Sequence record: MK047718.1
Strand: one strand, 5' to 3'
From: Escherichia phage p000y
Length of the DNA stretch: 64,000 bases
Shown: positions 1 through 64,000 of the stretch, piece by piece
Numbering within the stretch: the stretch's first letter is position 1
How the letters are laid out: every line of letters begins with the position of its first letter
The notes under the pieces: generated by a model
Databases searched by the model: none
What the model saw: the letters and a program-made list of their open reading frames with translations, nothing else
Told to the model about the DNA's origin: nothing
Made by a program: the position numbers and the translations under genes

Positions 1-35
1 GATTACAAAAACATTAATCAATTGAGGAAATTAGC

Positions 36-482
36 ATGTCCAAATATTTAACTCGTAAAGACCTTCTGGCAGTTGGTGGTGAAGTTGTTGCCGTAGTTCG
101 TAATGGCGAATACGGTTCTGAAGTTTCTAAAGAGTTTCGTTCTCGTGAAGGTTTTTACTTCTTTGTTAAAGGCTCATCCGATTGGCGACAAGTAGCAGCA
201 CGATTCTTTGTAGGACGTCAACGTTCTAAACAAGGGTTGGATGCAATTCTTTCTCACATTCGTCAAGGCCGTTCGCAACTAGCCCGCACTATGGGCACTA
301 ACAATATTGAATATGATGTAATCTTTGTTGCAGCTAAGAACATGAAACCACTGACCACTGGTTATGGTAAAGGTCAATTGGCTCTGGCATTCACTCGCAA
401 CCATACATCAGAATATCAAACACTCACTGAAATGAACCGTCTTCTGGCAGATAATTTCAAATTCATTCTTCAGAGTTACTAA
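36..482 (+). CDS. ndd: Ndd-like nucleoid disruption protein (148 aa)
   Basis: Size and position (immediately upstream of ac and gene 52) match T4 ndd; sequence resemblance from memory only; RBS GAGGAAA upstream. Confidence 0.55.
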
Positions 483-534
483 TTTATACAGGCCTATTAA
501 GTTGGGCCTTTAATTTATTTTTGAGGTAATTAAA

Positions 535-681
535 ATGATAGCATGGATTATTGCATTGCTGTGTTGGACATTTTTATTCGTTAGCACTTTAGTTACAGGC
601 GAAACAACAGTATTTCAACAGGCCATATCACAAGGTACCTTAGCGGTCTTAGCTCTTCTTAACGTGTTAAAAGGCGAGTAA
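535..681 (+). CDS. ac: Small hydrophobic membrane peptide (48 aa), Ac-like
   Basis: Hand-translated MIAWIIALLCWTFLFVSTLVTGE...; one predicted TM helix; position between ndd and 52 as in T4 ac; below ORF-track length cutoff. Confidence 0.4.
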   Translation: MIAWIIALLCWTFLFVSTLVTGETTVFQQAISQGTLAVLALLNVLKGE

Positions 682-821
682 TGATTAAGAAAATCTTAGC
701 AGGAGCCTTCGGGCTCTTGTTGTTGCTTACGGTTCTGTACTACGGTGTGATGTTTGGACTAATCCAAGTAGTGCTTTTCATTTCAGATGTTATAATGGAT
801 ATTCGTTCATTAATATGGTGA
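681..821 (+). CDS. Small hydrophobic membrane peptide (46 aa)
   Basis: Hand-translated MIKKILAGAFGLLLLLTVLYYGVMFGLIQVVLF...; ATG overlaps preceding stop (TAATG); not in ORF track. Confidence 0.3.
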   Translation: MIKKILAGAFGLLLLLTVLYYGVMFGLIQVVLFISDVIMDIRSLIW

Positions 822-825
822 AAAT

Positions 826-2151
826 ATGCAATTGAATTCTCGTAATCTAAAAAGTATTATTGATAACGAAGCCTTAGCATATGCGATGTACACCGTTGAA
901 AACCGTGCAATCCCAAACATGATTGATGGATTTAAGCCGGTTCAACGTTTTGTGGTCCATCGTGCGTTAGATTTGGCTCGTGGTAATAAAGAAAAATTTC
1001 ATAAACTTGCGTCAATTGCAGGCGGTGTTGCAGATTTAGGTTATCACCATGGTGAATCTTCTGCACAAGATGCAGGTGCATTGATGGCTAACACATGGAA
1101 CAACAACTATCCACTGTTAGATGGCCAAGGCAACTTTGGTTCTAGAACAGTCCAAAAAGCTGCAGCATCTCGTTATATTTTTGCTCGTGTAAGTAAAAAT
1201 TTCTATAACGTATATAAAGATACTGAATATGCTCCAGCTCATGAAGATAAAGAACACATTCCACCAAAATTCTATCTTCCTATTATTCCGACAGTTCTTT
1301 TGAATGGCGTCTCTGGTATTGCAACCGGTTACGCAACAAATATTCTGCCTCATAGTTTTAAATCGGTAAAAAAGGCTGTATTACAAGCTCTTCAAGGTAA
1401 AAATGTCACTAAGCCAAAAGTTGAATTCCCGGAATTCCGTGGTGAAGTACATGAAGTTGATGGGCGTTATGAGATTCACGGAACGTATAAGTTCACATCT
1501 CGCACTCAAATGCAGATAACTGAAATCCCATATAAATTCGACCGTGAAACGTATGTGAGTAAGGTTCTTGACCCGTTGGAAGACAAAGGTCTAATCTCAT
1601 GGGAAGATGATTGTGGTGAACACGGCTTTGGGTTTAAGGTGAAGTTCCGTAAAGAGTACTCGCTTCCTGATGATGAAGAGCTACGTCATGAAAAAATCAT
1701 GAAAGATTTTAGTCTCATCGAACGTCGTTCACAAAACATCACAGTGATTAATGAAAAGGGTAAATTAGCTGTCTACGATAACGTAGTGGACTTAATCAAA
1801 GATTTTGTTGAAGTCCGTAAGACTTACGTTCAGAAACGTATTGACAACAAAATCCTTGAATCTGAAAAAGCATTTAAACTGGCTTTTGCTAAGGCACACT
1901 TCATCAAAAAAGTTATCAACGGTGAAATTGTGATTCAGGGCAAGACTCGTAAAGCTTTGACTGAAGAGCTAGCACAAATAGAAATGTATAAAGAACATGT
2001 CGATAAACTGGTAGGTCTTAACATCTTCCATATCACTTCCGATGAAGCACGTAAACTAGCCGAAGAAGCTAAAGCTAAGAAAGAAGAAAATGAGTATTGG
2101 AAGTCTACTGATGTTGTGACAGAGTACACTAAAGACTTGGAGGCACTTTGA
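826..2151 (+). CDS. 52: DNA topoisomerase II medium subunit (GyrA-like), gp52
   Basis: 441 aa; GyrA-type N-terminal region (PNMIDGFKPVQRFVVHRAL ...); size matches T4 gp52. Confidence 0.9.
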   Translation: MQLNSRNLKSIIDNEALAYAMYTVENRAIPNMIDGFKPVQRFVVHRALDLARGNKEKFHKLASIAGGVADLGYHHGESSAQDAGALMANTWNNNYPLLDGQGNFGSRTVQKAAASRYIFARVSKNFYNVYKDTEYAPAHEDKEHIPPKFYLPIIPTVLLNGVSGIATGYATNILPHSFKSVKKAVLQALQGKNVTKPKVEFPEFRGEVHEVDGRYEIHGTYKFTSRTQMQITEIPYKFDRETYVSKVLDPLEDKGLISWEDDCGEHGFGFKVKFRKEYSLPDDEELRHEKIMKDFSLIERRSQNITVINEKGKLAVYDNVVDLIKDFVEVRKTYVQKRIDNKILESEKAFKLAFAKAHFIKKVINGEIVIQGKTRKALTEELAQIEMYKEHVDKLVGLNIFHITSDEARKLAEEAKAKKEENEYWKSTDVVTEYTKDLEAL

Positions 2152-2227
2152 GTGCCCTAGCCTTAGGATTTCTCGGTGCAATAGCTGCACTAGTGATTTG
2201 GCTGTATTGGTTGGACAAACATGATTA

Positions 2228-2247
2228 GGGAGCTTCGGCTCCTTTTT
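2228..2247 (+). terminator. Rho-independent terminator (GGAGC-TTCG-GCTCC + T5)
   Basis: GC stem with TTCG tetraloop followed by TTTTT, downstream of gene 52. Confidence 0.6.
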
Positions 2248-2268
2248 GTGCATTTTTCTCACAAAACA

Positions 2269-2300
2269 GTTTACACGTGCTTCAAACATGATATTATAAA
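2269..2300 (+). promoter_or_regulatory. T4-type early promoter (GTTTAC ... TATTATAA) for motA
   Basis: GTTTACA -35-like box and AT-rich -10 about 35 nt upstream of motA start. Confidence 0.55.
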
Positions 2301-2336
2301 CCTATCAAAACAAAACAACCGAATTGGAGAAATAAA

Positions 2337-2969
2337 ATGTCTAAAGTTACTTACATCATCAAAGCTTCTGAAAACGCTCTGAATGAAAAAACTGCTGCAA
2401 TAATGGTTTATATCATTAAGAACAACTTCACCACTGCTGCCAATGTCCGTGAAGCTCTGGAAGCAGAATACAATGCATCGGTTGTTAACTCTAACATTGG
2501 TGTATTGATTAAGAAAGGTTTGGTCGAAAAATCCGGTGATGGACTTGTAGCAACAGGCGAAGCAATGGATATTATCCAAAAAGCTGCAGACCTATTTGCT
2601 CAAGAAAATGCTCCAGAACTTCTTCAGAAACGTAACACCAGAAAAGCACGTGGAGTTACTCCTGAAATGCATGAATTAGCAAACTTTGTTTTTGAAAATA
2701 TTAAAGATAAAGTTGAAGTTAAAGAAATTGGTGAAAACCGTAGTAACTTAGAAGTTCGATTTGCAAAACGAGTTCTAGGTATTCGTCAGATCGAAATTCG
2801 TCGAGATGGCGCTCTTAGAATCTTTGCATACAACATGTCAGAAACTGAATCAAAGCTGTTTACTTCTCTTGAAAATGATGTTAAGATTAAGATCGGTGGT
2901 AAATATACTTACATTGACTTCCCTAATGTGTCCAAAGAAATCATTACCCTTGTAACTAACGTACTGTGA
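2337..2969 (+). CDS. motA: MotA, middle-transcription activator
   Basis: 210 aa; N-terminus MSKVTYIIKAS and internal NSNIGVLIKKGLVEKSGDGL match remembered T4 MotA. Confidence 0.85.
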   Translation: MSKVTYIIKASENALNEKTAAIMVYIIKNNFTTAANVREALEAEYNASVVNSNIGVLIKKGLVEKSGDGLVATGEAMDIIQKAADLFAQENAPELLQKRNTRKARGVTPEMHELANFVFENIKDKVEVKEIGENRSNLEVRFAKRVLGIRQIEIRRDGALRIFAYNMSETESKLFTSLENDVKIKIGGKYTYIDFPNVSKEIITLVTNVL

Positions 2970-2979
2970 GGAATACATA

Positions 2980-3309
2980 ATGAATAAGCTGAATATTATT
3001 AACGAACTTCGTAAATGTGCAGAACCTACTCAGGAAGGATGGGATATTTGGTACCACGGGGCTTATTTAGGGACAATTGTAAAGATTAAAGCAGGCCAAT
3101 ATACGGTTATTCGTGAAAATAATGACGCGCCATTTGGCCTTCGTAAAAACTACATGGCAGCGATCAGTTCATTTGTTGATGCAGCTTACGAAATCTATAA
3201 AGAAGATTATAAAGAATATCAGCAGTCACAACCGGTTATTCGTTCAATTGGTGTTAACAAAGCTCAGCAGAAAACTTTGTGGCAACGTATTAAAGGATGG
3301 TTTAAATGA
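2980..3309 (+). CDS. Hypothetical protein (109 aa)
   Basis: ORF with RBS GAGGAA; lies in the motA-asiA hyperplastic region. Confidence 0.55.
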
Positions 3310-3767
3310 AAACTTTTAAAGAACGTTTAGCTCTGTTAGATAAAGCTTTGACGCGTGAGACTCCGGAAAGTCTGGCTGCTAAATTAGCTTCTTACGGTGG
3401 TGAATATACAGAACAAAATGTTTTAGATGAAGTTCCTGAAATCTGTTGGCAGACTCTGTATTGGGATGAAAACCAAAAGTATCAACGACGAATTGTCTGC
3501 GCAGCCAACCGTTTTAAATTAAAAGATGGACGAACTCTTATTATTCCAGGTGCTCGTCATTATTCTAAAGATATGGCAGAAGTTTTAGATGTAGTTAAAC
3601 CTCAATTAGTTACTCAACAAGTTTGTGATGATGACCAAGGGTTTATTGACCAGTATAGTAATTATTGGACACGTGAAGAAGCAATGATTATTGCAACTTA
3701 CGCTGGACAAGTACGTATTGAACGTGGTGGTAATGAAAAAGAACTTTACTCTGAGGACCTTTACTAA
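3306..3767 (+). CDS. Hypothetical protein (153 aa)
   Basis: ORF overlapping previous stop (ATGA); tight operon packing. Confidence 0.55.
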
Positions 3768-4048
3768 TGAATCTTAAACAACTCCAGATTGATGCTATTG
3801 AAGCCCACATTAATCATATCAAACGCCTGAATGCTATGATGGAAGAAAATTATGGTATGTATGCTAATCAGCCTGGTTGGGATGCTTTAGACCATCCTTA
3901 TTTGGTTAATTTATGTAAAGGTGATACGTTAGCAATTATTCGTGATGGGTTAAAACCTTTCTTGCGCGACATGTATATTAAAATGAACGAAGAAATTATT
4001 AGCTCGTTGCAATATCAATTAAGGAAATTAGATGATGAGAATAATTGA
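3767..4048 (+). CDS. Hypothetical protein (93 aa)
   Basis: ORF with TAATG start overlap. Confidence 0.5.
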   Translation: MNLKQLQIDAIEAHINHIKRLNAMMEENYGMYANQPGWDALDHPYLVNLCKGDTLAIIRDGLKPFLRDMYIKMNEEIISSLQYQLRKLDDENN

Positions 4049-4250
4049 TTCTAAAGCAGATTATTTTAATTCTGTTAATGATAAGAATAAAGCTTTAATT
4101 CGCCACTTTATTACTGAGATGGGTTATACTGACTCTAAAGATTTGAAAGAGCACATTATCGAATGTTCTGTGGCTAAAAAGTTTTCTTTCACAGACAAAT
4201 GTTTAAATGAGGTTATAAATCATTATGAACAATCTTGTAGCAAAACATGA
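4032..4250 (+). CDS. Hypothetical protein (72 aa)
   Basis: ORF with RBS AGGAAA. Confidence 0.45.
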   Translation: MMRIIDSKADYFNSVNDKNKALIRHFITEMGYTDSKDLKEHIIECSVAKKFSFTDKCLNEVINHYEQSCSKT

Positions 4251-4333
4251 TTTCAATAAGGCTTCTGTCCATAAGGACAAAAAGAAATCAGAACTTCAAT
4301 CTAAACGTAAACAAAAACATAAGGGTAAAGACT

Positions 4334-4633
4334 ATGCTTACTAAAATCAAAGAAAATCCTGCCACTGAACTTGTTATTCGATGTGAAGAACTTGCAGAGC
4401 TTTATCAGGTTAACCGAGAAGTGTGTCGTAGTGTTATCGTAGATATGGAAGATGAAGTCTGTTCTCGTATTCCTTTTAGTGTCGATTTCAATCACATGAA
4501 GCCCGGTGAAATCACTATCGTCTTTGGTTCTGACTATACTGAAGAACGGGCTCTTAACGTCCTAGAATATGAAATGTCGTTTTTCGACATACAGGACTAT
4601 ATTGATAGTTATAAGGAACGATATGAGTCATAA
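4334..4633 (+). CDS. Small acidic protein (99 aa), possible Arn-like anti-restriction protein
   Basis: Start trimmed to internal ATG with RBS AAGGGTAAAG; strongly acidic; position near asiA where T4 encodes arn; identity not verified. Confidence 0.45.
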   Translation: MLTKIKENPATELVIRCEELAELYQVNREVCRSVIVDMEDEVCSRIPFSVDFNHMKPGEITIVFGSDYTEERALNVLEYEMSFFDIQDYIDSYKERYES

Positions 4634-4784
4634 TCTTCAGAACGTAGTAGAGGCCGAACGTGAGCGCGAGGCTTTAGTCTATAATGAACTATTAGTTCAA
4701 TTCTTGGTCTTACACTCGTATGAACAGGAAGACTATACCAATTACGTTAAAAGCGTAGAAAAAGCCGTTTACAATCAACACTGA
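4623..4784 (+). CDS. Hypothetical small protein (53 aa)
   Basis: ATG overlaps upstream stop; ORF-track N-terminal extension trimmed. Confidence 0.35.
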   Translation: MSHNLQNVVEAEREREALVYNELLVQFLVLHSYEQEDYTNYVKSVEKAVYNQH

Positions 4785-4830
4785 TAATGGTACTATATCC
4801 ATATCAACTAAGTGGAATGAATAAAACGTT

Positions 4831-5103
4831 ATGAATAAAGACATTGAAATCGTACGTGAAATTATTACTATTGCTTCTATTTTGATTAAATTCTCTAGGG
4901 AAGATATTGTTGAAGACCGAGCAAGTTTCATCGGATTCTTGAATGAGATTGGAATTAAAAAAGATGGTCGGCAGCTAAATCAGAATTCTTTTAGAAAACT
5001 AATTACAAATTTAACTGCCGAAGAAAAGAAAACACTGATTAGTGAATTCAATGAAGGTTTTGAAAATATTTATCGTCATTTAGCGATGTATTCTAACAAC
5101 TAA
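4831..5103 (+). CDS. asiA: AsiA anti-sigma-70 factor
   Basis: 90 aa; MNKDIEIVREIITIASILIKFSREDIVE... closely matches remembered T4 AsiA. Confidence 0.9.
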   Translation: MNKDIEIVREIITIASILIKFSREDIVEDRASFIGFLNEIGIKKDGRQLNQNSFRKLITNLTAEEKKTLISEFNEGFENIYRHLAMYSNN

Positions 5104-5766
5104 TTATTTAGCCCTTCCTAGTATTCGGATCGCTTGGTTACATATAGCCGCTAAGCGATCTTCCTCAAGTATATTATTATTCCCCTTATACCAATACATC
5201 GTCACAGTTCCAGCATAGATGTTATCCAAATTAAAGTATGGACAACTATACATATAAGAAAGTTCGGCAGTTTTAGATTTTGTAGGCAAAAATGCAAATT
5301 CTGATTTAGACGAGAAATGACGGCCACTTAAATGAATTATATATTCATTGGCCGTTTTATCCACCGGGAATCCGCCAAGGGACTTTTCAGAAATTGTGCT
5401 AGGTAGTTTGCCTTCATAAGCTATAAGGTCGACAAAATAATTTAAGTTTTTAGGTCTGAAAGAATACACAGCACTAAAATCTGCACCAGATGAGATATGA
5501 ACTATTTGCAGTTGTTCTAGAGCCGCAGATTCAAAACGTAAAGCTCGTTCTTTTTGGATTATTTCAGTATAAGTATCATACTTAGCTCTTACATAATAAT
5601 CCAGCAAAATACTTCCTTTGTACCATATTAGTGCCATTAGGAACAAAAGAATAATTACCGCTACTCGGGACATTAAAACCTTTCCAGTAGCGTTATCTTT
5701 GAAAATACGATCTAGCAACCCAAATAGAATATCACTAGGCGAAAATGACACTTTTGGTGTTGCCAT
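5104..5766 (-). CDS. t: Holin t
   Basis: 220 aa; N-terminal TM segment and large periplasmic domain; matches remembered T4 holin. Confidence 0.9.
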   Translation of the reverse strand: MATPKVSFSPSDILFGLLDRIFKDNATGKVLMSRVAVIILLFLMALIWYKGSILLDYYVRAKYDTYTEIIQKERALRFESAALEQLQIVHISSGADFSAVYSFRPKNLNYFVDLIAYEGKLPSTISEKSLGGFPVDKTANEYIIHLSGRHFSSKSEFAFLPTKSKTAELSYMYSCPYFNLDNIYAGTVTMYWYKGNNNILEEDRLAAICNQAIRILGRAK

Positions 5767-5775
5767 AATACCTCC

Positions 5776-6327
5776 TTACTTAAAGATATTTATAATCGCT
5801 TTGATAATAGATTTGTTTTCAAGGTCAGGGAATTTAGGGAATTCGCCGCCAAGATGTTCATGTTTTTCTAAAAGGGCAAAGAATTTTTTGAGCTCTTTAA
5901 ATTTTCGTTTTTCTTCTCTATTAGCAACCTCTGCGTCAATAAGAGAACTTAAAACACTGAATAATTTATAGAGTTCATGAATTTTCTTATCACGTTGAAC
6001 TACGCGTTTATATGCTTCATCTTCCTTCCACCCGTCGTCGGTCCAAATGTCAAATTCACCAGGTTCTTCCGTAGTAACATTTTGAAGAGCACCCGGAGTG
6101 TCAATAACAATTTTTTGCTTATCATAAGTCCATACTGTTTTTCCACGATGGTCTTCAACATATACCCATTCTTGTTCGTGTTCATCAAATAAAACAGCAT
6201 AGCCTTCTTTAGGGTCTAAAGGTTTTTTTGGTGTTGAATGAGCCGGAAATCCTACACCTTTTAATGGTTTATAATTTTCTTCTTTGTAAAATTCTTTAGT
6301 GTCAAAATAATAATGATAGAGTTTCAT
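5776..6327 (-). CDS. 38: gp38, T4-type tail fibre assembly chaperone
   Basis: 183 aa; MKLYHYYFDTKEFYKEENYKP... matches T4-type (short) gp38. Confidence 0.85.
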   Translation of the reverse strand: MKLYHYYFDTKEFYKEENYKPLKGVGFPAHSTPKKPLDPKEGYAVLFDEHEQEWVYVEDHRGKTVWTYDKQKIVIDTPGALQNVTTEEPGEFDIWTDDGWKEDEAYKRVVQRDKKIHELYKLFSVLSSLIDAEVANREEKRKFKELKKFFALLEKHEHLGGEFPKFPDLENKSIIKAIINIFK

Positions 6328-6360
6328 ATTATAAAAAGGGACCGAAGTCCCTTCTCCTTA
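6328..6360 (-). promoter_or_regulatory. Split ribosome-binding site of gene 38: SD AAGGAG separated from AUG by hairpin GGGACTTCGGTCCC
   Basis: On minus strand: AAGGAG-AA-[GGGACTTCGGTCCC]-TTTTTATAAT-ATG; the SD overlaps the gene 37 stop codon. Confidence 0.5.
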
Positions 6361-9300
6361 TGCTAAACGAACGATATAGTTAAAAGCAACGTTTTTAACT
6401 GTGTTTTCTGTATTTCCTGTGGCATTTACAGTTATTGTATGTCCATGGGAACCAATCGCTACCGAATGAGAGTGGGCACCAATACCTACAGTATGTGTAT
6501 GGGCACCAATACCTACAGTATGCGCGTGGTTACCTGTGGTACTTGTGGTTCCTGACCAAGAGTGTGTATGGTTACCTTCTGAAGAAGTTTTGGCCATATT
6601 CGACGATGCGGTAGCACCACTCACGGTTGCAGTGAATTTAGCGTTACCGTTTGGACCCGCACTATTGTATCCATCATAGAATACGCTAGTGGGTATGCCG
6701 CCTTGTACCTGAGGACCTGAGCGCGCATGTTGGTGGTTACCTGCAGCACTTGTAGTTCCACTCACCGTATGGTTATGGTTACCTGTGGTATTACTGGTCT
6801 TAGTACCATAATCAAAGCTTGAAGTCGTTTTGCTACCGTAATCAAAACTAGAAGTGGTCTTAGTACCCAAATCTGTGCTTGATGCACTTGCACTATGGCT
6901 ATGTGACTTAACACCGTCTGCTTCTGTACTCAATACAGCACGCCCAGATGGTTTACCCTTGATAGTTTGACCACGCATATCAGGCAGAGTGCCGGAAGGA
7001 TACACCGCAGCTAACTTAGGATACAAGTCAGCATCAAATGTTTGACCTTCCATTATGGCATAACCTTCAGGAGGTGTATCAGTAGGCCAAGGAATCGGAG
7101 CACCGATTGGGTAACTCGAGACAATATCCGTCTTAAGGTTATTTATTGTTGTATTCAAGTTAGCAAAATTACCAGAACCACCAGTGATATTACCATCAGT
7201 ACCAATACGAACATTACCAGCGCCTAATTTACCAGGAGAATAAAAATCACCGTTTTTATTAAATTCCCATCCAAGATCCTTTATAACAGCACCAGTAGAA
7301 ACGCCGTCACCACCTTCGTGATAATGAACTCTAAAGTTACCACCATTAATTAAAGTACCAATAGAATAGCAACTATTATTTTGAACGTATCTTTGTTTCA
7401 CAATAGGAACATAAGTGCTTGTATCTGTTCTATCAATATTCATATAGAACGGAGCACGAACGTTTTCATTATTTTGTGAAGCAAAAGAACCGGCTCCAGC
7501 AGGTCGTGCAGTATCAGTACATTCAGCGTCGATATATGCCGATTGTCCTAATTGCATACGGTAATTAGGAGAAATACGACTATTACTAGTGATAACAACA
7601 AGTTTATTATCATTATCGACCGTTACCATATTACCGCCAGCACCATCATCGCCTAATGTAACGGAATGGCGCATTTGTACCATACCGTTGTTAAGAGAAA
7701 CACTCAATGGGCGAAGGTTAGAAATACCACCACTTTCACCTGCATCTTTAAGTGTAGGTATAATATGCAAAGACGCTTCAGAACGACGGAAAATAGCTCC
7801 ATATTCAGCATTGTAAATACGGAAAGCATCTGCGGTATTACCGATTTTAACTTGACCGGTAATAGAACCACCGCCGGATAAAACAAGCCCGTTATCCATA
7901 GTAACTTGTCCGGATAATGTACTTAATCCATTAACTCTAAGACTTCCATCGGTGATAATGCTCCCTCTTGCATTCAGTTGTCCATTAATTTGTGTTACAA
8001 CAGGTCCCACAGTTTCTGAACCGGTTGGAGCTACGCGCTGAGAATAAAAATAATATCCCTGCCCGTCAGCTACTTCAAAAACTGTTTCACGAGTACGATC
8101 GCCGGATGCGTTAAATGAATTACCCCATGCTTTAACAGTTACGTAGCTTTTATTCTGCCCAGCACGAGTACCACCTTCCCACAAAATTTGCTTAGTGCCA
8201 TCAACTGTAGTAGTTGGAGCGAATGTTAGCCCAGCAGTAGAATTATTAGCTGCTAAATATACACCATTATATATTGAAAGCTGCTTAGTGGATGTAATAC
8301 CGCCATCAGCATAAAACATCACATTATTTGCACCGGTTACCAATTTCAAAATACCCGGGTTAATTTCCATACCTTGTTGGGTATTGATATTCATCTGACC
8401 TGTACCACGGAAATAATGGGAAAATTTACCGCCAGAATTATATCCGATGTGGGTTTGACCATCACCTGCATTGTTTGTATCAGCCTGGGTTTGAACCGAT
8501 AAAAGCGCGGCGTTGGTTCCAGGCATTGTCCAGGTTCCGCCTTGGTCTTCTGAGCGTCCAAATAATGCTTTACGAGTACTACGGAAACTATCAGGAGTAA
8601 TAGAAGCAACAGAATTCCAATTACCTACTAAATCATAAACGCCTTGCTTAATATATTTTAAACCAGTTGCAGCATCGCCCAAAGCAATATATCTTTCTCC
8701 CATTGGAGTAGGAGAGCCGTAGTTGTTAGTATTTTCGTCAGCAGTAATTGTGCCAATAGCAAGTGAACGACGTAATACCATTGCTCCATCATTACGAAGA
8801 CCCATTAATTTAGTAGTAAGTGTATTTCCGGTCCACCAAGAAATTTCATCATTCTTACCAGTTTGAGCTGAAGCGATTTCATGGTAAATGGTTCCACCTG
8901 ATTTAGCTCGAACTTTACGAAGATAGTTTATACCATTTTCTTCACCTGTTCCAGGATAAACATATTGAACTAATGACTGCGAATCGTATTGTCCAAATGC
9001 TTTTGTGTCTAAAACAATGGTTTTCGTATTAACTTGTGGAGCAGAAACTATACCATTAGCGGAGTTAATATTGCCTGACGCAGAAATATTACCTTTGCTG
9101 ACAAATAAATCACCAGTGTCAACTTGGAAATTACCATTACGATTAAAAGTCCAATATTTCGAATCCCCAGTTTCATCAATATAATGGAACTTAAAACTGC
9201 CTTCAGCAACCAATGTACCCGCTGAAAACGTACCATCTTTATAACGTTGCTTAATGAGTGGATGATATTCTGAAATAGAAGTAGTTGAACTTAAATCTGT

Positions 9301-9633
9301 AAAGATAGGAGCTTTATTTAGGTGTTGATTTGCCCACGCGCCATTACCAGCTGTTTTAGGTAAAAATTCAATATATTTTCCTGCATAAACAAACTGATTT
9401 CCATTGAGATTATATGTGCCGTTTTGTAAATAATCACCATTTTGAGTTACATTACCGTTAATATCCCCGCCCTTAGCAAAACCTAGGCTAATAATATTAC
9501 CGAGGTCATCTTTAGTAAAAAGAGTTCGATCTTTTAAGTTTATCGCTAATTCGCCTTCGGCTAATTGTGCTGCAGTAGGATTAACTCCTGCCACTTTGCT
9601 TCTTTTAAATTGTATCTGTTTTAATGTAGCCAT
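6358..9633 (-). CDS. 37: gp37, long tail fibre distal subunit (receptor-binding tip with His boxes)
   Basis: 1091 aa; C-terminal HxH repeats ([38 protein letters not shown]...) typical of T4 gp37 tip. Confidence 0.9.
6438..6527. repeat. Tandem 27-nt repeats (three copies, first degenerate) encoding HxHxVxIGx units in the gp37 tip
   Basis: GGGCACCAATACCTACAGTATGTGTAT followed by GGGCACCAATACCTACAGTATGCGCGT, preceded by a diverged copy. Confidence 0.7.
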
Positions 9634-9641
9634 AAGTCCTC

Positions 9642-10304
9642 TTAATAATAGCCGAAATCTTGAACAGAATCTTTAATTACAATCTGGTCGAAACGAGGAA
9701 CATGATTAGCCTCGGAGGCCGGATTCTGTGAGAAAAAGTTTGGTGCTGTTAAAGTACCAGTCATGGTATCGCCTTTACGCAATACACGGGAATTTGCGTT
9801 ATCCGTAACAATATTTATTCGTCCATCAACATAATCTTTACGAGTAAGGTCATTTGCTGCTATAGGAGCAGTAGCGTTAGAACGGACAGGACCAATTGCA
9901 TAAAAACCGCCCTTAGTGCTGATATCACCGGTACGAGCGTTAATTACAACAGTTCGGTCCGCTGAACCTTGTGATGACTTAAAACCAATACCATTCCACG
10001 AAACGATGTCAATATTTGCCATATCAAAAGTAGCTGCATCACCGTTACCTGGATAAACACCACACTGTTGACTACTACCTACAGTAGGAACATGTACTCC
10101 TCCATTAAATCGAACAGTTGCAGCGTAAGTACCACCATTAGCTTTAGAAACGAAATCGTTATCAGCCGCTTGTGGTTTATTATATTCTGAATAAAGTTTA
10201 AACGTTTTATACAGGACGTCATCACCTGCTGGCATTAAAGGGAAATTACCTTGATGCCATATGACAGCACCGCCAGTTGTACTACCAGCTTTTAAATCGG
10301 CCAT
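9642..10304 (-). CDS. 36: gp36, long tail fibre distal connector
   Basis: 220 aa; position between 35 and 37; size matches T4 gp36. Confidence 0.8.
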
Positions 10305-10328
10305 AGTTGTCTCCTTATATGTATACCA

Positions 10329-10336
10329 TATTTATA
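10329..10336 (-). promoter_or_regulatory. Late promoter TATAAATA for gene 36
   Basis: Plus strand TATTTATA (reverse complement of TATAAATA) about 25 nt upstream of gene 36 start. Confidence 0.6.
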
Positions 10337-10337
10337 C

Positions 10338-10361
10338 AAAAATGGGAGACCGAAGTCTCCC
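10338..10361 (-). terminator. Terminator hairpin GGGAGACTTCGGTCTCCC + T-run after gene 35
   Basis: Perfect 7-bp GC stem with TTCG loop followed by T-run on minus strand. Confidence 0.6.
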
Positions 10362-10366
10362 TAAAT

Positions 10367-11494
10367 TTATTCTGATGCTTCTTTAAATTCTTGTCCAAAT
10401 ACCTTACCAGTATCAGTTGAAGATTGAGTAGGTAATGTCATTATGTCTGGAGCACTTAAAGATTCTGAAACATAATTTACACGAATACCATTTATACCAA
10501 ACTCAGCAGGTTTTGAAACGCTTCCATTACATGATACTTCAGTGAATATAACGTTTCTTAATCCGCCTTGCCCGACTGGAGCTGTACGATAACAATAAAT
10601 CGTGAACCCGTCAGCACCAGCAGGAATTTCTATGTAGTCTTCATATATCTTCCATTCACCTGCGCCCCCATCAAAGTTTATATCCTTAAATGAAATAGGT
10701 GAAGTAGAAGGAGATTTAAAGAAACGAATAGAAAGTCGTGTCGTCCCTTGTGCTAACAAATCGGCATCGGCCATTAGTTGGAATTTCATATAAAGGAAAT
10801 CTCCAGGCTTCAATTTATACCCAGCGAGAGGTGTAATAAGGGATGTTGTAGGCATCCTTTTAATTTCATTATTAGTACCTCCAATGGCAGATAAAAATGT
10901 GTCTGACGATTCATACGTACGTCTAGGGAAGCCGGTAGCACCAATATCATCGATCGTGTCGTACACAACATCAAGTGGTGTACTATAGTCGGTTGAAGTT
11001 TTCTTATTACTATACTTAATATGTTCTAGTGCTATAGCATTCTTACCAGAAATATAAAATGCAGAATAAGAAATGTCCACTATATTTAAAACTTGTTGAG
11101 CTAATGGAATAGCAGAACTCCCAGCTTTAGTAAACCATGCAAGAACTTCTGGTGGAAAGTTTGTTTTAGCGTTAGTAACAAGAGCAAATATAAAATTTGA
11201 AGCATATGTGTCCATGAAAGTAACAAATGCACTTGACGTGGTGTCGTTTTCAGTAGAGAAATTATATGTCTTAGATTCAACTACTGCACCTGTTGTAGGA
11301 TTTATTACACGAACGTTTAATCCAACGGAAAAAACCTGGGACCCAAGTGGATTATCCTGGAACTTAATATAAGCAGGAGATGTTGATAGCGGGCAAGAGC
11401 CCGCTATGCTTAATTTAAATCGTACTGAATTGCTTTCCGATAAAAATGGCGTTTGGACGTATCCTTGTCCAAACTTAGCCATAAATTTTTCCAT
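10367..11494 (-). CDS. 35: gp35, long tail fibre hinge
   Basis: 375 aa; position and size match T4 gp35. Confidence 0.8.
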   Translation of the reverse strand: MEKFMAKFGQGYVQTPFLSESNSVRFKLSIAGSCPLSTSPAYIKFQDNPLGSQVFSVGLNVRVINPTTGAVVESKTYNFSTENDTTSSAFVTFMDTYASNFIFALVTNAKTNFPPEVLAWFTKAGSSAIPLAQQVLNIVDISYSAFYISGKNAIALEHIKYSNKKTSTDYSTPLDVVYDTIDDIGATGFPRRTYESSDTFLSAIGGTNNEIKRMPTTSLITPLAGYKLKPGDFLYMKFQLMADADLLAQGTTRLSIRFFKSPSTSPISFKDINFDGGAGEWKIYEDYIEIPAGADGFTIYCYRTAPVGQGGLRNVIFTEVSCNGSVSKPAEFGINGIRVNYVSESLSAPDIMTLPTQSSTDTGKVFGQEFKEASE

Positions 11495-11502
11495 AATACC
11501 TC

Positions 11503-14500
11503 TTATTCAATCCACTCGAATTTAACAGATTTATTCACAGGGTCTGGAATAATGCGGACATTACCAATCCTTAAGAAATCCCTTATTGTCAAGTTTCCGA
11601 TTGTTGCATTATCAGAAGGTAAAGCACCAATATCAGATGGCTGAGGAGGGTTACCCCCATCAAATACTTGAACAAAACTTGACCAAGAATTTTTAGTTTT
11701 CTGCCATGTACGAGTCCAACGGGTTGTACGTGCTTCTGGGGTTGTTGGATAAGTAATCCAATCTTGGTAAAGTGAATCAAGTGTGTTACCAAACTGAGTC
11801 AGTGTACCAGGAGATTTAACTTCTTCGCCACGTTCTAAGTATGGAAGCCCAGTCACTTCATTAGTTTTTTCAACCATTTTAAAATAACCTGGGAACTGGT
11901 TATAAGTGGCTGAATCGTTAATATCAATTGACCAGAATCCTACATTATCAGATGTTGGCGCACGGGTATATAAATCGGATGTTTTAGTACCCTGAGAACG
12001 AATTCTCGAGTTAACAGTCAAACCGCCAGAATTTATAGTAGCACCTTTGGCAATGATTAAGCTTTCACCAATCGTAACTTGACCGGATTGATTATTAATT
12101 GATAATGGACGTAATCCATTAAATCCACCGGTCTGATCACCAGATGCAGTAAGCATAAAATATGTGCTGCCACCATCATTGCGAATAAAGAATCCGTAAT
12201 CACCACTAATTGCTCTGAAAGCATTTGCAGACTTGCTAATGAATTCGCCATTGGCTGTAACTGAACGACCAAATGTTGCAACGCCATTCGCATTTAACAT
12301 GCCGGATGCGTTAACATTTATTGGCATCACAGTACCATTGATACTAAACGTTATATTCCCGGCTTTATTACGTTGAGAATAAAAGTGATTAGATGTTTCA
12401 TCGCCAACTTCAAATACAGTAGAACGTGTTGTATCTGAACCACCACCAAATTCATTTCCCCAAACTCTGATAGTCATCGTCTGTGCTGGGTTAGTTCCAG
12501 TTTGAGGTCCTTTCTCAAAAATCAGACGAGTTGCCGTTCCAGTATTAGAAATAGTTAATGTACTATTTGCCGAAACTGAACCACCAAACGTAGCAGTACT
12601 AGATGATACAAGAGGGGCACTCAGATTCGTTTGTTGGGTTAAGGTTAGTGAACCATTAACCGTCTGTGCAATGTCCCTACGAATGAACTGAGATGAATCT
12701 AGGCCATCTAATAAATTTGCGTCAGCAGCTTTTGCTTTTAATGGCAAATAGTTAGCAAGTACACGGTTTAATTCATATGGAGAAATAGCATAACTATTTT
12801 TTTCATATGATTCTAAAGGTTGTGTTGAACCAACTGTATCATTACCAACGAATGTAATTGAACCAGATGAAGTTTTAACAAAACCTCTTATTGCAGTAGT
12901 AGCAGCCCATGTCGGTTCATTCTGGACAATCCATTTTAAATTCTTAGGAGATACAGCAGTATTAGCAGAAGTTCCTGTTACAGTTTCAGCCTGAGTAGCA
13001 ACCTTAATTACGCCTTCAGACGTTTCAGTGGACTTAGTCCCTAAAAGCTTTTTAGGAGTAATAAGAACATCATCTAAAGTTCCTGCATTAGATTCTGCTT
13101 GGGTCGCTACACGAAGTGTACCACGTTGTGTTTCATTTGCTTTAGAAATATCAAGAGTATAATGGTTCCACAAGGTTCCTTCTTCAATAAGTCCGGAATC
13201 AGAATTAACACTGGTACGGTCAGAAGAATCAAAATGAGTTTTAATTTTCAGTGGAGTTGAGATACGAGTATCATCAGTTCCAGTATCAAATTCAACTTGC
13301 GTAGCAAGTTCGGCTATGCCGGATAATCCTTCCGTAGCTTTCCTATCATTTAACGTCTTAGGCGTTACTGCACGTGTATAATCAGTCCCAGCATTAGTTT
13401 CTGTTTGCGTAGCAATTTCAATTAAACCAATACGTCCATCAGTAGAAGTTTTCTTATGTAGTGTTTCAGGAGTTACTACAGCGTGAGAATAACCTGCTTG
13501 AGATTGGCCGGCAATTACTTCACTATCAACAGCTAAAATTACTGCACCTTGTTGAGCATAAGTTGCTTTATATTGGTCAAGGGCTTTAGGAGAAATAGTT
13601 AAATTATTTACGGTTTTATTATAAACGTTAGTGCCTGCGGTACCACGAGTTTCAGCAGGAGTAGCAGAAGTAGTTGATACATATTTAACTATACCAGATA
13701 GTGTTTCAGAACCCTGACGGGCCTGTAATTTCTTAGGCGTAATAATCGTTGTGTCATCAAGACCAGCATCGGTTTCAGCCTGAGTAGCAATTTCAGCAAG
13801 ACCGCGACGAGTTTCAGTTGCTGTACGCCCATTTAGTTTTTTAGGCGTAACAATAGTATCGTCCACAAATGTTGCTGTGGAATTCTGGTTAACTTGTGCT
13901 GTTGTAGCAATTTTAGCGATACCACGTCGAGCTTCAGTTGCTGTACGATTTGCCAACGTTTCAGGAGTAATAGCCACTTCTTTAGCCGGAGTATTCTCTA
14001 AATCAACATTTGCTTGCGCTTGAGTAGCAAGAGCAATAACACCTAAACGAGCTCGTGTAGCATCAGTTCCAGCATCAACACGTTCTACCGTAGGGACGTT
14101 TTGTTGAACGACCCAATAACGTGTACCAGCAACGGTGTCTTCGATATACGCTAATTCTAATACAGGAACATATGAAGTAGTGCCATTGAATTCTAGTTCA
14201 GTAACAGAGACCCATTGAGCATCAGGTGGATATTCAGAACGTTTAGGGAACTGAAGCAATGCAACAGAAGAAGCAATTGTATCACCTTCGGCAGCTTTAA
14301 TTTTTACTGTTTGGCCTTTACGCATGTAGTTCATTGAAATTTTAACAGTGTCACCACTCAAAATTCCGGAAGGCAGCGTAAGATTAATAGTTCCGGCTGT
14401 AGCGTTATTTGTGCCAAAAATAAGAACTTCTTCATTTGGACGAATATTTGAATCCGCACGGATAATACGAAGACGCGATTTCTGGTCGCCTTCCCATATA

Positions 14501-15378
14501 CGCCATAAACTATTTGCAGCATCAAAAACAAAAAACGCGTCAGAGTCATTTCTGCCTTCGGCAATATGAGTCCCGACTTCACCAATAGACGTTGTATCAT
14601 CAAATGTTTTAACAATTGTATGATACAGTGGGTTTAATTTATCTAAATCAACTAGGTGGATTATATCACCGTTGTTAGCATTACGTGGAAGTGTAATGTT
14701 GATTGGTGCTGCACTAGTAAAACGACGAACGATAAAATCATTTGCTTGTGCTTGATATGGTGTCGCAGGTGTAACAGTGATTGATTCTTTACCATAATCG
14801 GTAATATACATCTGCCACAAACGATTACTAAACACAAACAATAGTTGTGAACGTGGGCGCGTCATTAAAACCGTACGAACTTGTTCACCTCTAAAGTTTA
14901 AAATACTCTGTACAGACGCGTTAATCTGTACTTTAACTGTCCCGGTTCTTCCACCAATATCAGCCAAAACAACAGTATCACCATCAACCGGCGTATTTGG
15001 CAACGTGAAAACCATATCATTGCCGGCACCAGTGTTAACCGAAATAGATTCACCTGAAGAAAGTTGATAAGTCCCAGAAGCGACAGTTATCCATTGTGCA
15101 TCAGTACGAACTGCACGCCATTGTAAAAGGTTAAATGCCCCGGAAGGAGACACGATATCATTTATTGCTTGATATAAACGGTTGTCATAAAGAACAACAA
15201 ATCCTTTGTTATATCCACGCGTAGAATCATATACTTGAACGGTGTTTTCTTGTACCAGGAAGTCAACGTTTACGCCATCAGTACCTACTGTACGGTCGGC
15301 TAATGCTACGTTAACAATCTTGTCGCCACCGGCGTCCAGACCGTCTTCGGCTCTGAACTTACGTTTGATGTCGGCCAT
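11503..15378 (-). CDS. 34: gp34, long tail fibre proximal subunit
   Basis: 1291 aa; multiple roughly 40-aa tail-fibre repeats (ITPKKL ... ATQAE ...); size matches T4 gp34. Confidence 0.9.
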   Translation of the reverse strand: MADIKRKFRAEDGLDAGGDKIVNVALADRTVGTDGVNVDFLVQENTVQVYDSTRGYNKGFVVLYDNRLYQAINDIVSPSGAFNLLQWRAVRTDAQWITVASGTYQLSSGESISVNTGAGNDMVFTLPNTPVDGDTVVLADIGGRTGTVKVQINASVQSILNFRGEQVRTVLMTRPRSQLLFVFSNRLWQMYITDYGKESITVTPATPYQAQANDFIVRRFTSAAPINITLPRNANNGDIIHLVDLDKLNPLYHTIVKTFDDTTSIGEVGTHIAEGRNDSDAFFVFDAANSLWRIWEGDQKSRLRIIRADSNIRPNEEVLIFGTNNATAGTINLTLPSGILSGDTVKISMNYMRKGQTVKIKAAEGDTIASSVALLQFPKRSEYPPDAQWVSVTELEFNGTTSYVPVLELAYIEDTVAGTRYWVVQQNVPTVERVDAGTDATRARLGVIALATQAQANVDLENTPAKEVAITPETLANRTATEARRGIAKIATTAQVNQNSTATFVDDTIVTPKKLNGRTATETRRGLAEIATQAETDAGLDDTTIITPKKLQARQGSETLSGIVKYVSTTSATPAETRGTAGTNVYNKTVNNLTISPKALDQYKATYAQQGAVILAVDSEVIAGQSQAGYSHAVVTPETLHKKTSTDGRIGLIEIATQTETNAGTDYTRAVTPKTLNDRKATEGLSGIAELATQVEFDTGTDDTRISTPLKIKTHFDSSDRTSVNSDSGLIEEGTLWNHYTLDISKANETQRGTLRVATQAESNAGTLDDVLITPKKLLGTKSTETSEGVIKVATQAETVTGTSANTAVSPKNLKWIVQNEPTWAATTAIRGFVKTSSGSITFVGNDTVGSTQPLESYEKNSYAISPYELNRVLANYLPLKAKAADANLLDGLDSSQFIRRDIAQTVNGSLTLTQQTNLSAPLVSSSTATFGGSVSANSTLTISNTGTATRLIFEKGPQTGTNPAQTMTIRVWGNEFGGGSDTTRSTVFEVGDETSNHFYSQRNKAGNITFSINGTVMPINVNASGMLNANGVATFGRSVTANGEFISKSANAFRAISGDYGFFIRNDGGSTYFMLTASGDQTGGFNGLRPLSINNQSGQVTIGESLIIAKGATINSGGLTVNSRIRSQGTKTSDLYTRAPTSDNVGFWSIDINDSATYNQFPGYFKMVEKTNEVTGLPYLERGEEVKSPGTLTQFGNTLDSLYQDWITYPTTPEARTTRWTRTWQKTKNSWSSFVQVFDGGNPPQPSDIGALPSDNATIGNLTIRDFLRIGNVRIIPDPVNKSVKFEWIE

Positions 15379-15408
15379 TCGTTTTTCCTTTATTGTTTCA
15401 ATAATACT

Positions 15409-15416
15409 TATTTATA
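15409..15416 (-). promoter_or_regulatory. Late promoter TATAAATA for gene 34
   Basis: Plus strand TATTTATA about 30 nt upstream of gene 34 start codon. Confidence 0.6.
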
Positions 15417-15419
15417 CCA

Positions 15420-15450
15420 GTTTACGCTTTCAAATGAGTGTGTTACTATA
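15420..15450 (+). promoter_or_regulatory. Early promoter (GTTTACG ... TGTGTTACTAT) for rnh
   Basis: GTTTAC box, extended -10 TGTG, TACTAT. Confidence 0.55.
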
Positions 15451-15481
15451 GACAAGTTGACTAACTGAACAAGAGGTTCAT

Positions 15482-16399
15482 ATGGATTTAGAAATGATGT
15501 TGGATGAAGATTACAAAGAAGGTATTGCGCTTGCCGACTTTAGTAACATTGCACTGGCAGCCGCATTAAACAACTTTGAAGACGGCGATAAAATTACAGT
15601 TCCAATGGTTCGCCATGTAATCTTGAATTCAATTCGTAAAAACGTAGTGATGTTCCGTAAGCAAGGCTATACAAAATTTGTATTGTGTATGGATAATGCT
15701 ACTTCGGGTTATTGGCGTCGAGACTTTGCTTACTATTACAAGAAAAATCGTAAAACCGATCGTGAAGCTTCAAAGTGGGATTGGGAAGGATATTTTACTG
15801 CACTCCATCAAGTTGTTGATGAGATTAAGAAATACATGCCATACGTTGTAATGGATATTGACAAGTATGAAGCGGATGACCATATCGGTGTATTAACTAA
15901 ATATTTGTCATTAGCTGGACATAAAGTATGTATTGTTGCATCAGATGGTGACTTTACACAATTACACAAATATCCTAACGTTAAACAGTGGTCGCCACCA
16001 CAGAAAAAATGGGTTAAAATTAAGAATGGTTCTGCTGAAATTGATTGCATGACTAAAATTCTTAAAGGTGACCGTAAGGATGGTGTTGCATCTGTTCGAG
16101 TTCGTGGCGACTTCTGGTTTACCAGAGTTGATGGTGAACGAACTCCGAGTATGAAAACATCGATTATTGAAGCAATTGCCAATGACCGTTCTCAAGCTGA
16201 AGTATTATTAAGTGCAGAAGAATATAAACGGTATCAAGAAAATTTGGTTCTCATTGATTTTGATTATATCCCTGATAATATTGCTTCAACCATTATAGAG
16301 TATTATAACTCGTATAAACAACAACCTAAAGGCAAGATTTATTCATACTTTGTAAAATCTGGTCTTTCTAAATTAACAAGTGTAATTAATGAATTCTGA
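15482..16399 (+). CDS. rnh: RNase H (5'-3' exonuclease / flap endonuclease)
   Basis: 305 aa; matches remembered T4 RNase H N-terminus and size. Confidence 0.9.
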   Translation: MDLEMMLDEDYKEGIALADFSNIALAAALNNFEDGDKITVPMVRHVILNSIRKNVVMFRKQGYTKFVLCMDNATSGYWRRDFAYYYKKNRKTDREASKWDWEGYFTALHQVVDEIKKYMPYVVMDIDKYEADDHIGVLTKYLSLAGHKVCIVASDGDFTQLHKYPNVKQWSPPQKKWVKIKNGSAEIDCMTKILKGDRKDGVASVRVRGDFWFTRVDGERTPSMKTSIIEAIANDRSQAEVLLSAEEYKRYQENLVLIDFDYIPDNIASTIIEYYNSYKQQPKGKIYSYFVKSGLSKLTSVINEF

Positions 16400-16406
16400 G
16401 GTAAAC

Positions 16407-16676
16407 ATGGCTAAGAAAGAAGCAGTTGAATTTAATCAAGATGTGCACGGTGAAGAACTGGCTAAACTAGTCAAGGAAGCTTCCGATAACAAACTTAAAA
16501 TTTCTGGTTATAATGAACTGATTAAAGACATTCGTACTCGTGCTAAAGAAGAGCTTGGTGTTGATGGAAAAATGTTTAATCGTTTGTTAGCTCTTTATCA
16601 TAAAGACGCTCGTGACCAATTTGAAGCTGAAAACGAAGAGGTAGTCGAGCTTTATGACACAGTTTTCACTAAGTGA
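16407..16676 (+). CDS. dsbA: DsbA, dsDNA-binding protein
   Basis: 89 aa from internal ATG (MAKKEAVEF...); RBS GAGG; matches remembered T4 DsbA. Confidence 0.75.
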   Translation: MAKKEAVEFNQDVHGEELAKLVKEASDNKLKISGYNELIKDIRTRAKEELGVDGKMFNRLLALYHKDARDQFEAENEEVVELYDTVFTK

Positions 16677-16992
16677 TATTAAACCGGTTGATGAGGCCGG
16701 TTTATCTGAACAAGAATTAGCAGTAAAACACGATAAAGATGATATCGCTAAATTGCTTGACCGACAAGAAAACGGATTCATTATCGAATCCATGGTTGAA
16801 CAATTTGGTATGTCTTATTTAGAAGCAACAACTGCTTTCTTGGAAGAAAATTCTATTCCAGAAACACAATTTGCTAAATTTATTCCTACAGGAATTGTTG
16901 AAAAAATTACAAGCGAAGCAATTGACGAAAACATGCTTCGCCCATCAGTTGCTCGTGGTGAAAAAACTAATACGTTAGATTTCTTATTATGA
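16654..16992 (+). CDS. 33: gp33 late transcription co-activator
   Basis: 112 aa; position and size as T4 gp33. Confidence 0.7.
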   Translation: MTQFSLSDIKPVDEAGLSEQELAVKHDKDDIAKLLDRQENGFIIESMVEQFGMSYLEATTAFLEENSIPETQFAKFIPTGIVEKITSEAIDENMLRPSVARGEKTNTLDFLL

Positions 16993-17642
16993 TTAAAATA
17001 CGCATGCCTCCTGATGGAGAACGTTATATTAACGGAAAATCGGTATACAAACTATACTTGATGTGCAAACAACATTTTAATGGTCGGTATGACGTAATCA
17101 AATATAACTGGTGCATGCGTGTTTCGGATAATGCGTATCAAAAACGCCGAGATAAATATTTCTTTGAAAAACTAGCAGAGAAATATAAATTGAAGGAACT
17201 CACCTTGATATTCATAAGCAACTTAGTTGCTAACCAAGACGCATGGATTGGTGAGATATCAGACGCTGATGCATTAGTTTTCTATAGGGAATATATTGGA
17301 CGTCTCAAACAAGCTAAAGAGACGTTTTCTGAAGACGTACGTAACATCTACTATTTCAGTAAGAAAGTTGAAGTTAGTGCGCTTCAAGAGATATTTGATT
17401 ATAATAACAACGTTCAGTCGAGCTACATATTCAAATTGCTACAAAGCAATATAATTTCATTTGAGACTTTCTTATTGTTAGACTCGTTTTTGAATATTAT
17501 AGATAAGCACGACGAACTCACTGACAATTTAGTGTGGCAAAATTATTCTACCAAATTAAAGGCATATCGAAAAATACTTCAAATCGATGGAAATGCTGCT
17601 AAGAAATTGTTCATAGAAACAATCAAATCATGTAAGTATTAA
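16989..17642 (+). CDS. 59: gp59 helicase loader
   Basis: 217 aa; MIKIRMPPDGERYINGKSVYKLYLM... closely matches remembered T4 gp59. Confidence 0.85.
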   Translation: MIKIRMPPDGERYINGKSVYKLYLMCKQHFNGRYDVIKYNWCMRVSDNAYQKRRDKYFFEKLAEKYKLKELTLIFISNLVANQDAWIGEISDADALVFYREYIGRLKQAKETFSEDVRNIYYFSKKVEVSALQEIFDYNNNVQSSYIFKLLQSNIISFETFLLLDSFLNIIDKHDELTDNLVWQNYSTKLKAYRKILQIDGNAAKKLFIETIKSCKY

Positions 17643-17671
17643 GCTTTATTTCTTGTGTGTTAAAATTACTT

Positions 17672-17679
17672 TATAAATA
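17672..17679 (+). promoter_or_regulatory. Late promoter TATAAATA upstream of gene 32
   Basis: Exact TATAAATA in the 59-32 intergenic region. Confidence 0.5.
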
Positions 17680-17699
17680 AATCATACCAGCTACGAGGT

Positions 17700-17767
17700 A
17701 TAAGTGTCGTAGCAACCAACTGTAAATAAATTAAATAATTTAAATAATCTAAATAAAGGTAAATATA
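17700..17767 (+). promoter_or_regulatory. Gene 32 translational operator: A/U-rich repeated (T)AAATAA tract in the 5' leader
   Basis: TAAATAAATTAAATAATTTAAATAATCTAAATAAA immediately upstream of the gp32 start; resembles the unstructured gp32 autoregulatory site. Confidence 0.5.
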
Positions 17768-18670
17768 ATGTTTAAACGTAAATCTACTGCTGACCTCGCT
17801 GCTCAAATGGCTAAACTGAACGGTAACAAAGGTTTCTCTTCAGAAGATAAAGGCGAATGGAAGCTGAAGCTAGATGCATCCGGTAATGGTCAAGCGGTAA
17901 TTCGTTTCTTGCCAGCAAAAACTGATGATGCACTACCATTTGCAATTCTTGTTAACCACGGTTTCAAGAAAAATGGTAAATGGTATATTGAAAATTGCTC
18001 TTCTACACATGGTGATTACGACTCTTGTCCTGTATGTCAGTACATTAGTAAAAATGACCTGTACAATACCAACAAAGCTGAATATTCTCAACTGAAACGT
18101 AAAACTTCTTATTGGGCTAATATTCTGGTTGTTAAAGACCCTCAAGCTCCAGATAATGAAGGTAAAGTATTTAAATATCGTTTCGGTAAAAAGATTTGGG
18201 ACAAAATCAATGCAATGATTGCAGTTGATACCGAAATGGGTGAAACTCCAGTTGATGTTACTTGTCCGTTTGAAGGTGCTAACTTCGTTCTGAAAGCTAA
18301 GCAGGTTTCTGGTTTTAGCAACTATGACGAATCTAAATTCTTGGGTCAATCTGAAATTCCTCGTATTAATGACGAAGCATTCCAGAAAGAACTATATGAC
18401 CAGATGGTAGACCTTACCACTTTGACGGCTAAAGACCAGTTCAAATCCTTTGAAAAATTAAATGAATCTTTCGCTAAGGTTCTTGGTACTGCCGCTCTTG
18501 GTGGTGCAGCAGCCGCAGCAGCTTCTGTTGCAGATAAAGTTGCTTCTGACCTTGACGATTTTGATAAAGACATGGAAGCCTTTAGTTCTGCAAAAACTGA
18601 AGATGACTTCATGAGTTCTACCTCATCCTCTGATGATGGTGACCTCGATGACCTGTTAGCTGGTCTATAA
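17768..18670 (+). CDS. 32: gp32 single-stranded DNA-binding protein
   Basis: 300 aa; zinc-binding H-x-C...C-x-x-C core ([11 protein letters not shown]); acidic C-terminal tail. Confidence 0.9.
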
Positions 18671-18676
18671 TAAATC

Positions 18677-18698
18677 GGGAGACTTCGGTCTCCCTTTT
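18677..18698 (+). terminator. Terminator GGGAGACTTCGGTCTCCC + TTTT after gene 32
   Basis: Perfect hairpin plus T-run. Confidence 0.65.
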
Positions 18699-18725
18699 GA
18701 GTATCTGTAAATTGCCGAAAAAGTT

Positions 18726-18760
18726 GTTTACTTCTTCCCTGGATGTATTAGTATAGACAT
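18726..18760 (+). promoter_or_regulatory. Early promoter (GTTTAC ... TATTAGTATAG)
   Basis: GTTTAC box and AT-rich -10 upstream of ORF 18784. Confidence 0.45.
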
Positions 18761-18783
18761 ATCAACAACATGAGGAAATCAAA

Positions 18784-19188
18784 ATGGAAATCGGAAAATC
18801 TTATATCATTAACCCTTTATTTAAAGACGACTTTGTTCAAGAAGCACCACATAATAACGCTAAGATGTTAAAACTGATTGAACTCCATGGGCCTAGTTTT
18901 GTTGTAAACGGAATGGAACCTGATTACGATAGCGATACGCCAAACGTAGTAAGTGTAACTATGGAAGATGGTACTGTATGTTCTGCCGGTGGTGAAATTG
19001 AAACTTATTTTGAGATTTATCCTGATGAGTTCAAATACTTTATTGAGTACTTTACTGAGGTAGATTTAGTAAAGCCTCAACCTACTAACGAAGGTATAAC
19101 TTTAGGTGTAACAAAAATCCATTGTATCGTAGATGAAACCAACGTCGACGAAATCATCGAACTTTTGCAAAAAACTTTTAAAAAGTAG
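18784..19188 (+). CDS. Hypothetical protein (134 aa)
   Basis: ORF with RBS GAGGAAA following early promoter. Confidence 0.6.
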   Translation: MEIGKSYIINPLFKDDFVQEAPHNNAKMLKLIELHGPSFVVNGMEPDYDSDTPNVVSVTMEDGTVCSAGGEIETYFEIYPDEFKYFIEYFTEVDLVKPQPTNEGITLGVTKIHCIVDETNVDEIIELLQKTFKK

Positions 19189-19220
19189 TTTACAATCAGA
19201 TAGGGTTATGTTATAGTAGC
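19188..19220 (+). promoter_or_regulatory. Early promoter with stem-loop (GATAGGG ... CCCTATC flanking the -10)
   Basis: GTTTACA then inverted repeat enclosing TATAGT. Confidence 0.5.
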
Positions 19221-19251
19221 CCTATCAAATAAAAGTGAAGAGGAGAATAAA

Positions 19252-19494
19252 ATGAGATTGCAACGCCAGAGCATCAAAGATTCAGAAGTTAGAGGTAAAT
19301 GGTACTTCAACATCGTTGGTAAAGATGCTGAACTCCTTGAACAAGCTGAAGAAGCTTTACGTGAAATGGGTTGGAACGAAGAATGTGATGGATGTCCACT
19401 CTACGAAGATGGTATATCATCCGGATTCTGGATTTATCACTCGGATGTCGACCAATTTAAAGCTGATTGGAAAATTGTGAAAAAGTCTGTTTGA
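19252..19494 (+). CDS. Hypothetical protein (80 aa)
   Basis: ORF with RBS GAGGAGAA. Confidence 0.6.
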   Translation: MRLQRQSIKDSEVRGKWYFNIVGKDAELLEQAEEALREMGWNEECDGCPLYEDGISSGFWIYHSDVDQFKADWKIVKKSV

Positions 19495-19503
19495 GGAAAT
19501 ACA

Positions 19504-19755
19504 ATGAAAACACTAAATTTACTTAAGGTTGGGGAAGACATAGATATTGCTGATATCTACAAAAATCTAACTTATTATGATAATTTATTTGTCGTTCAAA
19601 CCTTAAATGGCGATTATTACACTGTTTCTTTAGTGCGAAATAAATTTAAAAACAAATTTTACTTTTGTATTTATAATTATCACGGCCAACGCTCTAGCAA
19701 TTATATTGAACCATCTGACATATTTTATATTGAGGAATTAAAATGCTTAAATTAG
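19504..19755 (+). CDS. Hypothetical protein (83 aa)
   Basis: ORF with RBS GAGGAAA. Confidence 0.5.
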   Translation: MKTLNLLKVGEDIDIADIYKNLTYYDNLFVVQTLNGDYYTVSLVRNKFKNKFYFCIYNYHGQRSSNYIEPSDIFYIEELKCLN

Positions 19756-20330
19756 TATTCGCATGCGCACCATCTAAAACAGTTGATGATAAACTGGAAT
19801 ATGCTTTTGGATTAGGTGATGGACTTCCATGGAAGCATATCAAACAAGATATGAGTAACTTTGTTGCTCGCACTAAAAACACTGTAATGGTTATGGGTGC
19901 TAAGACTTTTGCATCATTACCTCGTCTACTCCCAGATCGTACTCATGTAGTTGTCACCGATATGTCTAGAAAACTGCCTAGGACTAAAAGCGACGAACTT
20001 GCACGGTTCTATATCACCCAAGCAGAATTTATTACCCTGGTGACTGGTAGTGAAATTAACTTGTTCGGCCCTTCAACAGACGTACCATTTAAACTTTCTA
20101 CTGAACATGTTGATGTATCTGTTATCGGTGGCCCGGCTCTATTAAAACAAGCACTGCCTTATGCCGATGAAATTGTGATGACTAAAATCATTAAGAAATG
20201 TCGTGTTAATTCAGACGTTCAACTTGATAAAGATTTCATCCAAGATATTATGCTTCAACGTTCTATGGTAGAATCTCATTACTACAGAATCGATGAACTC
20301 ACCGAAATTACTGAGAGCGTATATAAATGA
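19743..20330 (+). CDS. frd: Dihydrofolate reductase
   Basis: 195 aa; DHFR-like LPW and MGAKTF motifs; adjacent to td as in T4. Confidence 0.85.
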   Translation: MLKLVFACAPSKTVDDKLEYAFGLGDGLPWKHIKQDMSNFVARTKNTVMVMGAKTFASLPRLLPDRTHVVVTDMSRKLPRTKSDELARFYITQAEFITLVTGSEINLFGPSTDVPFKLSTEHVDVSVIGGPALLKQALPYADEIVMTKIIKKCRVNSDVQLDKDFIQDIMLQRSMVESHYYRIDELTEITESVYK

Positions 20331-21187
20331 AACAATACCAATACCTGATTAATGATATCCTAGAAAATGGCTACGAAACAGACGACCGTACAGGCACAGG
20401 AACAATTGCCCTGTTCGGAACTAAATTACGTTGGGACCTGACTAAAGGATTCCCTGCAGTAACAACTAAGAAATTAGCATGGAAAGCTTGTATTGCCGAG
20501 TTACTGTGGTTCATGTCTGGTTCTACCAATGTTAATGATTTACGTATTCGTACTCACGGTAGTCTTATTCAAGGTAAAACTATTTGGGACGACAACTATG
20601 AAAATCAGGCAAAAGACCTTGGATATCATAGCGGCGAACTTGGTCCTATTTATGGTAAGCAATGGCGTGATTTTGGCGGTGTAGACCAATTGGTCAAAAC
20701 TATCGACCGCATTAAAGCTCTTCCTAATGATCGTCGTCAAATTGTTTCTGCCTGGAATCCGGCTGAAATAAATCAAATGGCACTTCCTCCTTGCCATATG
20801 TTCTATCAGTTCAATGTGCGTAATGGTCATCTTGATTTACAATGGTACCAGAGAAGTGTTGATGTTTTCTTGGGCTTGCCGTTCAACATTGCCTCGTACG
20901 CTGCCTTGACTCATATTGTAGCTAAGATGTGTAATCTTATCCCGGGTGATTTAGTGTTCTCAGGCGGCAACACGCATATCTACAGCAATCATGTCGAGCA
21001 ATGCAAAGAAGTTCTTCGTCGTGAACCTAAAGAGTTATGTTCTCTTGAAATTAATTGGCCTAGTAATTTTGAGAATTGGCCTACAAAAATCCAAATGGAC
21101 TGGGTTACTGGAACGATGACACATTCTGATTTCGTTCTTAAAAATTACGAATCTCATCCAGCTATCAAAGCTAAAATGGCGGTATAA
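20327..21187 (+). CDS. td: Thymidylate synthase (uninterrupted, no intron)
   Basis: 286 aa; closely matches remembered T4 Td across the whole length including the active-site region PPCH. Confidence 0.9.
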   Translation: MKQYQYLINDILENGYETDDRTGTGTIALFGTKLRWDLTKGFPAVTTKKLAWKACIAELLWFMSGSTNVNDLRIRTHGSLIQGKTIWDDNYENQAKDLGYHSGELGPIYGKQWRDFGGVDQLVKTIDRIKALPNDRRQIVSAWNPAEINQMALPPCHMFYQFNVRNGHLDLQWYQRSVDVFLGLPFNIASYAALTHIVAKMCNLIPGDLVFSGGNTHIYSNHVEQCKEVLRREPKELCSLEINWPSNFENWPTKIQMDWVTGTMTHSDFVLKNYESHPAIKAKMAV

Positions 21188-21188
21188 A

Positions 21189-21443
21189 ATGATTTTACGT
21201 TTTATTAATTCATATGGCACCACAATTTTTGAAATGAAAAATCCAAGTGAACTGGATATCCCTTCACCAAATAGTGAAATCACAGTTAAAGGTGAACGAT
21301 TCATTTGTTATTCACATGAACGAATTTATGAATATCGTGAATTCTGTGGTGGATTCGGTATAGAAAAAGAACCGTTGGTTTATTTTAATATCACGGTCTT
21401 GACTCCTAAAGAATACGAAGAAATTATTGCAGAGGACATGTAA
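21189..21443 (+). CDS. Hypothetical protein (84 aa)
   Basis: ORF between td and nrdA. Confidence 0.5.
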   Translation: MILRFINSYGTTIFEMKNPSELDIPSPNSEITVKGERFICYSHERIYEYREFCGGFGIEKEPLVYFNITVLTPKEYEEIIAEDM

Positions 21444-21748
21444 TGAAAATGTGCCGCGTTGTGAATAAATATAAATCCGATTTTGATGTTAATATTCATC
21501 GTGGCACATTCTGGGGAAATTATGTAGGCAAGGATGCCTCTTCCCGAGAAGAAGCTATTGAGCTTTTCAAAAAGGATTTTATTAAGAGAATTAAGTGTGG
21601 AGAAATCACAAAAGCTCATCTAGAACCTTTACGTGGTATGCGTCTGGGATGCACATGTAAACCAAAAGCCTGTCATGGTGATATAATATCTCTAGTGGTT
21701 AATAAACTTTTTAAAGACGAATTTAATATAGAGGACATATGCAAGTAA
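21443..21748 (+). CDS. Hypothetical Cys-rich protein (101 aa)
   Basis: ORF; contains GCTCKPKACHGD motif. Confidence 0.5.
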   Translation: MKMCRVVNKYKSDFDVNIHRGTFWGNYVGKDASSREEAIELFKKDFIKRIKCGEITKAHLEPLRGMRLGCTCKPKACHGDIISLVVNKLFKDEFNIEDICK

Positions 21749-23994
21749 CTAAGAGCAGTGGCGTATCCCAAAATTTTGATGCACAGAAAATTATCCAAGT
21801 TCTGACCTGGCAATGTGAAGGAACACAAATTGACCCATATGAATTGTACGAAGAAATTAAGACCCATCTTGTCGACGGGATGAGCACCAAAGATATTCAG
21901 AAGATTTGTATTAAAGTTGCAGCTAACTCGATTTCTGTCGAAGAACCTGATTATCAGTATGTCGCCGCCAAAGGGCTAATGTTTGCACTTCGTAAAGATG
22001 TGTATGGCCAGTTTGAACCGCCTGCTTTTATCGACCATATTTCTTATTGTGTTAATGAAGGCAAATATGACCCTGAGCTGTTGTCTCAATATTCAGCAGA
22101 AGAAATCATTTATCTCGATTCACAGATTAAACATGAACGAGACTTTGACCTGACTTATGCTGGTGCTATGCAACTTAAAGAAAAATATCTAGTTAAAGAT
22201 AAAACAACTGGGAAGATTTATGAAACTCCCCAGTTTGCTATCATGGCTATTGGCATGGCCTTACACCAAGACGAAACTCATGACCGTTTGAAACATATTA
22301 TTCGTTTTTATGATGCCGTTTCTACTCATCAAGTTTCATTGCCAACCCCAATTATGGCAGGTGCTCGTACTCCGACTCGCCAGTTTTCTAGTTGTGTAGT
22401 TATTGAAGCCGGTGATTCCTTAAAATCTATTAACAAAACTTCAGCATCAATTATTGAATATATTTCTAAACGAGCTGGTATTGGTATCAACGTTGGTATG
22501 CTTCGTGCAGAAGGTTCTAAGATCGGTATGGGTGAAGTTCGACATACGGGTGTTATTCCGTTCTGGAAACATTTCCAAACTGCAGTAAAATCTTGTTCTC
22601 AAGGCGGTATTCGTGGTGGTGCTGCTACAGCATATTATCCGATGTGGCACTTAGAAGTAGAGAACCTATTAGTTCTGAAAAATAACAAAGGCGTGGATGA
22701 AAACCGTATTCGACATATGGACTACGGAATTCAGATTAATGACCTTATGATGGAACGCCTTGGTAAAAATGATTATATTACTTTATTTAGCCCTCACGAA
22801 ATGTCAGGCGAACTATACTACTCGTTCTTTGAAGATCAAGATAAATTCCGTGAGCTTTATGAGAAAGCTGAAAAAGACCCAACAATCAGAAAGAAAAGAA
22901 TCAAAGCACTAGAACTCTTTGAATTGTTCATGACTGAACGTTCTGGCACCGCTCGAATTTATCCGCAATTCGTTGATAACACGAACAACTACACTCCATT
23001 TATTCGTGAAAAAGCTCCAATTCGTCAGAGTAACTTATGTTGTGAAATCGCTATTCCAACTAATGATGTGAATGGTCCTGATGCTGAAATTGGTTTATGC
23101 ACATTATCTGCTTTTGTATTAGATAAATTTGATTGGCAAGACCAAGATAAAATTAATGAACTTGCTGAAGTACAAGTACGTGCACTTGATAACCTGTTAG
23201 ACTATCAAGATTATCCGGTTCCAGAAGCTTTAAAAGCTAAAAAGCGTCGAAACCTCGGTGTTGGTGTGACGAACTATGCCGCATGGTTAGCTTCTAACTT
23301 TGCTTCATATGAAGACGCTAACGATTTGACTCATGAATTGTTTGAGAGATTGCAATATGGCCTTATCAAAGCATCAATCAAACTCGCCAAAGAAAAAGGA
23401 TGTTGCGAGTATTATTCAGACACTAAATGGTCTAGAGGCGAATTACCTATCGACTGGTACAATAAAAAGATTGACCAAATCGCAGCCCCGAACTACGTCT
23501 GTGACTGGGAAGAACTTCGAGCTGAACTCAAAGAACATGGAATTCGTAACTCAACGTTGTCTGCACTCATGCCTTGTGAGTCAAGCAGTCAAGTATCAAA
23601 CTCTACAAACGGGATTGAGCCACCACGTGGTCCAGTAAGTATTAAAGAATCTAAAGAAGGCAACTTCCGACAGGTTGTTCCTAATATCGAACATAACATG
23701 AGTCTTTACGACTACGCGTGGAAACTTGCTAAGAAAGGTAATAAACCTTATTTGACCCAAGTTGCTATCATGTTGAAATGGGTGTGCCAATCTGCTTCTG
23801 CTAATACTTACTATGACCCTGCAGTATTTGAGAAAGGTAAAGTGCCAATGTCAGTAATGCTTGACGATCTGCTTTACTTCTGGTACTTTGGCGGAAAAAA
23901 CCTCTACTATCATAACACTCGTGATGGGTCCGGTACAGACGACTATGAATTAGAAACACCTAAAGCAGAAGATTGTTCTGCTTGTAAGCTTTAA
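21739..23994 (+). CDS. nrdA: Ribonucleotide reductase large subunit (class Ia)
   Basis: 751 aa; closely matches remembered T4 NrdA (conserved active-site and C-terminal Cys regions). Confidence 0.9.
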   Translation: MQVTKSSGVSQNFDAQKIIQVLTWQCEGTQIDPYELYEEIKTHLVDGMSTKDIQKICIKVAANSISVEEPDYQYVAAKGLMFALRKDVYGQFEPPAFIDHISYCVNEGKYDPELLSQYSAEEIIYLDSQIKHERDFDLTYAGAMQLKEKYLVKDKTTGKIYETPQFAIMAIGMALHQDETHDRLKHIIRFYDAVSTHQVSLPTPIMAGARTPTRQFSSCVVIEAGDSLKSINKTSASIIEYISKRAGIGINVGMLRAEGSKIGMGEVRHTGVIPFWKHFQTAVKSCSQGGIRGGAATAYYPMWHLEVENLLVLKNNKGVDENRIRHMDYGIQINDLMMERLGKNDYITLFSPHEMSGELYYSFFEDQDKFRELYEKAEKDPTIRKKRIKALELFELFMTERSGTARIYPQFVDNTNNYTPFIREKAPIRQSNLCCEIAIPTNDVNGPDAEIGLCTLSAFVLDKFDWQDQDKINELAEVQVRALDNLLDYQDYPVPEALKAKKRRNLGVGVTNYAAWLASNFASYEDANDLTHELFERLQYGLIKASIKLAKEKGCCEYYSDTKWSRGELPIDWYNKKIDQIAAPNYVCDWEELRAELKEHGIRNSTLSALMPCESSSQVSNSTNGIEPPRGPVSIKESKEGNFRQVVPNIEHNMSLYDYAWKLAKKGNKPYLTQVAIMLKWVCQSASANTYYDPAVFEKGKVPMSVMLDDLLYFWYFGGKNLYYHNTRDGSGTDDYELETPKAEDCSACKL

Positions 23995-24048
23995 GACTTT
24001 TTATTATAATTTACTCATGGATGAGTTAATAACTAAGTGAGAAATATA

Positions 24049-25227
24049 ATGAGTACAGTTTTTAACACACAACAAGTCGATGTTTTGAATGAACCGATGT
24101 TCTTTGGTTCTGGTCTTGGCCTCGCACGGTATGATATTCAGCGTCATAAAGTTTTTGAAGAGCTTATCGAAAAGCAGCTCTCGTTCTTTTGGCGTCCCGA
24201 GGAAGTAAACTTGATGTTGGATTCGGCCCAGTTTAATAAGCTTCCACAGTTCCAACAGGACATCTTTACCAACAACCTTAAGTATCAATCATTATTAGAT
24301 TCTATCCAAGGTAGAGCACCATCTGCGGTACTTATGTCATTGCTTTCAGACCCTTCATTAGATACATGGGTTGCTACATGGACTTTCAGTGAAACTATTC
24401 ACTCTCGTTCATATACTCATATTATGCGAAATCTTTATACAGATCCATCGAAGGTGTTTGATGAGATTGTATTAGATGAAGCTATTATGAAGCGTGCCGA
24501 ATCTATCGGACGATATTATGATGATGTTCTGGTTAAAGCTCGTTATTGGGAAAACGCTAAAGCTGATATCGAATACCAAAAAGAAATTAATGCAGACGAA
24601 GACGTTATTGAAGATGCTATTGAGCATGAGACATATTGGAAGCGTGAGCTAATGAAATCTCTTTACCTCTGTTTGCACGTTATTAATGCCTTAGAAGCTA
24701 TTCGTTTTTATGTATCTTTCGCATGCACCTTTAACTTCCACAAGAATATGGAAATCATGGAAGGTAATGCCAAGATTATGAAGTTCATTGCTCGTGATGA
24801 ACAGCTCCACCTCAAGGGCACTCAATATATTATTCGCGCTTTACAAGATGGCGAAGACGGTGATGAATGGGTCAAAATTGCTCAAGAGTGTGAACAAGAA
24901 GCAGTTGATATTTTCATGGAAGTTAACGCTCAAGAAAAAGAATGGGCTGAACACTTGTTTAAAGATGGTGCTCTTCCAGGTCTAAATGTTAAAATCCTAA
25001 GTGAATTTGTGGATTATCTTACCGTGTCTCGTATGCGTAGTTGTGGTCTGCCATGTCCTCTTAAAGACGTATCAACTCGTCATCCTATTCCATGGATTCG
25101 TGAGTATTTGAACTCTGATTTGGTTCAAGCAGCCCCACAAGAAGTTGAAATCAGTTCTTATCTTGTCGCACAAATTGATAATGATGTAGACCAAAATGTA
25201 ATCAATTCATACAAAAAATATTTCTAA
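24049..25227 (+). CDS. nrdB: Ribonucleotide reductase small subunit (uninterrupted, no intron)
   Basis: 392 aa from MSTVFNTQQVDVLNEP...; start trimmed to the ATG preceded by RBS GAGAAA; matches remembered T4 NrdB. Confidence 0.9.
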   Translation: MSTVFNTQQVDVLNEPMFFGSGLGLARYDIQRHKVFEELIEKQLSFFWRPEEVNLMLDSAQFNKLPQFQQDIFTNNLKYQSLLDSIQGRAPSAVLMSLLSDPSLDTWVATWTFSETIHSRSYTHIMRNLYTDPSKVFDEIVLDEAIMKRAESIGRYYDDVLVKARYWENAKADIEYQKEINADEDVIEDAIEHETYWKRELMKSLYLCLHVINALEAIRFYVSFACTFNFHKNMEIMEGNAKIMKFIARDEQLHLKGTQYIIRALQDGEDGDEWVKIAQECEQEAVDIFMEVNAQEKEWAEHLFKDGALPGLNVKILSEFVDYLTVSRMRSCGLPCPLKDVSTRHPIPWIREYLNSDLVQAAPQEVEISSYLVAQIDNDVDQNVINSYKKYF

Positions 25228-25231
25228 GGAC

Positions 25232-25252
25232 GGGACTTCGGTCCCACTTTAT
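25232..25252 (+). terminator. Hairpin GGGACTTCGGTCCC after nrdB (weak T-run)
   Basis: TTCG tetraloop hairpin. Confidence 0.4.
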
Positions 25253-25253
25253 T

Positions 25254-25664
25254 ATGAAAGATATCGCCGCCGAATATTCCTTTATTAAATATACAGAATT
25301 GGAGCTATTAGAAGATGCAACAATTAAAACAGTTGATGTCCCTAATAAGAAAAATGTCATATATGCTATTGCTATAGATGACGAACTTGTGTATATTGGT
25401 AAAACCAAGAATTTAAAGAAACGCATTAACTATTATCGAACAGCCATAAATCGAAAAGACCAGACTTCAGATTCAAGAAAATCACTTATGATTTTGGATG
25501 CCTTAATGCAAGGCAAAAAGGTTGAATTCTGGGCCCGCCAATGTTTTGACCTTTCAGTCACCAACGAACTTGGTTCAATGACCATCGCAACAATGGACCT
25601 TGAAGAACCACTTTTTATCAAAAAGTTCAACCCGCCTTGGAATATCCAACATAAGAAAAAGTAG
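25254..25664 (+). CDS. denA: Endonuclease II (GIY-YIG family)
   Basis: 136 aa (T4 DenA is 136 aa); GIY-YIG-like motif IYAIAIDDELVYIGKT...R...YY; position next to nrdB. Confidence 0.65.
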   Translation: MKDIAAEYSFIKYTELELLEDATIKTVDVPNKKNVIYAIAIDDELVYIGKTKNLKKRINYYRTAINRKDQTSDSRKSLMILDALMQGKKVEFWARQCFDLSVTNELGSMTIATMDLEEPLFIKKFNPPWNIQHKKK

Positions 25665-25695
25665 TTTACATACCACAAGGATTGTGGTACAATTT
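25664..25695 (+). promoter_or_regulatory. Early promoter (GTTTAC ... TACAAT) with stem CCACA/TGTGG
   Basis: Upstream of rnlA. Confidence 0.5.
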
Positions 25696-25710
25696 AAAAA
25701 AACTAACTGA

Positions 25711-26844
<1,134 letters not shown>

Positions 26845-26846
26845 CG

Positions 26847-26878
26847 GTTTACAAACACCAAGGATGGTGATACTATGG
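26847..26878 (+). promoter_or_regulatory. Early promoter (GTTTAC ... TACTAT)
   Basis: Upstream of alc; conserved leader TATCAACAACA(T/C)GAGGA shared with other early units in the window. Confidence 0.5.
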
Positions 26879-26905
26879 GTTTATCAACAACACGAGGAGA
26901 AAATT

Positions 26906-27406
26906 ATGAATATGCAATTGATTACTAACGATATGGTCGTAAACGCTTTTGGAGACACAACTGACGGAATCCGGGTCTTTAAGAAAGGACGTCCAGTTGG
27001 TTATCTTACTGACCTACGGGTTACACTGGCCAAAAATCTTAAAAAGAAAGTAAAACAAAAAGAGTATTCAACCCGATACGCTGAAGAGAAACGCGAAGCG
27101 ATGCCAGAAGCAGTTAATGCTATGGTAGAATTTCTTCAAAACAATTTGACTAAATATGACGCTAATGTGTTCATTAATATTAGTCAACCAAACGTACATA
27201 TCGCAGGTATAAAATTCTACATTATTTGCGACCCTCTTACCGACAAATTCAACCGTCTCGGAATTTCAAGTCCATATCATACAGCAGAAGAGTTGTGTGT
27301 ATTGTTTGAATCGTACAAAATCCAGTGTGATGGTTTGAAAACCGTTCTTATCAATGGATTATCCCGAGATGAAATCATTGAGATTATTAAAACATGCTTA
27401 AAGTAA
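26906..27406 (+). CDS. alc: Alc-like protein (166 aa)
   Basis: Start trimmed to ATG with RBS GAGGAGA; size (T4 Alc about 167 aa) and position between rnlA and pseT. Confidence 0.55.
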   Translation: MNMQLITNDMVVNAFGDTTDGIRVFKKGRPVGYLTDLRVTLAKNLKKKVKQKEYSTRYAEEKREAMPEAVNAMVEFLQNNLTKYDANVFINISQPNVHIAGIKFYIICDPLTDKFNRLGISSPYHTAEELCVLFESYKIQCDGLKTVLINGLSRDEIIEIIKTCLK

Positions 27407-27750
27407 ATCCTATTTACGCTATAGTAGCAGCTTTTGCTCTAGTTTCTACGGTAACAATAGTTGTCTTAAACAACAAAGTTGATTCGTTGAATACTGAATT
27501 AGCTTCTGTCAAAGAGACTGCTAAAAACAATGCTAAAGTATTAGATGACTTCAAGGTTCAATATCAGTCAATCGAAGAAATGACTTATAAGAACCGTGTT
27601 TTAGTTGACCAACTTAAGGCCGAAAATGAAAAGCTCCGTAAGGATTCGAAGAAGAAGAACGTGGTGGCAAGTAAGCCAGGATTGGTCGAAAAACAAATCA
27701 ACAGGTCCTTCGATTCCTTTGCAGAAGACCTCAGGAAGCTCTCAGAATGA
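27394..27750 (+). CDS. Membrane-anchored coiled-coil protein (118 aa)
   Basis: N-terminal TM helix (IYAIVAAFALVSTVTIVVL) followed by charged helical region. Confidence 0.55.
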   Translation: MLKVNPIYAIVAAFALVSTVTIVVLNNKVDSLNTELASVKETAKNNAKVLDDFKVQYQSIEEMTYKNRVLVDQLKAENEKLRKDSKKKNVVASKPGLVEKQINRSFDSFAEDLRKLSE

Positions 27751-28037
27751 TTAAATTAACTGTGGCTGTATTATCTATTGGTCTCCTAGTTGGATGTACT
27801 CAGGATGTGCCAGTAAGCCCTAAAGAAACTTTACATCCTTCATGGCCTACGCCTATTTCCGAATACAACCAGAAATGGCAAGTAAAGGTTATTGATGGTA
27901 ATCCGTGGGTTGGAATGCCATTTGAAGACTCTCAAGAATTTCGTATCTGGTTAAACGACGTAAAAAGATATATACATGACCAGAAGACTATGTTATGTTA
28001 TTATCGTAGTGGTTTAAAAGAGGAAAAATGCCAATGA
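27747..28037 (+). CDS. Predicted lipoprotein (96 aa)
   Basis: Signal peptide with lipobox LLVGC (MIKLTVAVLSIGLLVGCTQD). Confidence 0.55.
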   Translation: MIKLTVAVLSIGLLVGCTQDVPVSPKETLHPSWPTPISEYNQKWQVKVIDGNPWVGMPFEDSQEFRIWLNDVKRYIHDQKTMLCYYRSGLKEEKCQ

Positions 28038-28252
28038 CTAAAGAACAGCATGAATACATTAAAGGGCTTATCTATGAATCTGAAATGGCGGCTATGATTT
28101 ATGGACGCCAGATTCAACGATTAGAATCTTTGCCTCCGACTAATGACCGCTTGTTAGTTCAGTCTCGTGCTAATCTGAAAAATGAATATCAGAATAAGTG
28201 GGCAGTAGCGACTAAAGCTCTTCATGAGTATATTGAATCTTTAGTAAAATAG
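28028..28252 (+). CDS. Hypothetical protein (74 aa)
   Basis: ORF in pseT-proximal cluster. Confidence 0.45.
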   Translation: MPMTKEQHEYIKGLIYESEMAAMIYGRQIQRLESLPPTNDRLLVQSRANLKNEYQNKWAVATKALHEYIESLVK

Positions 28253-28283
28253 TTTACAAACTCTCAGGAGCAGAGTATAATGC
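28252..28283 (+). promoter_or_regulatory. Early promoter (GTTTAC ... TATAAT) with stem AGGAGC/GCTCCT
   Basis: Consensus -10 TATAAT enclosed by inverted repeat. Confidence 0.55.
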
Positions 28284-28309
28284 TCCTATGGATAATTGAG
28301 GAAATCTAA

Positions 28310-28608
28310 ATGAAAACATTACTAGAGAATTACATCAAACGGTCTGATGAGTATATTGATATCTGTCGTGGAATGTCACTTGGCAATTATGACAAAGATG
28401 CAGCAAAGGCACTAGATGAAGCAGGTAAAGCTCTTCGTAAAGCTGCTAAAGAAAAAGGGTTGGATTTGCAACAACTCAAAAGTCATATGATTAAATTTAT
28501 TTCTTCAAACGTTAGAAGTACGTCAATTAATAAAAACGTTGCTGAAATTAATAAAGACCGGCGCGAGCATAACATTCGTATTCTTGAAATTTTCTTAGGA
28601 ATAAAATA

Positions 28609-28609
<1 letters not shown>
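28310..28609 (+). CDS. Hypothetical protein (99 aa)
   Basis: ORF with RBS GAGGAAA. Confidence 0.55.
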
Positions 28610-29696
<1,087 letters not shown>

Positions 29697-29888
29697 ATGA
29701 AACGATTATATGAAGTGATTGAGGCCATCGAACATCATAAAGAATATTTGTTTGTAGCCTGGCCTTTAGTAAATGGACAGTTCGGTATTGATGTGCTGGA
29801 CTATGAGCATGAAGAACGTTTGGACGGCGGTATATTTGATAACGTCGACCAGGCAATTGAATGGTTAAATGAAAACTATGTACGATAA
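29697..29888 (+). CDS. Hypothetical protein (63 aa)
   Basis: ORF. Confidence 0.45.
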   Translation: MKRLYEVIEAIEHHKEYLFVAWPLVNGQFGIDVLDYEHEERLDGGIFDNVDQAIEWLNENYVR

Positions 29889-30093
29889 ACATCATGAAAT
29901 AGAAGATGAAGCATACAAAATGCTTCGTAAACTAGTGGGACTTAATATGAGTCCTACATTAATCAACAAACTCGCAGGAATTCGTAATGATCTGAATACT
30001 CGTTACAAAGGTGAATATCATGTAGAGTTTGTTCCTGTAGGTGAACCAACCGAGCGATTTGTTGTTCGAGTTAAAGTAAATACTGTGCACTGA
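29869..30093 (+). CDS. Hypothetical protein (74 aa)
   Basis: ORF. Confidence 0.45.
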   Translation: MKTMYDKHHEIEDEAYKMLRKLVGLNMSPTLINKLAGIRNDLNTRYKGEYHVEFVPVGEPTERFVVRVKVNTVH

Positions 30094-30100
30094 GGTAATT

Positions 30101-30376
30101 ATGTTCCCAACTTATTCTGAAATTGTAAAGGTAGTCTTCAGTCAGATTATTGCTAATAATATGTTTGAAGTGCTTGATAATGCAGCCGAACTCAGAGTTC
30201 ATGCTCAAGTAACTCATGTACTCAATGCTTTGCTCCCAGACCAAGTAGATTCTATTGCTATTACTCTTCTCCCTGGATCTGCACACGTCATCGTGGTATT
30301 TGATCTTGACGGCGATTTAGTTATCCAATGTGATATCAATTTCGGTACACAAAAAATTGAATGCAAAGCAATTTGA
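30101..30376 (+). CDS. Hypothetical protein (91 aa)
   Basis: ORF. Confidence 0.5.
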   Translation: MFPTYSEIVKVVFSQIIANNMFEVLDNAAELRVHAQVTHVLNALLPDQVDSIAITLLPGSAHVIVVFDLDGDLVIQCDINFGTQKIECKAI

Positions 30377-30378
30377 TG

Positions 30379-30410
30379 GTTTACAACATGGTGGAGTTGT
30401 GATACTATAA
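30379..30410 (+). promoter_or_regulatory. Early promoter (GTTTAC ... TACTAT) with stem GGTGGAGTT/AACTCTACC
   Basis: Likely drives ORF 30437 and the DAHP synthase gene. Confidence 0.5.
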
Positions 30411-30436
30411 CTCTACCAACAAATGAGGAAATAGAA

Positions 30437-30673
30437 ATGCTAAGTGAAAACCCAATTACAGTACACGAATTTCAGATTAAAGTAAAAGAATTTGCTCAAG
30501 CACTCATCAATAAAGTGTCTGAACGTTTCCAAGATGCAACATTACGAGTTATTCAAGAATCTCCACGTTCTTTTCTCATAATCGTTAATCCTAAAGATGG
30601 TGACCAAATTACTAATCTTAAATTAGGCAGTGATGGTCTTGTTGAAGCAACTCGAGTATATGGAACACTATAA
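30437..30673 (+). CDS. Hypothetical protein (78 aa)
   Basis: ORF with RBS GAGGAAA. Confidence 0.55.
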   Translation: MLSENPITVHEFQIKVKEFAQALINKVSERFQDATLRVIQESPRSFLIIVNPKDGDQITNLKLGSDGLVEATRVYGTL

Positions 30674-30793
30674 TGAGAGCTATCTCATTACTATCGAGAA
30701 TGGTCATAAATCTGAGCACTACCAACTTAGCCTGTCTAATCCGGTTAAAGGTATTGTTGAATCAGAATCTGTTTATATCTCCTAAGGATTGTT

Positions 30794-31786
30794 ATGTTAC
30801 CTGTCGTCGGAAAACTTATTTCTCCAAAAGAACTGGCTGAGATTATTCCTTTGTCGGAAGCTTACGCATCACAAGTGGCTTCTCATCGCGAACAAGTTAA
30901 TTCGATTATGAACGGTGAAGACCCACGCAAACTTATTGTTGTAGGTCCTTGTTCAATTCATGACCCTATTGCTGCTGTTGAATACGGCAAACGTCTGGCT
31001 GAACTTCAAACTCGTCTTCCTAATGTTCTGTTAGTGATGCGCGTTTATTTTGAAAAGCCTCGAACTACCGTAGGTTGGAAAGGTCTTGTAAATGATCCAT
31101 ATCTTGACGGAAGTTTTGATATGAACCACGGTCTTATAGTTGCACGAACATTGTGTCGTAAACTTCTACGTATGGGACTTCCATTAGCAACTGAAGTATT
31201 AGACCCATTCACGATTAAGTATCTTTCTGGTATTTTCTCATGGGTTGCTATTGGCGCCCGTACGACTGAAAGTCAGACACATCGTGAAATTGCTTCAGGT
31301 CTACCGATGTGCGTAGGCTTCAAGAACGCAACCAATGGTTCTATTAAAGTAGCTACAGACGCGATGTATAGCGCCGCCTGGCCTCATCGGTATATGGGTA
31401 TGGACGTCGATGGTACTGTAGGCATTGTTGAAGCTGAAGGTAATCAGAATACGCATATCGTATTGCGTGGCGGGACCAACGGCCCGAACTATCATTCTTC
31501 TGATATTCAAGAAGCTTCTAACAAAGCAAGTGCAGTAGGTCTGAATCATTATGTAATGGTTGACTGTAGCCATGCAAACGCTGCTGGGCATTATAGCAAT
31601 CAAATTGGTATTGGTAAAAATTTAGCAGCTAATGATTTGGTCAAAGGAATTATGATAGAATCATTCCTACATGAAGGAAATCAAAAAATTTCTGATAATA
31701 TGTCCTATGGCGTTTCCGTTACCGATGCGTGCATCAGTTGGGAACAAACTAAAGAGCTGTTAACTTATATTAATAAGGTTCAATAA
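30794..31786 (+). CDS. 3-deoxy-D-arabino-heptulosonate-7-phosphate (DAHP) synthase, class I (AroG/AroF/AroH-like)
   Basis: 330 aa; colinear with E. coli AroG incl. catalytic motifs GPCSIHD, VYFEKPRTTVGWKGL, IGARTTESQ, HREIASGL, CSHAN, ESFLHEGNQ, TDACI; RBS AAGGA. Confidence 0.85.
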   Translation: MLPVVGKLISPKELAEIIPLSEAYASQVASHREQVNSIMNGEDPRKLIVVGPCSIHDPIAAVEYGKRLAELQTRLPNVLLVMRVYFEKPRTTVGWKGLVNDPYLDGSFDMNHGLIVARTLCRKLLRMGLPLATEVLDPFTIKYLSGIFSWVAIGARTTESQTHREIASGLPMCVGFKNATNGSIKVATDAMYSAAWPHRYMGMDVDGTVGIVEAEGNQNTHIVLRGGTNGPNYHSSDIQEASNKASAVGLNHYVMVDCSHANAAGHYSNQIGIGKNLAANDLVKGIMIESFLHEGNQKISDNMSYGVSVTDACISWEQTKELLTYINKVQ

Positions 31787-32367
31787 TGAAAGCTAGCACA
31801 TATCTTCAAATTGCTTATTTGATTTCTCAAGAATCAAAATGTTGTTCATGGAAAGTTGGTGCCGTCATTGAAAAAGATGGACGCATTATTTCTACAGGTT
31901 ATAATGGCTCTCCTTCAGGTGGTACAAACTGTTGCGAACATGCATCCGAAAACGGTTGGTTGAAGAATAAACCAAGCCCGGTCATCGTTGCTGGGCATAA
32001 AGAAGGCACTACAGCATTTGGACGGGTGGATAATTTTGTTTTGGCTAAAGAACATCGAGCGGCTCATAGTGCATGGTCTGCTAATAATGAAATCCATGCT
32101 GAATTGAATGCAATTTTGTTTGCAGCTCGTAAAGGTAATTCTATTGAAGGTGCTACGTTATATACGACGCTTTCTCCGTGTCCTGATTGCACTAAAGCTA
32201 TTACACAGTCAGGTATTAAAAAGGTTGTATACGCAGAATTATATGACAGATCTCCTGAAAATTGGGCAGACATTCTAAAACAAGCCGGTATTGAAGTAAT
32301 TCAGTACTCTCGTAATAATCTTCGTTCTCTGAATTGGGAACAAATCCGAAACTTTTGTGGTGAATAA
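31786..32367 (+). CDS. cd: dCMP deaminase
   Basis: 193 aa; zinc-binding HAELNAI ... PCPDC deaminase signature; size equals T4 Cd. Confidence 0.85.
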   Translation: MKASTYLQIAYLISQESKCCSWKVGAVIEKDGRIISTGYNGSPSGGTNCCEHASENGWLKNKPSPVIVAGHKEGTTAFGRVDNFVLAKEHRAAHSAWSANNEIHAELNAILFAARKGNSIEGATLYTTLSPCPDCTKAITQSGIKKVVYAELYDRSPENWADILKQAGIEVIQYSRNNLRSLNWEQIRNFCGE

Positions 32368-32368
32368 T

Positions 32369-32665
32369 ATGATTTTAACTGAACAAGAGACTATGGTTCT
32401 TCGTGAACGTATTAAAACTATTCTGTCTGTAGGCGTTCATTGTGTTGTATTTGAAAAGGCTAACGGTGAGGTACGCACTATGTTTGCTTCGCGCGATGAA
32501 CTTGAAGTCAAATATGAAAATAACAATCCGGCAACAGAAGTTCGTTCTGAACCTCGTGAATCAGTTCGAGCATTCGATACCAAGTTAGGTCAGTGGCGTT
32601 CTTTCCGCCTTGATAAAGTAATTTCGGTTGATGGTACTCCGGTAGAACGTTTGCTTCTTATGTAA
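32369..32665 (+). CDS. Hypothetical protein (98 aa)
   Basis: Trimmed to ATG (ORF track begins at an upstream GTG). Confidence 0.5.
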   Translation: MILTEQETMVLRERIKTILSVGVHCVVFEKANGEVRTMFASRDELEVKYENNNPATEVRSEPRESVRAFDTKLGQWRSFRLDKVISVDGTPVERLLLM

Positions 32666-32722
32666 TATGCTTTACGAATAGTATGGTATTATTAATCTAT
32701 CGTCAAACAACAAGGAAATAAG

Positions 32723-33055
32723 ATGTCTGAAGTACAACTCCCAATTCGTGCTGTTGGTGAATATGTCATTCTGGTTTCTGAACCCGCTCAAGCAGGTGAT
32801 GAAGAAGTTACCGAATCAGGACTTGTGATTGGTAAACGTGTTCAAGGTGAAGTTCCTGAACTATGTATAGTTCATTCTGTAGGTCCTGATGTTCCTGAAG
32901 GTTTTGTTGAAGTCGGTGATTTGACTCCACTACCAGTTGGACAAATTCGAAATGTTCCACATCCATTTGTGGCTTTAGGACTTAAACAACCTAAAGAAAT
33001 TAAACAGAAATTCGTAACATGCCACTATAAAGCTATTCCGTGTCTTTATAAGTGA
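32723..33055 (+). CDS. 31: gp31 co-chaperonin (GroES analogue)
   Basis: 110 aa; near-identical to remembered T4 gp31 ([29 protein letters not shown]...). Confidence 0.9.
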
Positions 33056-33179
33056 TATAAATAACTATATGAAGAGAACACTCTTCTAAGCGGTAGCCTA
33101 CAACTGAGAGACTTGTCGAAAGAAGGTGAAATTCAGACGAACGTGGCTACTAAATATTATCTCGAATTGAGAATTTAAA

Positions 33180-33428
33180 ATGATTAAACAATTACAACAC
33201 GCTCTTGAACTGCAACGAAACGCATGGAATAACGGTCACGAAAACTACGGCGCGTCAATTGATGTTGAAGCCGAAGCACTGGAAATCCTGCATTATTTCA
33301 AACATCTGAACCCGGTACAGGCAGCTTTGGCCTCTGAACTGGAAGCAAAAGATGAACTGAAATATGCTAAGCCTTTGGCTTCTGCAGCTCGTAAAGCAGT
33401 ACGTCATTTTGTTATTACCCTTAAATAA
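33180..33428 (+). CDS. rIII: rIII lysis inhibition accessory protein
   Basis: 82 aa; closely matches remembered T4 rIII. Confidence 0.8.
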   Translation: MIKQLQHALELQRNAWNNGHENYGASIDVEAEALEILHYFKHLNPVQAALASELEAKDELKYAKPLASAARKAVRHFVITLK

Positions 33429-33723
33429 GTTTTAGGTGATTCGCTACCTTAAGTGCGGCTAGAAAATCGAGGAGCCGTCGAACTGTCTGATTAATGATTT
33501 GCGAATCATTATAGTTTTAAGGCCCCGGCAGTTTTACGGTGTACCTCTTGAATGTATTTTGTACTATCACGCGTCAGAAAAAGGTTATCTGTCTAAGTCG
33601 TGGTTGGTATGATGACGGGTTTATGGTTATCCTGTCGTTAAATATCCAAAACCTATGTTCCCCTTGAGGGCTTGCGCAGGCAATGTCAATAAGTCCTGCA
33701 TTTTCATTTAAAGAGAATTTATA

Positions 33724-33903
33724 ATGGCAAAACAAGCTAAAGCAAAGAAAGCAGTTGAAAAGAAAGTTGATGGTACCTCTAAACGCGCTGGATACAAGCG
33801 TGGGTCGAACTCTCGTATTAATCAAACAGTTGAGAAGATCATGCGCAGAGCACGTGCAGTTCTTCGAGATGATGCTTCTCGTTTTGGAAAGGTTGTTGCA
33901 TAA
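33724..33903 (+). CDS. Small lysine/arginine-rich protein (59 aa)
   Basis: Hand-translated MAKQAKAKKAVEKKVDGTSKRAGYKRG...; immediately followed by a strong terminator; weak RBS; below ORF-track cutoff. Confidence 0.35.
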   Translation: MAKQAKAKKAVEKKVDGTSKRAGYKRGSNSRINQTVEKIMRRARAVLRDDASRFGKVVA

Positions 33904-33908
33904 TTTTA

Positions 33909-33930
33909 GGGAGACTTCGGTCTCCCTTTT
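33909..33930 (+). terminator. Terminator GGGAGACTTCGGTCTCCC + TTTT
   Basis: Perfect hairpin and T-run. Confidence 0.65.
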
Positions 33931-33963
33931 GTGCGTTTAGGGCAGAAAAAGTTTAAAAAAGAT

Positions 33964-33994
33964 GTTTACTCTCCTGTAGGATGTGTTACTATAG
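33964..33994 (+). promoter_or_regulatory. Early promoter (GTTTAC ... TGTGTTACTAT)
   Basis: Upstream of ORF 34035. Confidence 0.5.
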
Positions 33995-34034
33995 ACTTGT
34001 ACCACCTAATCAATAAAACAAACCGGAGAACAAA

Positions 34035-34403
34035 ATGAAAATCAATCTGAACTCATACATCAAATGTAAAGACCACGATGGTTATAAAGCTATCGAAATT
34101 AAAGAATTCCAGTGGATGTTATACAAAGAGCAATTTGAGTTCGTAGGTTGTATGACCCCTGAAGGTCCTTCAGATGATTTCTCTTGGAAAATTGTGTTAG
34201 CAAACTTTTTCACAGGTGACACATACGAATTAAAAACTATTATTACCGGTAAAATTCGTTCAGAAACATATGTTGACGAAGAAACTGGTTACTCTGAAGT
34301 TGTTACATGGTATCAAAATGGACGCATTACAGCAGATAACCTGATCGAAAAAATGAAAGCCAAAGGTGTTTTAAATTTAGACAATTGGATTAAAGTTGCA
34401 TAA
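34035..34403 (+). CDS. Hypothetical protein (122 aa)
   Basis: ORF with own early promoter. Confidence 0.6.
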   Translation: MKINLNSYIKCKDHDGYKAIEIKEFQWMLYKEQFEFVGCMTPEGPSDDFSWKIVLANFFTGDTYELKTIITGKIRSETYVDEETGYSEVVTWYQNGRITADNLIEKMKAKGVLNLDNWIKVA

Positions 34404-34407
34404 AACA

Positions 34408-34438
34408 GTTTACTTTGGTACAGGTTATGTTATTATAG
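34408..34438 (+). promoter_or_regulatory. Early promoter with stem-loop (GGTACAGGT ... ACCTGTACC around TATTAT)
   Basis: 9-bp inverted repeat enclosing the -10. Confidence 0.55.
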
Positions 34439-34477
34439 ACCTGTACCAACAAACAACTTAAACATCTGGAGAATAAA

Positions 34478-34843
34478 ATGAACTACATCAACTTCGAACG
34501 TAAATATGTTTCTAACGGTATCGCTGGTTCTTCTGAAGTTATTTGCCTGTGGAAACACGAAAACGGTTCAGTATGTGAAATTGAGCAGTATATGACTCCT
34601 AATTACGTTTATATGCGATTTGAAAATGGCATCACGGTTTCAATCACGATGGAAGGTTCAAATTTTAAAATTGCATTAGATGATGATTTCCGTCAGCGTG
34701 ATTTAGGTACTCATCCTTGCTGGAATGGTGTTAATCGTAAACTTCTGGTTAAAACTTGGATTCGTCATATCCTGAGTAACCGAGCTAAACCTGAACATCT
34801 CGAAGCAATCTTTGATGTAGTTCTTAACGAATTTGATATCTAA
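34478..34843 (+). CDS. Hypothetical protein (121 aa)
   Basis: ORF with own early promoter and downstream hairpin GGGAGCCGAAGCTCCC. Confidence 0.6.
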   Translation: MNYINFERKYVSNGIAGSSEVICLWKHENGSVCEIEQYMTPNYVYMRFENGITVSITMEGSNFKIALDDDFRQRDLGTHPCWNGVNRKLLVKTWIRHILSNRAKPEHLEAIFDVVLNEFDI

Positions 34844-34879
34844 ATTAATTGGGAGCCGAAGCTCCCTATTGAGGAAATT

Positions 34880-35494
34880 ATGTTTAAAGTTAATACTTTT
34901 TATAAAATGAATTTTAAAAACGGGGATATTACTCCACGCCTTAAAAACATGTTCTCATATGACCTTATCGAGCCTTTTGAAGTTTTAGAAGTTACTGATG
35001 CTGGCTCGGTTTGTGAAATTAGAACTTCTGAAGGTAAAATTTATCAGGCAGGTGTTGGTAAATTCAGTAATTGTTTTACTTTAATATTCTCGACTGATTT
35101 AGATGAGCATTTTATTGAATGTCCTAACCATAAGGTCTACGAAGTTCCATGGAAAGAAACTAAGAAAAATGGACCGCATGAATACACGAAGGTTGAAACT
35201 CCTCACGGCGATATGTGGCGGCATAACTCTCCTTTCGGAAGTAAAGGAACATTTGCTCAACTGCCTAAACCTTATGACGATGAAAAATACATCGTCGCCT
35301 TTTTATCTGAACAGGGTACTCAAGACCGTGGATGTCAACGAAGTGGTTTACTAAGTGAACTTGAAGCTCATAACCAAGCACGTGAATTCGTTGAGAAAAA
35401 TCCTGGCTCTGAAGCTCTAGTCATGAAAGCAATTACTCAATATATCACTGCTCAACCTGTTGTTCATCCGGTAGAAATTAATTTCATTAAGTAG
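34880..35494 (+). CDS. Hypothetical protein (204 aa)
   Basis: ORF with RBS GAGGAAA. Confidence 0.6.
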   Translation: MFKVNTFYKMNFKNGDITPRLKNMFSYDLIEPFEVLEVTDAGSVCEIRTSEGKIYQAGVGKFSNCFTLIFSTDLDEHFIECPNHKVYEVPWKETKKNGPHEYTKVETPHGDMWRHNSPFGSKGTFAQLPKPYDDEKYIVAFLSEQGTQDRGCQRSGLLSELEAHNQAREFVEKNPGSEALVMKAITQYITAQPVVHPVEINFIK

Positions 35495-35526
35495 TTTACA
35501 TCCAAGGACGGATTAGAGTATAATGA
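35494..35526 (+). promoter_or_regulatory. Early promoter (GTTTACA ... TATAAT)
   Basis: Upstream of the 35549-38980 operon. Confidence 0.5.
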
Positions 35527-35548
35527 TTTCTTTAGTAAGTGGAAAAAT

Positions 35549-35746
35549 ATGAAATTTTTAATAGCACAAACAGTCCAATTAAAAGGTGTTGGAATTCCTG
35601 GGGTGATTTTTAAAGTTCTCCCTGAATTTAAAACCGGCGCTGGAATTATCAATGAAGCGTATGCTGTTCAATGGGTTGATTGGACTTCTGACATACGTAT
35701 GGGTAAAGAGTTATCTCCTATTAAAGGGTTGAAACATGTTGAATAA
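35549..35746 (+). CDS. Hypothetical protein (65 aa)
   Basis: ORF. Confidence 0.45.
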   Translation: MKFLIAQTVQLKGVGIPGVIFKVLPEFKTGAGIINEAYAVQWVDWTSDIRMGKELSPIKGLKHVE

Positions 35747-35948
35747 ATTAATCCAGAAATTGTTAGGTACAGAAATGGTTGAAGTTACGTATCGTGTGAC
35801 TGATGTAAGCCCATGGACCCGAAAAGTTGAACCATATACTAAAACAATTAAAATGCTGAAATATGACAGTGGATTATCTATCAAAGACCGTCTACCGGCT
35901 TATGGTCATTGGGCTGATGTTGAAATTATAAGTGTTAAAGATGTCTGA
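35736..35948 (+). CDS. Hypothetical protein (70 aa)
   Basis: ORF. Confidence 0.45.
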   Translation: MLNKLIQKLLGTEMVEVTYRVTDVSPWTRKVEPYTKTIKMLKYDSGLSIKDRLPAYGHWADVEIISVKDV

Positions 35949-36399
35949 GTTAGAGATAAGAAGTAATTTCAAGTGGCCGTCATGTGCATTAAGTAATTTT
36001 GCTCAATGGCCTTTTGTTATGGATGGTATTCAATTCGGAGGTCTTGAAGGATTTCTCCAAGGATGTAAGGTGAAAAATGTTGAACAACAAAGACGTATAT
36101 TTGGGTTGTCTGGATTGGCTGCACAGCAAGCTGGAAGGTCTTATGCAAGAGCTCAGGACCGTGGGACTCTCTTCTGGTTAGGAGTTCCGTTTTCAAGATA
36201 CTCCGAAGCGTGGAAAGAATTATACACAAATGCATATTTTGAAGCCGCGATCCAAAATAAGGGGTTTCGTGATGCCTTACAAGCCTCTAAAGGAAAAATT
36301 TTGAAGCACAGCATGGCTAGCCACCTAACAAAAGATGATACAATACTAACCGAAGCTGAATTTATTGATGTGTTAAACCTATTAAGAGACTCTTTATGA
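35932..36399 (+). CDS. NADAR / YbiA (DUF1768)-like protein, putative ADP-ribose-processing N-glycosidase
   Basis: 155 aa; LSNFAQWPFVMDG resembles the E. coli YbiA FSNFAAWPIKVDG signature, followed by E...FLQGCK region; the true start may be the ATG at 35941. Confidence 0.5.
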   Translation: MLKMSELEIRSNFKWPSCALSNFAQWPFVMDGIQFGGLEGFLQGCKVKNVEQQRRIFGLSGLAAQQAGRSYARAQDRGTLFWLGVPFSRYSEAWKELYTNAYFEAAIQNKGFRDALQASKGKILKHSMASHLTKDDTILTEAEFIDVLNLLRDSL

Positions 36400-37211
36400 A
36401 GCCTACTATTTTGACTGATATTGATGGTGTATGTTTAAGCTGGCAATCTGGACTTCCTTATTTTGCCCAAAAATATAACCTTCCATTAGAACATATTTTA
36501 AAAATGATTCAGGACGAAAAATTTATTTCTCCTGGTAAACTGTTCAATACCGACGATAACCTTGGTAAACAATTAATAGAAAAATATAATAGCTCTGATT
36601 TTATTCGTTACTTAGCGCCTTATTCTGATGCTCTTCGAGTTATCAATAAACTAAAAGAAGACTATAATTTTGTAGCCGTGACGGCGCTAGGTGATTCAAT
36701 TGATGCTCGATTGAATAGACAATTTAATTTGAATGCTTTGTTCCCAGGCGCTTTCTCTGAAGTAATGATGTGTGGTCATGATTCTTCAAAGGAACAATTA
36801 TTCGAACTAGCTAAAACAAAATATAACGTAATTTGTTACGTTGACGATTTAGCTCATCATTGCGACCATGCGGCAGAAATTCTTAATGTACCGATTTATT
36901 GGTTGGCTCGTGGTGAACGTGATGATATTCCTCGCACTGCACAACGTGTACACACGTGGGATGATATTGAATCTCGTTTGGTTCCACCTGAGCATAATTC
37001 AGATTCAGATCGTGAAGACCTTTTAAAACGATTGGCGGATTTGCTTAAAGAATCAGGTGCAACAAGCCCAGGTGCATGGCCTAATCAAATTGGCGCTCCG
37101 TCGAATCCGTATACTTGGCGAACTCCAGGACCAACCGATATGCAGCCATGGTGGACGATTCAAAACTTTCCTTTAGATTCGTCCAAATGGACTTGGTCTA
37201 TAAATTGTTAA
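36396..37211 (+). CDS. HAD-superfamily hydrolase, putative (deoxy)nucleotidase
   Basis: 271 aa; HAD motif I ILTDIDGV near N-terminus, motif IV YVDD; Pro/Trp-rich C-terminal tail. Confidence 0.55.
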   Translation: MKPTILTDIDGVCLSWQSGLPYFAQKYNLPLEHILKMIQDEKFISPGKLFNTDDNLGKQLIEKYNSSDFIRYLAPYSDALRVINKLKEDYNFVAVTALGDSIDARLNRQFNLNALFPGAFSEVMMCGHDSSKEQLFELAKTKYNVICYVDDLAHHCDHAAEILNVPIYWLARGERDDIPRTAQRVHTWDDIESRLVPPEHNSDSDREDLLKRLADLLKESGATSPGAWPNQIGAPSNPYTWRTPGPTDMQPWWTIQNFPLDSSKWTWSINC

Positions 37212-37220
37212 GGGCTAATT

Positions 37221-37490
37221 ATGTTTGTAGTTCATGATATTACAGATGGCAAAAACACCACACGTGACTACGGTCATGTTAACATGTTCTTTCGAGACTG
37301 GCCGGTGTTTCGTTCAGTAAAAGACGCAGAAATATTTAAAGAGTGTGTTGAACAAGGGTTCATCTACATTTCAGAATATTATGTTGAAGGACTCGGTAAA
37401 TGGATTACCACTTATCAGAAAACGCTGAAATCGCTTCTAGATGAAGTGGCTTATAATAGAACCGTAACCAAAATCGAGGACATCAAATGA
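37221..37490 (+). CDS. Hypothetical protein (89 aa)
   Basis: ORF. Confidence 0.5.
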   Translation: MFVVHDITDGKNTTRDYGHVNMFFRDWPVFRSVKDAEIFKECVEQGFIYISEYYVEGLGKWITTYQKTLKSLLDEVAYNRTVTKIEDIK

Positions 37491-38980
37491 TTTTAGATAT
37501 TTTAAACCAAATAGCTGCGATCGGTTCTACTAAAACAAAACAAGAAATCCTTAAGAAAAATAAGGACAACAAATTACTTGAACGTGTGTATCGTTTAACA
37601 TATGCACGTGGTATCCAGTATTATATTAAGAAATGGCCAGGACCAGGTGAAAGGTCTCAAGCGTATGGTCTTCTTGAATTAGATGACATGTTGGATTTTA
37701 TTGAGTTCACATTAGCCACTCGTAAACTCACTGGTAATGCTGCAATTAAAGAGCTCATGGGTTATATCGCTGACGGTAAACCTGATGATGTAGAAGTCCT
37801 TCGTCGTGTAATGATGCGAGACCTTGAAGTAGGTGCTTCAGTGTCTATCGCGAATAAGGTGTGGCCTGGACTTATTCAATTGCAGCCACAGATGTTAGCA
37901 TCTGCATATGATGAGAAATTGATTACTAAAAATATTAAATGGCCTGCATTTGCCCAATTAAAGGCAGATGGTGCTCGTTGTTTCGCTGAAGTTCGCGATG
38001 ATGGCGTTCAATTCTTTTCTCGTGCCGGTAACGAATACCATGGTCTTACTCTATTAGCAGATGAACTAATGGAAATGACTAAAGAAGCTCGTGAAAGACA
38101 CCCTAATGGGGTTTTAATCGACGGTGAATTAGTTTATCATTCATTTGATATTAAAAAGGCTGTGAGCTCAGGAAATGACCTGTCGTTCTTATTTGGCGAT
38201 AATGAAGAATCCGAAGAAGTACAAGTTGCAGACCGTAGCACTTCAAATGGTTTAGCAAATAAATCTCTTCAAGGGACTATTTCTCCTAAAGAAGCTGAAG
38301 GTATGGTTCTTCAAGCCTGGGACTATGTTCCTTTAGATGAAGTCTATTCTGACGGCAAAATTAAAGGTCAGAAATACGATGTTCGTTTTGCTGCTCTTGA
38401 AAATATGGCTGAAGGCTTTAAACGAATTGAGCCAATTGAAAATCAGTTAGTTCATAATCTTGATGAAGCTAAAGTGGTTTATAAAAAATATGTTGACCAA
38501 GGTCTTGAAGGTATTATCCTTAAAAATCGTGATTCATATTGGGAAAACAAACGCTCTAAGAACCTAATTAAATTTAAAGAAGTTATTGATATCGCTTTAG
38601 AAGTTGTAGGATACTATGAACACTCTAAAGACCCTAACAAATTAGGTGGTGTCGAACTCGTATCACGTTGTCGTCGTATTACAACCGATTGTGGTTCGGG
38701 TTTTAAAGATACAACTCATAAAACAGTTGATGATGTAAAGGTTCTTATTCCTTTAGATGAGCGTCATGATTTAGACCGTGAACGATTAATGGCTGAAGCT
38801 CGTGAAGGTAAATTAATTGGACGTATCGCTGATTGTGAATGTAATGGTTGGGTTCATTCTAAAGGCCGTGAAGGTACTGTAGGTATTTTCCTTCCAATTA
38901 TTAAAGGGTTCCGTTTTGATAAAACAGAAGCGGATTCATTTGAAGACGTATTTGGACCGTGGTCCCAGACAGGTTTATAA
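37487..38980 (+). CDS. 30: ATP-dependent DNA ligase
   Basis: 497 aa; adenylation motif KADGAR present; matches remembered T4 ligase. Confidence 0.9.
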   Translation: MILDILNQIAAIGSTKTKQEILKKNKDNKLLERVYRLTYARGIQYYIKKWPGPGERSQAYGLLELDDMLDFIEFTLATRKLTGNAAIKELMGYIADGKPDDVEVLRRVMMRDLEVGASVSIANKVWPGLIQLQPQMLASAYDEKLITKNIKWPAFAQLKADGARCFAEVRDDGVQFFSRAGNEYHGLTLLADELMEMTKEARERHPNGVLIDGELVYHSFDIKKAVSSGNDLSFLFGDNEESEEVQVADRSTSNGLANKSLQGTISPKEAEGMVLQAWDYVPLDEVYSDGKIKGQKYDVRFAALENMAEGFKRIEPIENQLVHNLDEAKVVYKKYVDQGLEGIILKNRDSYWENKRSKNLIKFKEVIDIALEVVGYYEHSKDPNKLGGVELVSRCRRITTDCGSGFKDTTHKTVDDVKVLIPLDERHDLDRERLMAEAREGKLIGRIADCECNGWVHSKGREGTVGIFLPIIKGFRFDKTEADSFEDVFGPWSQTGL

Positions 38981-39168
38981 TGAAAGCTTATTTAGAAACA
39001 GTTATTGTAGCTAAGAAGGATGGTGGAGATGTTTCCACCTCTTGCTCTCAGATTATATTAGATTTTCCTAATAACGATTCCTATCATATTTTTATGGACA
39101 ATTTTGATAAGTACGAAAAAGGCCCTAATTTTGAAGTTTATCGTACTTTGCTCCCGATTGTGGATTAA
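38980..39168 (+). CDS. Hypothetical protein (62 aa)
   Basis: Trimmed to ATG overlapping ligase stop (TAATG). Confidence 0.4.
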   Translation: MKAYLETVIVAKKDGGDVSTSCSQIILDFPNNDSYHIFMDNFDKYEKGPNFEVYRTLLPIVD

Positions 39169-39187
39169 GAGCCTTCGGGCTCTTTTT
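39168..39187 (+). terminator. Terminator AGAGCCTTCGGGCTCT + TTTTT
   Basis: Hairpin and T-run. Confidence 0.6.
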
Positions 39188-39223
39188 GGCATAAATATAA
39201 ATTATTACTAAAAGGAAAACACT

Positions 39224-41311
39224 ATGTCTGAACAATTAAATGAAGTGTTTGAATCTGAAGGCAGTCTTCCTGTCGTCAATTTGAACCCTAAAGCTAAAGT
39301 TCCACAAGTCTGGAAAATTGGTGATATCGATACAAATATTGTAGTTCGTTTATTCTCTTACCTTTCCGAAGGCGACGCTGTAAAACAAGTTAAACTTGGC
39401 GACAAATACGCTCATGTTGTTATTATGAGTCTGTCTGAAAAGGGTAATCTCGCTGAATTGAAAAATGGTCTTGGTCCTGCTCCTATTGATGCAATCAACA
39501 CCATTTTCAATACAGTGTATGAACAGGTTAAAGCTCTTCGTATGGATGCAGTTTTGTTCCGATTCCCTACTAAGAAATTGAAAGGACGTGGACAACAACT
39601 TCAAACTCTTCTTGCTCGTTTAGTTTCTACTAAAACTGGTGGTCGTTTTAAAGTATTGTCTGCAATGTATCAATTCACAGGTAAACACACATATGTGATG
39701 ATGGTTCGTAAAAATGCCAACATTGAAGATATTAAAGGCATCCCTAACATTAACACAGAGTTGTACACGAAAGTAGATTCTGATGTTGGTGAAGTTTATG
39801 TGAGTAAAAAGACTGGCGAAAAGGTCACCAAAGAAACGGCTATCGCTGGTTCTATTGCTGCTGTAGAAGAAAAACGTAAAGATAAGCCTGTTATTGCTCG
39901 TACTAAAATTTCTCGTCGCGCCATTGCAGCAAGTCAATCTTTAGAAGCTGACCGCCAAGAAGGTGAGCTATTCCAGAAATACGAAAATTCTGCTAAAGAA
40001 GTTAGTGGCCCAGCTACAGCTGAATTACTTCCTGAAGCATATGAAATCGTACTAGCCCAAGCATCGTCCACAGCAAAAGGCACTTTAGTTGCTGATATCG
40101 AAAATAAGATTTATAATCGTATTGATGAATCCTTTAGATTTGCTGATGAAGTTTCTTATGGCAGTGTTATTAAGCCAACTTTAGAAAAGTTTGCTAAGAA
40201 AATTAAAACTGAAAAAACAACATCTGTTAAAGCATTAGCTGCTTTTGTTGAAGCTGCAAATGAAATTGCAGACTCTATTAAAGACGAATGGTTTGAAGAT
40301 TTTAGACGAGATAATTTCCAACTGGCTGACGACGTTTTAGCTGAAGTATCTGAAAAAACTTGGAAACAACGTAAATCAGCGTTCTTGTCTAATGTGATGT
40401 ATACTTATGCACGAGAATCGGCTAGAGGCACCTTTAATATAACAATGAATCGGGACCCTAAACAATACTCTGTTGCTGAAAAACGAGCTATTCGTGAATA
40501 TGCCTCTTCTGCGTATACCGATATCAATAATATGTTGTTAGGCCGTTATAAACCGGATTTTTATGATGTTGCAGATGAAGATGAAGTTAAACGCGCTATT
40601 GATGGTCTTGATTCGGCGTTTTTAAATGGAGACCGTTTACCTGAAGGACTAACGTTGTATAGAGCCCAGTCTATCAGAATGCCTATTTATGAAGCAATGG
40701 TTAAAAATAAGGTATTCTACTTCAGAAACTATGTTTCCACTTCACTAGCTCCTATTATTTTCGGTGGGTTTAAAGAGAACGTTGCCCTTGGACTTGCTCC
40801 TGAAGAAGTTCGCAAAGAGCTTAACATTGACAATAATGACGAAGGTGTTACTATTTCTCCTAGTCAAGTAAGAACAGCTATGCATGCACCAGAACAAATC
40901 CGTGTTAACGTTGGATGGGCTATTGATGGCGCTCATAAAGTTAACGTGATTTATCCAGGACAGTTGAGTAATCACCCTAATGAGCAAGAAATTATTTTGC
41001 CTAGAGGCATTCTCTTGCAGATAAATAAAATTACAGATGCGTCATCTGACACTGGTGCAGGTTTAGAATCCAACCTTAAATTTATTCAAGCTGAAGTCAT
41101 GTCCTCAGACCAGTTGGACGAAGCTGTCATTTACGATGGTGATGTTCTCATGGAAACAGGCGAGGTGGTTGCTATGACGGGTGAAATCGAATCGGATGAG
41201 CCGGTATCGTTCTCCTCATTTGTAGAAAAAACTAGTGCTCCTAAAGGATTGAAACTGTTAGCATCTTTAATGGATTTGGAATCGGTTCCGTTTAAATTTG
41301 TTCAAGGATAG
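39224..41311 (+). CDS. alt: Alt-like ADP-ribosyltransferase
   Basis: 695 aa; C-terminal ART signature (R ... STS ... EQEIILP); size and position next to ligase as in T4. Confidence 0.8.
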   Translation: MSEQLNEVFESEGSLPVVNLNPKAKVPQVWKIGDIDTNIVVRLFSYLSEGDAVKQVKLGDKYAHVVIMSLSEKGNLAELKNGLGPAPIDAINTIFNTVYEQVKALRMDAVLFRFPTKKLKGRGQQLQTLLARLVSTKTGGRFKVLSAMYQFTGKHTYVMMVRKNANIEDIKGIPNINTELYTKVDSDVGEVYVSKKTGEKVTKETAIAGSIAAVEEKRKDKPVIARTKISRRAIAASQSLEADRQEGELFQKYENSAKEVSGPATAELLPEAYEIVLAQASSTAKGTLVADIENKIYNRIDESFRFADEVSYGSVIKPTLEKFAKKIKTEKTTSVKALAAFVEAANEIADSIKDEWFEDFRRDNFQLADDVLAEVSEKTWKQRKSAFLSNVMYTYARESARGTFNITMNRDPKQYSVAEKRAIREYASSAYTDINNMLLGRYKPDFYDVADEDEVKRAIDGLDSAFLNGDRLPEGLTLYRAQSIRMPIYEAMVKNKVFYFRNYVSTSLAPIIFGGFKENVALGLAPEEVRKELNIDNNDEGVTISPSQVRTAMHAPEQIRVNVGWAIDGAHKVNVIYPGQLSNHPNEQEIILPRGILLQINKITDASSDTGAGLESNLKFIQAEVMSSDQLDEAVIYDGDVLMETGEVVAMTGEIESDEPVSFSSFVEKTSAPKGLKLLASLMDLESVPFKFVQG

Positions 41312-41342
41312 TTTACAAGCACATGGATGTGTGATACTATCA
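41311..41342 (+). promoter_or_regulatory. Early promoter (GTTTACA ... TGTGATACTAT) with stem GGATG/CATCC
   Basis: Upstream of ORF 41370. Confidence 0.5.
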
Positions 41343-41369
41343 TCCTATCAACAACATGAGGAAAACGTT

Positions 41370-41663
41370 ATGAAATCTATGCTTCGCTTTAATGGTCAAG
41401 AACTAGTAGTTGAAGATGCTATCCCAGCGGATGATGTTTTTAACGAAGCTGTGATTGACGAATTGAATCGAGTATTCCCAGGTGCATTCCATATTGCTAT
41501 GGAACCTCTTAAAAACTTTCGTGACCCTGAACACACTGATCAAATTTTTATCGGTGTACTGACAGGTCATTTAGAAACAGAGGTACCAATGGTCGTATTA
41601 GTTAAATACTCTAAAGATGATACTCCATTCCGAGCACCAGCATTCCTTTCATTCCGTAAATAA
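41370..41663 (+). CDS. Hypothetical protein (97 aa)
   Basis: Trimmed to ATG with RBS GAGGAAA. Confidence 0.55.
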   Translation: MKSMLRFNGQELVVEDAIPADDVFNEAVIDELNRVFPGAFHIAMEPLKNFRDPEHTDQIFIGVLTGHLETEVPMVVLVKYSKDDTPFRAPAFLSFRK

Positions 41664-41672
41664 ACCCCTAAA

Positions 41673-41694
41673 GGGAGACGTTGTCTCCCTTTTT
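41673..41694 (+). terminator. Terminator GGGAGAC-GTTG-TCTCCC + TTTTT
   Basis: Hairpin and T-run. Confidence 0.65.
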
Positions 41695-41695
41695 C

Positions 41696-42658
41696 TTATA
41701 GACCTAAAACTCTTGATGCAGAATTCACCACACCTGTCAAGGTGTTTATATTAGACACACCTCCGGCAGTCCCACCTAATCTAGAAAGTCTTGATACTGC
41801 ACTTCCTAGCCCAGAATCATTTTGATTATTCCCAAACATTCCTGAAACGCTACTAATAAGTCCTGATTCCAGCCATTCTAAAGCAGCCTGTCTATTTACA
41901 GCACCTGATTGCATAACGCGATAAGCAAATGTTACGTCAAAAACTGTTATCTGATTATCACCATCATACGTTAACTCAGGAGAAGAGACACTAACAGGAA
42001 TACATCCAGTGAACATGACGGCGGTATGTGGTAAACCATTTCGTGCATGTAAATTAACCTGAATATCTGCTTCGACGTCTTGTGGTAAAGCACGAAGACC
42101 TGTTACAGGGTCTTGGACTGAGTTTACCCAGTCTTGCATTGCTCTAAAGTTAGATGCTTCGGAATCCATTCTAAAGCTTATTACTAACGGGTCCATTTCA
42201 CGTCCGGTAATTCGGATGTTCGGGGAGTTATAGTTGAAATCTGTTTCATACGATAATCGGTTCTCAGGCATTTTTACAGAATAAATCATTAAACCTGTAT
42301 TATTATATGCCATATTGAAGAAGTCTATCAGATAAGCTCCTACCGTGAACTCACCTAACAAGCTTTGTACCGTACGTTGGCTCATTGCTCCAATCAGATA
42401 TTTACTTATACCCGATTTTCGAATTAATTTCTGTGTTCCTGCTGTAATCAGGGTTGTTACGCCCTGATTGATATCACCTTGAGACAATCCTAACCAATCA
42501 GAATCCAACCCTAAGTTATTATAAGCAAAACTACCAATTGACGAAATTAGTGAAGATGATTTGGTCGATGGCGTAGTAGCAAATACACAACTAAACATAT
42601 TGTTTCGTTGGAAATCTGCGTTTATAGCTTGGTTATTAAATTCTTCTAAAGAGTACAT
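41696..42658 (-). CDS. 54: gp54 baseplate tail-tube initiator
   Basis: 320 aa; size and position as T4 gp54. Confidence 0.8.
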   Translation of the reverse strand: MYSLEEFNNQAINADFQRNNMFSCVFATTPSTKSSSLISSIGSFAYNNLGLDSDWLGLSQGDINQGVTTLITAGTQKLIRKSGISKYLIGAMSQRTVQSLLGEFTVGAYLIDFFNMAYNNTGLMIYSVKMPENRLSYETDFNYNSPNIRITGREMDPLVISFRMDSEASNFRAMQDWVNSVQDPVTGLRALPQDVEADIQVNLHARNGLPHTAVMFTGCIPVSVSSPELTYDGDNQITVFDVTFAYRVMQSGAVNRQAALEWLESGLISSVSGMFGNNQNDSGLGSAVSRLSRLGGTAGGVSNINTLTGVVNSASRVLGL

Positions 42659-43767
42659 TAGAAAGTCCCCGCATAAAGTGAAGAACGGTTTAATGTAATA
42701 ATTTCTCGCATTGTTATCTCTAACGTAAATGTTGACGGTAAGTTAGGAGCAACAGCGAGACCATTAAATTGTCCATTTGGAGTTTTATCAAAACGTACGC
42801 TTTGAATTTGGCATGGACCAAATACGTCAGTTAACCCGTCAAATTTAGATGTATAACCAAAGTTTTTAACCATCCAAATTGTAGGGTTGCTTACAACTAA
42901 TACGTTTGTTAATGACGCAGTAATCTTTTCAAACAATGTCTTATTTTTTACTGCATCATCTGGCGTCATAGGCTCAATAAACGTTGAACGGTACCATTCG
43001 TCTAAATAACTTTTAATCTCTTGGGCGTACTGTGATTTACCGGTCTCACCATATGAGAAATAGTTAAAATACTGGTAAATGTTTATAATAGCCATAAGGT
43101 CTTCAGTCGAACGTGGAGTTAAATCCCATGTAAAGACTTTAGTACGGTTCTCAGCACCGCCATACATACTACGAGAAGTCGTATAAATCTGTTCGTTATT
43201 ATCAGCCATAAGCCCTTGAGTAATAGAATCTAATGCACCAAAGACTGCAGTAGAAGCAATGTTACTTAAAACACCCGTAGCAGTACCTCCACCTTTAGTA
43301 ATAAGGCTATCACCGATATCATTAAAACGATGCGAAGTTGTATCAACGTCAGATTTGGAACGTGGCAAAAGTATATTAGCAACAGGAGTTTTATTTATAG
43401 TAGACTTATTAGCTCCGGCAGGAAGCAATCCATTTGAGAATTTAGTCACTGCATCTTTCACGTTATCAGTTAAATCTGATATGATACCATTAGATGAAGT
43501 CCCGGCGTATGCCGGACGTAAATTCCTGAGGGATCCTGAATCGCGTGCAGACATATTGTACGCGGTAAATAATAATCCATTCTTATAAAGGTCTGTTACC
43601 TGGAAGTCTCCTGTGGAGTCATTTCCGGCTGCTCTTCCTGTAGGAAATTGAGCAACATAAGTTTTAGTAGTTGTTTCGGTTTTAGTGCTTTGCCCAGCAC
43701 TTTCTGAGACTGGGATTGCTTTATTTAAATCCTTTGCATCTACTACTATTTCTTTTACACTAATCAT
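42658..43767 (-). CDS. 48: gp48 baseplate tail-tube cap
   Basis: 369 aa; size and position. Confidence 0.8.
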   Translation of the reverse strand: MISVKEIVVDAKDLNKAIPVSESAGQSTKTETTTKTYVAQFPTGRAAGNDSTGDFQVTDLYKNGLLFTAYNMSARDSGSLRNLRPAYAGTSSNGIISDLTDNVKDAVTKFSNGLLPAGANKSTINKTPVANILLPRSKSDVDTTSHRFNDIGDSLITKGGGTATGVLSNIASTAVFGALDSITQGLMADNNEQIYTTSRSMYGGAENRTKVFTWDLTPRSTEDLMAIINIYQYFNYFSYGETGKSQYAQEIKSYLDEWYRSTFIEPMTPDDAVKNKTLFEKITASLTNVLVVSNPTIWMVKNFGYTSKFDGLTDVFGPCQIQSVRFDKTPNGQFNGLAVAPNLPSTFTLEITMREIITLNRSSLYAGTF

Positions 43768-43775
43768 AATAATCC

Positions 43776-45548
43776 TTAATTAACACCGGTGGCATGGAAA
43801 ATTCCAGGAGCCGTTGTACTTGTTACAGGGGTCATATTCTGGACTACGGTATTCTTTTTGACGACATTATTTGTGTTACTAATCGCCGCTACCGGTTGCT
43901 GTTGTTTAGATTCAGAAGCACGTCCTTTCTCTATTGACTGAACTTGTTTTGCTTCCGGAGATTTAGTCGAAGATTCAGGCTTAACTGTTGTCTGAGCCTT
44001 TTTGGCTTCAGCCATTTTATTATTTAGCTTTTCAAATCTAGCATCTATTTCCTTTTTAACAACAGGAGTTTTATTAAGTTCAGGGTCTTTAATAAGTTTA
44101 CTTAAATCAGCATAAGACTTCTCGACGTTTTTAGCATTTTCCGGATTAGTCATATCGATTTTATCGATATAATCCTCAAATCTAACCAGTGCAGCACGAG
44201 TTTCATTCGCTTTTATGTACGCCTCTTTACGTTCCTCTTCAGGTAACTCTTTTAATTTTGCTGATTCCGCAGCGCGCTCATCACTTGTACTAAACTCTTC
44301 TTTATTGTCATTACCACGAACCCAGTTAGTAACGAATGTTTTGCCGCGTTGTAACATATCAAGACCTTTAGAAACGGTTCCTAATTCCCCATCGTCACGC
44401 TTCATTTGATATTTAGCGACTTTCTCTTGGTCTTCTTTCTTTAATTTGTTCCCAGTAGTTTCTTGGAATCCTTCTAAAGCACGTCCTTCTATTTCGTCTG
44501 CGGTATCACCAAAACCTATAGCACGCAATATAGACGCGGAGAGTTTAGCCATTCCTAATTGAATTAGTTCACCTAAGTTCATTAATGCTGTTCCTACACC
44601 TTTGACAATAGCAACAGTTAAACCACCCCAGTCTCCAGCTTCCCACAATTGTTTTATCGAGTCAATAGAAGTGAATATATCACTTAAGAATTTACCCCAC
44701 TCTTTAGCTTCATCGGAGAATTTAGTAAAGTTTTCATCAAATAAATCCCAGGCAGAAGTGAACTTGTCTGTCCAATATTTGAAATGGACTATCAATAAAT
44801 CAATACCGATAACAATGCCAAGAATAAGTGCGGCCATTTTTGCTGCTTCAATAGCAGCCGTTATAGTGTATTTGAAAAGCATTCCAGCAATTCTGTCTGA
44901 AATTGATATTGATTTATTAAACCCGGTTTGAACTGTTTTGGTGAGCATTGCAATTTTATCGCTCAATTTAAAGTTAATTCCGCCTTTAGAATCGGAAGTA
45001 GAATTAGCACTTTCTTGAACCGGGACCGGGAAGAAATCTTCGTCTGGCTTATTATCAATCTTTTCAGGTGTAGGTAATGCTTTAAACAACTCATCAGAAG
45101 TTTCGTTCTCAACCACTTTAACAGGTATCGCGTTCTCAATTACTTCAAGAGAGGTGCCTCCTGTATTTTGAATAGCGGTAGATGTTTGTAATTTTTGCTC
45201 TAATAATGTAGCTAATCGGTCCAACTTAGAGCTTATTGCACTAGAAACTTCGTTTATACTTTTAGTGACTTCAGTTTGTTTTTCAATAACTTCTGCGATA
45301 AGCTCTGTGCCTTCAGCAGTATTATCTGTAGAATTCTTTAAGTCTCCAATTGATTCAATAATTCCATTGCCTTTATCTTCTACACTTTGCGATGTGAGTT
45401 CAGACGCGGCTTGGACATCGTCTAGTTTTGATGAAATATCATTCAATGCTTCTAATGAATCGGTAGCTGCTGTTGCAGCTACTTTTTGTGGTTTATTATC
45501 GGCAATGACCTTATTTCTACGCATGGATTTCATTTCTTCAGGTTTCAT
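43776..45548 (-). CDS. 29: gp29 baseplate hub / tail length determinator
   Basis: 590 aa (T4 gp29 is 590 aa); position. Confidence 0.85.
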   Translation of the reverse strand: MKPEEMKSMRRNKVIADNKPQKVAATAATDSLEALNDISSKLDDVQAASELTSQSVEDKGNGIIESIGDLKNSTDNTAEGTELIAEVIEKQTEVTKSINEVSSAISSKLDRLATLLEQKLQTSTAIQNTGGTSLEVIENAIPVKVVENETSDELFKALPTPEKIDNKPDEDFFPVPVQESANSTSDSKGGINFKLSDKIAMLTKTVQTGFNKSISISDRIAGMLFKYTITAAIEAAKMAALILGIVIGIDLLIVHFKYWTDKFTSAWDLFDENFTKFSDEAKEWGKFLSDIFTSIDSIKQLWEAGDWGGLTVAIVKGVGTALMNLGELIQLGMAKLSASILRAIGFGDTADEIEGRALEGFQETTGNKLKKEDQEKVAKYQMKRDDGELGTVSKGLDMLQRGKTFVTNWVRGNDNKEEFSTSDERAAESAKLKELPEEERKEAYIKANETRAALVRFEDYIDKIDMTNPENAKNVEKSYADLSKLIKDPELNKTPVVKKEIDARFEKLNNKMAEAKKAQTTVKPESSTKSPEAKQVQSIEKGRASESKQQQPVAAISNTNNVVKKNTVVQNMTPVTSTTAPGIFHATGVN

Positions 45549-46078
45549 TCAAGCAATCCAATAATTTCTGCTATACCCTTAATAGGACCATTAGGGCCTG
45601 GAATAGCAATAGTTGTCGAAAGGTCTTCTGCCCATTTGATTACAAAAGCAGGCATCTCAAGGAAAGAAATTTCTTTCTCTTCGTCATTAACTTTTATTAA
45701 GCAATTTGATAGCATTTCACTGATTGTAGCGAATTGTTCAAATTTGCCTGGAGGTCTAAAATAAAAAGTATTGCCTTGGAATTGGAATTCTGTTCGTTGG
45801 CATACATAGACGTCATCTAGTTTATATGTGAATCCGTCTTTTTCAACTTCAGACTTAAGTTTGTTATTAAATTCCAATATATGTAGACATGCAAAATCAA
45901 AATCAGCAGGACTCATATTTTTACAAATAGAATCAGCTAAGATTTTCATGTTTTCATCAGGACCTTTAACGTCCTTTAAAAGATTATAATGTTTGAGCCC
46001 TAATTTGGGAATCATTACCTTTTTATTAGACTGTGGTAGAATTATTTTCTTTAGAGGTAGAATCAGATTTAAGTTCAT
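45545..46078 (-). CDS. 28: gp28 baseplate hub distal subunit
   Basis: 177 aa; overlaps gene 27 end; an alternative internal start at 46015 is possible. Confidence 0.7.
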
Positions 46079-47198
46079 TTTTAACCTTAACTGGGTTAAC
46101 AGGTTCTAACACCATTGAGTTGGTAAACATGTACAGATGAGTTTGTGAGTTGTTATTTGATAACTCATGAATAACTTCATCCACGTAAAATTCGGATTTG
46201 AATTGGTTCTTTTGGTCAACGAATATAATTTTAGTAGCAGGCGTTATGTTAAAATTACCTGTAGTAGTGCATTTAGCATAACCGTCGTATTGAGCCATTG
46301 TCTGAAGACGACTTGCTTCTTCAAATCCATTACGGTAGGTCATTTCGGAATATCCGCCGGATCTTGACACAAGAATAGCATTATCGCCATCGCCAGTAAC
46401 AATAACCGGAATAGATGTATCTAAAAATGAATGAGCGAATATCGTGGCGTTTTTAATAGGGTCTCTTGTAAATTGGTTAGCTTTAGTCATCCAGGTGAAA
46501 TCCCATACTAATGGATACTCAAGCTCTTGAATATACTGACCTACAGTATTTGGCTCGCCTACAATCATCTTAATGCCTTCCTGACCAATAAGAGTATCAT
46601 AGTCAATCATGTTTACGCCTAAAATATCTTGCCATACGAATACGAACTTATCACTCGCTGTAGCAAGTCCTAATTCTCTGACATATGCCAAATAATCATC
46701 AAATGTGCTTGTCCAAGGAATATCAGGAACATAAGCATTAATAGTGTTTATTGGCGGAGTAATTAACGTACGGTCTTTGTATATGACACCTAGCATTTCA
46801 CGTATAGATTCGCCTGCGTCTGGGAAGAATGGTCGCCCAAATTTAAGGTTCTCTATAGAATGTATTGTTCCAAGCTCAATTGCAATAATATTGTCACCTT
46901 TTGAGTCCACAGACACAGAATAATGTCTACATCCGTAAATTCGAGTTCTAACTTGGAGAGGTGTGTTTGAATTTGAAACAGAGATTTGGACTATCTGTCT
47001 ACCATCCATTTTAGTGTGGATGTTTTTAGTGTCATAAAATTGAAGAATCCCTTCATTTCTTCCATATAGTGAATCTCGCATGGTTAAAGTTGTTATTGTT
47101 GCCGCGAGTTCAACGTATCTATTTTCTTGCCAAGCCGAATAATCTTGATATAATTTAACGCTTAAGTTAGGATATCCTGGACGTTGGAATACTGTCAT
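46026..47198 (-). CDS. 27: gp27 baseplate hub subunit
   Basis: 390 aa; size and position. Confidence 0.85.
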
Positions 47199-47947
47199 TT
47201 TTTATGGTCCTTTTCTACTAATGTTAAAGCAATACCACGTTCAACAGGAATCATTTGCATAATAGAATCCAATGTGTATTGACTCTTTACTAGTGAATGG
47301 TTTATCTGATAGAATGTAAAAATCTCATCAGGGTTAACTAACAATTTAAAAACCTCTAAGATATCAGTATATGTTTTAACATGGCGTTCACAACAACCTA
47401 ATCCAAGGGTCAAATTAATAGGGTTCATAGAAGCAATAACCTTCTCGAGAGAGTCAATGTCTATTGCTTCTATTACTTGGATTTGGTTCTCTTCAGTCAA
47501 ATCATTCCATGGGTACCATTCATCATTATAATATATTTCTTTTATGTTTTCACTTATCATTAATGCTTTATTGTCATAAAACTTTTCAGGGAAAGAAAAA
47601 CGTATTTTTATACCAGCAACATCAAGTTCAGGTTCGACTAGTTCTTTTTGATATATCTCAAATGGTGCAGTTTTTTCTTTAGAGCATTTAGGGCAAGTGA
47701 AAATAACGGGAACTTTTGTTTTGCCTATAGATCCTGCAAAAACTTGCAGGAATATAAATGGTTGCCATGTTTTAGGGTACTCGCCAAAATAATCATCAAT
47801 CAGATCGGCAATTATTTCTTTTTGTTCTTGCGGCGAACGATGTTCGATATCATTTCTAACTAGTAAAAAGTCTCTATAATCCGCCACAGTGAACGGCTTA
47901 AAACGATGAACACCATCCGGTAATTTACAACGAATTATATTAGCCAT
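47195..47947 (-). CDS. 51: gp51 baseplate hub assembly catalyst
   Basis: 250 aa; size and position. Confidence 0.8.
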
Positions 47948-47964
47948 AATTACTCCTTTTCTAT

Positions 47965-47976
47965 TATTTATAAATA
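47965..47976. promoter_or_regulatory. Overlapping divergent late promoters TATTTATAAATA (genes 51 and 26)
   Basis: TATTTATA (minus-strand TATAAATA) and TATAAATA share four nt in the 51/26 intergenic region. Confidence 0.6.
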
Positions 47977-47994
47977 CACAATAAAGGAGTTAAC

Positions 47995-48621
47995 ATGTAC
48001 AAATATACGTTTACCGTACGTTTAGGTGATAAAGAAGTGAATTGTAGGGCCTTTACTTTAAAAGAATATTTAGGGCTCATAGGTGCTCGGGCTACTGGTA
48101 CTATTGAATCAGCAGTGAACAATATTATCACTAATTGCTCTAATGCTAAAAACTTGACTAAACAAGAAGCCGAGCTATTGTTGGTAAATCTGTGGGCACA
48201 TTCATTAGGTGAAGTGAATCAAGAACACACCTGGAATTGTTCCTGTGGGCATTCATTTCAAGTCTATATGAATTTATTGCACACTCAATTAGATGAACAG
48301 GCCGATCCCTGGTATTCGTTCAGCGGTATTAAAATTAAGTTCCGTCAACCTAAATTATTTGATGATAAAAATATCGCATTAATGATTGCTTCATGTATTG
48401 AGGCTGTTTTTGTCAATGGAGAGTCCATCCCTGTTGAAGATTTAACTGAAGCAGAAATAAACGACCTTTACGGCCTTATAACAGAAGATGACATGATCAA
48501 TATTAAAAATCTTTTGGTGTCGCCATCAATTTATCTGGCAACCCCTATTAAATGTCCCAAATGTGGGGCGTCACACGTTCACACAATACGAGGCCTCAAA
48601 GAATTCTTTGAGTTACTATAA
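47995..48621 (+). CDS. 26: gp26 baseplate hub subunit
   Basis: 208 aa; size and position; RBS AAGGAG. Confidence 0.8.
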   Translation: MYKYTFTVRLGDKEVNCRAFTLKEYLGLIGARATGTIESAVNNIITNCSNAKNLTKQEAELLLVNLWAHSLGEVNQEHTWNCSCGHSFQVYMNLLHTQLDEQADPWYSFSGIKIKFRQPKLFDDKNIALMIASCIEAVFVNGESIPVEDLTEAEINDLYGLITEDDMINIKNLLVSPSIYLATPIKCPKCGASHVHTIRGLKEFFELL

Positions 48622-48623
48622 TG
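48590..48623 (+). promoter_or_regulatory. Split ribosome-binding site of gene 25: SD GAGG 27 nt from AUG with intervening hairpin CTCAAAG-AATT-CTTTGAG
   Basis: Perfect 7-bp stem and 4-nt loop between SD and ATG. Confidence 0.6.
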
Positions 48624-49019
48624 TCTAATATCAATAAACTTTATTCAGATATCGACCCAGAAATGCGTATGGATTGGAACAAGGACGTTGCTCGTTCTGT
48701 AGGACTTCGTTCTATTAAAAATAGTCTTCTTGGCATAGTGACAACTAGAAAAGGCTCACGCCCCTTCGACCCTGAATTTGGATGCGATTTGGTTGACGAA
48801 CTTTTCGAGAACATGACACCACTTACAGCCGATACGATTGAGCGTAATATCCAGGCAGCTGTTCGTAACTATGAGCCACGCATCGACAAACTTTCTGTAA
48901 GTGTAACGCCAGTATATGATGACTATACAGTTATAGTAGAGATTAGATTTTCAGTCGTAGACAACCCTGATGATATCGAACAAATCAAACTTCAGTTAGC
49001 ATCAAGCAATAGAGTGTAA
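48621..49019 (+). CDS. 25: gp25 baseplate wedge / sheath initiator
   Basis: 132 aa; size and position. Confidence 0.85.
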   Translation: MSNINKLYSDIDPEMRMDWNKDVARSVGLRSIKNSLLGIVTTRKGSRPFDPEFGCDLVDELFENMTPLTADTIERNIQAAVRNYEPRIDKLSVSVTPVYDDYTVIVEIRFSVVDNPDDIEQIKLQLASSNRV

Positions 49020-49099
49020 TGCTTCAAGGCAACCTATGTATAATGGTTTTAGGTCCTTCCGATACAGCCGGGAGATTATTAGTTAAAAGAGAGAACATT

Positions 49100-49513
49100 A
49101 TGAAGCTGGAAGATTTACAGGAAGAGTTAGACGCAGACTTAGCTATTGATACGACAAAGTTGCAATATGAGACGGCGAATAATGTTAAGTTATACAGCAA
49201 ATGGCTACGTAAGCACTCATTTATTCGTAAAGAAATGTTGCGTATAGAGACTCAGAAGAAAACTGCTCTAAAAGCAAGATTAGACTACTACTCGGGACGA
49301 GGTGACGGTGATGAATTCAGTATGGACCGATATGAGAAATCTGAAATGAAAACTGTCCTGGCCGCAGATAAAGATGTGCTTAAAATAGAGACTACTTTAC
49401 AATACTGGGGAATTTTACTTGAGTTCTGTAGTGGTGCACTTGACGCAGTTAAGTCTCGTAGTTTTGCACTTAAACATATCCAGGATATGCGAGAATTTGA
49501 AGCGGGGCAATAA
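49100..49513 (+). CDS. uvsY: UvsY recombination mediator
   Basis: 137 aa from ATG with RBS AAGAGAGAA; closely matches remembered T4 UvsY. Confidence 0.85.
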   Translation: MKLEDLQEELDADLAIDTTKLQYETANNVKLYSKWLRKHSFIRKEMLRIETQKKTALKARLDYYSGRGDGDEFSMDRYEKSEMKTVLAADKDVLKIETTLQYWGILLEFCSGALDAVKSRSFALKHIQDMREFEAGQ

Positions 49514-49737
49514 TGCGTTATTCAATTGAAGATGCCTTTAATAATGATGAAGAATTTGAAACAGAAATTAAATTCTTAATGGAAAAGTACCGTCTACGAC
49601 GTCAGGATATTCGTATCCTGGCAGACCACCCTTGTGGTGAAGACGTCCTTTATATTAAAGGGAAGTTTGCTGGGTACATCGACGAGTATTTTTATACAAA
49701 AGATATGGGTATAGATATGTGCACGCGAGTGGTATAA
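49513..49737 (+). CDS. Hypothetical protein (74 aa)
   Basis: ORF downstream of uvsY. Confidence 0.5.
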   Translation: MRYSIEDAFNNDEEFETEIKFLMEKYRLRRQDIRILADHPCGEDVLYIKGKFAGYIDEYFYTKDMGIDMCTRVV

Positions 49738-49769
49738 ATAGATATGTAATTTCAACTTAGGAGGCAATC

Positions 49770-49937
49770 ATGTCAGATAAGATTTGTGTTGTCTGTAAAA
49801 CTCCAATCGATTCTGCATTGGTTGTTGAAACAGACAAAGGTCCAGCACATCCTGGTCCTTGTTATAATTATGTACAACAATTGCCGGTTTCAGAAAGTTC
49901 AGAAGAGCAATTGAACGAAACCCAACTTTTACTATAG
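49770..49937 (+). CDS. Small Cys-containing protein (55 aa)
   Basis: Hand-translated MSDKICVVCKTPIDS...; strong RBS AGGAGG. Confidence 0.45.
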   Translation: MSDKICVVCKTPIDSALVVETDKGPAHPGPCYNYVQQLPVSESSEEQLNETQLLL

Positions 49938-49963
49938 TGTTACCTTTTTTGCCTATGGTTTTT

Positions 49964-49993
49964 GGCCCTTCCAAAAAGGTCGGGCCTTTTTTT
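49964..49993. terminator. Bidirectional terminator between convergent units (GGCCC ... GGGCC, T-runs both sides)
   Basis: Hairpin flanked by T-runs on both strands. Confidence 0.5.
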
Positions 49994-49995
49994 AA

Positions 49996-50229
49996 TTAGA
50001 AGTCTTCTTCCTCATCCTCATCATCGTCGCCTTCAAGTTCGGCACGCTTACCTGCTAAGGCATCCCTGACAGAAATATCGTCTGTATCTTTTAATTCCGT
50101 TTCTTTTATACGTTTCTTATAATAAGCTTCCAATTCTTCAAGCCCTTCTAAGGTATGACAACTAGCAATTTTACCCATGAATTCGTCAATAGATGCTTCG
50201 TATAAAAATTGTTTAAATTCAAGTACCAT
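49996..50229 (-). CDS. uvsW.1: UvsW.1-like small acidic protein
   Basis: 77 aa; directly downstream of uvsW as in T4. Confidence 0.6.
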   Translation of the reverse strand: MVLEFKQFLYEASIDEFMGKIASCHTLEGLEELEAYYKKRIKETELKDTDDISVRDALAGKRAELEGDDDEDEEEDF

Positions 50230-50254
50230 TTTTATCTCCTAAGGGCCGAAGCCC

Positions 50255-51769
50255 TTATAAATTAATTGTTTTCATTACATAGTTAAATTTCTCATCAGCG
50301 TAACGTTGGATACGATCAATACCGTGTTTTAACAAGTAATTAAGATGAGTATACTTCTTTTTAGTATTTAATGATTTAGGTTTTACACCTGCATCGTCGA
50401 TGAGATCCCAAACTGTAGCAACAGCTTTAGAACCATGCTTGCGAAGCACACGACCTACGGTTTGAAGTACGATAATTTTTGATTTAACACCATGAGCAAA
50501 AATAACATGATGAAGATTCTTTACTGAAATACCAGTAGAGAATACTCCATATGATGCGACAATAATAATGCCTTTACCATTTTCTGCCATGACTTTAAGC
50601 GCGTTACGTGTTTCAGTATCAACTTCACCTGATACGTAATAAACTTTTTCGTATCCAAGCTCTTTAATAGCTTCAAATATTTCTTTACCGTGTGTAACGT
50701 GTTTAAACATTACAAAGGCGTTCTCGTCTTTCTTGGCCAATTTGACTGAAAGTTGGGCAATCCACTTTGTACGTCGTTTTAGTCCGGTAATAATTTTAAC
50801 TTCTTCTTGGTATGTTTTACCTTTTAATTTAGTGGCGAATTCGTCCGGATAACGAAGGAAAATACTATTAATCTTAAGCTCAGTTACCTGTCCGTCTTCC
50901 ATTAATTTAGACGTGCTAACAGGACGGAAGATTTCGCCGAACATACCTACGTACTGCATTACATTGGCTTTTCCGTCTCTTAATGAGCCGGATAAACCGA
51001 ATTTAAACATGCAATTATTTAATCCTGAGATGATTGAAGAAATACTTTTGCCTGTTGCTAAGTGGCATTCATCGTTCATCATCATACCGAACTGAGAGAA
51101 CCATTCTTTAGGCTGCTTAACTACCGTTTGCCATGTGCCAACAATAATTGGAGCGTCGTTTTTAGATTTGTCTGCTTTATCAGCACCACCGCCAATTTTC
51201 TTAATCATCGAATGACTAAACAAGCGATAATCAACAAAATCATTAGCCATCTGGGTTGTCAATGCTGTTGTAGGGACGATAATGAGAATTTTACCTTCAT
51301 AGTTCTCTAGATAATATCGAGCTAAAAGTGCTTGGATTAGTGATTTACCTGCTGATGTCGGAAGGTTTAAAATTCGACGACGATTAACTAGTCCTTCATA
51401 TACTGCATCTTTTTGATACCAATGTGGTTCGATTTTGGAGTTGCCTGAATAAATTTCTTGTTTAGAAAGCCATGCGTCAAAATCTTCTCTGGTAAGGTCT
51501 TCGGTCTCAAAGATTTTAGGGTCAATCCATACAGAATAACTCATATTGCTACAGAACTTTTTTATTTGTCCTACAAGGCCATATGGTAACAAACGGTTGT
51601 AATCTAAAAGACGAATTCTACCATCCCAGTTCCCATATTTGTAACGCGGGTTGAATTTGTACCCATCGGCTTCAAAGCTAAAAAAGTCGCGTAATTCATA
51701 GAACACGCTTTCGTCGCATTCAATTCTTACATGGCTAAAATCATGAAAATGTACTTTAATATCTGTCAT
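50255..51769 (-). CDS. uvsW: UvsW DNA helicase (SF2)
   Basis: 504 aa; SF2 helicase motifs (LNLPTSAGKS Walker A, DECH box). Confidence 0.9.
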   Translation of the reverse strand: MTDIKVHFHDFSHVRIECDESVFYELRDFFSFEADGYKFNPRYKYGNWDGRIRLLDYNRLLPYGLVGQIKKFCSNMSYSVWIDPKIFETEDLTREDFDAWLSKQEIYSGNSKIEPHWYQKDAVYEGLVNRRRILNLPTSAGKSLIQALLARYYLENYEGKILIIVPTTALTTQMANDFVDYRLFSHSMIKKIGGGADKADKSKNDAPIIVGTWQTVVKQPKEWFSQFGMMMNDECHLATGKSISSIISGLNNCMFKFGLSGSLRDGKANVMQYVGMFGEIFRPVSTSKLMEDGQVTELKINSIFLRYPDEFATKLKGKTYQEEVKIITGLKRRTKWIAQLSVKLAKKDENAFVMFKHVTHGKEIFEAIKELGYEKVYYVSGEVDTETRNALKVMAENGKGIIIVASYGVFSTGISVKNLHHVIFAHGVKSKIIVLQTVGRVLRKHGSKAVATVWDLIDDAGVKPKSLNTKKKYTHLNYLLKHGIDRIQRYADEKFNYVMKTINL

Positions 51770-51774
51770 AATAA

Positions 51775-52506
51775 TTACCTTAAACGGCCTTTAACATATC
51801 CATCTGGGATGGATAACGGATTTACTAATTTATTTATAGCCCCGTTATTTACCCATATTCTGCCGGTGGTCGTAGGTTTTACTTCACAACCCTTTCTAGA
51901 TTTTCTATTAAGTTGGACCATTCCTTTTACAAATCCTTCAGGCATCGGGTCCTCGGCTGATATAAATCTGTTTTCTTTACCGTTGTTAACACAAATTTTA
52001 TTTAGAGTTGTAGGATTTTTAGGACCTTTAATTTTATCAATCTTTGGCTTTCCTGTACCATACCGCCCGTGGCATGTTGGGTCTTCAGAGTATCGACGTT
52101 TATTTGTTTCAGATAGTTTTCTTTTTGTTTCTTCCGATCTGTGTTTTCCTAAAAGATTATGACCAAGCCTCTTTATTCGTTCTTTAGCACTATTAGACAT
52201 TTTAATCTTATCAGCTTCGGTGTACTTATACCTTCCACCTTCACCGCCTTGGCGCATATTATAATACTCGTTAGATTTGACCAAATCCTCTGTTACTAAC
52301 TGAGCTTCGTATTCTAAAGCTTCAGCGGAAGTTTCAAATTGTTTAATTATTGAACGTTTAAATGATTCTTCTCCGTATTTTTTGATAGCGCGATTTAAGG
52401 CAACACCTGACCCTAGATACGAATCATTTAAATTTTCTGTAGAATGTTTGCCAATGTACTTTTTACCATTGATTAAATTTACGGTCTCATAAACAAAGTG
52501 ATACAT
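51775..52506 (-). CDS. GIY-YIG homing endonuclease (Seg-like, likely segE equivalent)
   Basis: GIY-YIG motif YHFVYETVNLINGKKYIGKHST at N-terminus; basic C-terminal DNA-binding region; start uncertain (52506, 52518 or 52557); late-promoter-like TATTTATA upstream. Confidence 0.7.
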   Translation of the reverse strand: MYHFVYETVNLINGKKYIGKHSTENLNDSYLGSGVALNRAIKKYGEESFKRSIIKQFETSAEALEYEAQLVTEDLVKSNEYYNMRQGGEGGRYKYTEADKIKMSNSAKERIKRLGHNLLGKHRSEETKRKLSETNKRRYSEDPTCHGRYGTGKPKIDKIKGPKNPTTLNKICVNNGKENRFISAEDPMPEGFVKGMVQLNRKSRKGCEVKPTTTGRIWVNNGAINKLVNPLSIPDGYVKGRLR

Positions 52507-52555
52507 ACTCTTTTCCATGTAATAAATATAGTTATATTTATAATGAGGAAATATC

Positions 52556-53224
52556 ATGATCGATAAAGACTATATTGAAGAGTTACGTGCTCTTTCTGAT
52601 AAAAAGGAAGCCAAAGCTAAACTGTTCGAATATGCGAAACAATTTGGCATTAGTGTTAAGAAAACAAAATCATTCGATAATATTGTTATTGATATCGAAG
52701 AAGCTCTTAACGCACTGGCTGATGAACCATTACCTGAAACCGATGGATTATCTATCACCGATTTAATTACTGCCGCAGATGATGTGGACGGTGTTAATTT
52801 CACCAACGAAGAAGTTAAAGAAGAAGCTATTCTGTTGTTTGATTCTCCAACAGAACAAGTTGAAGTATTAGAAGTTGTCGAACAAGAAAAAGAATTCGAC
52901 CATGATAAATTCGAAGAAGCAATTACTCAGGTTGTTGAATCCGAAAAAGAGTCTGAGACAGAGGTAAATAAAGAAGTAAAATTTGTTCTGCCTGAAAATT
53001 TTAGTCCTACACTCATTAAATTAGGCAAAGCCCCAGGATATGTTACTGTTCCTTGGTGGATTTATCAATGGATAGCCGAAACCCCAGATTGGAAATCTCG
53101 TCCAACCAGTTTTGTGCACGCTTCTGCTCACCAAACATTATTTAGCTTAATTTATTATATTAATCGCGATGGATCAGTTCTAATTCGTGAAACTCGTAAT
53201 TCTTCTTTCGTAACATTAAAATAA
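52556..53224 (+). CDS. inh: Inh-like protein (putative inhibitor of prohead protease)
   Basis: 222 aa; position immediately upstream of hoc as in T4; very acidic central region. Confidence 0.55.
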   Translation: MIDKDYIEELRALSDKKEAKAKLFEYAKQFGISVKKTKSFDNIVIDIEEALNALADEPLPETDGLSITDLITAADDVDGVNFTNEEVKEEAILLFDSPTEQVEVLEVVEQEKEFDHDKFEEAITQVVESEKESETEVNKEVKFVLPENFSPTLIKLGKAPGYVTVPWWIYQWIAETPDWKSRPTSFVHASAHQTLFSLIYYINRDGSVLIRETRNSSFVTLK

Positions 53225-53233
53225 GGATAACTT

Positions 53234-54364
53234 ATGGCTTTTACAGTTGATATAACTCCTAAAACACCTACTGGAGTTATAGATGAGACTAAGCAGTTTA
53301 CTGCTGCACCCAGTGGTCAAACTGAAGGTGGAACTATTACCTATGCGTGGAGTGTAGACGATGCTCCTCAAGTAGGATCGGCAGAAACTTTTGATTACGT
53401 GTTAAAAGGACCTGCTGGAACAAAAACAATTAAAGTTGTTGCAACAAATACTATTCCTGATACTGACGCTGAAACAGCAGAAATTACTACGACTATCACG
53501 GTTAAAAATAAAACTCAGTCAACTACGTTGGCAGTAACTCCCAATAGTCCTTCAGCTGGAGTAATTGGAACTCCAGTTCAATTTACTGCTGCCTTAGCTT
53601 CTCAACCGGCTGGAGCGTCTGCTACGTATCAGTGGTATGTAGATGATTCACAGGTTGGCGGAGAAACTAACTCTACATTTAGCTATACTCCAACTACAAG
53701 TGGAGTAAAAAGAATTAAATGTGTAGCCCAAGTAACTGCGACAGATTATGATGCAAAGGAAGTTACTTCGAATGAAGTATCATTAACGGTTAATAAGAAG
53801 ACAATGAATCCACAGGTTACATTGACTCCTCCTTCTATTAGCGTTCAGCAAGATGCTTCGGCTACATTTACGGCTAATGTTACGGATGCTCCAGAAGAAG
53901 CGCAAATTGCGTATTCATGGAAGAAAGATTCTTCTCCTGTAGAAGGGACAACTAATGTATATACCGTTGATACCTCGTCTATTGGAAGTCAAACTATTGA
54001 AGTTACTGCAACTATTACTGCAACTGATTACGATAGCAAAACTATTACAGCAGAAGGTCAAGTTCAAGTAACCGATAAAGTTGCTCCAGAACCAGAAGGT
54101 GAATTACCTTATGTCCATCCTCTTCCACATCGTACTTCAGCTTACATCTGGTGCGGTTGGTGGGTTATGGATGAAATCCAAAAAATGACTGAAGAAGGTA
54201 AAGATTGGAAAACTGAAGATCCAGATAGTAAATACTACCTGCATCGTTACACTCTTCAGAAGATGATGAAAGACTATCCGGAAGTTGATGTTCAAGAATC
54301 ACGTAATGGATACATCATCCATAAAACTGCTTTGGAAACTGGTATCATCTATACATATCCATAA
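53234..54364 (+). CDS. hoc: Hoc, highly immunogenic outer capsid protein
   Basis: 376 aa; tandem Ig-like domains with repeated T-Y-x-W and V-x-A-T motifs. Confidence 0.85.
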   Translation: MAFTVDITPKTPTGVIDETKQFTAAPSGQTEGGTITYAWSVDDAPQVGSAETFDYVLKGPAGTKTIKVVATNTIPDTDAETAEITTTITVKNKTQSTTLAVTPNSPSAGVIGTPVQFTAALASQPAGASATYQWYVDDSQVGGETNSTFSYTPTTSGVKRIKCVAQVTATDYDAKEVTSNEVSLTVNKKTMNPQVTLTPPSISVQQDASATFTANVTDAPEEAQIAYSWKKDSSPVEGTTNVYTVDTSSIGSQTIEVTATITATDYDSKTITAEGQVQVTDKVAPEPEGELPYVHPLPHRTSAYIWCGWWVMDEIQKMTEEGKDWKTEDPDSKYYLHRYTLQKMMKDYPEVDVQESRNGYIIHKTALETGIIYTYP

Positions 54365-54370
54365 TCGTAA

Positions 54371-54397
54371 GGGGCTTCGGCCCCTTTCTTCGTTTTT
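54371..54397 (+). terminator. Terminator GGGGCTTCGGCCCC + T-rich
   Basis: Hairpin with TTCG loop followed by TTTCTTCGTTTTT. Confidence 0.6.
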
Positions 54398-54459
54398 AAA
54401 GCATACAAAACACAACTTGAGATTGATGTATATAATGGCACAAACCAAATAATACGGGA

Positions 54460-54660
54460 TTGATTATGAGAGCTGAAGTTGAAGTTTATACATTACATGA
54501 GGCGGGATTTTCATTCGTAGAAATTGCTCAAAAAATTGGTTTACAACCTAAAGAAGTTGGATTACTATGGACTAAAGCCGAGACAGCTCGGTCAAAGTTT
54601 AAAGCAAAAGAAAAAGTTGTATACCGTAAACGTTTGATTAACAAAAAGGTGAAGAAATGA
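54460..54660 (+). CDS. Hypothetical protein (66 aa)
   Basis: ORF. Confidence 0.5.
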   Translation: MIMRAEVEVYTLHEAGFSFVEIAQKIGLQPKEVGLLWTKAETARSKFKAKEKVVYRKRLINKKVKK

Positions 54661-54908
54661 GTTTTGCACAGGAATTAAGAGAAAGGGCACTGGCCACTAA
54701 AGCTAATTTGTTGAGTGATTTTATTACTAACTTCTCTGTGATGGCAGAGAAAGCCGCTGACAAAGGCCAGACACAATTCACGTACTACCCGTCAAAGAAC
54801 GATTTAACTATAACTGAACAAGTCGGTCAATGGCTTCGTGATAACGGCTTTCAGTACAAAATTAATCACGACCAGCGTGATGGTCATTGGATAGAAATCA
54901 AGTTCTAA
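54657..54908 (+). CDS. Hypothetical protein (83 aa)
   Basis: ORF. Confidence 0.5.
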   Translation: MSFAQELRERALATKANLLSDFITNFSVMAEKAADKGQTQFTYYPSKNDLTITEQVGQWLRDNGFQYKINHDQRDGHWIEIKF

Positions 54909-54937
54909 TATGCTTTACATTTTTTGATGGTATAATG
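54908..54937 (+). promoter_or_regulatory. Candidate MotA-dependent middle promoter (Mot box TGCTTTA + 13 nt + TATAAT)
   Basis: TATGCTTTACATTTTTTGATGGTATAAT upstream of rnlB. Confidence 0.4.
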
Positions 54938-55027
54938 AATCTAGGTTCTATCCATTCAAATTAAACATCTGGTCAGAGACAGAGTCTCTGCTAATTATTT
55001 TGATATTATTATTTATAATGGTGATTT

Positions 55028-56026
55028 ATGTTTAAGAAATACAGCAGTCTTGAAAACCACTACAACTCTAAGTTTATTGAAAAACTCTACACTAATGGTT
55101 TGACTACTGGTGTTTGGGTAGCACGTGAGAAAATCCACGGGACTAACTTCTCGTTAATAATTGAACGTGACAACGTCACATGCGCCAAGCGCACAGGCCC
55201 TATTCTTCCAGCAGAAGATTTTTATGGTTATGAAATTGTACTCAAGAAGTATGATAAAGCTATTAAAGCCGTTCAGGAATTCATGTACACAGCTCGAGCC
55301 GTATCATATCAAGTATTCGGTGAATTCGCTGGTGGTGGAATCCAGAAAGGTGTTGACTACGGTGAAAAAGATTTTTATGTGTTCGATATCCTTATCAATA
55401 CAGAAAGTGGTGATAATACGTATTTGACCGATTACGAAATGCAAGATTTCTGTAATGAATTCGGTTTTAAAATGGCACCAATGCTTGGTCGTGGCACATT
55501 TGATGCTCTTATCATGATTCCAAACGACCTTGATTCCGTCTTAGCCGCTTATAATGCTACTGCGTCAGAAGACCTTGTAGAAGCAAATAATTGTGTATTT
55601 GATGCTAATGTTATTGGAGATAATACGGCAGAAGGTTATGTTCTGAAGCCTTGTTTCCCTAAATGGCTGCCAAACGGTACTCGTGTAGCTATTAAGTGCA
55701 AGAACTCTAAATTCAGTGAAAAGAAAAAGTCTGATAAGCCTATTAAAACTCAGGTTCCATTAACCGAAATTGACAAAAACTTGCTTGATGTTCTAGCTTG
55801 TTATGTTACATTAAATCGTGTTAATAATGTGATTTCTAAGATTGGGACTGTAACGCCAAAAGATTTTGGCAAAGTGATGGGATTGACTGTTCAAGATATT
55901 CTGGAAGAAACTTCTCGTGAAGGTATTGTATTAACATCATCCGATAATCCGAATCTTGTTAAGAAAGAATTAGTCCGAATGGTGCAAGATGTTCTGCGTC
56001 CTGCATGGATTGAATTAGTATCATAA
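55028..56026 (+). CDS. rnlB: RNA ligase 2
   Basis: 332 aa; nucleotidyltransferase motif I EKIHGTN; size as T4 Rnl2. Confidence 0.85.
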
Positions 56027-56028
56027 CG

Positions 56029-56058
56029 AAAAAGGGACCGTAAGGTCCCTTTTTTTTT
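56029..56058. terminator. Bidirectional terminator GGGACC-GTAA-GGTCCC flanked by A-run/T-run
   Basis: Between convergent rnlB and gene 24. Confidence 0.65.
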
Positions 56059-56061
56059 CAT

Positions 56062-57345
56062 TTATTCATCTATAATAATTTTAGGCAATTTAACACCGAG
56101 TAAAACAGACAAGTCTGAACGTCCCGCCATTTTATCCATGTCCCCGCCATCAATTACTCTCGCTTCTTTTTCATCTTTTGCTACTGTGTAAGGATTTGCT
56201 GATAAAGCATATCTAACCAATAATCCAATAGACGGTTGCAAGCTTTCCGGATCAACTACAACTTTAAATGCACCAACATGTTCCGGGTCATCTAAATCTA
56301 CTCCTTCAGTGTATGGAGCATAAAAGATGGACCCTACAATTTCTTTTTCGCCGATATTTTCTACAACACCCACAATAACATAATCTAATGGACTGTTGGT
56401 ATCGCAGTAAAGAGGTAATCCATTTGCCAAGAATCCATAAGCATTTTGTGAAAGATACTTGTCATCTTCTGGCTTATGTTTTAACCAACCAGAAGCAGCA
56501 AGAATAGCAGCTGCACGAGCTGAGGCTACACAAAACGTTGCAGTATAAGTTGTCTCTTTTTGAATGTGTGATACCATTTCACACACCATTCGATATAATG
56601 AACGACCTGCTTCTGGAGCGGATGCATAGCTCAAGTCAATAAATCCGGTGTCAGTAATTCCAGTAACTTTATAACGTTTCGATACAGTAATTAAAGACTG
56701 AAGAATATCTTTATTAATTTCATCAGCCATTTCAGTAGCAAGCAAATCTTCTAAGAAGTTAGGGGCATCAAATCCATTCGCTTCCAAATCTTGCGCTAAT
56801 TCAACCGTGAGGCCAGTTTTAAGTTTACGAGATTTGACTGAAGTTTGCCATTTATTAATCTGGAATCTTGCATCAGAAATTTCGCTATCAGAGCTTTCAA
56901 ATTTGCTTGTTACCGCTGCATCTGAAAATAACCGTACCTTTAAATGAACGACTGCAATCTGAAGAGCTAATTCTAGATCACTTTCTTGAATATCTGCAAA
57001 TGGTGTATCTTCTAACACTTTATAGACGATATTATTATATTTGAAAAAATCACCTTTATTTAGTGTGACTTTTGATTCTTCTGTGAGCTCAGTAATTTTT
57101 TCTCGGTCTACATATCCAACTTCGCCAGCATAAGTAGCACCGGTTTTAAATGTGAATTCGTTATCTGGGTTAAGATATTTGATACCATAAAAAGCAGCAA
57201 CAGGTTGATTAGTTCTTTGTGTTGCTACAATGTCAGAATATACTAATTTAGTCGTAGCGCGAGTCAAAGCAACGAGATTTGGGCGACCAATTGAGTTGCT
57301 AGTAGACGTTGTAGATTCACGCAATAATTTTTGGATTTTACTCAT
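56062..57345 (-). CDS. 24: gp24 head vertex protein
   Basis: 427 aa (T4 gp24 is 427 aa); shares the gp23-like fold (FQINKWQTS, LAQDL). Confidence 0.9.
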   Translation of the reverse strand: MSKIQKLLRESTTSTSNSIGRPNLVALTRATTKLVYSDIVATQRTNQPVAAFYGIKYLNPDNEFTFKTGATYAGEVGYVDREKITELTEESKVTLNKGDFFKYNNIVYKVLEDTPFADIQESDLELALQIAVVHLKVRLFSDAAVTSKFESSDSEISDARFQINKWQTSVKSRKLKTGLTVELAQDLEANGFDAPNFLEDLLATEMADEINKDILQSLITVSKRYKVTGITDTGFIDLSYASAPEAGRSLYRMVCEMVSHIQKETTYTATFCVASARAAAILAASGWLKHKPEDDKYLSQNAYGFLANGLPLYCDTNSPLDYVIVGVVENIGEKEIVGSIFYAPYTEGVDLDDPEHVGAFKVVVDPESLQPSIGLLVRYALSANPYTVAKDEKEARVIDGGDMDKMAGRSDLSVLLGVKLPKIIIDE

Positions 57346-57372
57346 TGCATTTTTTCCTTATGTGATATAGAT

Positions 57373-57380
57373 TATTTATA
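57373..57380 (-). promoter_or_regulatory. Late promoter TATAAATA for gene 24
   Basis: Plus strand TATTTATA about 28 nt upstream of gene 24 start. Confidence 0.55.
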
Positions 57381-57386
57381 AAGATT

Positions 57387-57416
57387 GTTTACAACGTATT
57401 TGGTATGTGATACTAT
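57387..57416 (+). promoter_or_regulatory. Early promoter (GTTTACA ... TGTGATACTAT)
   Basis: Upstream of ORF 57447. Confidence 0.5.
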
Positions 57417-57446
57417 AGACTTATCAACTACAGAGGAGTAAACAAA

Positions 57447-57716
57447 ATGACTAAAGCACGTTTCTTACGAGATACTTTAAAAGTTCTGGAAGCTGAAGCA
57501 GTTAAGTTAGTAGAAAAATATGGTGCAAAAGTTAATGGTAATGCCTTCAACAAAGTATGGATGAAAGTTGATTCTGAAGCTCGAGCTAAAGGTTATTGGG
57601 CCACTGATAAACTTGCATCATTCAAAAACAAAGATGGTTCTCCGGCATATGTCCAAGAAGGTATGCCTAATTGGCAAAATATTTTGAAAACTTACATCGA
57701 AATTGCACAGAAATAA
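57447..57716 (+). CDS. Hypothetical protein (89 aa) in the gene 24-23 intergenic cassette
   Basis: ORF with RBS GAGGAG and its own early promoter. Confidence 0.55.
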   Translation: MTKARFLRDTLKVLEAEAVKLVEKYGAKVNGNAFNKVWMKVDSEARAKGYWATDKLASFKNKDGSPAYVQEGMPNWQNILKTYIEIAQK

Positions 57717-57720
57717 AACC

Positions 57721-57744
57721 AAAAATGGGAGACCGAAGTCTCCC
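57721..57744 (-). terminator. Terminator GGGAGACTTCGGTCTCCC + T-run after gene 23
   Basis: Perfect hairpin and T-run on minus strand just past the major capsid gene stop. Confidence 0.65.
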
Positions 57745-57768
57745 AAAATAAGATTTAATCAATTAAGA

Positions 57769-59337
57769 TTAGATGCCTTTTACATATACACGGCGGAAGT
57801 AAGCGTTCTTACCAAGGCTGTTCAGGATAGATGGCATACCGGACTGGATGCGAGCACCTGGAGCCTGCAGGGAACTTTCAGCAAACGGGTTAACACCGAT
57901 ACCGTAACGAGTTTTAAAGCCCATTACCGGTTGGAAGTTCTTAGGATCGGAACCACGCAGTGGGGTAAGTGCAACGTAAGGAGCATAGTAAATACCTGCA
58001 TCCATTTCGTTAGCGCCTTTGTAACCAACGGTGAAGTAATCCTGTTTAGCATACTGGTCGATGTATACGCGGTATTTACCACCAAGTACACCGGCAAATA
58101 CAGATTTAGTAGTGTCGGTATTAAAACCAGAAGCCAGGCCCTGTGCAGCGTAAGAAATACCAGTATCAACTGAAGCCAGTACGTTAACTACGTTACGGGA
58201 AGCGATAATGAAGTTACCTTCACCACGTCCGGTTTGACGAGCAATTTCAACTGCTTCTTTATCAATCTGGAACAACAGAGATTTAAAGCTTTCACCGGCC
58301 CAACGAGCACCACGGATATCAATCGGGTCCTGGAAGTCAAATACACCGGCTTTAGAACCCGGAGTCAGGGTCATACCAGATTTACCAACCTGTGCAGAGT
58401 AGTTAATCCAATCAACAACTTCACGGTTGATTTCTAGCATAATTTCCGTAGCCAGAATACCGCTCAGTTCAGCATCAGCATCCATACCGTGTACTGCACG
58501 GAGGTCTTGTGCTAATTCGATAGAGTAAGCAGCTTTCAGCTGGCGAGATTTAGCTTCGATAACTTGTTTATCGATACGGAAGCCCATTTCATTCCATGGG
58601 TTATCGGTAGAACCGTTGAAACCTTCCTGGAGTTCAGCGATAGAAGTAGCCATACCTTCAGCGATTTCTACCAGTGCACCAGCTTCCATTTGTTTCTTAA
58701 CTTCTGCATCTAATTTAGCTGCATCAGTTGCACCAGAATCAAGTGTTACGACAGCAGAAGCTTGCAGATATACAGTACCAGTTTCTTGGAAGAAGTGAGT
58801 ATAGATATCACCTACAACAGTAGTAGTGTCAGCAGCCAGAGCTGGGAATTTCTTAGCAGCACCCTGACCAGAGAACATCGCGTCTGGGGCATACATCGGA
58901 TGGAAAGCTTCTTTAGCGCCAGCAGCGATAGGGTCTTTACCATATACTGCACGGAGAGCAAATACCTGACCGGTAGGGCTGTTCATAGGCTGAACACCAC
59001 AAATATCAAAAGCGATCAGATTAGGAATAGCACGACGAACCATACCCATAACTGCCGGCCCAATTTGGGTTACTGCACCAGAGGTTTGACCTGCTGCGAT
59101 GTTCTGAGCATTATAACCGTGGTCACCACCAATTTCAGCTTCGGTCAAGAAAGAACCAAATGCCTGAGCGATTTTCTCGTCTTTATATTCAGGGGATACT
59201 TCGAAATCTTTTTCCTGGTTTTCGAAGATTTTAGCGATAATAGCCTGCTTGCTATTAGCGATTTCCGGCAGGCCTTCACCTTCCAGCAGTTCTTTCCATT
59301 TGTCTACGAGCTGAGCTTTAGTTTTGATAGTAGTCAT
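57769..59337 (-). CDS. 23: gp23 major capsid protein
   Basis: 522 aa; HK97-fold T4 MCP; size matches. Confidence 0.95.
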   Translation of the reverse strand: MTTIKTKAQLVDKWKELLEGEGLPEIANSKQAIIAKIFENQEKDFEVSPEYKDEKIAQAFGSFLTEAEIGGDHGYNAQNIAAGQTSGAVTQIGPAVMGMVRRAIPNLIAFDICGVQPMNSPTGQVFALRAVYGKDPIAAGAKEAFHPMYAPDAMFSGQGAAKKFPALAADTTTVVGDIYTHFFQETGTVYLQASAVVTLDSGATDAAKLDAEVKKQMEAGALVEIAEGMATSIAELQEGFNGSTDNPWNEMGFRIDKQVIEAKSRQLKAAYSIELAQDLRAVHGMDADAELSGILATEIMLEINREVVDWINYSAQVGKSGMTLTPGSKAGVFDFQDPIDIRGARWAGESFKSLLFQIDKEAVEIARQTGRGEGNFIIASRNVVNVLASVDTGISYAAQGLASGFNTDTTKSVFAGVLGGKYRVYIDQYAKQDYFTVGYKGANEMDAGIYYAPYVALTPLRGSDPKNFQPVMGFKTRYGIGVNPFAESSLQAPGARIQSGMPSILNSLGKNAYFRRVYVKGI

Positions 59338-59354
59338 TTGTGTTAACCTTTAAA

Positions 59355-60167
59355 TTAGAAACGAGATGCGACTTTCGCATATAAACTTACATTAGAATTC
59401 TGTTCTACCTGAGTTGTGGTAGTGTCAACTGCTTCGGCAACAAAATTAAGACCGGCAGCGTCATTGTCAACTGTATTTATACTTTCGGTAATAGCGGCTT
59501 CTTCTTTAGTAGAACCTTTAACCATTTCTACAATAGCAGTTAACTTAGTACCAAATGCGTCAGAATAATCCATACCTTCAACCAGGCCAATAACTTTTTC
59601 TTTCTGAGATTCAGTCAGGTCTTTTACGCTTTCATTAATAGCGGTTTCACGCTGAACGTAATTGATATATGCATCACGTTTGGTAACTTCTTCGAACAAA
59701 CGAGCGGTTTCTTCTTTATGTTCGGCCAGCTCTTCTTCCATTTCTGCTACAACATCTACAGATTCTTCTGGAACAACAACGTTATGTTCAACAAACAGTT
59801 CTTTCAGACCACCAAGCATGGATTCGAACAAATCAGCTTTAATGCCTTTATCAACTGCGATTTGGTTTTCTGCGAGCCATTCTTTTGCAAGATGGTCTAG
59901 GAATTTAGAAGCTTGTTCAGCCAATTTTTTATCAGCTTTCTCTTCAGCATCTTCTTTAGCCTTTTCAACTTCTTCTTCGGCCTTTTCGGCGATGGCTTTG
60001 ATATGAGATTCAGCCAGTTTGACTGCTTCCTGCTTAACGGTGGCTTCGAATACAGTGCTGAAATTAGCTTTAACGTCCGGAGACAGTTCTACTGATTCGA
60101 AAACACTATTAAGAGCAACTGAAGTCTCGATGTTCTGAGCTTCTTTCAAAAGTTGTTCTTTGATCAT
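59355..60167 (-). CDS. 22: gp22 prohead core scaffold protein
   Basis: 270 aa; highly charged, helical, Glu/Lys-rich. Confidence 0.85.
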   Translation of the reverse strand: MIKEQLLKEAQNIETSVALNSVFESVELSPDVKANFSTVFEATVKQEAVKLAESHIKAIAEKAEEEVEKAKEDAEEKADKKLAEQASKFLDHLAKEWLAENQIAVDKGIKADLFESMLGGLKELFVEHNVVVPEESVDVVAEMEEELAEHKEETARLFEEVTKRDAYINYVQRETAINESVKDLTESQKEKVIGLVEGMDYSDAFGTKLTAIVEMVKGSTKEEAAITESINTVDNDAAGLNFVAEAVDTTTTQVEQNSNVSLYAKVASRF

Positions 60168-60200
60168 TTTAGTGTCCTGTGGTTTAGATTACATTATTAT

Positions 60201-60842
60201 TTATAATGCTTTTAAACTCTCTGCGAGAGCTTTAAATGCTTCATCAGCACTGTTTTTGGTGGTTTCCACCGAATTTTCTGATTCTGATATTTGTTTAGGA
60301 GTAACCCAAGCATCTGGAGCAGAAGGTCCCCATACGGCATCTACGCCGACGGTTAATTTAAATCCTTCGTTCACGATACGGTACCCTTTATTGGTGTCGG
60401 TTAAAGAACCAAGACCACGAGAGGAAACACCTGGAATCCAACCAGCTCGTATATTAGCAGCTAATTTATCACCGGGACCATGGTCGCCTTCAATAATTCT
60501 AGCACGTCCATATACATCGTTTCCTTTCCACCACATATCTTCAATAATGATAGCGGCTTGCATAGGGTCAACATTTGCACGAGGTGGATGGTTTAATTCT
60601 CCAAGGGCTTGTTTGGTTGCGACTTGTTCTTTAATATAGTCACTTACTGCTTTTTCCAAAACGCGTTTAGGATATAAACGTTTATTTCGGTTAACAACCT
60701 CTGCCTGAAGAAAAATACCTTCTATATAAAGCCCTGGTTTTAAGCCAGAATCTTTTCCATCATGAGATTCCAACATTGGAACGCCATCAATAATCTCACC
60801 GGGTTGACCCCAAGTTTCAATAAGTAACTCGGGTTTATTCAT
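60201..60842 (-). CDS. 21: gp21 prohead protease
   Basis: 213 aa; size and position. Confidence 0.85.
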   Translation of the reverse strand: MNKPELLIETWGQPGEIIDGVPMLESHDGKDSGLKPGLYIEGIFLQAEVVNRNKRLYPKRVLEKAVSDYIKEQVATKQALGELNHPPRANVDPMQAAIIIEDMWWKGNDVYGRARIIEGDHGPGDKLAANIRAGWIPGVSSRGLGSLTDTNKGYRIVNEGFKLTVGVDAVWGPSAPDAWVTPKQISESENSVETTKNSADEAFKALAESLKAL

Positions 60843-61267
60843 TAGCTTAATCCTAATGCTTTACGACGTTTAAGAGCCTTTTTACGCTTACGCAAGCCTT
60901 TAACTTGGCCTGAAGGGTTAGCTTTTTTAGCTTTAACGACCTTACGAGCGATTTGTCTACGTTTTGCTTTAGAAAGACCAGTGGTTTGGAACGCGTTACG
61001 TTCACGAGTTTTACGGTCTTTAGTGCGGGTGACTTCACCACGAGAAGAAACATGTTTAACGATAAACTCATTTAACTGTTCTTCATTAATAATGGAAGCC
61101 ATTGCAACAGCTAAATCCGTTTCAGTTTCAAGCATGTTCTCGATAATAGTATTTATATCGTCAATATCGAGAGCAGAAGACAATGCATCGATTCGGCCCT
61201 GTGCTTCAGGAATAAGTGCTTCGACATTTTCGAGTACCAATTCATAAGATTCAGGGATAAGATACAT
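60842..61267 (-). CDS. 68: gp68 prohead core protein
   Basis: 141 aa; position between 67 and 21. Confidence 0.7.
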
Positions 61268-61503
61268 TATTCGTCGTCCTCATCATCTTCGTCTTCGTCG
61301 TCATCGCCTTCATCAGCGTCGTCTTCCGAAGCTTTAGCTTTCTTTTCTTCTTCAGGTTCTTCGCCTTCAATCAAAAATTGAGAAGCGATTTCTGCTTTGC
61401 GTGCTTCAATCAAACGAACCGCTTTTTCTGCCATTGCACTTTCAAAAAACTTTCGAGTAGCAACGAGGTCGTTTGATTTAATAGCTTGAATTAAATCGTC
61501 CAT
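61267..61503 (-). CDS. 67: gp67 prohead core protein
   Basis: 78 aa; acidic C-terminal tail; position after gene 20. Confidence 0.7.
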
Positions 61504-63074
61504 TAAAAATCCTCTTGTTCTTGGTCGGGGTCTTGGAAACGAGCCTCTTTCGACTCTTCTTCAATTTGCTTAGCCTCTTGTTCAATTTCCTCGTCAGACA
61601 TCTGAAGAATATCTTTCATAGCTGTTCTGTGAGAAATATATTTACCAATAAATGGTTCGGCCATCTGAAGCATATTAATGCGACGCTCCAGAATCTCAGC
61701 ATCCTTTAATTCCGAGAAATAACTATCCCGATGAAATTTTATCTTAATATTATTTATTTCATCATTCCACTCATCTTCTGTAATAATTCCTTTAAGAATT
61801 AAATTAGTTTTAAGCGGGTCTAGGAATATCTCTTCAAATTTATGTTGCAGCTCACGAATAAATTTACCAAATGACAATTCATCTCGTGTAATAGAAGTAC
61901 CAGCATCAAACTGTATACCACCTTGGTCACTTGGAATACGGGTAATAGGAATACGTAAAGCCATATAAAGCGCATTACGGAACCAACGTACATCTTCCAT
62001 GTTTCCAGTATTATCTGCACCTGGTAATGTGTCAACTTCTGTTACTGCTTTACCGTCACGTCGTTGTAACCAATAATCTTCGGTCATCGACATAATATGC
62101 TGCTGGTTTTTAATCTTGCCTGTAGTAGCATCATATGCAATACGGTTTTTCATCGTATTCATAACATGCTGCATATGTTCTGCTGCTTTTCTTGAAGGCA
62201 TATTACCTGTATCAACGTACCATACACGACGATCTGGAGCACGAGTAATACGATAAATTACAACGGCATCTTCAAGAAGTTTTAATTGGTTCGCTGGCTT
62301 AATAGCCCGATGCAAATAACCGATGATATTTTTACCACAACAATCAACTAAACCAGAATGGGCATAAACAATCGCGGCTTTAGGGATTTTTATTTTTGTG
62401 CCAGCTTCATATATGCGGCCATCACAAGCATAAGATTCGTGTGATGTGTCATAAATGAAATATTCTTTATAACCCTTGACTATTTTAACACCGGCTTCAG
62501 TGGTTGTAATAACTTCACGGACATATTGAACTTGACGTGGGTCTAAACGACGAAGCTCTTTAATACCTTCTTTAGGGCGTTTAGGGTCAATAATTTTATG
62601 GAAGAAAATTCGAGAATCTACATACCAACGTCTAAAATGGTCTGAACCTTTACGTTGGAAAGATAAATGATTCAACACTTCGTTAAATTCATCCAACATC
62701 ATTGATTTTATATTTGGACTAAATTTTGTGTTGTCTAAATTTATAGAAACGACTTCTGTATCATCTTCATATACGATAGCATCAGAAACTATTTCAGAGA
62801 CTGCATTATCCACTTCATAGTTCGTCATCAAATTTCGATACGTATCAATTAATTCACGGGTTGATTTGAGCCCTGGTTCTTGACTACCGAACATTCTCTG
62901 AAACATAGCATTATATGTTTGCTGTGCTTCATTTTCAGATACTTCGTATTCTTTAGCGCCGTCGTCTAATTTTGGTGTGGTGATAGATTCTAAATTTTCT
63001 TTTTCTTGGTCTTTGTAATCACGTTCGTCCATTTTTGCCCATGGAGCAAACAAACTTAAGATATTAAATTTCAT
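61503..63074 (-). CDS. 20: gp20 portal vertex protein
   Basis: 523 aa; size and position. Confidence 0.9.
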
Positions 63075-63158
63075 TGTATTCTCCGAATGGGAATTATAGT
63101 TATATTTATATGGACTTCTCCGTCATCACGGGAAGCTGGGGATTTCTCCCCAACCAGA

Positions 63159-63650
63159 TTATTCCCACCAATCAAGAGCAAGAGTTACTTCGAACGTTTC
63201 AATCTCGTTATTCGAATCCCAATCAAGAGATACTTCACCGACGTTAGTAGGCCACAAGCCAACAATTTCAACTTCTTTAGTGACCGTTTTAGCATCACGA
63301 GCAAATTGACGAACGATAGCGGTCTTTTTATATTCAGCAGGTTTACCACCGGTAATTTCATTACCTTGTCCAGCCGCAATACCTTGCCAATCAACAAATT
63401 TCTGACGAATGCTATGAGCATCATCGTTCATTACTGTAATAGTCCAATCATCGAATGTACGATCACCGGCCACGTTAATTTTACGGTTCATATAAGAAAC
63501 AGGAACCTTTTCAACGATCGCAGCAGGAAGAGCCGTAGCACGACACTGGAAGCTAAAGTTTTGCCCAAGATAAGAGATTTCTACTTCGAACAGGTTAGGG
63601 CGAGCGAAATCACCTGATTCGAAGGCACGAGTTACGTCATCTACAAACAT
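63159..63650 (-). CDS. 19: gp19 tail tube protein
   Basis: 163 aa (T4 gp19 is 163 aa). Confidence 0.9.
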   Translation of the reverse strand: MFVDDVTRAFESGDFARPNLFEVEISYLGQNFSFQCRATALPAAIVEKVPVSYMNRKINVAGDRTFDDWTITVMNDDAHSIRQKFVDWQGIAAGQGNEITGGKPAEYKKTAIVRQFARDAKTVTKEVEIVGLWPTNVGEVSLDWDSNNEIETFEVTLALDWWE

Positions 63651-63763
63651 ATTAGCCTCTGTAGTAATATGGGCTTAGGATTAACCAGATGCCCATAGAA
63701 TTAATTTTTAAACGATATAGTTATATTTATATGGGCTACCGAAATAGCCCATCAGGCGTCTTA

Positions 63764-64000
63764 TTAACCACCTACAGCACCAATTAGTTCGTCGAAATCG
63801 GCACCCGTTGCTGTTGCTACAAAGTTCAACGTAATATAATTTATCGATCTCGCAGGTTGTAAGTAGAAAGTAGCTACAAATTCATTACGGTCGATAACTG
63901 CTGGGGTGTTATTGGTAGTATCACAAACAACTTTAAAGTTATATACACCACCAAGAGCTTTAATACCCTGTAGATATTGAGAAGTCTCTGTACGGAAAGA
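63764..64000 (-). CDS. 18: gp18 tail sheath protein (C-terminal fragment; gene continues beyond the window)
   Basis: Minus-strand frame open to window edge, ends ...FDELIGAVGG; followed by hairpin and TATAAATA late promoter for gene 19. Confidence 0.65.
   Translation of the reverse strand, partial: SFRTETSQYLQGIKALGGVYNFKVVCDTTNNTPAVIDRNEFVATFYLQPARSINYITLNFVATATGADFDELIGAVGG

Follow-up and report, generated by a model that had tools for sequence, protein, structure and literature searches.

The window – the whole 64,000-nt stretch of DNA analysed here – comes from an RB69-like (Mosigvirus) T4-type coliphage and carries 15 early promoters of the composite form GTTTAC-N17-19-TAnnnT, all on the plus strand. 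Their -35 elements start at 2269, 4767, 15420, 18726, 19188, 25664, 26847, 28252, 30379, 33964, 34408, 35494, 41311, 54539 and 57387; on the minus strand of the window no early promoter scored above the threshold (a strand split of 15:0). The initial annotation had proposed a genome-wide motif search, and had claimed at least a dozen early promoters with a shared -35, an extended -10 and a conserved leader: the search, run over the 64-kb window, bears out all three claims. A TGn extended -10 is present in 11 promoters, the spacer is 17-18 nt in 14 of the 15, and the 20 nt 5' of the -35 are 77% A+T, compared to 62% for the window. The 17-nt leader TATCAACAACAYGAGGA occurs in three exact copies (0.03 expected by chance). 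The further claim of a GTTTAC(A) motif holds for the composite promoter, which is enriched, but not for GTTTACA by itself (14 found vs 14.2 expected). At 19188, 25664, 28252, 35494 and 41311 the TAG stop of the preceding gene shares the G of GTTTAC. At the other end of the units GAGGA or GGAG lies 6-9 nt 5' of the ATG, and a frequent SD-ATG block, GGAGAATAAAATG, agrees with the published RegB cleavage consensus, GGAGRAYARAA (PMC3014915). Judged by sequence, the flagged sites are ordinary early promoters of a T4-type phage.

A stem-loop lies within or adjoins the promoter in eight of the 15 units: four carry a strong stem around the -10 (19188, 28252, 30379, 34408), one has a hairpin in the spacer (25664) and three have a separate canonical terminator about 30-45 nt 5' of the promoter (2269, 18726, 33964). 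The other seven are plain early promoters. The unit 5' of 30.7 (34408..34480, plus strand, as for all units) contains a perfect 11-bp inverted repeat, TTGGTACAGGT/ACCTGTACCAA (34415-34425 / 34439-34449), with the -10, TATTAT, inside it (-17.9 kcal/mol); T4 has the same stem at its 30.7 slot, and distant T4-like phages have hairpins of unrelated sequence there. The leader of this unit ends in GGAGAATAAAATG, as does that of the unit 5' of frd.1 (19188..19254), where the -10, TATAGT, lies between arms at 19199-19208 and 19217-19226 (-16.3 kcal/mol). The frd.1 stem is retained in relatives via T·G to C-G and G-C to G·T changes, and the T4 frd.1 slot also has a hairpin, of different sequence. In the unit 28252..28312, 5' of the non-T4 ORF 28310, AGGAGCA/TGCTCCT (28266-28272 / 28281-28287) surrounds the -10, TATAAT (-12.2 kcal/mol), and one pair of the stem varies between A-T, G·T and G-C across relatives. 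The fourth strong stem, in the unit 30379..30439 (5' of a cd.2 homologue), spans 30389-30418 and reaches -16.9 kcal/mol as RNA; it includes G·U pairs, and exact DNA inverted-repeat detection does not return it. Its promoter is orthologous to the T4 early promoter Pe133295, which lies between cd.3 and cd.2 in the T4 record. The two inverted repeats cited previously (34408-34438 and 28252-28283) are both real, but the coordinates given for them end too early to take in the full 3' arms.

The spacer hairpin, TACCACAA/TTGTGGTA at 25671-25689 (-8.3 kcal/mol, P = 0.008), belongs to the unit 5' of rnlA (25664..25722). The unit 5' of motA (2269..2339: -35 at 2269, -10 at 2292, leader, ATG at 2337) has no embedded hairpin by core folding; a canonical terminator hairpin at 2227-2244, followed by a T-run, stands 5' of its promoter. 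The same arrangement recurs twice, with the terminator GGGAGACTTCGGTCTCCC plus TTTT: at 18677..18786 (terminator 18677-18694, then promoter 18726 with leader TATCAACAACATGAGGA, 5' of a frd.2 homologue) and at 33909..34037 (terminator 33909-33926, then promoter 33964, 5' of a 30.8 homologue assigned by Pfam Phage_30_8). Weak stems around the -10 occur at 4767 and 41311. The former (unit 4767..4833, 5' of a 90-aa ORF called asiA-like from the annotation of relatives) is imperfect, at -6.2 kcal/mol (P = 0.03); the latter (unit 41311..41372, leader TATCAACAACATGAGGA, 5' of an alt.-3 homologue) is a 5-bp stem, GGATG/CATCC, no better than chance. Equally no better than chance is a weak 5-bp spacer stem in the unit 5' of alc (26847..26908, leader TATCAACAACACGAGGA). 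Core folding gave no hairpin for the unit 5' of rnh (15420..15484), at a divergent junction with gene 34, and no significant hairpin for the units 35494..35551, 5' of a 30.5 homologue, and 57387..57449, 5' of the 89-aa ORF 57447 (phrog_6003) between the minus-strand genes 24 and 23. At 54539..54659 the promoter is situated within a small annotated ORF, 5' of ORF 54657, and a hairpin, CCGAG/CTCGG (about 54577-54592), lies in the promoter's own leader.

The initial annotation had these promoters bracketing non-T4 ORFs, among them a DAHP synthase unit at 35549-37490; the first statement is for the most part wrong, and the second assigns the unit to the wrong genes. The ORFs listed as non-T4 are T4 homologues – frd.2, frd.1, cd.2, 30.8, 30.7 (95% identical) and 30.5-30.1 – and only two of those listed, 18784 and 34035, are bracketed by two promoters. 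The region 35549-37490 comprises genes 30.5-30.1; DAHP synthase lies at 30794-31786 (Pfam PF00793, E = 7e-75) and has no adjoining promoter. Contact with a promoter is found for only two of the five truly non-T4 blocks, and three of the four strong hairpin promoters have orthologues in T4 itself, at the frd.1, cd.2 and 30.7 slots. From these comparisons the early promoters appear mostly to precede genes that are also in T4, rather than lineage-specific ones.

Added together, the folding energies of the 15 cores are well below those of dinucleotide shuffles (z = -5.8), so that the enrichment of inverted repeats over shuffled sequence, which had been proposed as a check, is borne out. Cores at or below -12 kcal/mol make up 4 of 15, compared to 1.4% of all 40-nt windows (binomial P ~5e-5). 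Nine of the 15 promoters nevertheless fold no better than shuffles: an inverted repeat enclosing the -10 'in many cases', as had been written, is true of the four strong stems and does not extend to these nine.

The analysis was extended to T4-like loci totalling 1.08 Mb, which yielded 184 unique promoter cores, with a swapped-arm control in which left and right halves were exchanged between promoters. Cores at or below -12 kcal/mol account for 24% of the real set and 0.5% of the control. From one slot or lineage to another the stems have unrelated sequences but a constant geometry, with the 5' arm at about -15 to -4 and the 3' arm at about +5 to +16, counted from the start of the -10. Context matters greatly: in 45 of 46 embedded hairpins the promoter lies no more than 30 nt from an upstream same-strand stop codon, and the frequency of embedded hairpins is 45/127 near such a stop vs 1/61 elsewhere, for which the P-value of 2e-8 overstates independence, since the core counts include orthologues. 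The association is not obligatory (82 of the 127 stop-adjoining promoters have no hairpin). A canonical terminator lies upstream of none of the 46 hairpin promoters, compared to 22 of 143 hairpin-less ones (P = 0.0025, with the same overstatement). On the evidence of the shuffles and the swapped-arm control, the strong hairpins are to be regarded as selected, and not as a by-product of the promoter consensus.

Two features distinguish the strands. Among internal mismatches in stems – the hairpins having been chosen by Watson-Crick pairs only – there are ten G·T and no A·C, and in 46 of 50 cases folding is better for the sense than for the antisense strand. Covariation within slots is thin: besides one full compensatory pair (the variable pair at 28252) there are several wobble steps, and a few changes disrupt the stem. 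Strand-biased C-to-T mutation, as distinct from selection, could be a partial source of the G·T excess.

Canonical intrinsic termination was considered as the identity of the embedded hairpins and rejected, because none of the 46 has a TTT within 8 nt 3' of the stem (the tails are 57% A and 15% T) and a generic terminator scan called none of them. The separate hairpins at 2227, 18677, 33909 and 41673 do qualify as intrinsic terminators.

Gains and losses of cassettes were compared in 14 relatives. Three events have both junctions in promoter units: G53, AV117 and CCU7 carry a 71-aa ORF between two ~86-nt unit repeats 5' of motA, where the window has a single unit; G2285 has lost gene 30.8, with both junctions inside promoter units; and LF82-2 has an additional frd.2 paralogue with a unit on either side. 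A promoter precedes 6 of 13 gene starts at junctions, compared to 13 among the universe of 57 gene starts (odds ratio 4.5, P = 0.03). Four events, in turn, have no promoter at either junction: those of ORF 19504, nrdA.1 and DAHP synthase (whose block is missing in one relative, by deletion via the microhomology TAATGA(R)AGCTA) involve SD-ATG microhomology, and the 30.7/30.5 event is an intragenic fusion. In p000v and ECO111 5-P a 30.6-size ORF takes the place of unit 35494 plus ORF 34880. Seven more indels are homing-endonuclease or intron events. Every resolved crossover maps to the leader or SD-ATG block (as at TTGGAGAAATAAAATGTCTAAA and CTGGAGAATAAAATG); none falls in the hairpin or the promoter hexamers. 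The expectation that cassette boundaries in relatives coincide with PeSL-like units is therefore correct for the three events inside units and fails for about half of the junctions, which lie outside promoter units. Junction enrichment at promoters appears modest, with crossovers mapping to the SD-ATG part.

We are inclined, with no great margin of confidence, to see the embedded hairpins as RNA hairpins that act on read-through transcripts at the boundaries of early transcription units. A unit of about 60 nt, from stop to ATG, begins with an A-rich tract and a host sigma70 early promoter, in which a spacer of 17-18 nt separates GTTTAC from TGnTAnnAT; a leader poor in G and rich in C and A follows, and then the SD-ATG block. 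Where the promoter abuts the stop codon there would be no space for a separate hairpin, and the free promoter positions (spacer and discriminator) would have evolved complementarity instead. RNA reading through from the upstream gene would then fold, with the -10 sequence inside the hairpin loop; transcripts from the promoter itself should, given the standard -10-to-start spacing, begin in or after the 3' arm, and would form no hairpin. The hairpin may thus insulate the upstream transcript, as an attenuator and/or as a protector of the 3' end after downstream GGAG cleavage, and may be interchangeable in function with the GGGAGAC-UUCG-GUCUCCC-U-run terminators 5' of other early promoters. The mutual exclusion of embedded hairpins and upstream canonical terminators gives indirect support to attenuation, and the lacZ result for an RB49 PeSL stem-loop (PMC2839356) gives published support. 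Recombination between short, near-identical SD-ATG/leader blocks would produce the gain and loss of cassettes as a by-product. Promoters, hairpin enrichment, context dependence, strand asymmetry and junction sequences are matters of observation; a role at the RNA level, and the particular RNA-level activity, we infer from them. More tentative, and to our minds rather doubtful, is the stronger proposal of a distinct class of RNA insulators that lack a U-run, stand in for a terminator specifically at sites where an early promoter adjoins a stop codon, and are coupled to RegB-type cleavage at the downstream GGAG, so as to set and protect the 3' end of the upstream message; the SD-ATG/RegB block, and neither the promoter nor the stem-loop, would separately be the true point of cassette crossover.

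The original PeSL model would make the units recombination modules: the conserved promoter plus stem-loop would serve as portable homology, and possibly as a site of structure-specific cleavage, so that cassettes are excised, circularised and inserted between phages. The three cassette differences with both junctions in units (motA, 30.8, frd.2 paralogue) and the excess of promoter-preceded junction starts speak for it, as do the mini-circles reported for RB49 and phi1 (PMC2839356). Yet the resolved crossovers avoid the hairpin and hexamers, four events are promoter-free and seven more belong to homing endonucleases or introns; exact identity between different units of this genome never exceeds 19 nt (median 8), and the model leaves the G·T bias, the stop-codon dependence and the terminator exclusion unexplained. 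We regard it as unlikely.

A role in DNA seems less probable still. Here a cruciform or hairpin at the -10 would alter open-complex formation and render the promoter sensitive to supercoiling; cruciform extrusion represses synthetic promoters that carry a palindrome at the -10, the early promoters of phage N4 are DNA hairpins, and the repeats of the present set are mostly centred on the -10 hexamer. A cruciform, however, needs both strands to pair, and the 10:0 ratio of G·T to A·C and the poorer antisense folding speak against that; some hairpins (25664) lie wholly in the spacer, and a role intrinsic to the promoter predicts neither dependence on an upstream stop nor exclusion of upstream terminators. 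That the repeats as a whole arise by chance, or as a side effect of a self-complementary consensus (TGTGATACTATA), is very improbable, even though nine window promoters resemble shuffles and in several stems the TGTGA / TATA consensus region supplies the two to four innermost pairs: the swapped-arm control keeps the consensus and loses the strong stems, and the outer stems are unrelated in sequence across slots. For the strong hairpins this origin is refuted by that control and by the shuffles; it is the likely origin of the weak stems (4767, 26847, 41311).

Elements of this kind were already known, and the main result is the corrected gene assignments of the initial annotation. The elements set the starts of early transcription and, probably, the ends of upstream messages, in a phage group widely used in therapy and engineering. 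If the hairpin belongs to the upstream transcript, and if cassettes are exchanged via the SD-ATG block, both matter for deleting or inserting genes at such junctions, and both refine the published model of accessory-gene swapping in T4-type phages; were the SD-ATG/RegB block indeed the crossover point, the published PeSL shuffling model would be revised.

PeSL elements were described in coliphages RB49 and phi1 (Arbiol et al. 2010, PMC2839356), and the likeness noted by the initial annotation is close, the anatomy of the hairpin-bearing units being exactly as in that account: an upstream stop in an AT-rich tract, a sigma70-type early promoter, then SD and ATG, with a stem-loop that mostly lies between -35 and -10 or over the -10 and contains G-T pairs. 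Both sets may be associated with small variable ORFs, and one RB49 stem-loop lowered the expression of a downstream lacZ to roughly the same extent as rrnB T1 (PMC2839356). Unlike those elements, only about a quarter of the promoters here have an embedded stem; RB49 promoters are near-perfect TTGACA/TATAAT, whereas the window -35 is GTTTAC, and RB49 stems are often polyG/polyC, whereas those of the window are of mixed sequence with A-rich 3' flanks. The PeSLs of T4/PST and nt-1/KVP40 (Comeau et al. 2014, PMC4122927) offer a second comparison: the promoter consensus, TTTACW-N17-TAYWAT, is the same as that of the window promoters, but the T4/PST stem-loops were described just 5' of the promoter, and the window stems enclose the -10, as do those at the frd.1, cd.2 and 30.7 slots of T4, unlike that description. 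Stem-loops of the upstream type, here canonical terminators, also accompany the window promoters 2269, 18726 and 33964.

With intrinsic terminators the embedded hairpins share a stable RNA hairpin right after a stop codon, and the two are mutually exclusive at the same junction; unlike terminators, embedded stems are followed by a U-run in 0 of 46 cases, and their loops are large unless closed by G·U pairs from the -10 consensus. In the T4 genes e, soc and 49, hairpins hide the ribosome-binding site in read-through transcripts only. The parallel is that the 5' arm lies upstream of the start site, so only RNA from an upstream promoter folds; the difference is that the window 3' arm stops about 20 nt before the SD and leaves the ribosome-binding site unsequestered. 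In the relatives L026, L027, L034-L038 and L042 the spacer of the 30.7-slot promoter, CTCCGTTGTATGT, pairs with the downstream SD, ACATACAACGGAG. A further match is with the early promoters of T4, which are recognised by unmodified host sigma70 RNA polymerase: these have the same GTTTAC, 17-18 nt spacer, extended -10 and A-rich tract 5' of the -35, lie without exception on the strand of the early genes, and serve the same genes (motA, asiA, rnlA, alc, cd.2, 30.7, alt.-3). There is no substantive difference between the two, and the window sites are the Mosigvirus versions of these promoters.

Mosigvirus (RB69-like) T4-type coliphages, vB_EcoM_G53 and APCEc01 among them, match the interval 26000-42000 from end to end at 97-98% identity, and the gene map was taken from the annotated APCEc01 region: early genes occupy the + strand, and genes for tail fibres, baseplate and head the - strand. 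Because GTTTACA by itself occurs in the window at chance frequency (14 found, 14.2 expected), the analysis relied on the composite promoter alone; scanning 18000-37900 for generic TTGACA/TATAAT sites likewise gave no excess (69 found, 65 expected). Reading 50 nt downstream of every GTTTAC gave 15 + strand sites at which a TAnnnT -10 follows a spacer of 17-19 nt: 2269, 4767, 15420, 18726, 19188, 25664, 26847, 28252, 30379, 33964, 34408, 35494, 41311, 54539 and 57387 (promoters are named by the first base of the -35). A position-weight scan recovered the same 15 plus one weak additional + strand site, and found no promoter on the - strand of the window. The dozen or more early promoters of the initial annotation are thus substantiated, as is the extended -10 (TGn in 11 of 15) and the shared leader, TATCAACAACAYGAGGA, which is present in three exact copies against 0.03 expected. 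The 20 nt 5' of the -35 are 77% A+T, compared to 62% for the window. In five units the TAG stop of the upstream gene shares its G with GTTTAC: the entire regulatory unit is therefore packed into a gap of ~60 nt. Searches with Rfam (gathering thresholds) and ARAGORN gave no match anywhere in the window.

Two of these promoters bear on gene annotation. A mechanical ORF call and some database annotations place the start of alc at ATG 26864, inside the promoter 26847 spacer; the plausible start is the ATG at ~26906, which follows GAGGAG and is used in the APCEc01 RefSeq record. Promoter 54539 lies within a small ORF that is annotated at 61-66 aa in relatives (window 54460-54660) and has a hairpin at ~54577-54592 in its own leader; either this ORF is spurious or the promoter is an internal one.

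Inverted repeats had been reported around many of the promoters, and the two cited examples were both confirmed (28266-28272/28281-28287 and 34415-34425/34439-34449). When the core of each of the 15 promoters (from the end of the -35 to 16 nt beyond the -10) was folded, the summed energy was -112 kcal/mol, compared to -65 +/- 8 in dinucleotide shuffles (z = -5.8). The source of the signal is four strong folds, at 19188, 28252, 30379 and 34408 (-12 to -18 kcal/mol); folds at 25664 (a spacer hairpin) and 4767 are moderate. An energy of -12 kcal/mol is reached by just 1.4% of all 40-nt windows and by 4 of the 15 cores (binomial p ~5e-5). The stem at 30379 reaches -16.9 kcal/mol as RNA, yet is not an exact inverted repeat as DNA. 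The enrichment is real, but the original observation was overstated: nine of the 15 cores fold no better than shuffles.

The same scan was applied to 1.08 Mb of sequence from relatives, comprising 42 loci around the dCMP deaminase gene of diverse T4-like phages and nine Mosigvirus regions. The early strand yielded 289 promoters and the opposite strand 30, with 184 unique cores in all. Energies of -12 kcal/mol or lower were found in 24% of cores, compared to 0.5% in a control that kept the consensus but joined the left half of one promoter to the right half of another, unrelated promoter. The stems of the 46 embedded hairpins are unrelated to one another in sequence (examples are CCGGAAGT, GCTGATTGAGTGT, GGTGAGGGTCT, GGTAGGACT, GTAGGAGAC, GGTACAGG, GATAGGG, GGGAGC and CAGGGTAAT) and share a common geometry: the 5' arm is in the spacer, the -10 lies within the loop or next to it, and the 3' arm occupies the discriminator and start-site region. 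At the gene 30.7 slot alone there are at least seven different stems among lineages. Because stem registers differ by up to 11 nt, pair columns do not line up between lineages, and strict column-by-column testing for covariation was dropped; counts within slots gave only one fully compensatory pair.

Three results point to a hairpin that would act in sense-strand RNA read through from the upstream gene. Among hairpins picked by Watson-Crick pairs alone, internal mismatches comprise ten G·T and no A·C, and the sense strand is the more stably folded of the two in 46 of 50 cases; part of the G·T excess could come from strand-biased C->T mutation. Hairpins also depend on context: in 45 of the 46 the promoter is no more than 30 nt from an upstream stop codon on the same strand, the frequency being 45/127 near a stop codon and 1/61 elsewhere (p = 2e-8), and a canonical terminator (detected from hairpins of any length between 14 and 36 nt) lies upstream of 0/46 hairpin promoters compared to 22/143 hairpin-less ones (p = 0.0025), both p-values being optimistic since the counts include orthologues. 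That embedded hairpins are themselves canonical terminators is ruled out: TTT is absent from the 8 nt after all 46 stems, these positions being 57% A and 15% T. A literature search found no T4 or Mosigvirus 3'-end map bearing on termination at embedded hairpins. The usual distance from -10 to start site is 7 nt; with this spacing, a transcript from the promoter itself would start inside the 3' arm and could not fold, as opposed to the read-through RNA.

A separate pairing was seen in loci L026, L027, L034-L038 and L042 of relatives, where a promoter spacer, CTCCGTTGTATGT, ~70 nt 5' of the 30.7 homologue (in L027, near 13660-13730), is the perfect complement of ACATACAACGGAG at the downstream Shine-Dalgarno (SD). 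Such pairing would hide the ribosome-binding site in read-through RNA only, leaving it free in the promoter's own transcript.

Separate canonical terminators, of the form GGGAG(A)C-TTCG-G(T)CTCCC followed by a T-run, lie ~30-45 nt 5' of the hairpin-less promoters 2269, 18726 and 33964. The family GGGAG(A)C-tetraloop-G(T)CTCCC is repeated at 10344, 18677, 33909, 34851, 41673 and 57727, in both orientations, and the p000v copy of terminator 34851 has compensatory changes (GGAGGC/GCCTCC vs GGGAGC/GCTCCC).

The promoters had been thought to bracket lineage-specific ORFs. Comparison with the syntenic T4 region by tblastn shows this to be wrong: ORFs 18784 (frd.2, 41% identity), 19252 (frd.1, 85%), 30437 (cd.2, 65%), 34035 (30.8, 37%; Pfam Phage_30_8) and 34478 (30.7, 95%) all have T4 homologues. 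The supposed DAHP synthase unit at 35549-37490 in fact corresponds to 30.5, 30.4, 30.3, 30.2 and 30.1 (46-96%); DAHP synthase is encoded at 30794-31786 (PF00793, E = 7e-75), the nearest promoter lying ~400 nt 5' of its start. ORFs 19504, 28310, 28609, 29869, 30673, 30794 and 34880 have no match in the syntenic T4 region. Because T4 has hairpin promoters at three of the same slots (5' of frd.1, cd.2 and 30.7), the strong hairpin promoters are old, conserved elements ahead of conserved small genes, and not markers of lineage-specific insertion; the T4 record names an early promoter, Pe133295, between cd.3 and cd.2. Among the strong hairpin promoters just 28252, 5' of the non-T4 ORF 28310, suits the lineage-specific picture. 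Within 32723-36399 identity to T4 is a mosaic, high in gene 31 (95%), rIII (91%), 30.9 (97%), 30.7 (95%) and 30.3 (96%) and low in 30.8 (37%), 30.4 (46%) and alt (41%), which suggests that small segments were recently exchanged with Tequatrovirus phages.

For 14 Mosigvirus relatives, junctions were read from alignments with the window. Homing endonucleases or introns account for seven indels (in the genes 33/59 and nrdA/nrdB intervals, in td, nrdA and nrdB, adjoining ORF 57447, and the 260-aa ORF 51775-52557) and ORF cassettes for nine. The expectation that cassette boundaries coincide with promoter elements held in part. Both junctions lie within promoter units in three of the nine: a 71-aa ORF between two ~86-nt repeats 5' of motA (G53, AV117, CCU7), loss of 30.8 (G2285) and an additional frd.2 paralogue (LF82-2). 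In two more (replacement of ORF 34880, and an additional paralogue in phage 55) a unit occupies one junction or the insertion site. Four lack any such unit: those of ORF 19504, nrdA.1 (21443) and the DAHP synthase block, and the 30.7/30.5 fusion, which is intragenic. Promoters precede 6/13 junction gene-starts compared to 13/57 in the universe of gene-starts (odds ratio 4.5, p = 0.03), a value attained only once the motA region was included; the first nine relatives alone gave p = 0.10. In eight of nine events the junction is a microhomology of 9-22 nt spanning the SD-ATG block (for example TGAGGAAATAnAATG, AGAGGACAT, TAATGArAGCTA, CTGGAGAATAAAATG and TTGGAGAAATAAAATGTCTAAA), and none of the nine has a crossover within the hairpin or a promoter hexamer. 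Exact identity between different units in the window extends to at most 19 nt.

ORF 21443-21748, 85% identical to T4 nrdA.1, is replaced by a spacer of 85-98 nt in 8/9 Mosigvirus relatives and by a 746-nt segment in ECO111 5-P; the spacer in APCEc01 has a hairpin of its own, ACGGGATAAATACTATCCCGT, and AGAGGACAT is common to the junctions of the replacement. In vB_EcoM_G2285 (L045) the 30.7 N-terminus (window 34478-34595) seems to have been joined in frame to the 30.5 C-terminus (window 35623-35746), giving a 75-aa ORF at L045 21126-21350 that bears the annotation 'Gp30.7'; the ~1 kb between the two, which includes ORF 34880 and promoter 35494, is deleted. In APCEc01, PNJ-9 and AV115, 6 nt take the place of the 260-aa ORF (- strand), a homing endonuclease according to the annotation of its closest full-length match (NBG1). 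ORF 57447 (89 aa, phrog_6003; region 57439-57712) lies between - strand genes 24 and 23; PNJ-9 and AV115 have instead a divergent allele and a SegD homing endonuclease, the divergence beginning just 5' of the ATG, as expected for co-conversion beside a homing site. The non-coding stretch 33428-33732, 3' of rIII, has no Rfam or tRNA match and a fold z-score of -0.57. In p000v, LF82-2, phage 55 and TH12 its 135-nt segment 33429-33563 is absent, with 3 nt in its place, the boundary cutting a weak promoter-like site (GTGTAC-17-TACTAT) at 33539, and ~256 nt of the stretch are 92.6% identical to an unannotated gap among the clustered tRNA genes of muut, an unrelated Justusliebigvirus phage.

Promoter-early stem-loops (PeSLs) were defined in RB49 and phi1 by Arbiol et al. 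2010 (PMC2839356), where their layout is the same as that of the hairpin-bearing units of the window, and were extended to T4/PST (consensus TTTACW-N17-TAYWAT) and nt-1/KVP40 by Comeau et al. 2014 (PMC4122927). The earlier comparison with PeSLs was apt: hairpin-bearing units satisfy the published definition, and hairpin-less units are plain T4-type early promoters. The end of the leader, GGAGAATAAAATG, fits the consensus for RegB cleavage that Uzan and Miller reported, GGAGRAYARAA (PMC3014915), and this match provides an independent reason for its conservation and use as microhomology. The elements are thus of a known kind; to what is known of them, comparison of these genomes would add that the hairpin depends on an adjacent stop codon and is excluded by an upstream terminator, and that crossovers fall at the SD-ATG.

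What the first reader, a model, noticed from the sequence alone, without database searches (positions are those of the whole stretch)
6358..6900. Receptor-binding tip of gp37 built from tandemly repeated His-box units
The C-terminal about 180 aa of gp37 carries at least seven HxH motifs. At the DNA level these include near-identical tandem 27-nt units (6474-6500 and 6501-6527, plus a diverged copy upstream) and a 30-nt duplication encoding TTSSFDYG(S/T)K (about 6797-6860). Recent tandem duplication in the adhesin tip suggests ongoing repeat expansion or contraction as a host-range variation mechanism. The short 183-aa gp38 indicates a T4-type architecture in which gp37 itself, not gp38, is the adhesin.
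Basis: partly seen in the sequence, partly recalled or inferred. Interest (0 to 1): 0.4.

Follow-up and report, generated by a model that had tools for sequence, protein, structure and literature searches.

The report
Known T4-type tail-fibre tip repeats
The repeats are real, but they are old, conserved structural rungs in the shaft of a well-known T4-type phage tail-fibre tip (the TuIb/TuIa variant with eight iron-binding His-x-His motifs instead of T4's seven), so this is an ordinary, already described feature rather than a recently expanding host-range switch.

Summary
Window 6358-9633 (minus strand) encodes gp37, identical to the long tail fibre protein of Escherichia phage p000y. Its last 206 aa align to the T4 gp37 tip crystal structure 2XGF (E=2e-89).

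The reported DNA repeats exist:
- 27-nt units at 6502-6528 and 6475-6501 (24/27 identical), with more diverged units at 6448-6474 and 6421-6447.
- 30-nt units at 6823-6852 and 6793-6822 (22/30), with a third at 6853-6882.
- There are eight HxH motifs.

Compared with T4, the tip has exactly two stem insertions. One is a 10-aa SSFDYGxKTT unit on the outgoing strand. The other is a 9-aa HxHxVGIGA unit on the returning strand. Together they add one extra rung.

In 243 unique homologous tips these two unit counts are almost always equal (1 to 5). The number of 14-aa His-box steps also matches on both strands. There are two structural exceptions.

The layout is not recent. TuIa and TuIb (sequenced 1990) share it, and 58 of the 60 best phage hits match with no net length change. 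Differences from the closest relative concentrate in the head between the repeats (12.4% vs 0-2.3%).

gp38 is a T4-type chaperone (66% identical to T4 gp38), so gp37 is the adhesin. The receptor is probably OmpC.

The parts
6358..9633 (-). gene 37, long tail fibre distal subunit (1091 aa plus stop codon)
   Evidence: ORF. PHROG 1699 'long tail fiber protein distal subunit', E=8e-287. 61% identical to T4 gp37. Exact match to AYN56621.1 of Escherichia phage p000y.
6961..7104 (-). collar (knob) domain, gp37 aa 844-891
   Evidence: Pfam PF07484 Collar, E=3e-11, 43.4 bits against a cut-off of 24. Aligns to the T4 collar in 2XGF.
6895..6903 (-). His box 1 (HSH, aa 911-913), top of the outgoing strand of the stem
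   Evidence: Aligns to T4 H883/H885.
6793..6882 (-). three 10-aa spacer units on the outgoing strand: d1 [10 protein letters not shown] (6853-6882), d2 [10 protein letters not shown] (6823-6852), d3 [10 protein letters not shown] (6793-6822). T4 has two.
   Evidence: the repeat finder family D1. 10-aa insertion relative to T4 and 2XGF. Unit DNA listed.
6727..6783 (-). outgoing-strand 14-aa His-box step: [14 protein letters not shown] followed by GNHQH (His boxes 2 and 3)
   Evidence: Aligns to T4 H915/917 and H929/931. Pfam PF03335 Phage_fiber repeat matches the tip.
6574..6726 (-). head (tip) domain, aa 970-1020: the hypervariable, presumed receptor-binding apex
   Evidence: Corresponds to the T4 tip subdomain 932-959, with insertions (PMC6957217). 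19 of the 25 mismatches with WFbE185 fall here. Over the 55 aa matched (His box 3 plus most of the head), 72.7% identical to TuIb and 74.5% to the OmpC-dependent FelixPlatter.
6529..6573 (-). returning-strand 14-aa His-box step: (G)[15 protein letters not shown] (His box 4)
   Evidence: Aligns to T4 H966/968 and following residues.
6421..6528 (-). four 9-aa His-box units on the returning strand: a1 HAHTVGIGA (6502-6528), a2 HTHTVGIGA (6475-6501), a3 HSHSVAIGS (6448-6474), a4 HGHTITVNA (6421-6447). T4 has three.
   Evidence: Tandem Repeats Finder period 27. 9-aa insertion relative to T4 and 2XGF. Unit DNA listed.
6361..6420 (-). C-terminal strand returning into the collar ([20 protein letters not shown])
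   Evidence: Nearly identical to T4 1007-1026. Largely invariant or nearly invariant in the alignment.
5776..6327 (-). gene 38, T4-type tail fibre assembly chaperone (183 aa)
   Evidence: 66% identical to T4 gp38 over 179 aa. Pfam Caudo_TAP. PHROG 105 'tail fiber assembly'.
6336..6353 (-). GC-rich hairpin (GGGAC-UUCG-GUCCC) followed by a run of T, between genes 37 and 38
   Evidence: Read directly from the sequence. The same position is annotated as a putative terminator in phage WFbE185. The simple terminator scan did not list it.

Best explanation
The region encodes the collar-stem-head receptor-binding module of a T4-type gp37, in the TuIa/TuIb layout.

How the module is built. Each chain of the trimer leaves the collar, runs down the stem, forms the small head and runs back up. 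The stem is therefore a six-stranded antiparallel bundle. Its core is stapled by metal ions, each held by three HxH motifs.

What the DNA repeats are. They encode the stem's rungs:
- 9-aa HxHxVxIGx units on the returning strand. Each lies beside a 10-aa [S/T][S/T]xDxGxKxx spacer unit on the outgoing strand.
- 14-aa GxHxHxxSGxxxxx units present in equal number on both strands.

What is different here. This phage has one more 10-aa/9-aa pair than T4. That gives eight predicted metal sites instead of seven and a stem longer by one rung.

Where receptor specificity lies. It lies in the ~51-aa head between the repeat blocks, and the receptor is probably OmpC. The conserved repeats act as scaffold and, secondarily, as homologous flanks across which heads are exchanged. 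gp38 is the folding chaperone, not the adhesin.

What is shown and what is inferred:
- Shown: homology to 2XGF, the exact positions of the insertions, the matched-count rule, the age and conservation of the layout, and the clustering of variation in the head.
- Inferred: the eighth metal site, the longer stem, the OmpC receptor and head exchange across the repeats.
For: - Homology and insertions. The tip aligns to 2XGF_A (E=1.9e-89) with just two stem gaps: +10 aa after T4 residue ~902 and +9 aa after residue 992. There are further insertions in the head.
- Register of the two strands. My numbering reproduces H929 and F970 as named in PMC6957217. The contacts reported there, G921-F970 and G964-H929, give an antiparallel register of i+j about 1891-1893. 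That register places the T4 returning His boxes 998/1000 and 989/991 opposite spacer units d1 and d2.
- Matched-count rule. In 243 unique complete tips, the first HxH-to-HxH gap equals 12+10n (within one residue), where n is the number of 9-aa steps (n = 1 to 5), in all but L005 by length; P0229 and P0306, whose first gap runs into the head, still carry two spacer units for two 9-aa steps. The numbers of 14-aa steps on the two strands match except in P0306, an internally deleted prophage copy, and P0342, where one His box reads HTY. L005 and P0306 are the only structural exceptions.
- Age. TuIa and TuIb have the identical layout. 58 of 60 best phage hits match with no net length change. Corresponding units are identical between the window and WFbE185, while units within a genome are diverged. 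In distant prophage fibres a1/a2 share only 18-20 of 27 nt.
- Where variation falls. The window and WFbE185 are 100% identical at the protein level in both stems but only 76% in the head. DNA mismatch is 12.4% in the head against 0-2.3% elsewhere. P0002 and TuIa keep the stems (90-95%) with heads only 39-49% identical.
- Chaperone. gp38 is 66% identical to T4 gp38 and matches Caudo_TAP.
- Receptor lead. FelixPlatter (Bas40) is 74.5% identical over the 55 aa matched in and next to the head and depends on OmpC. [quoted passage not shown]
- Repeat family. Pfam PF03335 Phage_fiber repeat scores above its cut-off, with 6 matched stretches.
Against: - There is no structure of this protein. A monomer AlphaFold2 model was useless (mean pLDDT 43), so the extra rung and the eighth metal site rest on alignment alone.
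- The a1/a2 pair is slightly more alike at synonymous sites than protein conservation predicts (fraction 0.035). The window's a1 also differs from the WFbE185 a1 at four sites, two of which now match a2. Some local gene conversion or recombination inside the repeats is therefore likely.
- The sequences supporting the matched-count rule are related to one another. The number of independent changes is small: at least 4 for the 9/10-aa pairs and at least 2 for the 14-aa pairs.
- The OmpC assignment rests on about 73-75% identity over 55 aa. TuIa, with a different head in the same scaffold, is listed as using OmpF.
Confidence: 0.85

Rival explanations
1. The near-identical units are recent tandem duplications, and ongoing expansion and contraction of unit number is itself a mechanism for varying host range.
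For: - a1/a2 share 24/27 nt, modestly above the codon-shuffle expectation (fraction 0.035).
- Unit number ranges from 1 to 5 across the family.
- One metagenomic contig (L005, with a head identical to TuIa's) lacks one 27-nt unit relative to TuIa.
- From my own knowledge, not read here: Tetart et al. 1996 selected T4 host-range mutants carrying duplications bounded by His boxes in gene 37. Only the citation was seen.
Against: - The same layout occurs in TuIa and TuIb and in 58 of 60 best phage hits without net length change.
- Corresponding units are identical between relatives, while units within a genome are diverged. The d2/d3 similarity is fully explained by the protein sequence (fraction 0.36).
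- The units map to the collar-proximal stem, not to the head.
- Variation between close relatives is concentrated in the head.
- Unmatched unit counts are almost absent (2 of 243 tips). This argues that a change on one strand alone is selected against.
- No second copy of the L005 form was found.
Confidence: 0.08
2. The main evolutionary role of the conserved repeats is as short homologous 'His-box' flanks that let whole head domains be swapped by recombination between phages and prophages. Their structural role as rungs is a given. This complements the best explanation rather than competing with it.
For: - The window and WFbE185 have identical stem proteins but a head only 76% identical. 19 of 25 mismatches lie in the head and 4 in unit a1 at the edge of the repeat block.
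- P0002 and TuIa share the stems with different heads.
- The same head types appear with both 7- and 8-motif stems, for example P0012 against the window and P0019 against P0003.
- The same tip occurs on T-even, lambdoid and other prophage fibres (PMC9659904).
- Tetart et al. 1998 is cited in PMC3157838 for shuffling mediated by conserved motifs.
Against: - Strong diversifying selection on the head with purifying selection on the stems could give the same pattern without recombination.
- No breakpoints were mapped statistically.
Confidence: 0.5
3. The extra HxH rung matters for its metal rather than for its length. In this view, fibre-bound iron serves as bait or cargo (the 'Trojan horse' idea for phage tail iron), and more HxH motifs mean more iron.
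For: Only the general idea as described in PMC11705849, plus the count of eight HxH motifs.
Against: - In the T4 structure, as described in PMC12609058 and PMC6957217, the motifs coordinate iron along the inside of the needle and are needed for folding.
- The tight matching with a histidine-free spacer unit on the other strand points to geometry, not to metal load.
Confidence: 0.02

Closest known systems
Phage TuIb gp37 (GenBank X55191, Montag et al. 1990), and TuIa gp37 (X55190)
   Same: - Identical spacing of the eight HxH motifs (42,14,55,14,9,9,9).
- Three 10-aa spacer units, four 9-aa His units, and the same total tip length of 206 aa.
- TuIb: stems 90-93% identical and a head of the same type, 73% identical.
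- A 183-aa gene 38 lies next to gene 37 in the TuIb record.
   Different: - The head sequence differs: 73% identity to TuIb and 49% to TuIa.
- The rest of the genome here is Mosigvirus-like: 97.8% to WFbE185 over a 6-kb test stretch.
Phage T4 gp37 receptor-binding tip (PDB 2XGF; Bartual et al. 2010)
   Same: - Collar, His-box stem, head and return to the collar.
- E=1.9e-89 to the solved chain.
- gp38 chaperone 66% identical.
- All seven T4 HxH motifs have counterparts here.
   Different: - One additional 10-aa spacer unit and one additional 9-aa His unit, giving eight HxH motifs against seven.
- The head is about 18 aa longer and unrelated in sequence.
The 'T4- and lambda-based receptor-binding protein family' (PMC9659904), including lambda side tail fibre tips and many prophage fibres
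   Same: - The same C-terminal module of about 200 aa with an adjacent gp38/Tfa-like assembly protein.
- The paper names O157 typing phage 3 and Yersinia phage phiD1 as members. Both are direct DNA hits of this region.
   Different: - Members differ in the number of rungs (4 to 9 HxH motifs in my sample), in head sequence and in the fibre shaft they are attached to.
T2/T6-type tips (gp38 adhesin capping a cleaved gp37)
   Same: Same position in the genome and same overall task, host recognition at the end of the long tail fibre.
   Different: In that type gp38 is an adhesin of about 260 aa and the gp37 C-terminus is cleaved (PMC3157838). Here gp38 is the 183-aa T4-type chaperone, and gp37 keeps the complete His-box tip.

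Membership tests
T4-type gp37 receptor-binding tip (2XGF-like collar-needle-head) | Significant sequence homology to the solved T4 gp37(785-1026) chain over its whole length | tested here: met
   phmmer E=1.9e-89; query 36-313 aligned to chain 2-242.
T4-type gp37 receptor-binding tip (2XGF-like collar-needle-head) | Collar domain immediately before the needle | tested here: met
   Pfam PF07484 Collar, 43.4 bits against a cut-off of 24.
T4-type gp37 receptor-binding tip (2XGF-like collar-needle-head) | HxH motifs on both the outgoing and returning stem segments, aligned with the T4 iron ligands | tested here: met
   All seven T4 motifs have aligned counterparts, and there is one extra.
T4-type gp37 receptor-binding tip (2XGF-like collar-needle-head) | Trimeric six-stranded needle with bound iron | not testable with these tools
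   Only a monomer prediction was available, and it failed (pLDDT 43). Metal content needs experiment.
T4-type gp37 receptor-binding tip (2XGF-like collar-needle-head) | Adjacent T4-type gp38 / lambda Tfa-like assembly chaperone | tested here: met
   The 183-aa ORF is 66% identical to T4 gp38 and matches Caudo_TAP and PHROG 105.
T4-type gp37 receptor-binding tip (2XGF-like collar-needle-head) | Requirement for the general fibre chaperone gp57A | not tested
   Gene 57A was not looked for in the window.
Pfam PF03335 Phage_fiber (phage tail fibre repeat) | Score above the curated cut-off with several repeat matches | tested here: met
   23.2 bits against a cut-off of 20, with 6 matched stretches in the 206-aa tip.
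T2/T6-type gp38 adhesin system | gp38 of about 260 aa acting as a separate adhesin, unrelated to T4 gp38 | tested here: not met
   gp38 here is 183 aa and 66% identical to T4 gp38. The T4 record notes that the T2-subfamily 'gp38' is unrelated.
Hypermutable repeat locus (copy number varying among close isolates) | Copy-number polymorphism among closely related genomes | tested here: not met
   58 of 60 best phage hits match with no net length change. The two exceptions are a run of N (L001) and a 15-nt difference in F31 (L002) that leaves the rung count unchanged.
Hypermutable repeat locus (copy number varying among close isolates) | Repeat units identical or nearly identical at synonymous sites, indicating recent origin or homogenisation | tested here: inconclusive
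   a1/a2 are slightly above expectation (fraction 0.035), d2/d3 are at expectation (0.36) and d1/d3 are above it (0.002). Corresponding units between genomes are more alike than units within a genome.

The most novel reading that the evidence does not exclude
The stem of this family of fibre tips may evolve only by matched insertions or deletions on its two strands: a 10-aa spacer unit with a 9-aa His unit, or a 14-aa His step with a 14-aa His step. This would give needles with anywhere from 4 to 9 metal sites.

If so, rung number would be a discrete, evolvable length setting. It might be changed in one step, when a donor segment recombines out of register at both of its repeat-bounded ends. 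Its length might be tuned to how far the head must reach through the host surface layer.

The single unmatched natural sequence (L005: three spacer units, two 9-aa steps) could be either a living intermediate or an assembly collapse.

[quoted passage not shown] I could not read Bartual et al. 2010 or Tetart et al. 1996 and 1998.
Probability: 0.25. Interest if true: 0.4.

Novelty: already known. Interest (0 to 1): 0.18.

Why it matters
For this window it matters little. The gene is the annotated long tail fibre protein of phage p000y, and its tip layout has been in GenBank since 1990 (TuIb).

The practical message concerns engineering or predicting host range in T4-type phages that infect E. 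coli O157. The part to look at is the ~51-aa head between the repeat blocks, not the repeat number.

The matched-count rule gives a design constraint for changing needle length. A 10-aa unit on the outgoing strand and a 9-aa His unit on the returning strand should be added or removed together.

The repeats are also a known trouble spot for short-read assembly. One related record has a run of N inside this region, and one metagenomic contig lacks a unit. Apparent copy-number variants therefore need long-read confirmation.

Tried and rejected
- AlphaFold2 monomer model of aa 836-1091 with a 24-sequence alignment: mean pLDDT 43, pTM 0.14. It was unusable, so no fold search was run. The tool does not model trimers.
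- An apparent 117-nt 'expansion' in E. coli O157 typing phage 13 (hit H34) turned out to be a run of N in the record.
- The +15 nt in phage F31 (hit H45, locus L002) does not change the rung count.
- I looked for other copies of the unmatched L005 form. An exact-sequence look-up found nothing. A second homologue search had a best hit of only 80% identity. L005 remains a singleton.
- Counting spacer units with a sequence motif under-counted degenerate units such as TDLGAE and TELGTK. I replaced it with the length rule, first gap = 12+10n.
- P0229 and P0342 looked like exceptions but are cases where one outgoing-strand His box has lost a histidine or is absent. P0306 is an internally deleted prophage copy.
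- Bartual et al. 2010 could not be read by DOI or by PMC id. The Tetart papers were not held either: full-text searches for 'His boxes' found nothing. What I say about Tetart 1996 rests on the citations seen and on my own memory.
- The simple terminator scan did not list the hairpin between genes 37 and 38, although a related genome annotates one at that position.
Full report
**What is there.** The finding lies at the 3' end of a 1091-aa ORF on the minus strand (6358..9633). Downstream on the same strand lie a 183-aa ORF (5776..6327) and a 220-aa ORF. Upstream lie ORFs of 220, 375 and 1291 aa.
- Pfam and PHROGs identify the set as gp34-gp35-gp36-gp37-gp38-holin t of a T4-like phage.
- The gp37 protein is an exact match to the long tail fibre protein of Escherichia phage p000y, AYN56621.1. 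That phage was isolated from wastewater and infects E. coli O157:H7 (PMC6256609).
- Neighbouring DNA is 97.8% identical to phage vB_EcoM_WFbE185, which is classified in Mosigvirus.

**Check of the observation.** The repeats are real.
- Tandem Repeats Finder reports a 27-nt period, 2.9 copies, at 6445-6522. The repeat finder reports three copies spaced 30 nt apart at 6795-6882.
- In frame, the returning-strand units are a1 HAHTVGIGA (6502-6528), a2 HTHTVGIGA (6475-6501), a3 HSHSVAIGS (6448-6474) and a4 HGHTITVNA (6421-6447).
- The outgoing-strand units are d1 [10 protein letters not shown] (6853-6882), d2 [10 protein letters not shown] (6823-6852) and d3 [10 protein letters not shown] (6793-6822).
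- There are eight HxH motifs, at aa 911, 953, 967, 1022, 1036, 1045, 1054 and 1063.
- a1/a2 share 24/27 nt and d2/d3 share 22/30 nt. These are the highest adjacent-unit identities in the gene, where the median is 8-9.
- I shuffled synonymous codons 5000 times while keeping the protein. The expected identities are 20.8 and 20.7. The fraction of shuffles reaching the observed value is 0.035 for a1/a2 and 0.36 for d2/d3. Most of the DNA similarity therefore follows from the conserved protein sequence.

**What it is.** The last 278 aa align to the crystal-structure chain of the T4 gp37 tip (2XGF_A) with E=1.9e-89. The full protein is 61% identical to T4 gp37.
- Both alignments show the same differences from T4 within the stem. 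One is a 10-aa insertion that duplicates the SSFDYGxKTT unit. The other is a 9-aa insertion that duplicates the HxHxVGIGA unit. The head is also longer and unrelated in sequence.
- PMC6957217 gives the T4 domain limits: collar 811-881 and 1010-1026, stem 882-931 and 960-1009, tip 932-959.
- My residue numbering derived from the alignment reproduces H929 and F970 as named in that paper.
- The paper reports contacts G921-F970 and G964-H929. These give an antiparallel register of i+j about 1891-1893.
- In that register the T4 returning-strand His boxes 998/1000 and 989/991 lie opposite spacer units d1 (890-899) and d2 (900-909).
- By inference, each 9-aa His unit pairs with one 10-aa spacer unit. 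The two insertions in this phage together form one additional rung in the collar-proximal half of the stem, far from the head.
- A monomer AlphaFold2 model gave no usable structure (pLDDT 43). This point therefore rests on alignment.

**Test of the pairing across relatives.** I collected tips from four sources:
- two searches of the 5.8-billion-protein collection;
- a search of 1.84 billion cluster representatives;
- 80 viral contigs;
- GenBank records for T4, TuIa and TuIb.

This gave 243 unique complete tips.
- The distance from the first to the second HxH equals 12+10n, within one residue, where n is the number of trailing 9-aa steps. n runs from 1 to 5.
- The number of 14-aa His steps is the same on both strands (0, 1 or 2).
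- The resulting classes have 4 to 9 HxH motifs. T4 belongs to class 32,14 | 14,9,9 (seven motifs). The window belongs to class 42,14 | 14,9,9,9 (eight motifs).
- Two apparent exceptions, P0229 and P0342, are tips in which one outgoing-strand His box has lost a histidine or is absent.
- The real exceptions are P0306, an internally deleted prophage copy, and L005, a 10.5-kb metagenomic contig.
- L005 has a head identical to TuIa's and three spacer units but only two 9-aa steps. No second copy of that form was found.
- The sequences are related to one another, so the number of independent matched changes is small: at least four for the 9/10-aa pairs and at least two for the 14-aa pairs. The near-absence of unmatched forms is still clear.

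**Is the duplication recent?** No.
- TuIa and TuIb gp37 (GenBank X55190 and X55191, from Montag et al. 1990) have exactly the same spacing, 42,14,55,14,9,9,9, and the same 206-aa tip length.
- Of the 60 best phage DNA hits (80-97% identity), 58 span the same length as the query. The two exceptions are a run of N in the record and a 15-nt difference that does not alter the rung count.
- Units a2, a3, a4 and d1-d3 are identical at the DNA level between the window and WFbE185. Units within one genome differ at several synonymous sites. In distant prophage fibres a1 and a2 share only 18-20 of 27 nt.
- There is a small sign of local exchange. The window's a1 differs from the WFbE185 a1 at four synonymous sites, and two of these now match a2.

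**Where the variation is.** The window and WFbE185 have identical proteins in the collar and in both stems, but the head is only 76% identical.
- At the DNA level, 19 of 25 mismatches fall in the 153-nt head (12.4%). The outgoing-strand stem has 0%, the collar 0.5%, and the returning-strand stem plus C-terminus 2.3%.
- Other tips keep the same stems (90-95%) with heads only 39-49% identical.
- The same head types also occur on both seven- and eight-motif stems.
- This fits exchange of heads across the conserved repeat flanks. PMC3157838 attributes such shuffling through conserved motifs to Tetart et al. 1998. I did not map breakpoints.

**gp38 and the receptor.**
- gp38 is 183 aa, 66% identical to T4 gp38, and matches the lambda Tfa-like assembly family.
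- The T4 record itself notes that the T2-subfamily 'gp38' adhesin is unrelated.
- Over the 55 aa matched, which cover His box 3 and most of the head, the window is 72.7% identical to TuIb and 74.5% to the BASEL phage FelixPlatter. FelixPlatter depends on OmpC (PMC8594841).
- OmpC is therefore my best guess for the receptor. It is an inference from moderate identity. TuIa, with another head on the same scaffold, is listed as using OmpF (PMC9659904).

**Comparison with what is known.**
- The module belongs to the T4/lambda tip family described structurally in 2010 (2XGF) and surveyed in PMC9659904. That survey names O157 typing phage 3 and phiD1 as members, and both are direct hits of this region.
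- The repeats match the curated Pfam Phage_fiber repeat, PF03335.
- From my own knowledge, laboratory duplications bounded by His boxes that expand T4 host range were reported by Tetart et al. 1996. I saw only the citation.
- I did not find the strand-pairing rule stated in the papers I could read. It follows naturally from the hairpin architecture, and I could not read the primary structural paper.

**Verdict.**
The T4-type His-box tip with gp37 as adhesin holds. The recent, ongoing expansion at the receptor-binding apex does not.
- The feature is an already known kind, and an already sequenced and annotated gene.
- Interest is low.
- The modestly new element is the quantitative pairing rule and the single unmatched contig.

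Noticed in passing
L005 (IMGVR_UViG_3300030021_000020), tip at locus 1501-2091: This is the only full-length natural tip with unmatched unit counts: three 10-aa spacer units but only two 9-aa His steps. Its head is identical to TuIa's, so it looks like TuIa minus one 27-nt unit. It is either a real contraction or an assembly collapse of the tandem repeat.
   Followed up: partly
L001 (KP869111.1, E. coli O157 typing phage 13), within the gp37 tip: The record has a run of N (40 unknown codons) exactly inside the His-box region, and no gene is annotated there. This suggests the repeats disturb short-read assembly.
   Followed up: yes
window 6793-6882: The non-adjacent units d1 and d3 share 24/30 nt. 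That is well above the synonymous-codon shuffle expectation of 17.7 (fraction 0.002). The adjacent pair d2/d3 is at expectation. This hints that d2 is the inserted unit, or that d1 and d3 exchanged sequence.
   Followed up: partly
window 6336-6353 and 10344-10361 (minus strand): Two GC-rich hairpins with UUCG loops, each followed by a run of T, lie after gene 37 and after gene 35 (GGGAC-UUCG-GUCCC and GGGAGAC-UUCG-GUCUCCC). They are likely transcript terminators or stabilisers within the fibre gene cluster. A related genome annotates terminators at both positions.
   Followed up: partly
window 9090-9460 (gp37 aa ~60-180): The N-terminal shaft of gp37 between about aa 60 and 180 shows almost no similarity to T4 gp37, while the flanks are conserved. 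The protein is also 53 aa longer than the gp37 of the otherwise closest genome, WFbE185 (1038 aa). The shaft is therefore mosaic as well.
   Followed up: no
database proteins P0056, P0061, P0063, P0070-P0075 (E. coli chromosomes): Several E. coli proteins of about 400-540 aa combine a terminase large-subunit domain (PF05876) with the collar and His-box tip. Others combine it with capsid, ParB or tape-measure annotations. They look like prophage remnants in which deletions fused an early morphogenesis gene to the end of the side tail fibre gene, or like gene-calling chimeras.
   Followed up: no
P0297, and L059 tip at locus 1501-2091: These are the extremes of the family. P0297 has nine HxH motifs (four 10/9-aa pairs plus one 14-aa pair). 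L059 has five 10/9-aa pairs. In the four- and five-unit forms the spacer units alternate TDLG and FDYG types, as if two-unit blocks were duplicated.
   Followed up: partly

Follow-up and report, generated by a model that had tools for sequence, protein, structure and literature searches.

A phage-specific AroF-like DAHP synthase between cd.2 and cd in T4-like phages carries clade-wide substitutions in the aromatic amino-acid inhibitor pocket

The residues through which aromatic amino acids inhibit DAHP synthase have been compiled in a review (PMC9529685): the inhibitor site comprises the equivalents of AroG Q151, D155, S180 and F209, with the main chain of the inhibitor bound by Q151 and S180, and D155 providing a stabilising salt bridge. 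The same source lists P150L, S180F, F209A/S and V221A as feedback-resistant AroG variants, and inhibition by Phe is abolished by P150L, S180F and F209A/S (PMC9529685). In yeast, ARO4-Q166K is a feedback-resistant allele (PMC5879953). As for phages, the DAHP synthase of Kanagawavirus was classed in 2025, without experiments, with the auxiliary metabolic genes and assigned to aromatic amino-acid synthesis (PMC11845039), and a DAHP synthase domain is mentioned in a phage genome paper (PMC8022965); our literature search found neither a functional study of a phage DAHP synthase nor an assay of the activity or inhibition of such an enzyme. The presence of a DAHP synthase gene in T4-like phages is already known, and reporting gene presence alone would add nothing to established knowledge. 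Of possible use is the comparison presented here, which reveals a natural lineage carrying together the substitutions that engineers make singly against feedback inhibition.

The gene under study lies in a 64-kb window of Escherichia phage p000y (MK047718.1), the window being the whole 64,000-nucleotide stretch of DNA that was analysed; the features of the locus are collected in Table 1. The open reading frame opens with the ATG at 30794, closes with the TAA at 31784-31786 and encodes a protein of 330 aa from the + strand. Its GC content is 41.5% vs 37.9% for the 64-kb window.

Table 1. Features of the DAHP synthase locus, with positions in the 64-kb window
Feature	Position	Strand	Basis or remark
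pseT (HAD_PNKP + AAA_33)	28797-29696		5' of the DAHP synthase gene
Promoter-like site, TTTACA-17-TACTAT, TG upstream	30380-30408	+	aligned to the T4 cd.3/cd.2 intergenic early promoter
cd.2-like ORF (DUF7320, phrog_1504)	30437-30673	+	first gene 3' of the promoter-like site
Possible 41-aa ORF in the cd.2/DAHP synthase gap	30660-30785	+	coding status uncertain
Shine-Dalgarno AAGGA	30784-30788	+	5 nt 5' of the DAHP synthase ATG; read from the sequence
DAHP synthase CDS, 330 aa, type I-alpha, AroF-like	30794-31786 (stop included)	+	ORF, profile and model evidence
Codon of Cys53, metal ligand (AroG C61)	30950-30952	+	alignment
I141-K142-Y-L-S-G146, remodelled alpha-3 part of the pocket (AroG P150, Q151 ... 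D155)	31214-31231	+	alignment, clade scan
Codon of Pro171 (AroG S180; inhibitor main-chain contact; S180F feedback-resistant)	31304-31306	+	alignment
Y200 to A214, beta6a/beta6b regulatory hairpin with F209Y and T223A (AroG numbering)	31391-31435	+	alignment, model
cd, dCMP deaminase (Pfam dCMP_cyt_deam_1)	31786-32367	+	ATG overlaps the DAHP synthase stop (TAATG)

That the product is an intact class I DAHP synthase, lacking none of its catalytic residues, as the first-pass annotation had proposed from reading the sequence, is borne out by profile, PDB and alignment evidence, and the assignment to the family is secure. The Pfam search suggested at that stage as a check gives a near-complete match to DAHP_synth_1 (PF00793; E=7.4e-75, 251.8 bits against a cut-off of 25.5, profile positions 8-269 of 270), so that family membership stands; the NCBIfam model TIGR00034 (aroFGH) yields 427 bits against a cut-off of 173.2, and PHROG 5045 ('phospho-2-dehydro-3-deoxyheptonate aldolase') aligns with residues 1-330 over profile positions 8-337 of 341 (E=9.4e-182, 604 bits). 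KDO8P synthase, the other PF00793 branch, was considered and rejected, as NCBIfam at E<=0.001 returned aroFGH-type models only. PHROG places family 5045 in the category 'moron, auxiliary metabolic gene and host takeover'.

The more specific label 'AroG-like' has to give way to 'AroF-like type I-alpha'. With the AroG equivalog model NF006723 the protein scores 364 bits, well below the cut-off of 568, and with the model of the Trp-sensitive AroH (NF009396) it scores 384.8 bits, below the cut-off of 463; the score with the NCBIfam subfamily model NF009395 (PRK12755) is 454.8 bits and exceeds the cut-off of 343, the subfamily being AroF-type by best PDB match. The nearest solved enzyme is likewise E. 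coli AroF (6AGM, E=1.5e-104), followed by AroG (1GG1, E=2e-91), and identity to the E. coli MG1655 enzymes is 51% for AroF, 47% for AroG and 44% for AroH. The AlphaFold model (pLDDT 92.8, pTM 0.92) is a (beta/alpha)8 barrel with an N-terminal extension, and keeps the beta6a/beta6b hairpin (strands 198-203 and 209-214); by Foldseek it superposes on the DAHP synthases of N. meningitidis and E. coli with a TM score of 0.96 and an rmsd of 1.4 A (4HSO, 8E0U and 1KFL being the TM 0.96 matches).

On the computed alignment, the metal ligands C53, H260, E289 and D311 correspond to AroG C61, H268, E302 and D326, and the PEP/E4P residues R83, K88, R90, R156, K177 and R225 (AroG R92, K97, R99, R165, K186 and R234) are present. 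The residues picked out by eye in the first pass – C53 in GPCSIHD, K88 in KPRTT, H260 in CSHAN, E289 in ESFLHEGNQ and D311 in TDACI – are all found there, and the ten checked catalytic residues (10/10) are identical in the window protein and in 24/24 other proteins of the phage clade, whose identities range from 55 to 99%. We infer that the protein is an active enzyme which, as a metal-dependent type I-alpha synthase, would condense PEP and erythrose-4-phosphate to DAHP.

To map the distribution of the gene, we compared the phage DAHP synthase with 50,697 phage records by tblastn. Homologues were found in 212 records, all with matches over at least 80% of the protein and most of them already annotated as DAHP synthase, AroF or AroG. 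The records at least 95% identical (139/212, 95-100%) are of Mosigvirus type and come from Escherichia and Shigella phages, those 60-80% identical (47/212) from Klebsiella, Serratia, Edwardsiella, Enterobacter and Erwinia phages, and the homologues of Proteus phages are ~58% identical. Matches to 'Acinetobacter phage MD-2021a' proved to come from a bacterial chromosome, where the neighbouring genes are clpS, clpA and fadH, and were discarded.

The genomic setting is shared as well. Over the 4.26 kb from pseT to gp31 the window matches many Mosigvirus genomes at 98-99% identity, which assigns it to that genus, and the pseT-cd interval carries the gene in Mosigvirus mobillu, Kanagawavirus PEi26, Marfavirus P545, Winklervirus X20 and Bragavirus PM2. 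The gene is located directly between cd.2 and cd in the two of these phages in which both neighbours are annotated (PEi26 and mobillu), and T4-like phages of Klebsiella, Serratia, Edwardsiella and Proteus have relatives of 55-77% identity at the cd.2-cd position. In T4 itself the stretch from pseT to cd holds cd.1-cd.5 and nothing else, with cd.1 where the DAHP synthase gene would sit, in agreement with the first-pass description of the T4 interval as one of small cd.x ORFs; in RB69, the Mosigvirus type phage, the gene is missing and cd.2 abuts cd. Its absence from T4 and RB69 also fits the earlier designation as an accessory metabolic gene. With 212 phage records, mostly annotated, one locus occupied in at least five genera and PMC11845039 in print, the novelty implied by the first-pass annotation is gone; the function stands, as the first pass had foreseen should orthologues prove to occupy the locus in many T4-like phages.

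The gene is dispensable: T4 and RB69 do without it, and in Mosigvirus G53 it is frameshifted by a 55-bp tandem duplication, or by an assembly error looking like one. These absences and the G53 copy are what one would expect if the gene were a decaying passenger, functionless for the phage, and the comparison with SHSML-52-1, in which seven of nine differences are nonsynonymous, could be read in the same way. However, nine differences are too few for estimating selection. Since close relatives differ at too few sites to interpret (only three differences separate the window copy from that of mobillu), we judged selection between genera, where dN/dS against the Edwardsiella, Klebsiella, Serratia and Proteus phage orthologues is 0.14-0.21, indicating long-term purifying selection. 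This dN/dS range, the clade-wide invariance of the catalytic residues and the retention of a single locus in at least five genera make a functionless passenger hardly credible.

The 25 proteins of the phage clade are monophyletic (NJ bootstrap 100/100). The phylogeny that had been proposed as a route to the donor lineage did not lead to one: the closest bacterial proteins reach 52-55% identity and belong to mixed phyla (Planctomycetota, Kiritimatiellota and enterobacterial AroF), the NJ tree resolved no sister group of the phage clade, and therefore no donor can be named. The top match among the representative genomes of 185,579 bacterial species is 52% identical. The gene may thus be pictured as a member of a phage-specific DAHP synthase clade, inherited with the pseT-cd early block of enterobacterial T4-like phages.

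Upstream of the DAHP synthase gene there are, besides pseT, four small ORFs that match T4-type cd.x families, and on the 3' side there are a 31.1-like WYL_2 protein and gp31 (Cpn10). The possible 41-aa ORF that lies 3' of cd.2 and reaches up to the DAHP synthase gene is annotated in phage G53 and not in mobillu. The early promoter that the first pass had placed at 30379 is matched by a promoter-like site at the position of the T4 cd.3/cd.2 early promoter: the site agrees with the consensus at 9 of 12 positions and can be aligned, base by base, to the intergenic region between T4 cd.3 and cd.2, in which the T4 record annotates the early promoter Pe133295. We base the promoter call on this alignment to an annotated T4 site because the consensus scan alone, with 14 sites vs 17.4 expected, is not above chance. 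No + strand terminator was detected in 28000-33500 and no late-promoter motif near the DAHP synthase gene. Early co-transcription of the gene with cd.2 and cd is plausible, and the overlap of its stop codon with the cd ATG suggests translational coupling; the synthase would then be transcribed early, from the promoter 5' of cd.2, with its translation linked to that of dCMP deaminase.

Escape from feedback control had originally been proposed on the strength of an N-terminus about 20 residues shorter than that of AroG. The alignment gives 8 residues, phage L2 aligning with AroG I10; the rest of the 20-residue difference in length comes from elsewhere: the phage protein ends earlier at its C-terminus, has one inserted residue and shows gaps of 1, 5 and 2-3 residues. 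This shorter N-terminus is real, since an in-frame stop lies 12 codons 5' of the ATG with no ATG, GTG or TTG between them. In every phage protein the catalytic Cys falls within positions 49-53; in 98/98 bacterial proteins it comes at position 59 or later. The missing phage residues include the equivalents of AroG D6 and D7, which, in the 1KFL structure paper, are said to contribute to Phe binding from the neighbouring subunit. Feedback escape is plausible, and the clade-wide substitutions in the inhibitor pocket give it firmer support than the first pass had.

These substitutions emerged from an unbiased scan of the alignment columns in which conservation reaches 90% or more in the phage clade and likewise in 98 bacterial proteins. 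Of these 103 columns no more than six differ between phage and bacteria, namely AroG P150I, Q151K, D155G, S180P, F209Y and T223A, and the window residues at AroG P150, Q151, D155, S180 and F209 are I141, K142, G146, P171 and Y200. The phage protein thus does not have the canonical make-up of the aromatic amino-acid inhibitor pocket, which is a regulatory and not a catalytic feature. Five of the six clade-specific positions are on the inhibitor-site or feedback-resistance lists of PMC9529685 (hypergeometric p=8e-6; p=1e-4 for the inhibitor-site list alone); a Fisher test gives p=3.5e-6 and carries less weight, as the segments were drawn partly post hoc. Phage K142 aligns with Q166 of yeast Aro4 (1HFB sequence). 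Pro at the S180 position also occurs in some Acinetobacter-type bacterial DAHP synthases, and S180P alone is therefore no proof of deregulation. The DAHP synthases of Aeromonas phage HJ05 and of a 261-kb IMG/VR contig have altered pockets too; convergence of pocket changes in other viruses cannot be claimed, given the Pro of the Acinetobacter-type bacteria.

Could the phage protein nevertheless be an ordinary DAHP synthase, still sensitive to Tyr or Phe, that merely adds enzyme dosage during infection? It scores above the cut-off of the AroF-type subfamily model, its G202 is the Gly of the Tyr-sensitive AroF and Aro4, and both the hairpin and the hydrophobic residues of the pocket are retained (L170 and V212 are kept, and G202 is as in AroF). 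Yet P150, S180 and F209, at which single substitutions in the E. coli enzyme abolish inhibition, are changed together with Q151 in the whole clade, the change at Q151 being identical to that of the feedback-resistant ARO4-Q166K, and the N-terminus is shortened in all phage proteins; we consider retained sensitivity unlikely. Deregulation toward Phe, Tyr and Trp is the best-supported interpretation of the alignments. With the first 8 residues absent and six near-invariant pocket positions replaced, the regulatory pocket appears to have been rebuilt, and the rebuilt pocket and the absent N-terminal residues together imply that the enzyme most likely ignores all three amino acids.

The pocket is not simply eroding. 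Its entropy within the phage clade is 0.58 vs 0.89 bits for the rest of the protein (1.00 vs 1.12 in bacteria), i.e. it is more conserved than the remainder and hence constrained, not decaying. Judged from sequence, such constraint could mean that the pocket is locked structurally in the active state or that it has acquired a new ligand. In the latter case the pocket would have been retuned, not disabled, and an active enzyme would bind another effector (e.g. chorismate/prephenate, folate or a nucleotide), following a phage-relevant signal. Several observations are compatible with this: the replaced residues are near-invariant across phage proteins of 55-99% identity, the segment 144-155 is almost fixed in the phage clade (VLDPFTIKYLSG), the charge of the pocket is altered through the loss of N-terminal acidic residues and the gain of a Lys, the enzyme keeps its regulatory hairpin and the greater part of its N-terminal extension, and a pyrimidine deoxynucleotide gene adjoins in two unrelated viral contexts (cd here, thymidylate kinase in L029). 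However, the sequence points to no candidate ligand, the conservation is also explicable by the position of the pocket at a subunit interface ~8.5 A from the active site, and in yeast Aro4 the Q-to-K change at this position simply abolishes inhibition, leaving a retuned pocket an outside chance. More doubtful still is the notion that a converted pocket ties chorismate/folate flux to the deoxynucleotide programme of the phage; if it were true, the repeated placement of DAHP synthase beside dCMP deaminase or thymidylate kinase would be meaningful.

We favour, with a probability of about 0.6, a competent DAHP synthase of a phage clade that is expressed early, coupled with cd, insensitive to feedback and feeding the shikimate pathway in infection. 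The enzyme probably runs unchecked during infection: while the infected host's own AroF/G/H would be feedback-inhibited and no longer renewed, the phage enzyme would keep carbon entering the shikimate/chorismate pathway, towards aromatic amino acids and possibly pABA/folate and quinones. Alternatively, the benefit might lie in the consumption of the substrates, with an unregulated PEP/E4P sink rewiring carbon flow, for instance by pulling the non-oxidative pentose-phosphate reactions to pentose phosphates for nucleotides or by lowering PEP. The location of the gene among nucleotide-metabolism genes would suit such a sink, as would the apparent provision of a deregulated first enzyme only, none of the scanned neighbour ORFs matching a shikimate-pathway family. 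The sink nonetheless shares all its testable sequence features with a feedback-insensitive enzyme that serves to make product, and product-making is the simpler reading because the host supplies the downstream shikimate enzymes; we regard the sink as quite improbable.

If biochemistry confirms the feedback-insensitive, product-making enzyme, this would show clearly how a virus can seize the committed, most tightly regulated step in a host pathway by deleting its brake, and would offer a ready-made feedback-resistant enzyme for the production of aromatic compounds. It also raises the question of which chorismate-derived product limits T-even-type infections, for which the natural nulls RB69 and G53 could be of help.

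Set against the known systems, the window protein is a member of PHROG 5045, the RefSeq aldolase of Straboviridae (Mosigvirus, Kanagawavirus, Winklervirus and Bragavirus) and Marfavirus, and nothing sets it apart from the other Mosigvirus copies. With the Tyr-sensitive E. coli AroF (6AGM/6AGL) it shares 51% identity over the full length, the fold, the four metal ligands and the PEP/E4P residues, as well as the specificity Gly (AroF G212, phage G202); it differs from AroF by an N-terminus ~9 residues shorter, two internal deletions (5 and 3 residues) close to the C-terminal strands of the barrel, and the replacement of P151, Q152, D156, S181 and F210 by I, K, G, P and Y. The S. cerevisiae Aro4 is a eukaryotic enzyme of 370 aa with a longer N-terminus in which Q166K is a laboratory mutation, whereas in the phage clade the identical Gln-to-Lys change occurs in nature (K142). 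Finally, the phage enzyme is 47% identical to the Phe-sensitive E. coli AroG (1KFL/1QR7), its model superposing on AroG structures with a TM score of 0.96, and is substituted at exactly the positions of the feedback-resistant alleles P150L, S180F and F209A/S; while the engineered alleles have L, F and A/S, the phage has I, P and Y, together and fixed in a natural lineage.

The stretch of 120 nt that precedes the DAHP synthase gene of p000y is occupied by a possible small ORF, which would encode 41 amino acids and overlaps the stop codon of cd.2; its counterpart is annotated in Escherichia phage vB_EcoM_G53 (MK327943) and left without annotation in mobillu. On the other side of cd lies the gene of the 31.1-like WYL_2 protein. 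Several related GenBank entries call this protein 'tail fiber protein', probably a propagated misannotation, with which its weak match to phrog_10657 is consistent.

Features located in p000y and in other viruses.
Feature	Sequence	Position	Strand	Remarks
41-aa ORF	p000y window	30660-30785	+	51 aa if begun at upstream GTG
31.1-like WYL_2 / SH3 beta-barrel protein	p000y window	32357-32665	+	
DAHP synthase	Aeromonas phage HJ05 (OQ594355)	3399-4562		labelled hypothetical; 38% identical
DAHP synthase	IMGVR_UViG_3300028829_003504 (261-kb contig)	3956-5005		48% identical

Among the Mosigvirus relatives, the DAHP synthase gene of G53 is frameshifted by an internal 55-bp tandem duplication, at a site corresponding to window position ~31486, and is entered in MK327943 as a misc_feature; this may be a true null allele that occurs in nature or else an error of assembly. 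The gene is absent from the Mosigvirus type phage RB69 (NC_004928), where, in the interval 7743-8503, cd.2 directly adjoins cd and cd as annotated is 23 aa shorter than that of both T4 and p000y, a junction that could be a deletion scar. The pseT-gp31 region is a hotspot of mobile endonuclease insertion: the block of vB_EcoM_WFbE185 (MK373778), elsewhere collinear, is longer by ~760 bp, which include a 'putative intron endonuclease', and in Proteus phage PM2 pseT is immediately followed by a homing endonuclease.

Across both strands of the window, the late-promoter motif TATAAATA was found in 19 copies versus 7.3 expected, a count reached by none of 100 shuffled controls. The copies are mostly located on the minus strand at 43-64 kb, a cluster that fits a late-gene block there.

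DAHP synthases are encoded by other viruses too. That of HJ05, an unrelated 79-kb phage, is a separate enzyme with intact catalytic residues, and its pocket is likewise non-canonical, with A, H, P, P and V at AroG positions 150, 151, 155, 180 and 209. The enzyme of the 261-kb contig has P, N, H, P, Y and S at the six signature positions (the former five and 223); its gene has a type IB topoisomerase gene on one side, a thymidylate kinase gene on the other and a NUDIX gene upstream, and is a second viral DAHP synthase gene to adjoin a pyrimidine nucleotide gene. The 'Acinetobacter phage MD-2021a' contig CAKLQH020000043 was rejected as phage: clpS, clpA, fadH and bioH adjoin its aroF, and this piece of bacterial chromosome is contamination within the phage collection. 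Finally, DAHP synthases on many giant-virus MAG contigs (IMG/VR GVMAG) have the canonical pocket (PQDSFT). Approximately 15 of them come out as ORFs of some 590-680 aa, a size suggestive of fusion proteins, though upstream ORF extension may inflate these lengths.

Follow-up and report, generated by a model that had tools for sequence, protein, structure and literature searches.

A ToxI-like RNA unit and further structured RNA modules in the rIII-30.9 spacer of a T-even-type coliphage

Described systems closest to the spacer

To our knowledge, the only experimental example of an RNA mimicking a type III antitoxin is that of phage phiTE in 2012. The phiTE pseudo-ToxI is a non-coding copy of the ToxI repeat, located in an intergenic region on the transcribed strand (Blower et al. 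2012, PMC3475682). Its 1.5 repeats gave no protection, the expanded pseudo-ToxI suppresses ToxN and permits escape, and phiTE-F took ToxI by recombination with the plasmid (PMC3475682). The ToxI changes C27G and U28A each abolish antitoxicity, and such changes weaken the phiTE pseudo-ToxI (PMC3475682). Genuine ToxI, the antitoxin RNA of the type III toxin-antitoxin and abortive-infection system ToxIN found on enterobacterial plasmids (pECA1039; E. coli pMB9_2 and pU90-1; Klebsiella p2018N16-148-4), has a 35/36-nt unit with a helix at 8-11/23-26, C27/U28 and an AAAU motif at its 3' end, and forms an array of 4-5.5 copies followed by a terminator and toxN.

In T4-like phages, ToxN is also the presumed target of the protein TifA (T4 gp61.2), whose effect is dose-dependent (PMC10853763; bioRxiv 10.1101/2022.04.14.488369). 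Plasmid-borne toxIN strongly restricts T2, T4 and T6, RB69 is less restricted, and TifA accounts for the measured differences among these four phages (PMC10853763; bioRxiv 10.1101/2022.04.14.488369). Precedents for regulatory RNA structure in T4 include the hairpin or pseudoknot translational operators upstream of genes 32 and 43, as well as initiation regions blocked by hairpins; in 2010 the T4 reviewers could point to no characterised trans-acting small RNA or riboswitch in this phage and hoped for candidates from comparative genomics (PMC3014915).

The locus described here lies in a window of 64,000 nt from Escherichia phage p000y (MK047718.1), a Mosigvirus-type T-even phage. Like the phiTE element, it holds an intergenic, non-coding copy of a ToxI repeat on the transcribed strand; both are of the 2T form with an extra 3' A, and their 5' halves (AGGTGATTCGCTACCTTAAGTGCGG) are identical. 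They differ in that phiTE carries 1.5 repeats in a tRNA-like sequence, with GGACG in place of GCUAG and hence inactive, whereas the window has one unit in the 3' UTR of rIII with GCUAG intact; activity and expansion were shown for phiTE. The window unit shares the 35/36-nt unit sequence, helix, C27/U28 and 3' AAAU motif of genuine ToxI, but it is a single copy with no toxN and with its 5' AAAU displaced by 5 nt. TifA differs from it in being a protein encoded elsewhere in the genome, and the TifA papers do not mention a spacer RNA unit.

The ToxI-like unit downstream of rIII

The interval between the end of the lysis gene rIII (33428) and the start of gene 30.9 (33724) occupies 33429-33723, and the original prediction had drawn these boundaries correctly, including the 59-aa ORF at the downstream end. 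This rIII-30.9 spacer is kept in 775 phage records. Its first part and its flanks contain the following features:

33056-33063, + strand: TATAAATA, T4-type late promoter motif upstream of rIII (sequence match)
33423-33426, + strand: AAAU within the final codons of rIII, candidate site for 5' cleavage by ToxN (AA^AU; ToxI numbering of PMC3475682)
33434-33468, + strand: module S, 35-nt ToxI-like unit (pseudo-ToxI) AGGTGATTCGCTACCTTAAGTGCGGCTAGAAAATC, matching the tandem toxI repeats that precede toxN on plasmids
33724-33903, + strand: homologue of T4 gene 30.9, 59 aa, Lys/Arg-rich (ORF listing)

Complete E. coli genomes and PLSDB plasmids were searched with the interval by blastn, and only its first ~44 nt found matches. 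The matching bacterial sequences were 36-nt tandem repeats of 4-4.6 copies immediately upstream of annotated ToxN/AbiQ family toxin genes, with 87-94% identity to module S over 35-45 nt (E. coli and Klebsiella plasmids). Alignment with the annotated phiTE pseudo-ToxI gave 32 matches in 37 aligned columns, and the GCUAG of module S retained both C27 and U28 where phiTE has GGACG. The differences from ToxI(Pa) were U9C and A25G, which form a compensatory pair. The helix 8-11/23-26 (alignment columns 11-14/26-29) was 95.3% paired over 16 bacterial and phage units, with two covarying pairs (pair types CG/UA/AU and GC/AU); 0 of 500 shuffles equalled it and slid controls reached at most 72%. By these comparisons, the first 35 nt of the spacer closely match one repeat of the ToxI antitoxin RNA and appear homologous to it.

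The 3' AAAU of the unit (33464-33467) is canonically placed apart from one additional A, which phiTE also has. The nearest 5' AAAU is 5 nt farther from the unit than in genuine ToxI. Because of this displacement and the extra A in the 3' tail, processing and assembly of the unit into a closed ToxIN complex may be imperfect. A second ToxI-like copy was found nowhere in the 64 kb, either with a gapless pattern or with a two-unit query, both halves of which fell on the same 35-nt site. Tandem repetition, the hallmark of the bacterial antitoxin array, is thus absent from module S. The neighbouring genes are rIII and 30.9, with no toxN nearby, as expected for a phage mimic, and we therefore filed module S as a pseudo-ToxI and not as a toxin-antitoxin locus.

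Module S has the same orientation as rIII and 30.9 and lies downstream of the motif TATAAATA, the T4 late-promoter consensus. This motif is a likely source of abundant late transcripts reading through rIII into the spacer. The promoter/terminator scan showed no terminator-like site between the motif and 33909, and neither an intrinsic terminator nor a sigma-70 promoter inside 33429-33723, where promoter-like sites did not exceed the chance level. T4 early (GTTTAC-17-TATAAT), MotA-box middle and late promoters were also sought by eye in the interval; a candidate TTTTAC-17-TATTTT was rejected, as it occurs only in genomes with module H (see below) and is lost in T4. Behind the 59-aa ORF, where a terminator had been predicted, a stem-loop plus T-run lies at 33909-33931.

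ToxI-like units were detected in 98 phage records of several families, of which only that of phiTE is annotated. The Serratia T4-like phage 92A1 carries two tandem units in its rIII-30.9 spacer, a Klebsiella Sugarlandvirus has a 2-unit array in a tRNA cluster, and the unit of phage L186 follows a consensus sigma-70 promoter. Module S itself was found across Mosigvirus, Gaprivervirus, Tequatrovirus, Jiaodavirus, Gelderlandvirus and Tegunavirus; it is missing from many Mosigvirus, Dhakavirus and Karamvirus spacers and is thus dispensable. T2, T4 and T6 have a diverged version. As RB69 has no unit yet is less restricted, module S was rejected as the cause of RB69 resistance to toxIN, and the known differences in toxIN sensitivity are assigned to TifA and not to the module S RNA.

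RNA modules in the remainder of the spacer

The original prediction had described several inverted repeats in the interval, all of which are present:

33437-33444 and 33501-33508, + strand: arms TGATTCGC/GCGAATCA, 56 nt in between
33492-33499 and 33504-33511, + strand: local hairpin TAATGATT/AATCATTA (sequence match)
33456-33460 and 33473-33477, + strand: CGGCT/AGCCG (sequence match)

The region folds with a minimum free energy of -73.1 kcal/mol, which is within chance, since shuffled sequences average -71.8 (z = -0.28); z reached -0.97 for the minus strand and -2.08 for the T4 homologue. Since single-sequence folding energy was uninformative in this sense, structure was judged real from comparison with relatives, in which several helices keep their pairing by compensatory changes. 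Invariant and covarying G-U pairs, meaningful on + strand RNA only, assign the structure to that strand, and a structured, non-coding RNA is supported. The proposal of mutually exclusive folds is not. The local hairpin AATGATT-TGCG-AATCATT covaries (for example ATCGATT/AATCGGT in L029), whereas the long-range pairing TGATTCGC...GCGAATCA does not: the T4 5' arm reads GATTCAC and is compensated within the ToxI-like unit (CAC/GUG) and not in the distal arm, the distal arm changes freely at its tetraloop positions (UGCG, UGUG, UGAG, UACG), and one partner is missing altogether in many relatives. The CGGCT/AGCCG pairing is likewise not kept in T4, which has GAGCT.

Comparison of the homologous spacers resolved the following modules downstream of module S:

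33469-33547, + strand: module A, long bulged hairpin with 25 predicted pairs (compensatory changes)
33493-33510, + strand: apical hairpin AATGATT-TGCG-AATCATT, part of module A
33562-33609, + strand: module H, insertable hairpin with core GCGUCAGAAAAAGGUUAUCUGUCUAAG (alignment of relatives)
33607-33661, + strand: module B1, H-type pseudoknot with P1 GACGGG/CCTGTC, linker GTTAAATATCCAAAA and P2 of loop GGTT and tail AACC (covariance model)
33660-33670, + strand: hp1 CCCCTTGAGGG, motif GU(U/A)CCC...GAGGGCUUG, small invariant hairpin or motif (three invariant C-G pairs)
33676-33699, + strand: hp2 GCAGG-CAATGTCAATAAGT-CCTGC, stem variable and loop kept (read by eye in relatives)
33700-33718, + strand: hp3 AUUUUC...GAGAAU, predicted to sequester the weak Shine-Dalgarno of 30.9 (RNAalifold consensus)

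Module A showed compensatory changes at five pairs, such as GCCGU/ACGGU versus GCCAU/AUGGU and AACUGUC/GGCAGUU versus AAUUGUC/GACAAUU; its invariant G-U pairs fix the + strand, and STML-198 has its stem in a short-tip version. Module H is not present in T4, and in other phages the 137-nt module C takes its place. In LF82-8 the outer stem of module H changes from CACG/CGTG to CATG/CATG and the inner stem from CAGA/TCTG to CAGC/GCTG, and L096 has the core GCGUCAGAAAAAGGUUAUCUGUCUAAG with another outer stem at a different position. Module C looked similar to the RNase P S-domain, with which it presumably shares GUGCAACAGA, GAUGGCC, CAAGGCC and GAACCCGG, but the idea was dropped when Rfam models gave no support.

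The pseudoknot B1 occurred in all 42 distinct spacers, and in the window its covariance model recovered it at 72.8 bits (E = 1e-13). Column-based analysis of the spacer alignment showed that P1 cells were 93.6% paired (0/500 shuffles as good), and that P2 formed by each sequence's own loop and tail averaged -7.69 kcal/mol against -4.25 kcal/mol with permuted tails (0/5000 as good). Both helices covary, which indicates that B1 is a genuine structured RNA, and covariation supports module A in the same way. H-type pseudoknots whose third loop is A-rich include the aptamers of preQ1-I riboswitches and the pseudoknot of T4 gene 32 mRNA. B1 shares their topology (P1, short L1, P2 strand in the loop, A-rich linker, P2 partner), but it is larger, with a P1 of 6-7 bp and a linker of 13-14 nt, does not stand at a fixed distance from a start codon and has no Rfam match.

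Several roles considered for B1 were rejected. It is not a dispersed phage motif, being single-copy in the 64-kb window. Nor is there support for its imitating a bacterial sequence: blastn found nothing similar in E. coli genomes or PLSDB, and its linker pattern gave chance matches plus an unrelated Methylobacter repeat in GTDB genomes. A companion role to ToxI was discarded because neither toxIN plasmids nor non-T4 phages bearing ToxI contain B1, and a ToxN site in B1 because the linker AAAU is unconserved (AAAC or AACA in LilPanda, 92A1 and a Proteus phage).

For hp1, which sits at other positions in L083, L096 and TG1, covariation neither supports nor opposes pairing, because its three C-G pairs are invariant. 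The hp2 hairpin (5-bp stem, 14-nt loop; not a terminator) has the stems GCAGG/CCTGC in the window, GCGGG/CCTGC in VR26, GAACTGG/CCAGTTC with the same loop in STML-198, GAGAG/CTCTC in Kosakonia 305 and GGGAGC/GCTCCC with a long insert in PG7 and Moon; these were read by eye, without a covariation statistic, because MAFFT misaligned the distant stems. The hp3 consensus has six pairs, of which three have changed in both partners, and some cells are broken.

Two ORFs overlap these modules:

33499-33612, + strand: TTG-start ORF, 37 aa (ORF listing)
33539-33667, + strand: GTG-start ORF, 42 aa (ORF listing)

The statement that the interval holds no ORF above about 20 codons thus applies to ATG starts and fails for TTG and GTG starts. 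Both ORFs are unconserved, with a segment missing in T4 and 1-nt indels in the alignment. The protein of 30.9 belongs to no Pfam family. The G53 record annotates the 37-aa ORF, and a longer 30.9 whose start lies inside hp2 is annotated in T6 and W143; in the window the upstream ATG of this 72-aa version is out of frame (TTTAAAG versus TTTAAAAG, giving ATG TCA ... TTA TAA).

Modules A and B were 97.8% and 98.3% identical to T4, compared with 85.5% for rIII and 66% at its third codon positions. Single-nucleotide indels are tolerated in B1, the linker and the leader. B1 and the 30.9 start are ~68 nt apart in the window; in LilPanda they are ~290 nt apart, separated by a ToxI unit, module C and a long hp2. 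The phi92-like phages have acquired a T4-type spacer in a tRNA cluster, retaining the compensated stem GCCAU/AUGGU; they keep S, A, B1, hp1 and hp2 joined to an rIII fragment instead of 30.9. These comparisons indicate that the spacer is a mosaic of independently folding RNA modules, reshuffled between genera and under purifying selection. Mobile PeSL cassettes of T4-type phages, reportedly described by Arbiol et al. in 2010, are said to combine a terminator-like stem-loop with an early promoter. They resemble the present modules as short intergenic cassettes shuffled among T4-like genomes, but the window modules are without promoter motifs and have conserved loops and pseudoknots.

A covariance-model search of the window interval with Rfam 15, whose families include riboswitches, ribozymes, tRNA and tmRNA, gave only sub-threshold snoRNA-type noise (15.2 bits, E = 8.4), no family matched the spacers of T4, VR26, IME08 or PG7, and ARAGORN reported nothing; the covariance scan suggested at the outset thus matched no family. 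In the literature searched, 'ToxI' and 'rIII' did not occur together in one paper, and the spacer is mentioned neither in the TifA papers, nor in the T4 post-transcription review (PMC3014915), nor in the T4 dual-omics paper.

Possible functions of the spacer RNAs

The explanation we favour, and consider somewhat more likely than not, is that the spacer encodes transcribed + strand RNA modules under selection, the first of which is a ToxI homologue acting as a ToxN decoy. A decoy against ToxIN defence, which module S probably is, is proposed because the first 35 nt copy the ToxI antitoxin RNA. As the 3' UTR of rIII transcripts, module S would be produced abundantly, and it would be freed at the flanking AAAU sites by ToxN or by host RNases. 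The freed unit would bind ToxN released after host transcription shut-off, and cleavage of phage mRNA would be damped. One copy would probably give partial protection only, and a single unit could serve as the seed for tandem expansion towards full escape, as with phiTE. The last hairpin, hp3, would tune 30.9 translation by covering the ribosome-binding site. Modules A, H, B1, hp1 and hp2, for none of which a link to ToxIN was found, are regarded as genuine structured RNAs and most likely act as scaffolds for stabilisation or processing, or as additional decoys that bind proteins.

A less probable competitor holds that the interval is a cis-acting 5' leader of 30.9, in which B1, hp1 and hp2 form an operator for some phage- or host-encoded protein (the basic 30.9 product is one possibility), hp3 gates the ribosome-binding site and the ToxI-like unit is incidental. 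The joint presence of B1 and 30.9 in every T4-like spacer examined is consistent with it, as are the covering of the Shine-Dalgarno by hp3 with some compensatory change, the small and very basic 30.9 protein of no known family, and the T4 operators at genes 32 and 43 (PMC3014915). However, the variable distance and content between B1 and 30.9, the independent movement of the modules and the phi92-like phages, which keep them next to an rIII fragment and not 30.9, argue against a leader, and the ToxI homology is left unexplained. It is rather improbable that past recombination with a toxIN plasmid left the unit behind as a neutral scar and that the rest is generic 3'-UTR or intercistronic structure protecting the rIII and 30.9 mRNAs from RNases or directing their processing. 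Such recombination gave phiTE-F its ToxI (PMC3475682), the unit comes and goes among close relatives, and hp2-like hairpins of kept position and unrelated sequence are typical of stabilisers; but the unit persists across six genera with its helix kept by compensatory changes and the critical C27/U28 retained, and independent phage families carry units in high-expression contexts (tRNA clusters, own promoter). The conserved single-stranded sequence and two covarying helices of B1 also exceed what a stabiliser needs, and ~98% identity with T4 is far above that of the neighbouring genes.

A role of the interval as DNA, whether replication origin, recombination hotspot or mobile regulatory cassette, appears very improbable. 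Modules are shuffled between genera like cassettes, and in the ATK47 record 10 bp equivalent to 33703-33712 are labelled an 'ori type 2 repeat', but this is a bare pattern annotation without support; the G-U pairs have meaning on + strand RNA only, direct repeats and iterons were not found in the interval, and promoter-like sites stay at chance level. The original prediction had also raised a decayed remnant of a lost protein-coding gene, which is effectively refuted. The ORFs with TTG and GTG starts (37 and 42 codons) and the annotations in G53, T6 and W143 might speak for it, but none of the 42 distinct homologous spacers (~ten genera) has an intact ORF, single-nucleotide indels occur in B1, linker and leader, the upstream ATG that would give 72 aa is not in frame in the window, and helix substitutions are compensatory, not synonymous. 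The non-coding modules are better conserved than the flanking genes. With no ORF in any relative and 1-nt indels tolerated, the comparison indicates that the interval is not a pseudogene.

Returning to the RNA-module explanation, a wider version of it is speculative and on balance doubtful: the spacer of Tevenvirinae would be an 'RNA counter-defence island' of swappable decoys or inhibitors of distinct host RNA-binding or RNA-cleaving defence proteins. Its parts, with the same reservation, would be the ToxI mimic, B1, hairpins A, H and R, and the 137-nt pseudoknotted module C of other genera. If it held, the ToxI unit would be the first of them decoded, and B1 and module C would be new anti-defence RNA classes without Rfam counterpart. 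Independently of it, the universal B1 and module C of sister genera are well-supported candidates for the T4 RNAs that the 2010 reviewers hoped for.

An apparently intact ToxI unit is now placed in T-even-type coliphages, the model group for ToxIN defence and TifA counter-defence, and it might lower ToxIN protection, expand under selection and, by its presence or absence, explain host-range differences among Mosigvirus isolates. ToxI-like units stand unannotated in ~100 phage genomes of several families. As to the p000y unit, the ToxI copy in the first 35 nt had been overlooked in the original prediction. Phage ToxI-like units often lie in tRNA clusters or other highly expressed contexts.

A ToxI unit downstream of rIII

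The 295-nt spacer between rIII and gene 30.9 of phage p000y (33429-33723) lies in a T-even-type gene block, cd-31.1-31-rIII-30.9-30.8-30.7, and is 100% identical in Mosigvirus isolates such as vB_EcoM_G53, JK36, JK45 and MM02. The spacer was compared by blastn with all complete E. coli genomes and PLSDB, and only its first ~44 nt found matches, nearly all plasmid-borne (72 of 76 places; 53 of 5426 genomes had a match). The matched plasmid sequences were 36-nt tandem repeats (4.6 copies in pMB9_2, 4.0 in pU90-1 and five in a Klebsiella ColE1-type plasmid), and downstream of every array came a terminator and then a gene labelled "type III toxin-antitoxin system ToxN/AbiQ family toxin". This order of tandem repeats, terminator and toxN is what defines ToxIN, whose RNA antitoxin, ToxI, is made up of the repeats.

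Among phage records, that of phiTE alone has such a sequence annotated, and pseudo-ToxI is already known as a kind of element from this phage. The sole difference between the phiTE and window units is GCGGGACG in phiTE versus GCGGCTAG in the window. C27G or U28A each abolishes ToxI antitoxicity, and the single pseudo-ToxI of phiTE is inactive owing to that trinucleotide, other differences being neutral (Blower et al., 2012; PMC3475682). The window unit carries the active GCUAG. Relative to ToxI(Pa) it has U9C and A25G, a compensatory pair, and helix 8-11/23-26 was 95% paired with two covarying pairs among 16 bacterial and phage units. The T4-type unit was more diverged (GGAGAUUCACUGCCUUAGUGUGAGCUA) and was compensated too (CAC/GUG). 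ToxI numbering implies a ToxN site at AA^AU (PMC3475682); AAAU motifs occurred near the window unit at 33423-33426 and 33464-33467, the 3' motif being canonical save for one extra A and the 5' motif lying 5 nt further out. The unit, termed module S, is a ToxI homologue with its critical bases and structure conserved, and it lies in the rIII transcription unit in the sense direction.

A ToxI unit with an intact critical motif downstream of rIII in T-even-type phages was not found in the available literature, nor was any joint mention of "ToxI" and "rIII"; the TifA/ToxIN papers on T4 (PMC10853763; bioRxiv 10.1101/2022.04.14.488369) do not mention a ToxI-like unit.

Modular structured RNAs of the spacer

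The interval was matched in 775 phage records. Its T4 equivalent is the unannotated 244-nt rIII-30.9 gap (130541-130784 of AF158101), and non-coding gaps of ~120-430 nt separate the two genes in Tequatrovirus, Mosigvirus, Dhakavirus, Gaprivervirus, Gelderlandvirus, Jiaodavirus, Kanagawavirus, Karamvirus, Moonvirus, Mosugukvirus and Tegunavirus. We extracted 42 distinct spacers, and their alignments indicate that the spacer is a mosaic of modules gained, lost and reordered.

Features of the rIII-30.9 region in the window
33180-33428, rIII, upstream flank
33434-33468, module S, ToxI unit
33469-33547, module A, hairpin
33562-33609, module H, absent from T4
33607-33661, module B1, H-type pseudoknot
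33660-33670, module hp1
33676-33699, module hp2, hairpin
33700-33723, hp3/leader, hairpin
33724-33903, homologue of T4 gene 30.9 (59 aa), downstream flank

The W143 spacer consisted of B1-hp1-hp2 alone, and that of RB69 and several others was without S. In VR26, ZQ3 and 236Ecol005PP a 137-nt module C replaced H, and the Jiaodavirus order was hairpin-B1-S-C-hp1-hp2.

The original prediction described the interval as ORF-free, which held for ATG-initiated ORFs, although the + strand contains a 37-codon TTG ORF and a 42-codon GTG ORF. A decayed gene, also proposed there, is contradicted by the comparison: no conserved ORF was present in any of the 42 spacers, and single-base indels were tolerated in the alignment. 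Identity to T4 was 97.8% for module A and 98.3% for module B, compared with 85.5% for rIII (third codon positions 66%), 88.6% for gene 31 and 68% for 30.8; shared modules more alike than the genes are the opposite of a decaying pseudogene. The three inverted repeats listed earlier were all located, and the local hairpin AAUGAUU-UGCG-AAUCAUU was supported by comparison with relatives. The long-range pairing with TGATTCGC said to compete with it was unsupported: that arm belongs to the ToxI unit, the T4 changes in it have their compensating partners inside the unit, the tetraloop bases needed for pairing vary freely, and many genomes have one arm only. Folding energy alone could not tell the interval from shuffled sequence (z = -0.28 on the + strand, -0.97 on the - strand and -2.08 for the T4 homologue), and the Rfam covariance-model, ARAGORN and promoter/terminator scans returned nothing inside the spacer.

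Module B1 was present in 42/42 spacers, single-copy in the window, and absent from toxIN plasmids and unrelated ToxI-bearing phages. The outer pairs of its helix P1 were of AU/UA/GC and CG/UA/GC types, with 0 broken cells among 28 distinct sequences; P1 alone was 93.6% paired, and the whole proposed structure (P1 plus fixed-register P2) 86.5%, equalled by 0 of 500 shuffles. Because the loop-tail helix P2 shifts register among lineages (GGUU/AACC in the window, UUGUGAG/CUCACAA in Kosakonia 305, CAAGGUU/AACCUUG in a Proteus phage, ACUACU opposite AGUAGU in L056), it was tested by duplex energy. Loops with their own tails averaged -7.69 kcal/mol, versus -4.25 +/- 0.81 with permuted tails, and 0 of 5000 permutations were as good (10 loop classes). 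P1 pairing and the P2 energies together show B1 to be an H-type pseudoknot, and its single-stranded linker, GUUAAAUAUCCAAAAC, is conserved.

Module A had 25 predicted pairs, five with two-sided changes, and a short-tip variant in STML-198. The hp2 hairpin kept its position with differing stems (GCAGG/CCUGC, GAACUGG/CCAGUUC, GAGAG/CUCUC, GGGAGC/GCUCCC), and its loop CAAUGUCAAUAAGU was common to T-even and Gelderlandvirus phages. In hp3, AUUUUC/GAGAAU pair over the 30.9 Shine-Dalgarno sequence. These structures were assigned to the + strand because of invariant G-U pairs.

Module C, which the window lacks, occupies the same spacer in many genera: VR26 (L005 925-1061), PG7 (L045), Moon (L046), Kosakonia 305 (L041), LilPanda (L040) and L049. 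RNAalifold predicted 39 pairs, seven with compensatory changes and almost none broken, including GNRA-capped hairpins (TCGA-GAAA-TCGA vs CTGA-GAAA-TCAG) beside long invariant single-stranded blocks. There was no Rfam, plasmid or E. coli match, and module C is a candidate new class of structured RNA. Rfam has no family for B1 or module C, and according to a 2010 review T4 had at that time no characterised trans-acting RNA or riboswitch (PMC3014915); the uncharacterised structured RNAs accompanying the ToxI unit may be new.

Recurrent ToxI-like units and a proposed decoy role

A two-unit query hit ToxI-like units in 98 phage records, and further ones came from a pattern scan of IMG/VR; phages have acquired such units recurrently and independently. 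In the T4-like Serratia phage 92A1, B1 in the same spacer precedes two units in tandem. This array and B1 (L196 649-780) are annotated as a 43-aa "hypothetical protein", probably a mis-annotated non-coding RNA. In the tRNA cluster of Klebsiella Sugarlandvirus PWKp9S (L197 500-640), a duplicated tRNA carries an insertion of two units with exactly the sequence of ToxI from Klebsiella plasmids, and the phiTE pseudo-ToxI is fused to a tRNA 3' half (L138 815-900), suggesting that tRNA processing enzymes release or stabilise the decoy. Phi92-like phages carried the whole T4-type S-A-B block in a tRNA cluster with the doubly compensated stem retained; in Justusliebigvirus (phi92, L008 1501-1826; L016, L027, muut), S-A-B1-hp1-hp2 lay between tRNA-Gly and tRNA-Gln, with the 30.9 start codon fused to the final ~27 codons of rIII. 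The circularly permuted order of this block, with TTTAT flanks, suggests that a single unit of a tandem duplication was captured. Contig L186 has two units downstream of a consensus TTGACA-17-TATAAT promoter. The tRNA-cluster and promoter contexts fit an RNA required in quantity.

As a decoy, the S unit would be freed from rIII transcripts and would bind the ToxN set free by host shut-off; one copy would probably give partial relief and a template for expansion. In phiTE such steps have been demonstrated (PMC3475682). Against this role, however, the window has one copy of the unit, with a non-canonical 5' processing distance. In addition, T2, T4 and T6 have the diverged unit yet are strongly restricted by plasmid toxIN, whereas RB69, without a unit, is less restricted; TifA accounts for this difference (PMC10853763; bioRxiv 10.1101/2022.04.14.488369). 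For A, H, B1, hp1 and hp2, our hypotheses are, in ranked order, scaffold or processing elements, further decoys and 30.9 regulation; a simple operator role for B1 is disfavoured by its varying distance from the 30.9 start.

Flanking sequence observations

Gene 30.9 is annotated from an upstream ATG within the hp2 loop in T6 and W143, as it was in an older annotation of T4 (72 aa, 11.1 kDa). In the window (33682-33726) this ATG is out of frame because an A-run is 1 nt shorter, and its reading ends at a TAA that overlaps the genuine start codon; the 59-aa product is therefore the conserved form. In the record of ATK47 a 10-bp feature (L001 1775-1784) is labelled "ori type 2 repeat" and corresponds to window ~33703-33712, in hp3/leader; nothing examined supported an origin there.

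A terminator-like stem-loop, GGGAGACTTCGGTCTCCC, with a T-run lies in the 33909-33995 region, and ~30 nt beyond it is a T4 early-promoter-like motif, GTTTAC-17-TACTAT; a similar pair occurs near 34396-34440. The layout at 33909-33995 is that of the mobile "PeSL" cassettes of T4-type phages. Immediately 5' of the dCMP deaminase gene, a 330-aa ORF (30794-31786) encodes a DAHP synthase (PF00793, E = 7e-75), an aromatic-amino-acid pathway enzyme and an unusual auxiliary metabolic gene in a T-even-type phage.

The B1-linker pattern scan also matched a repeated element, ATAATCCTCCCGTTAAATAAGCAAAACAAGTGATTTAAT, in many Methylobacter genomes, which was rejected as unrelated to B1 (Methylobacter/Methylococcaceae contigs L143, L144, L146, L149, L151, L155, L156 and others).

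Between gene 31 and rIII, 3' of a T4-type late-promoter motif (33056-33063), lies a further structured module, R (33093-33150; GTAGCC-TACAACTGAGAGACTTGTCGAAAGAAGGTGAAATTCAGACGAAC-GTGGCTAC), single-copy in the window. Its core recurs as the hp2 tip in PG7, Moon and LilPanda, and it showed compensatory changes (CTGA/TCAG vs CCGA/TCGG; ACTT/AAGGT vs AACT/AGTT vs, in T4-type phages, ATCT/AGAT).
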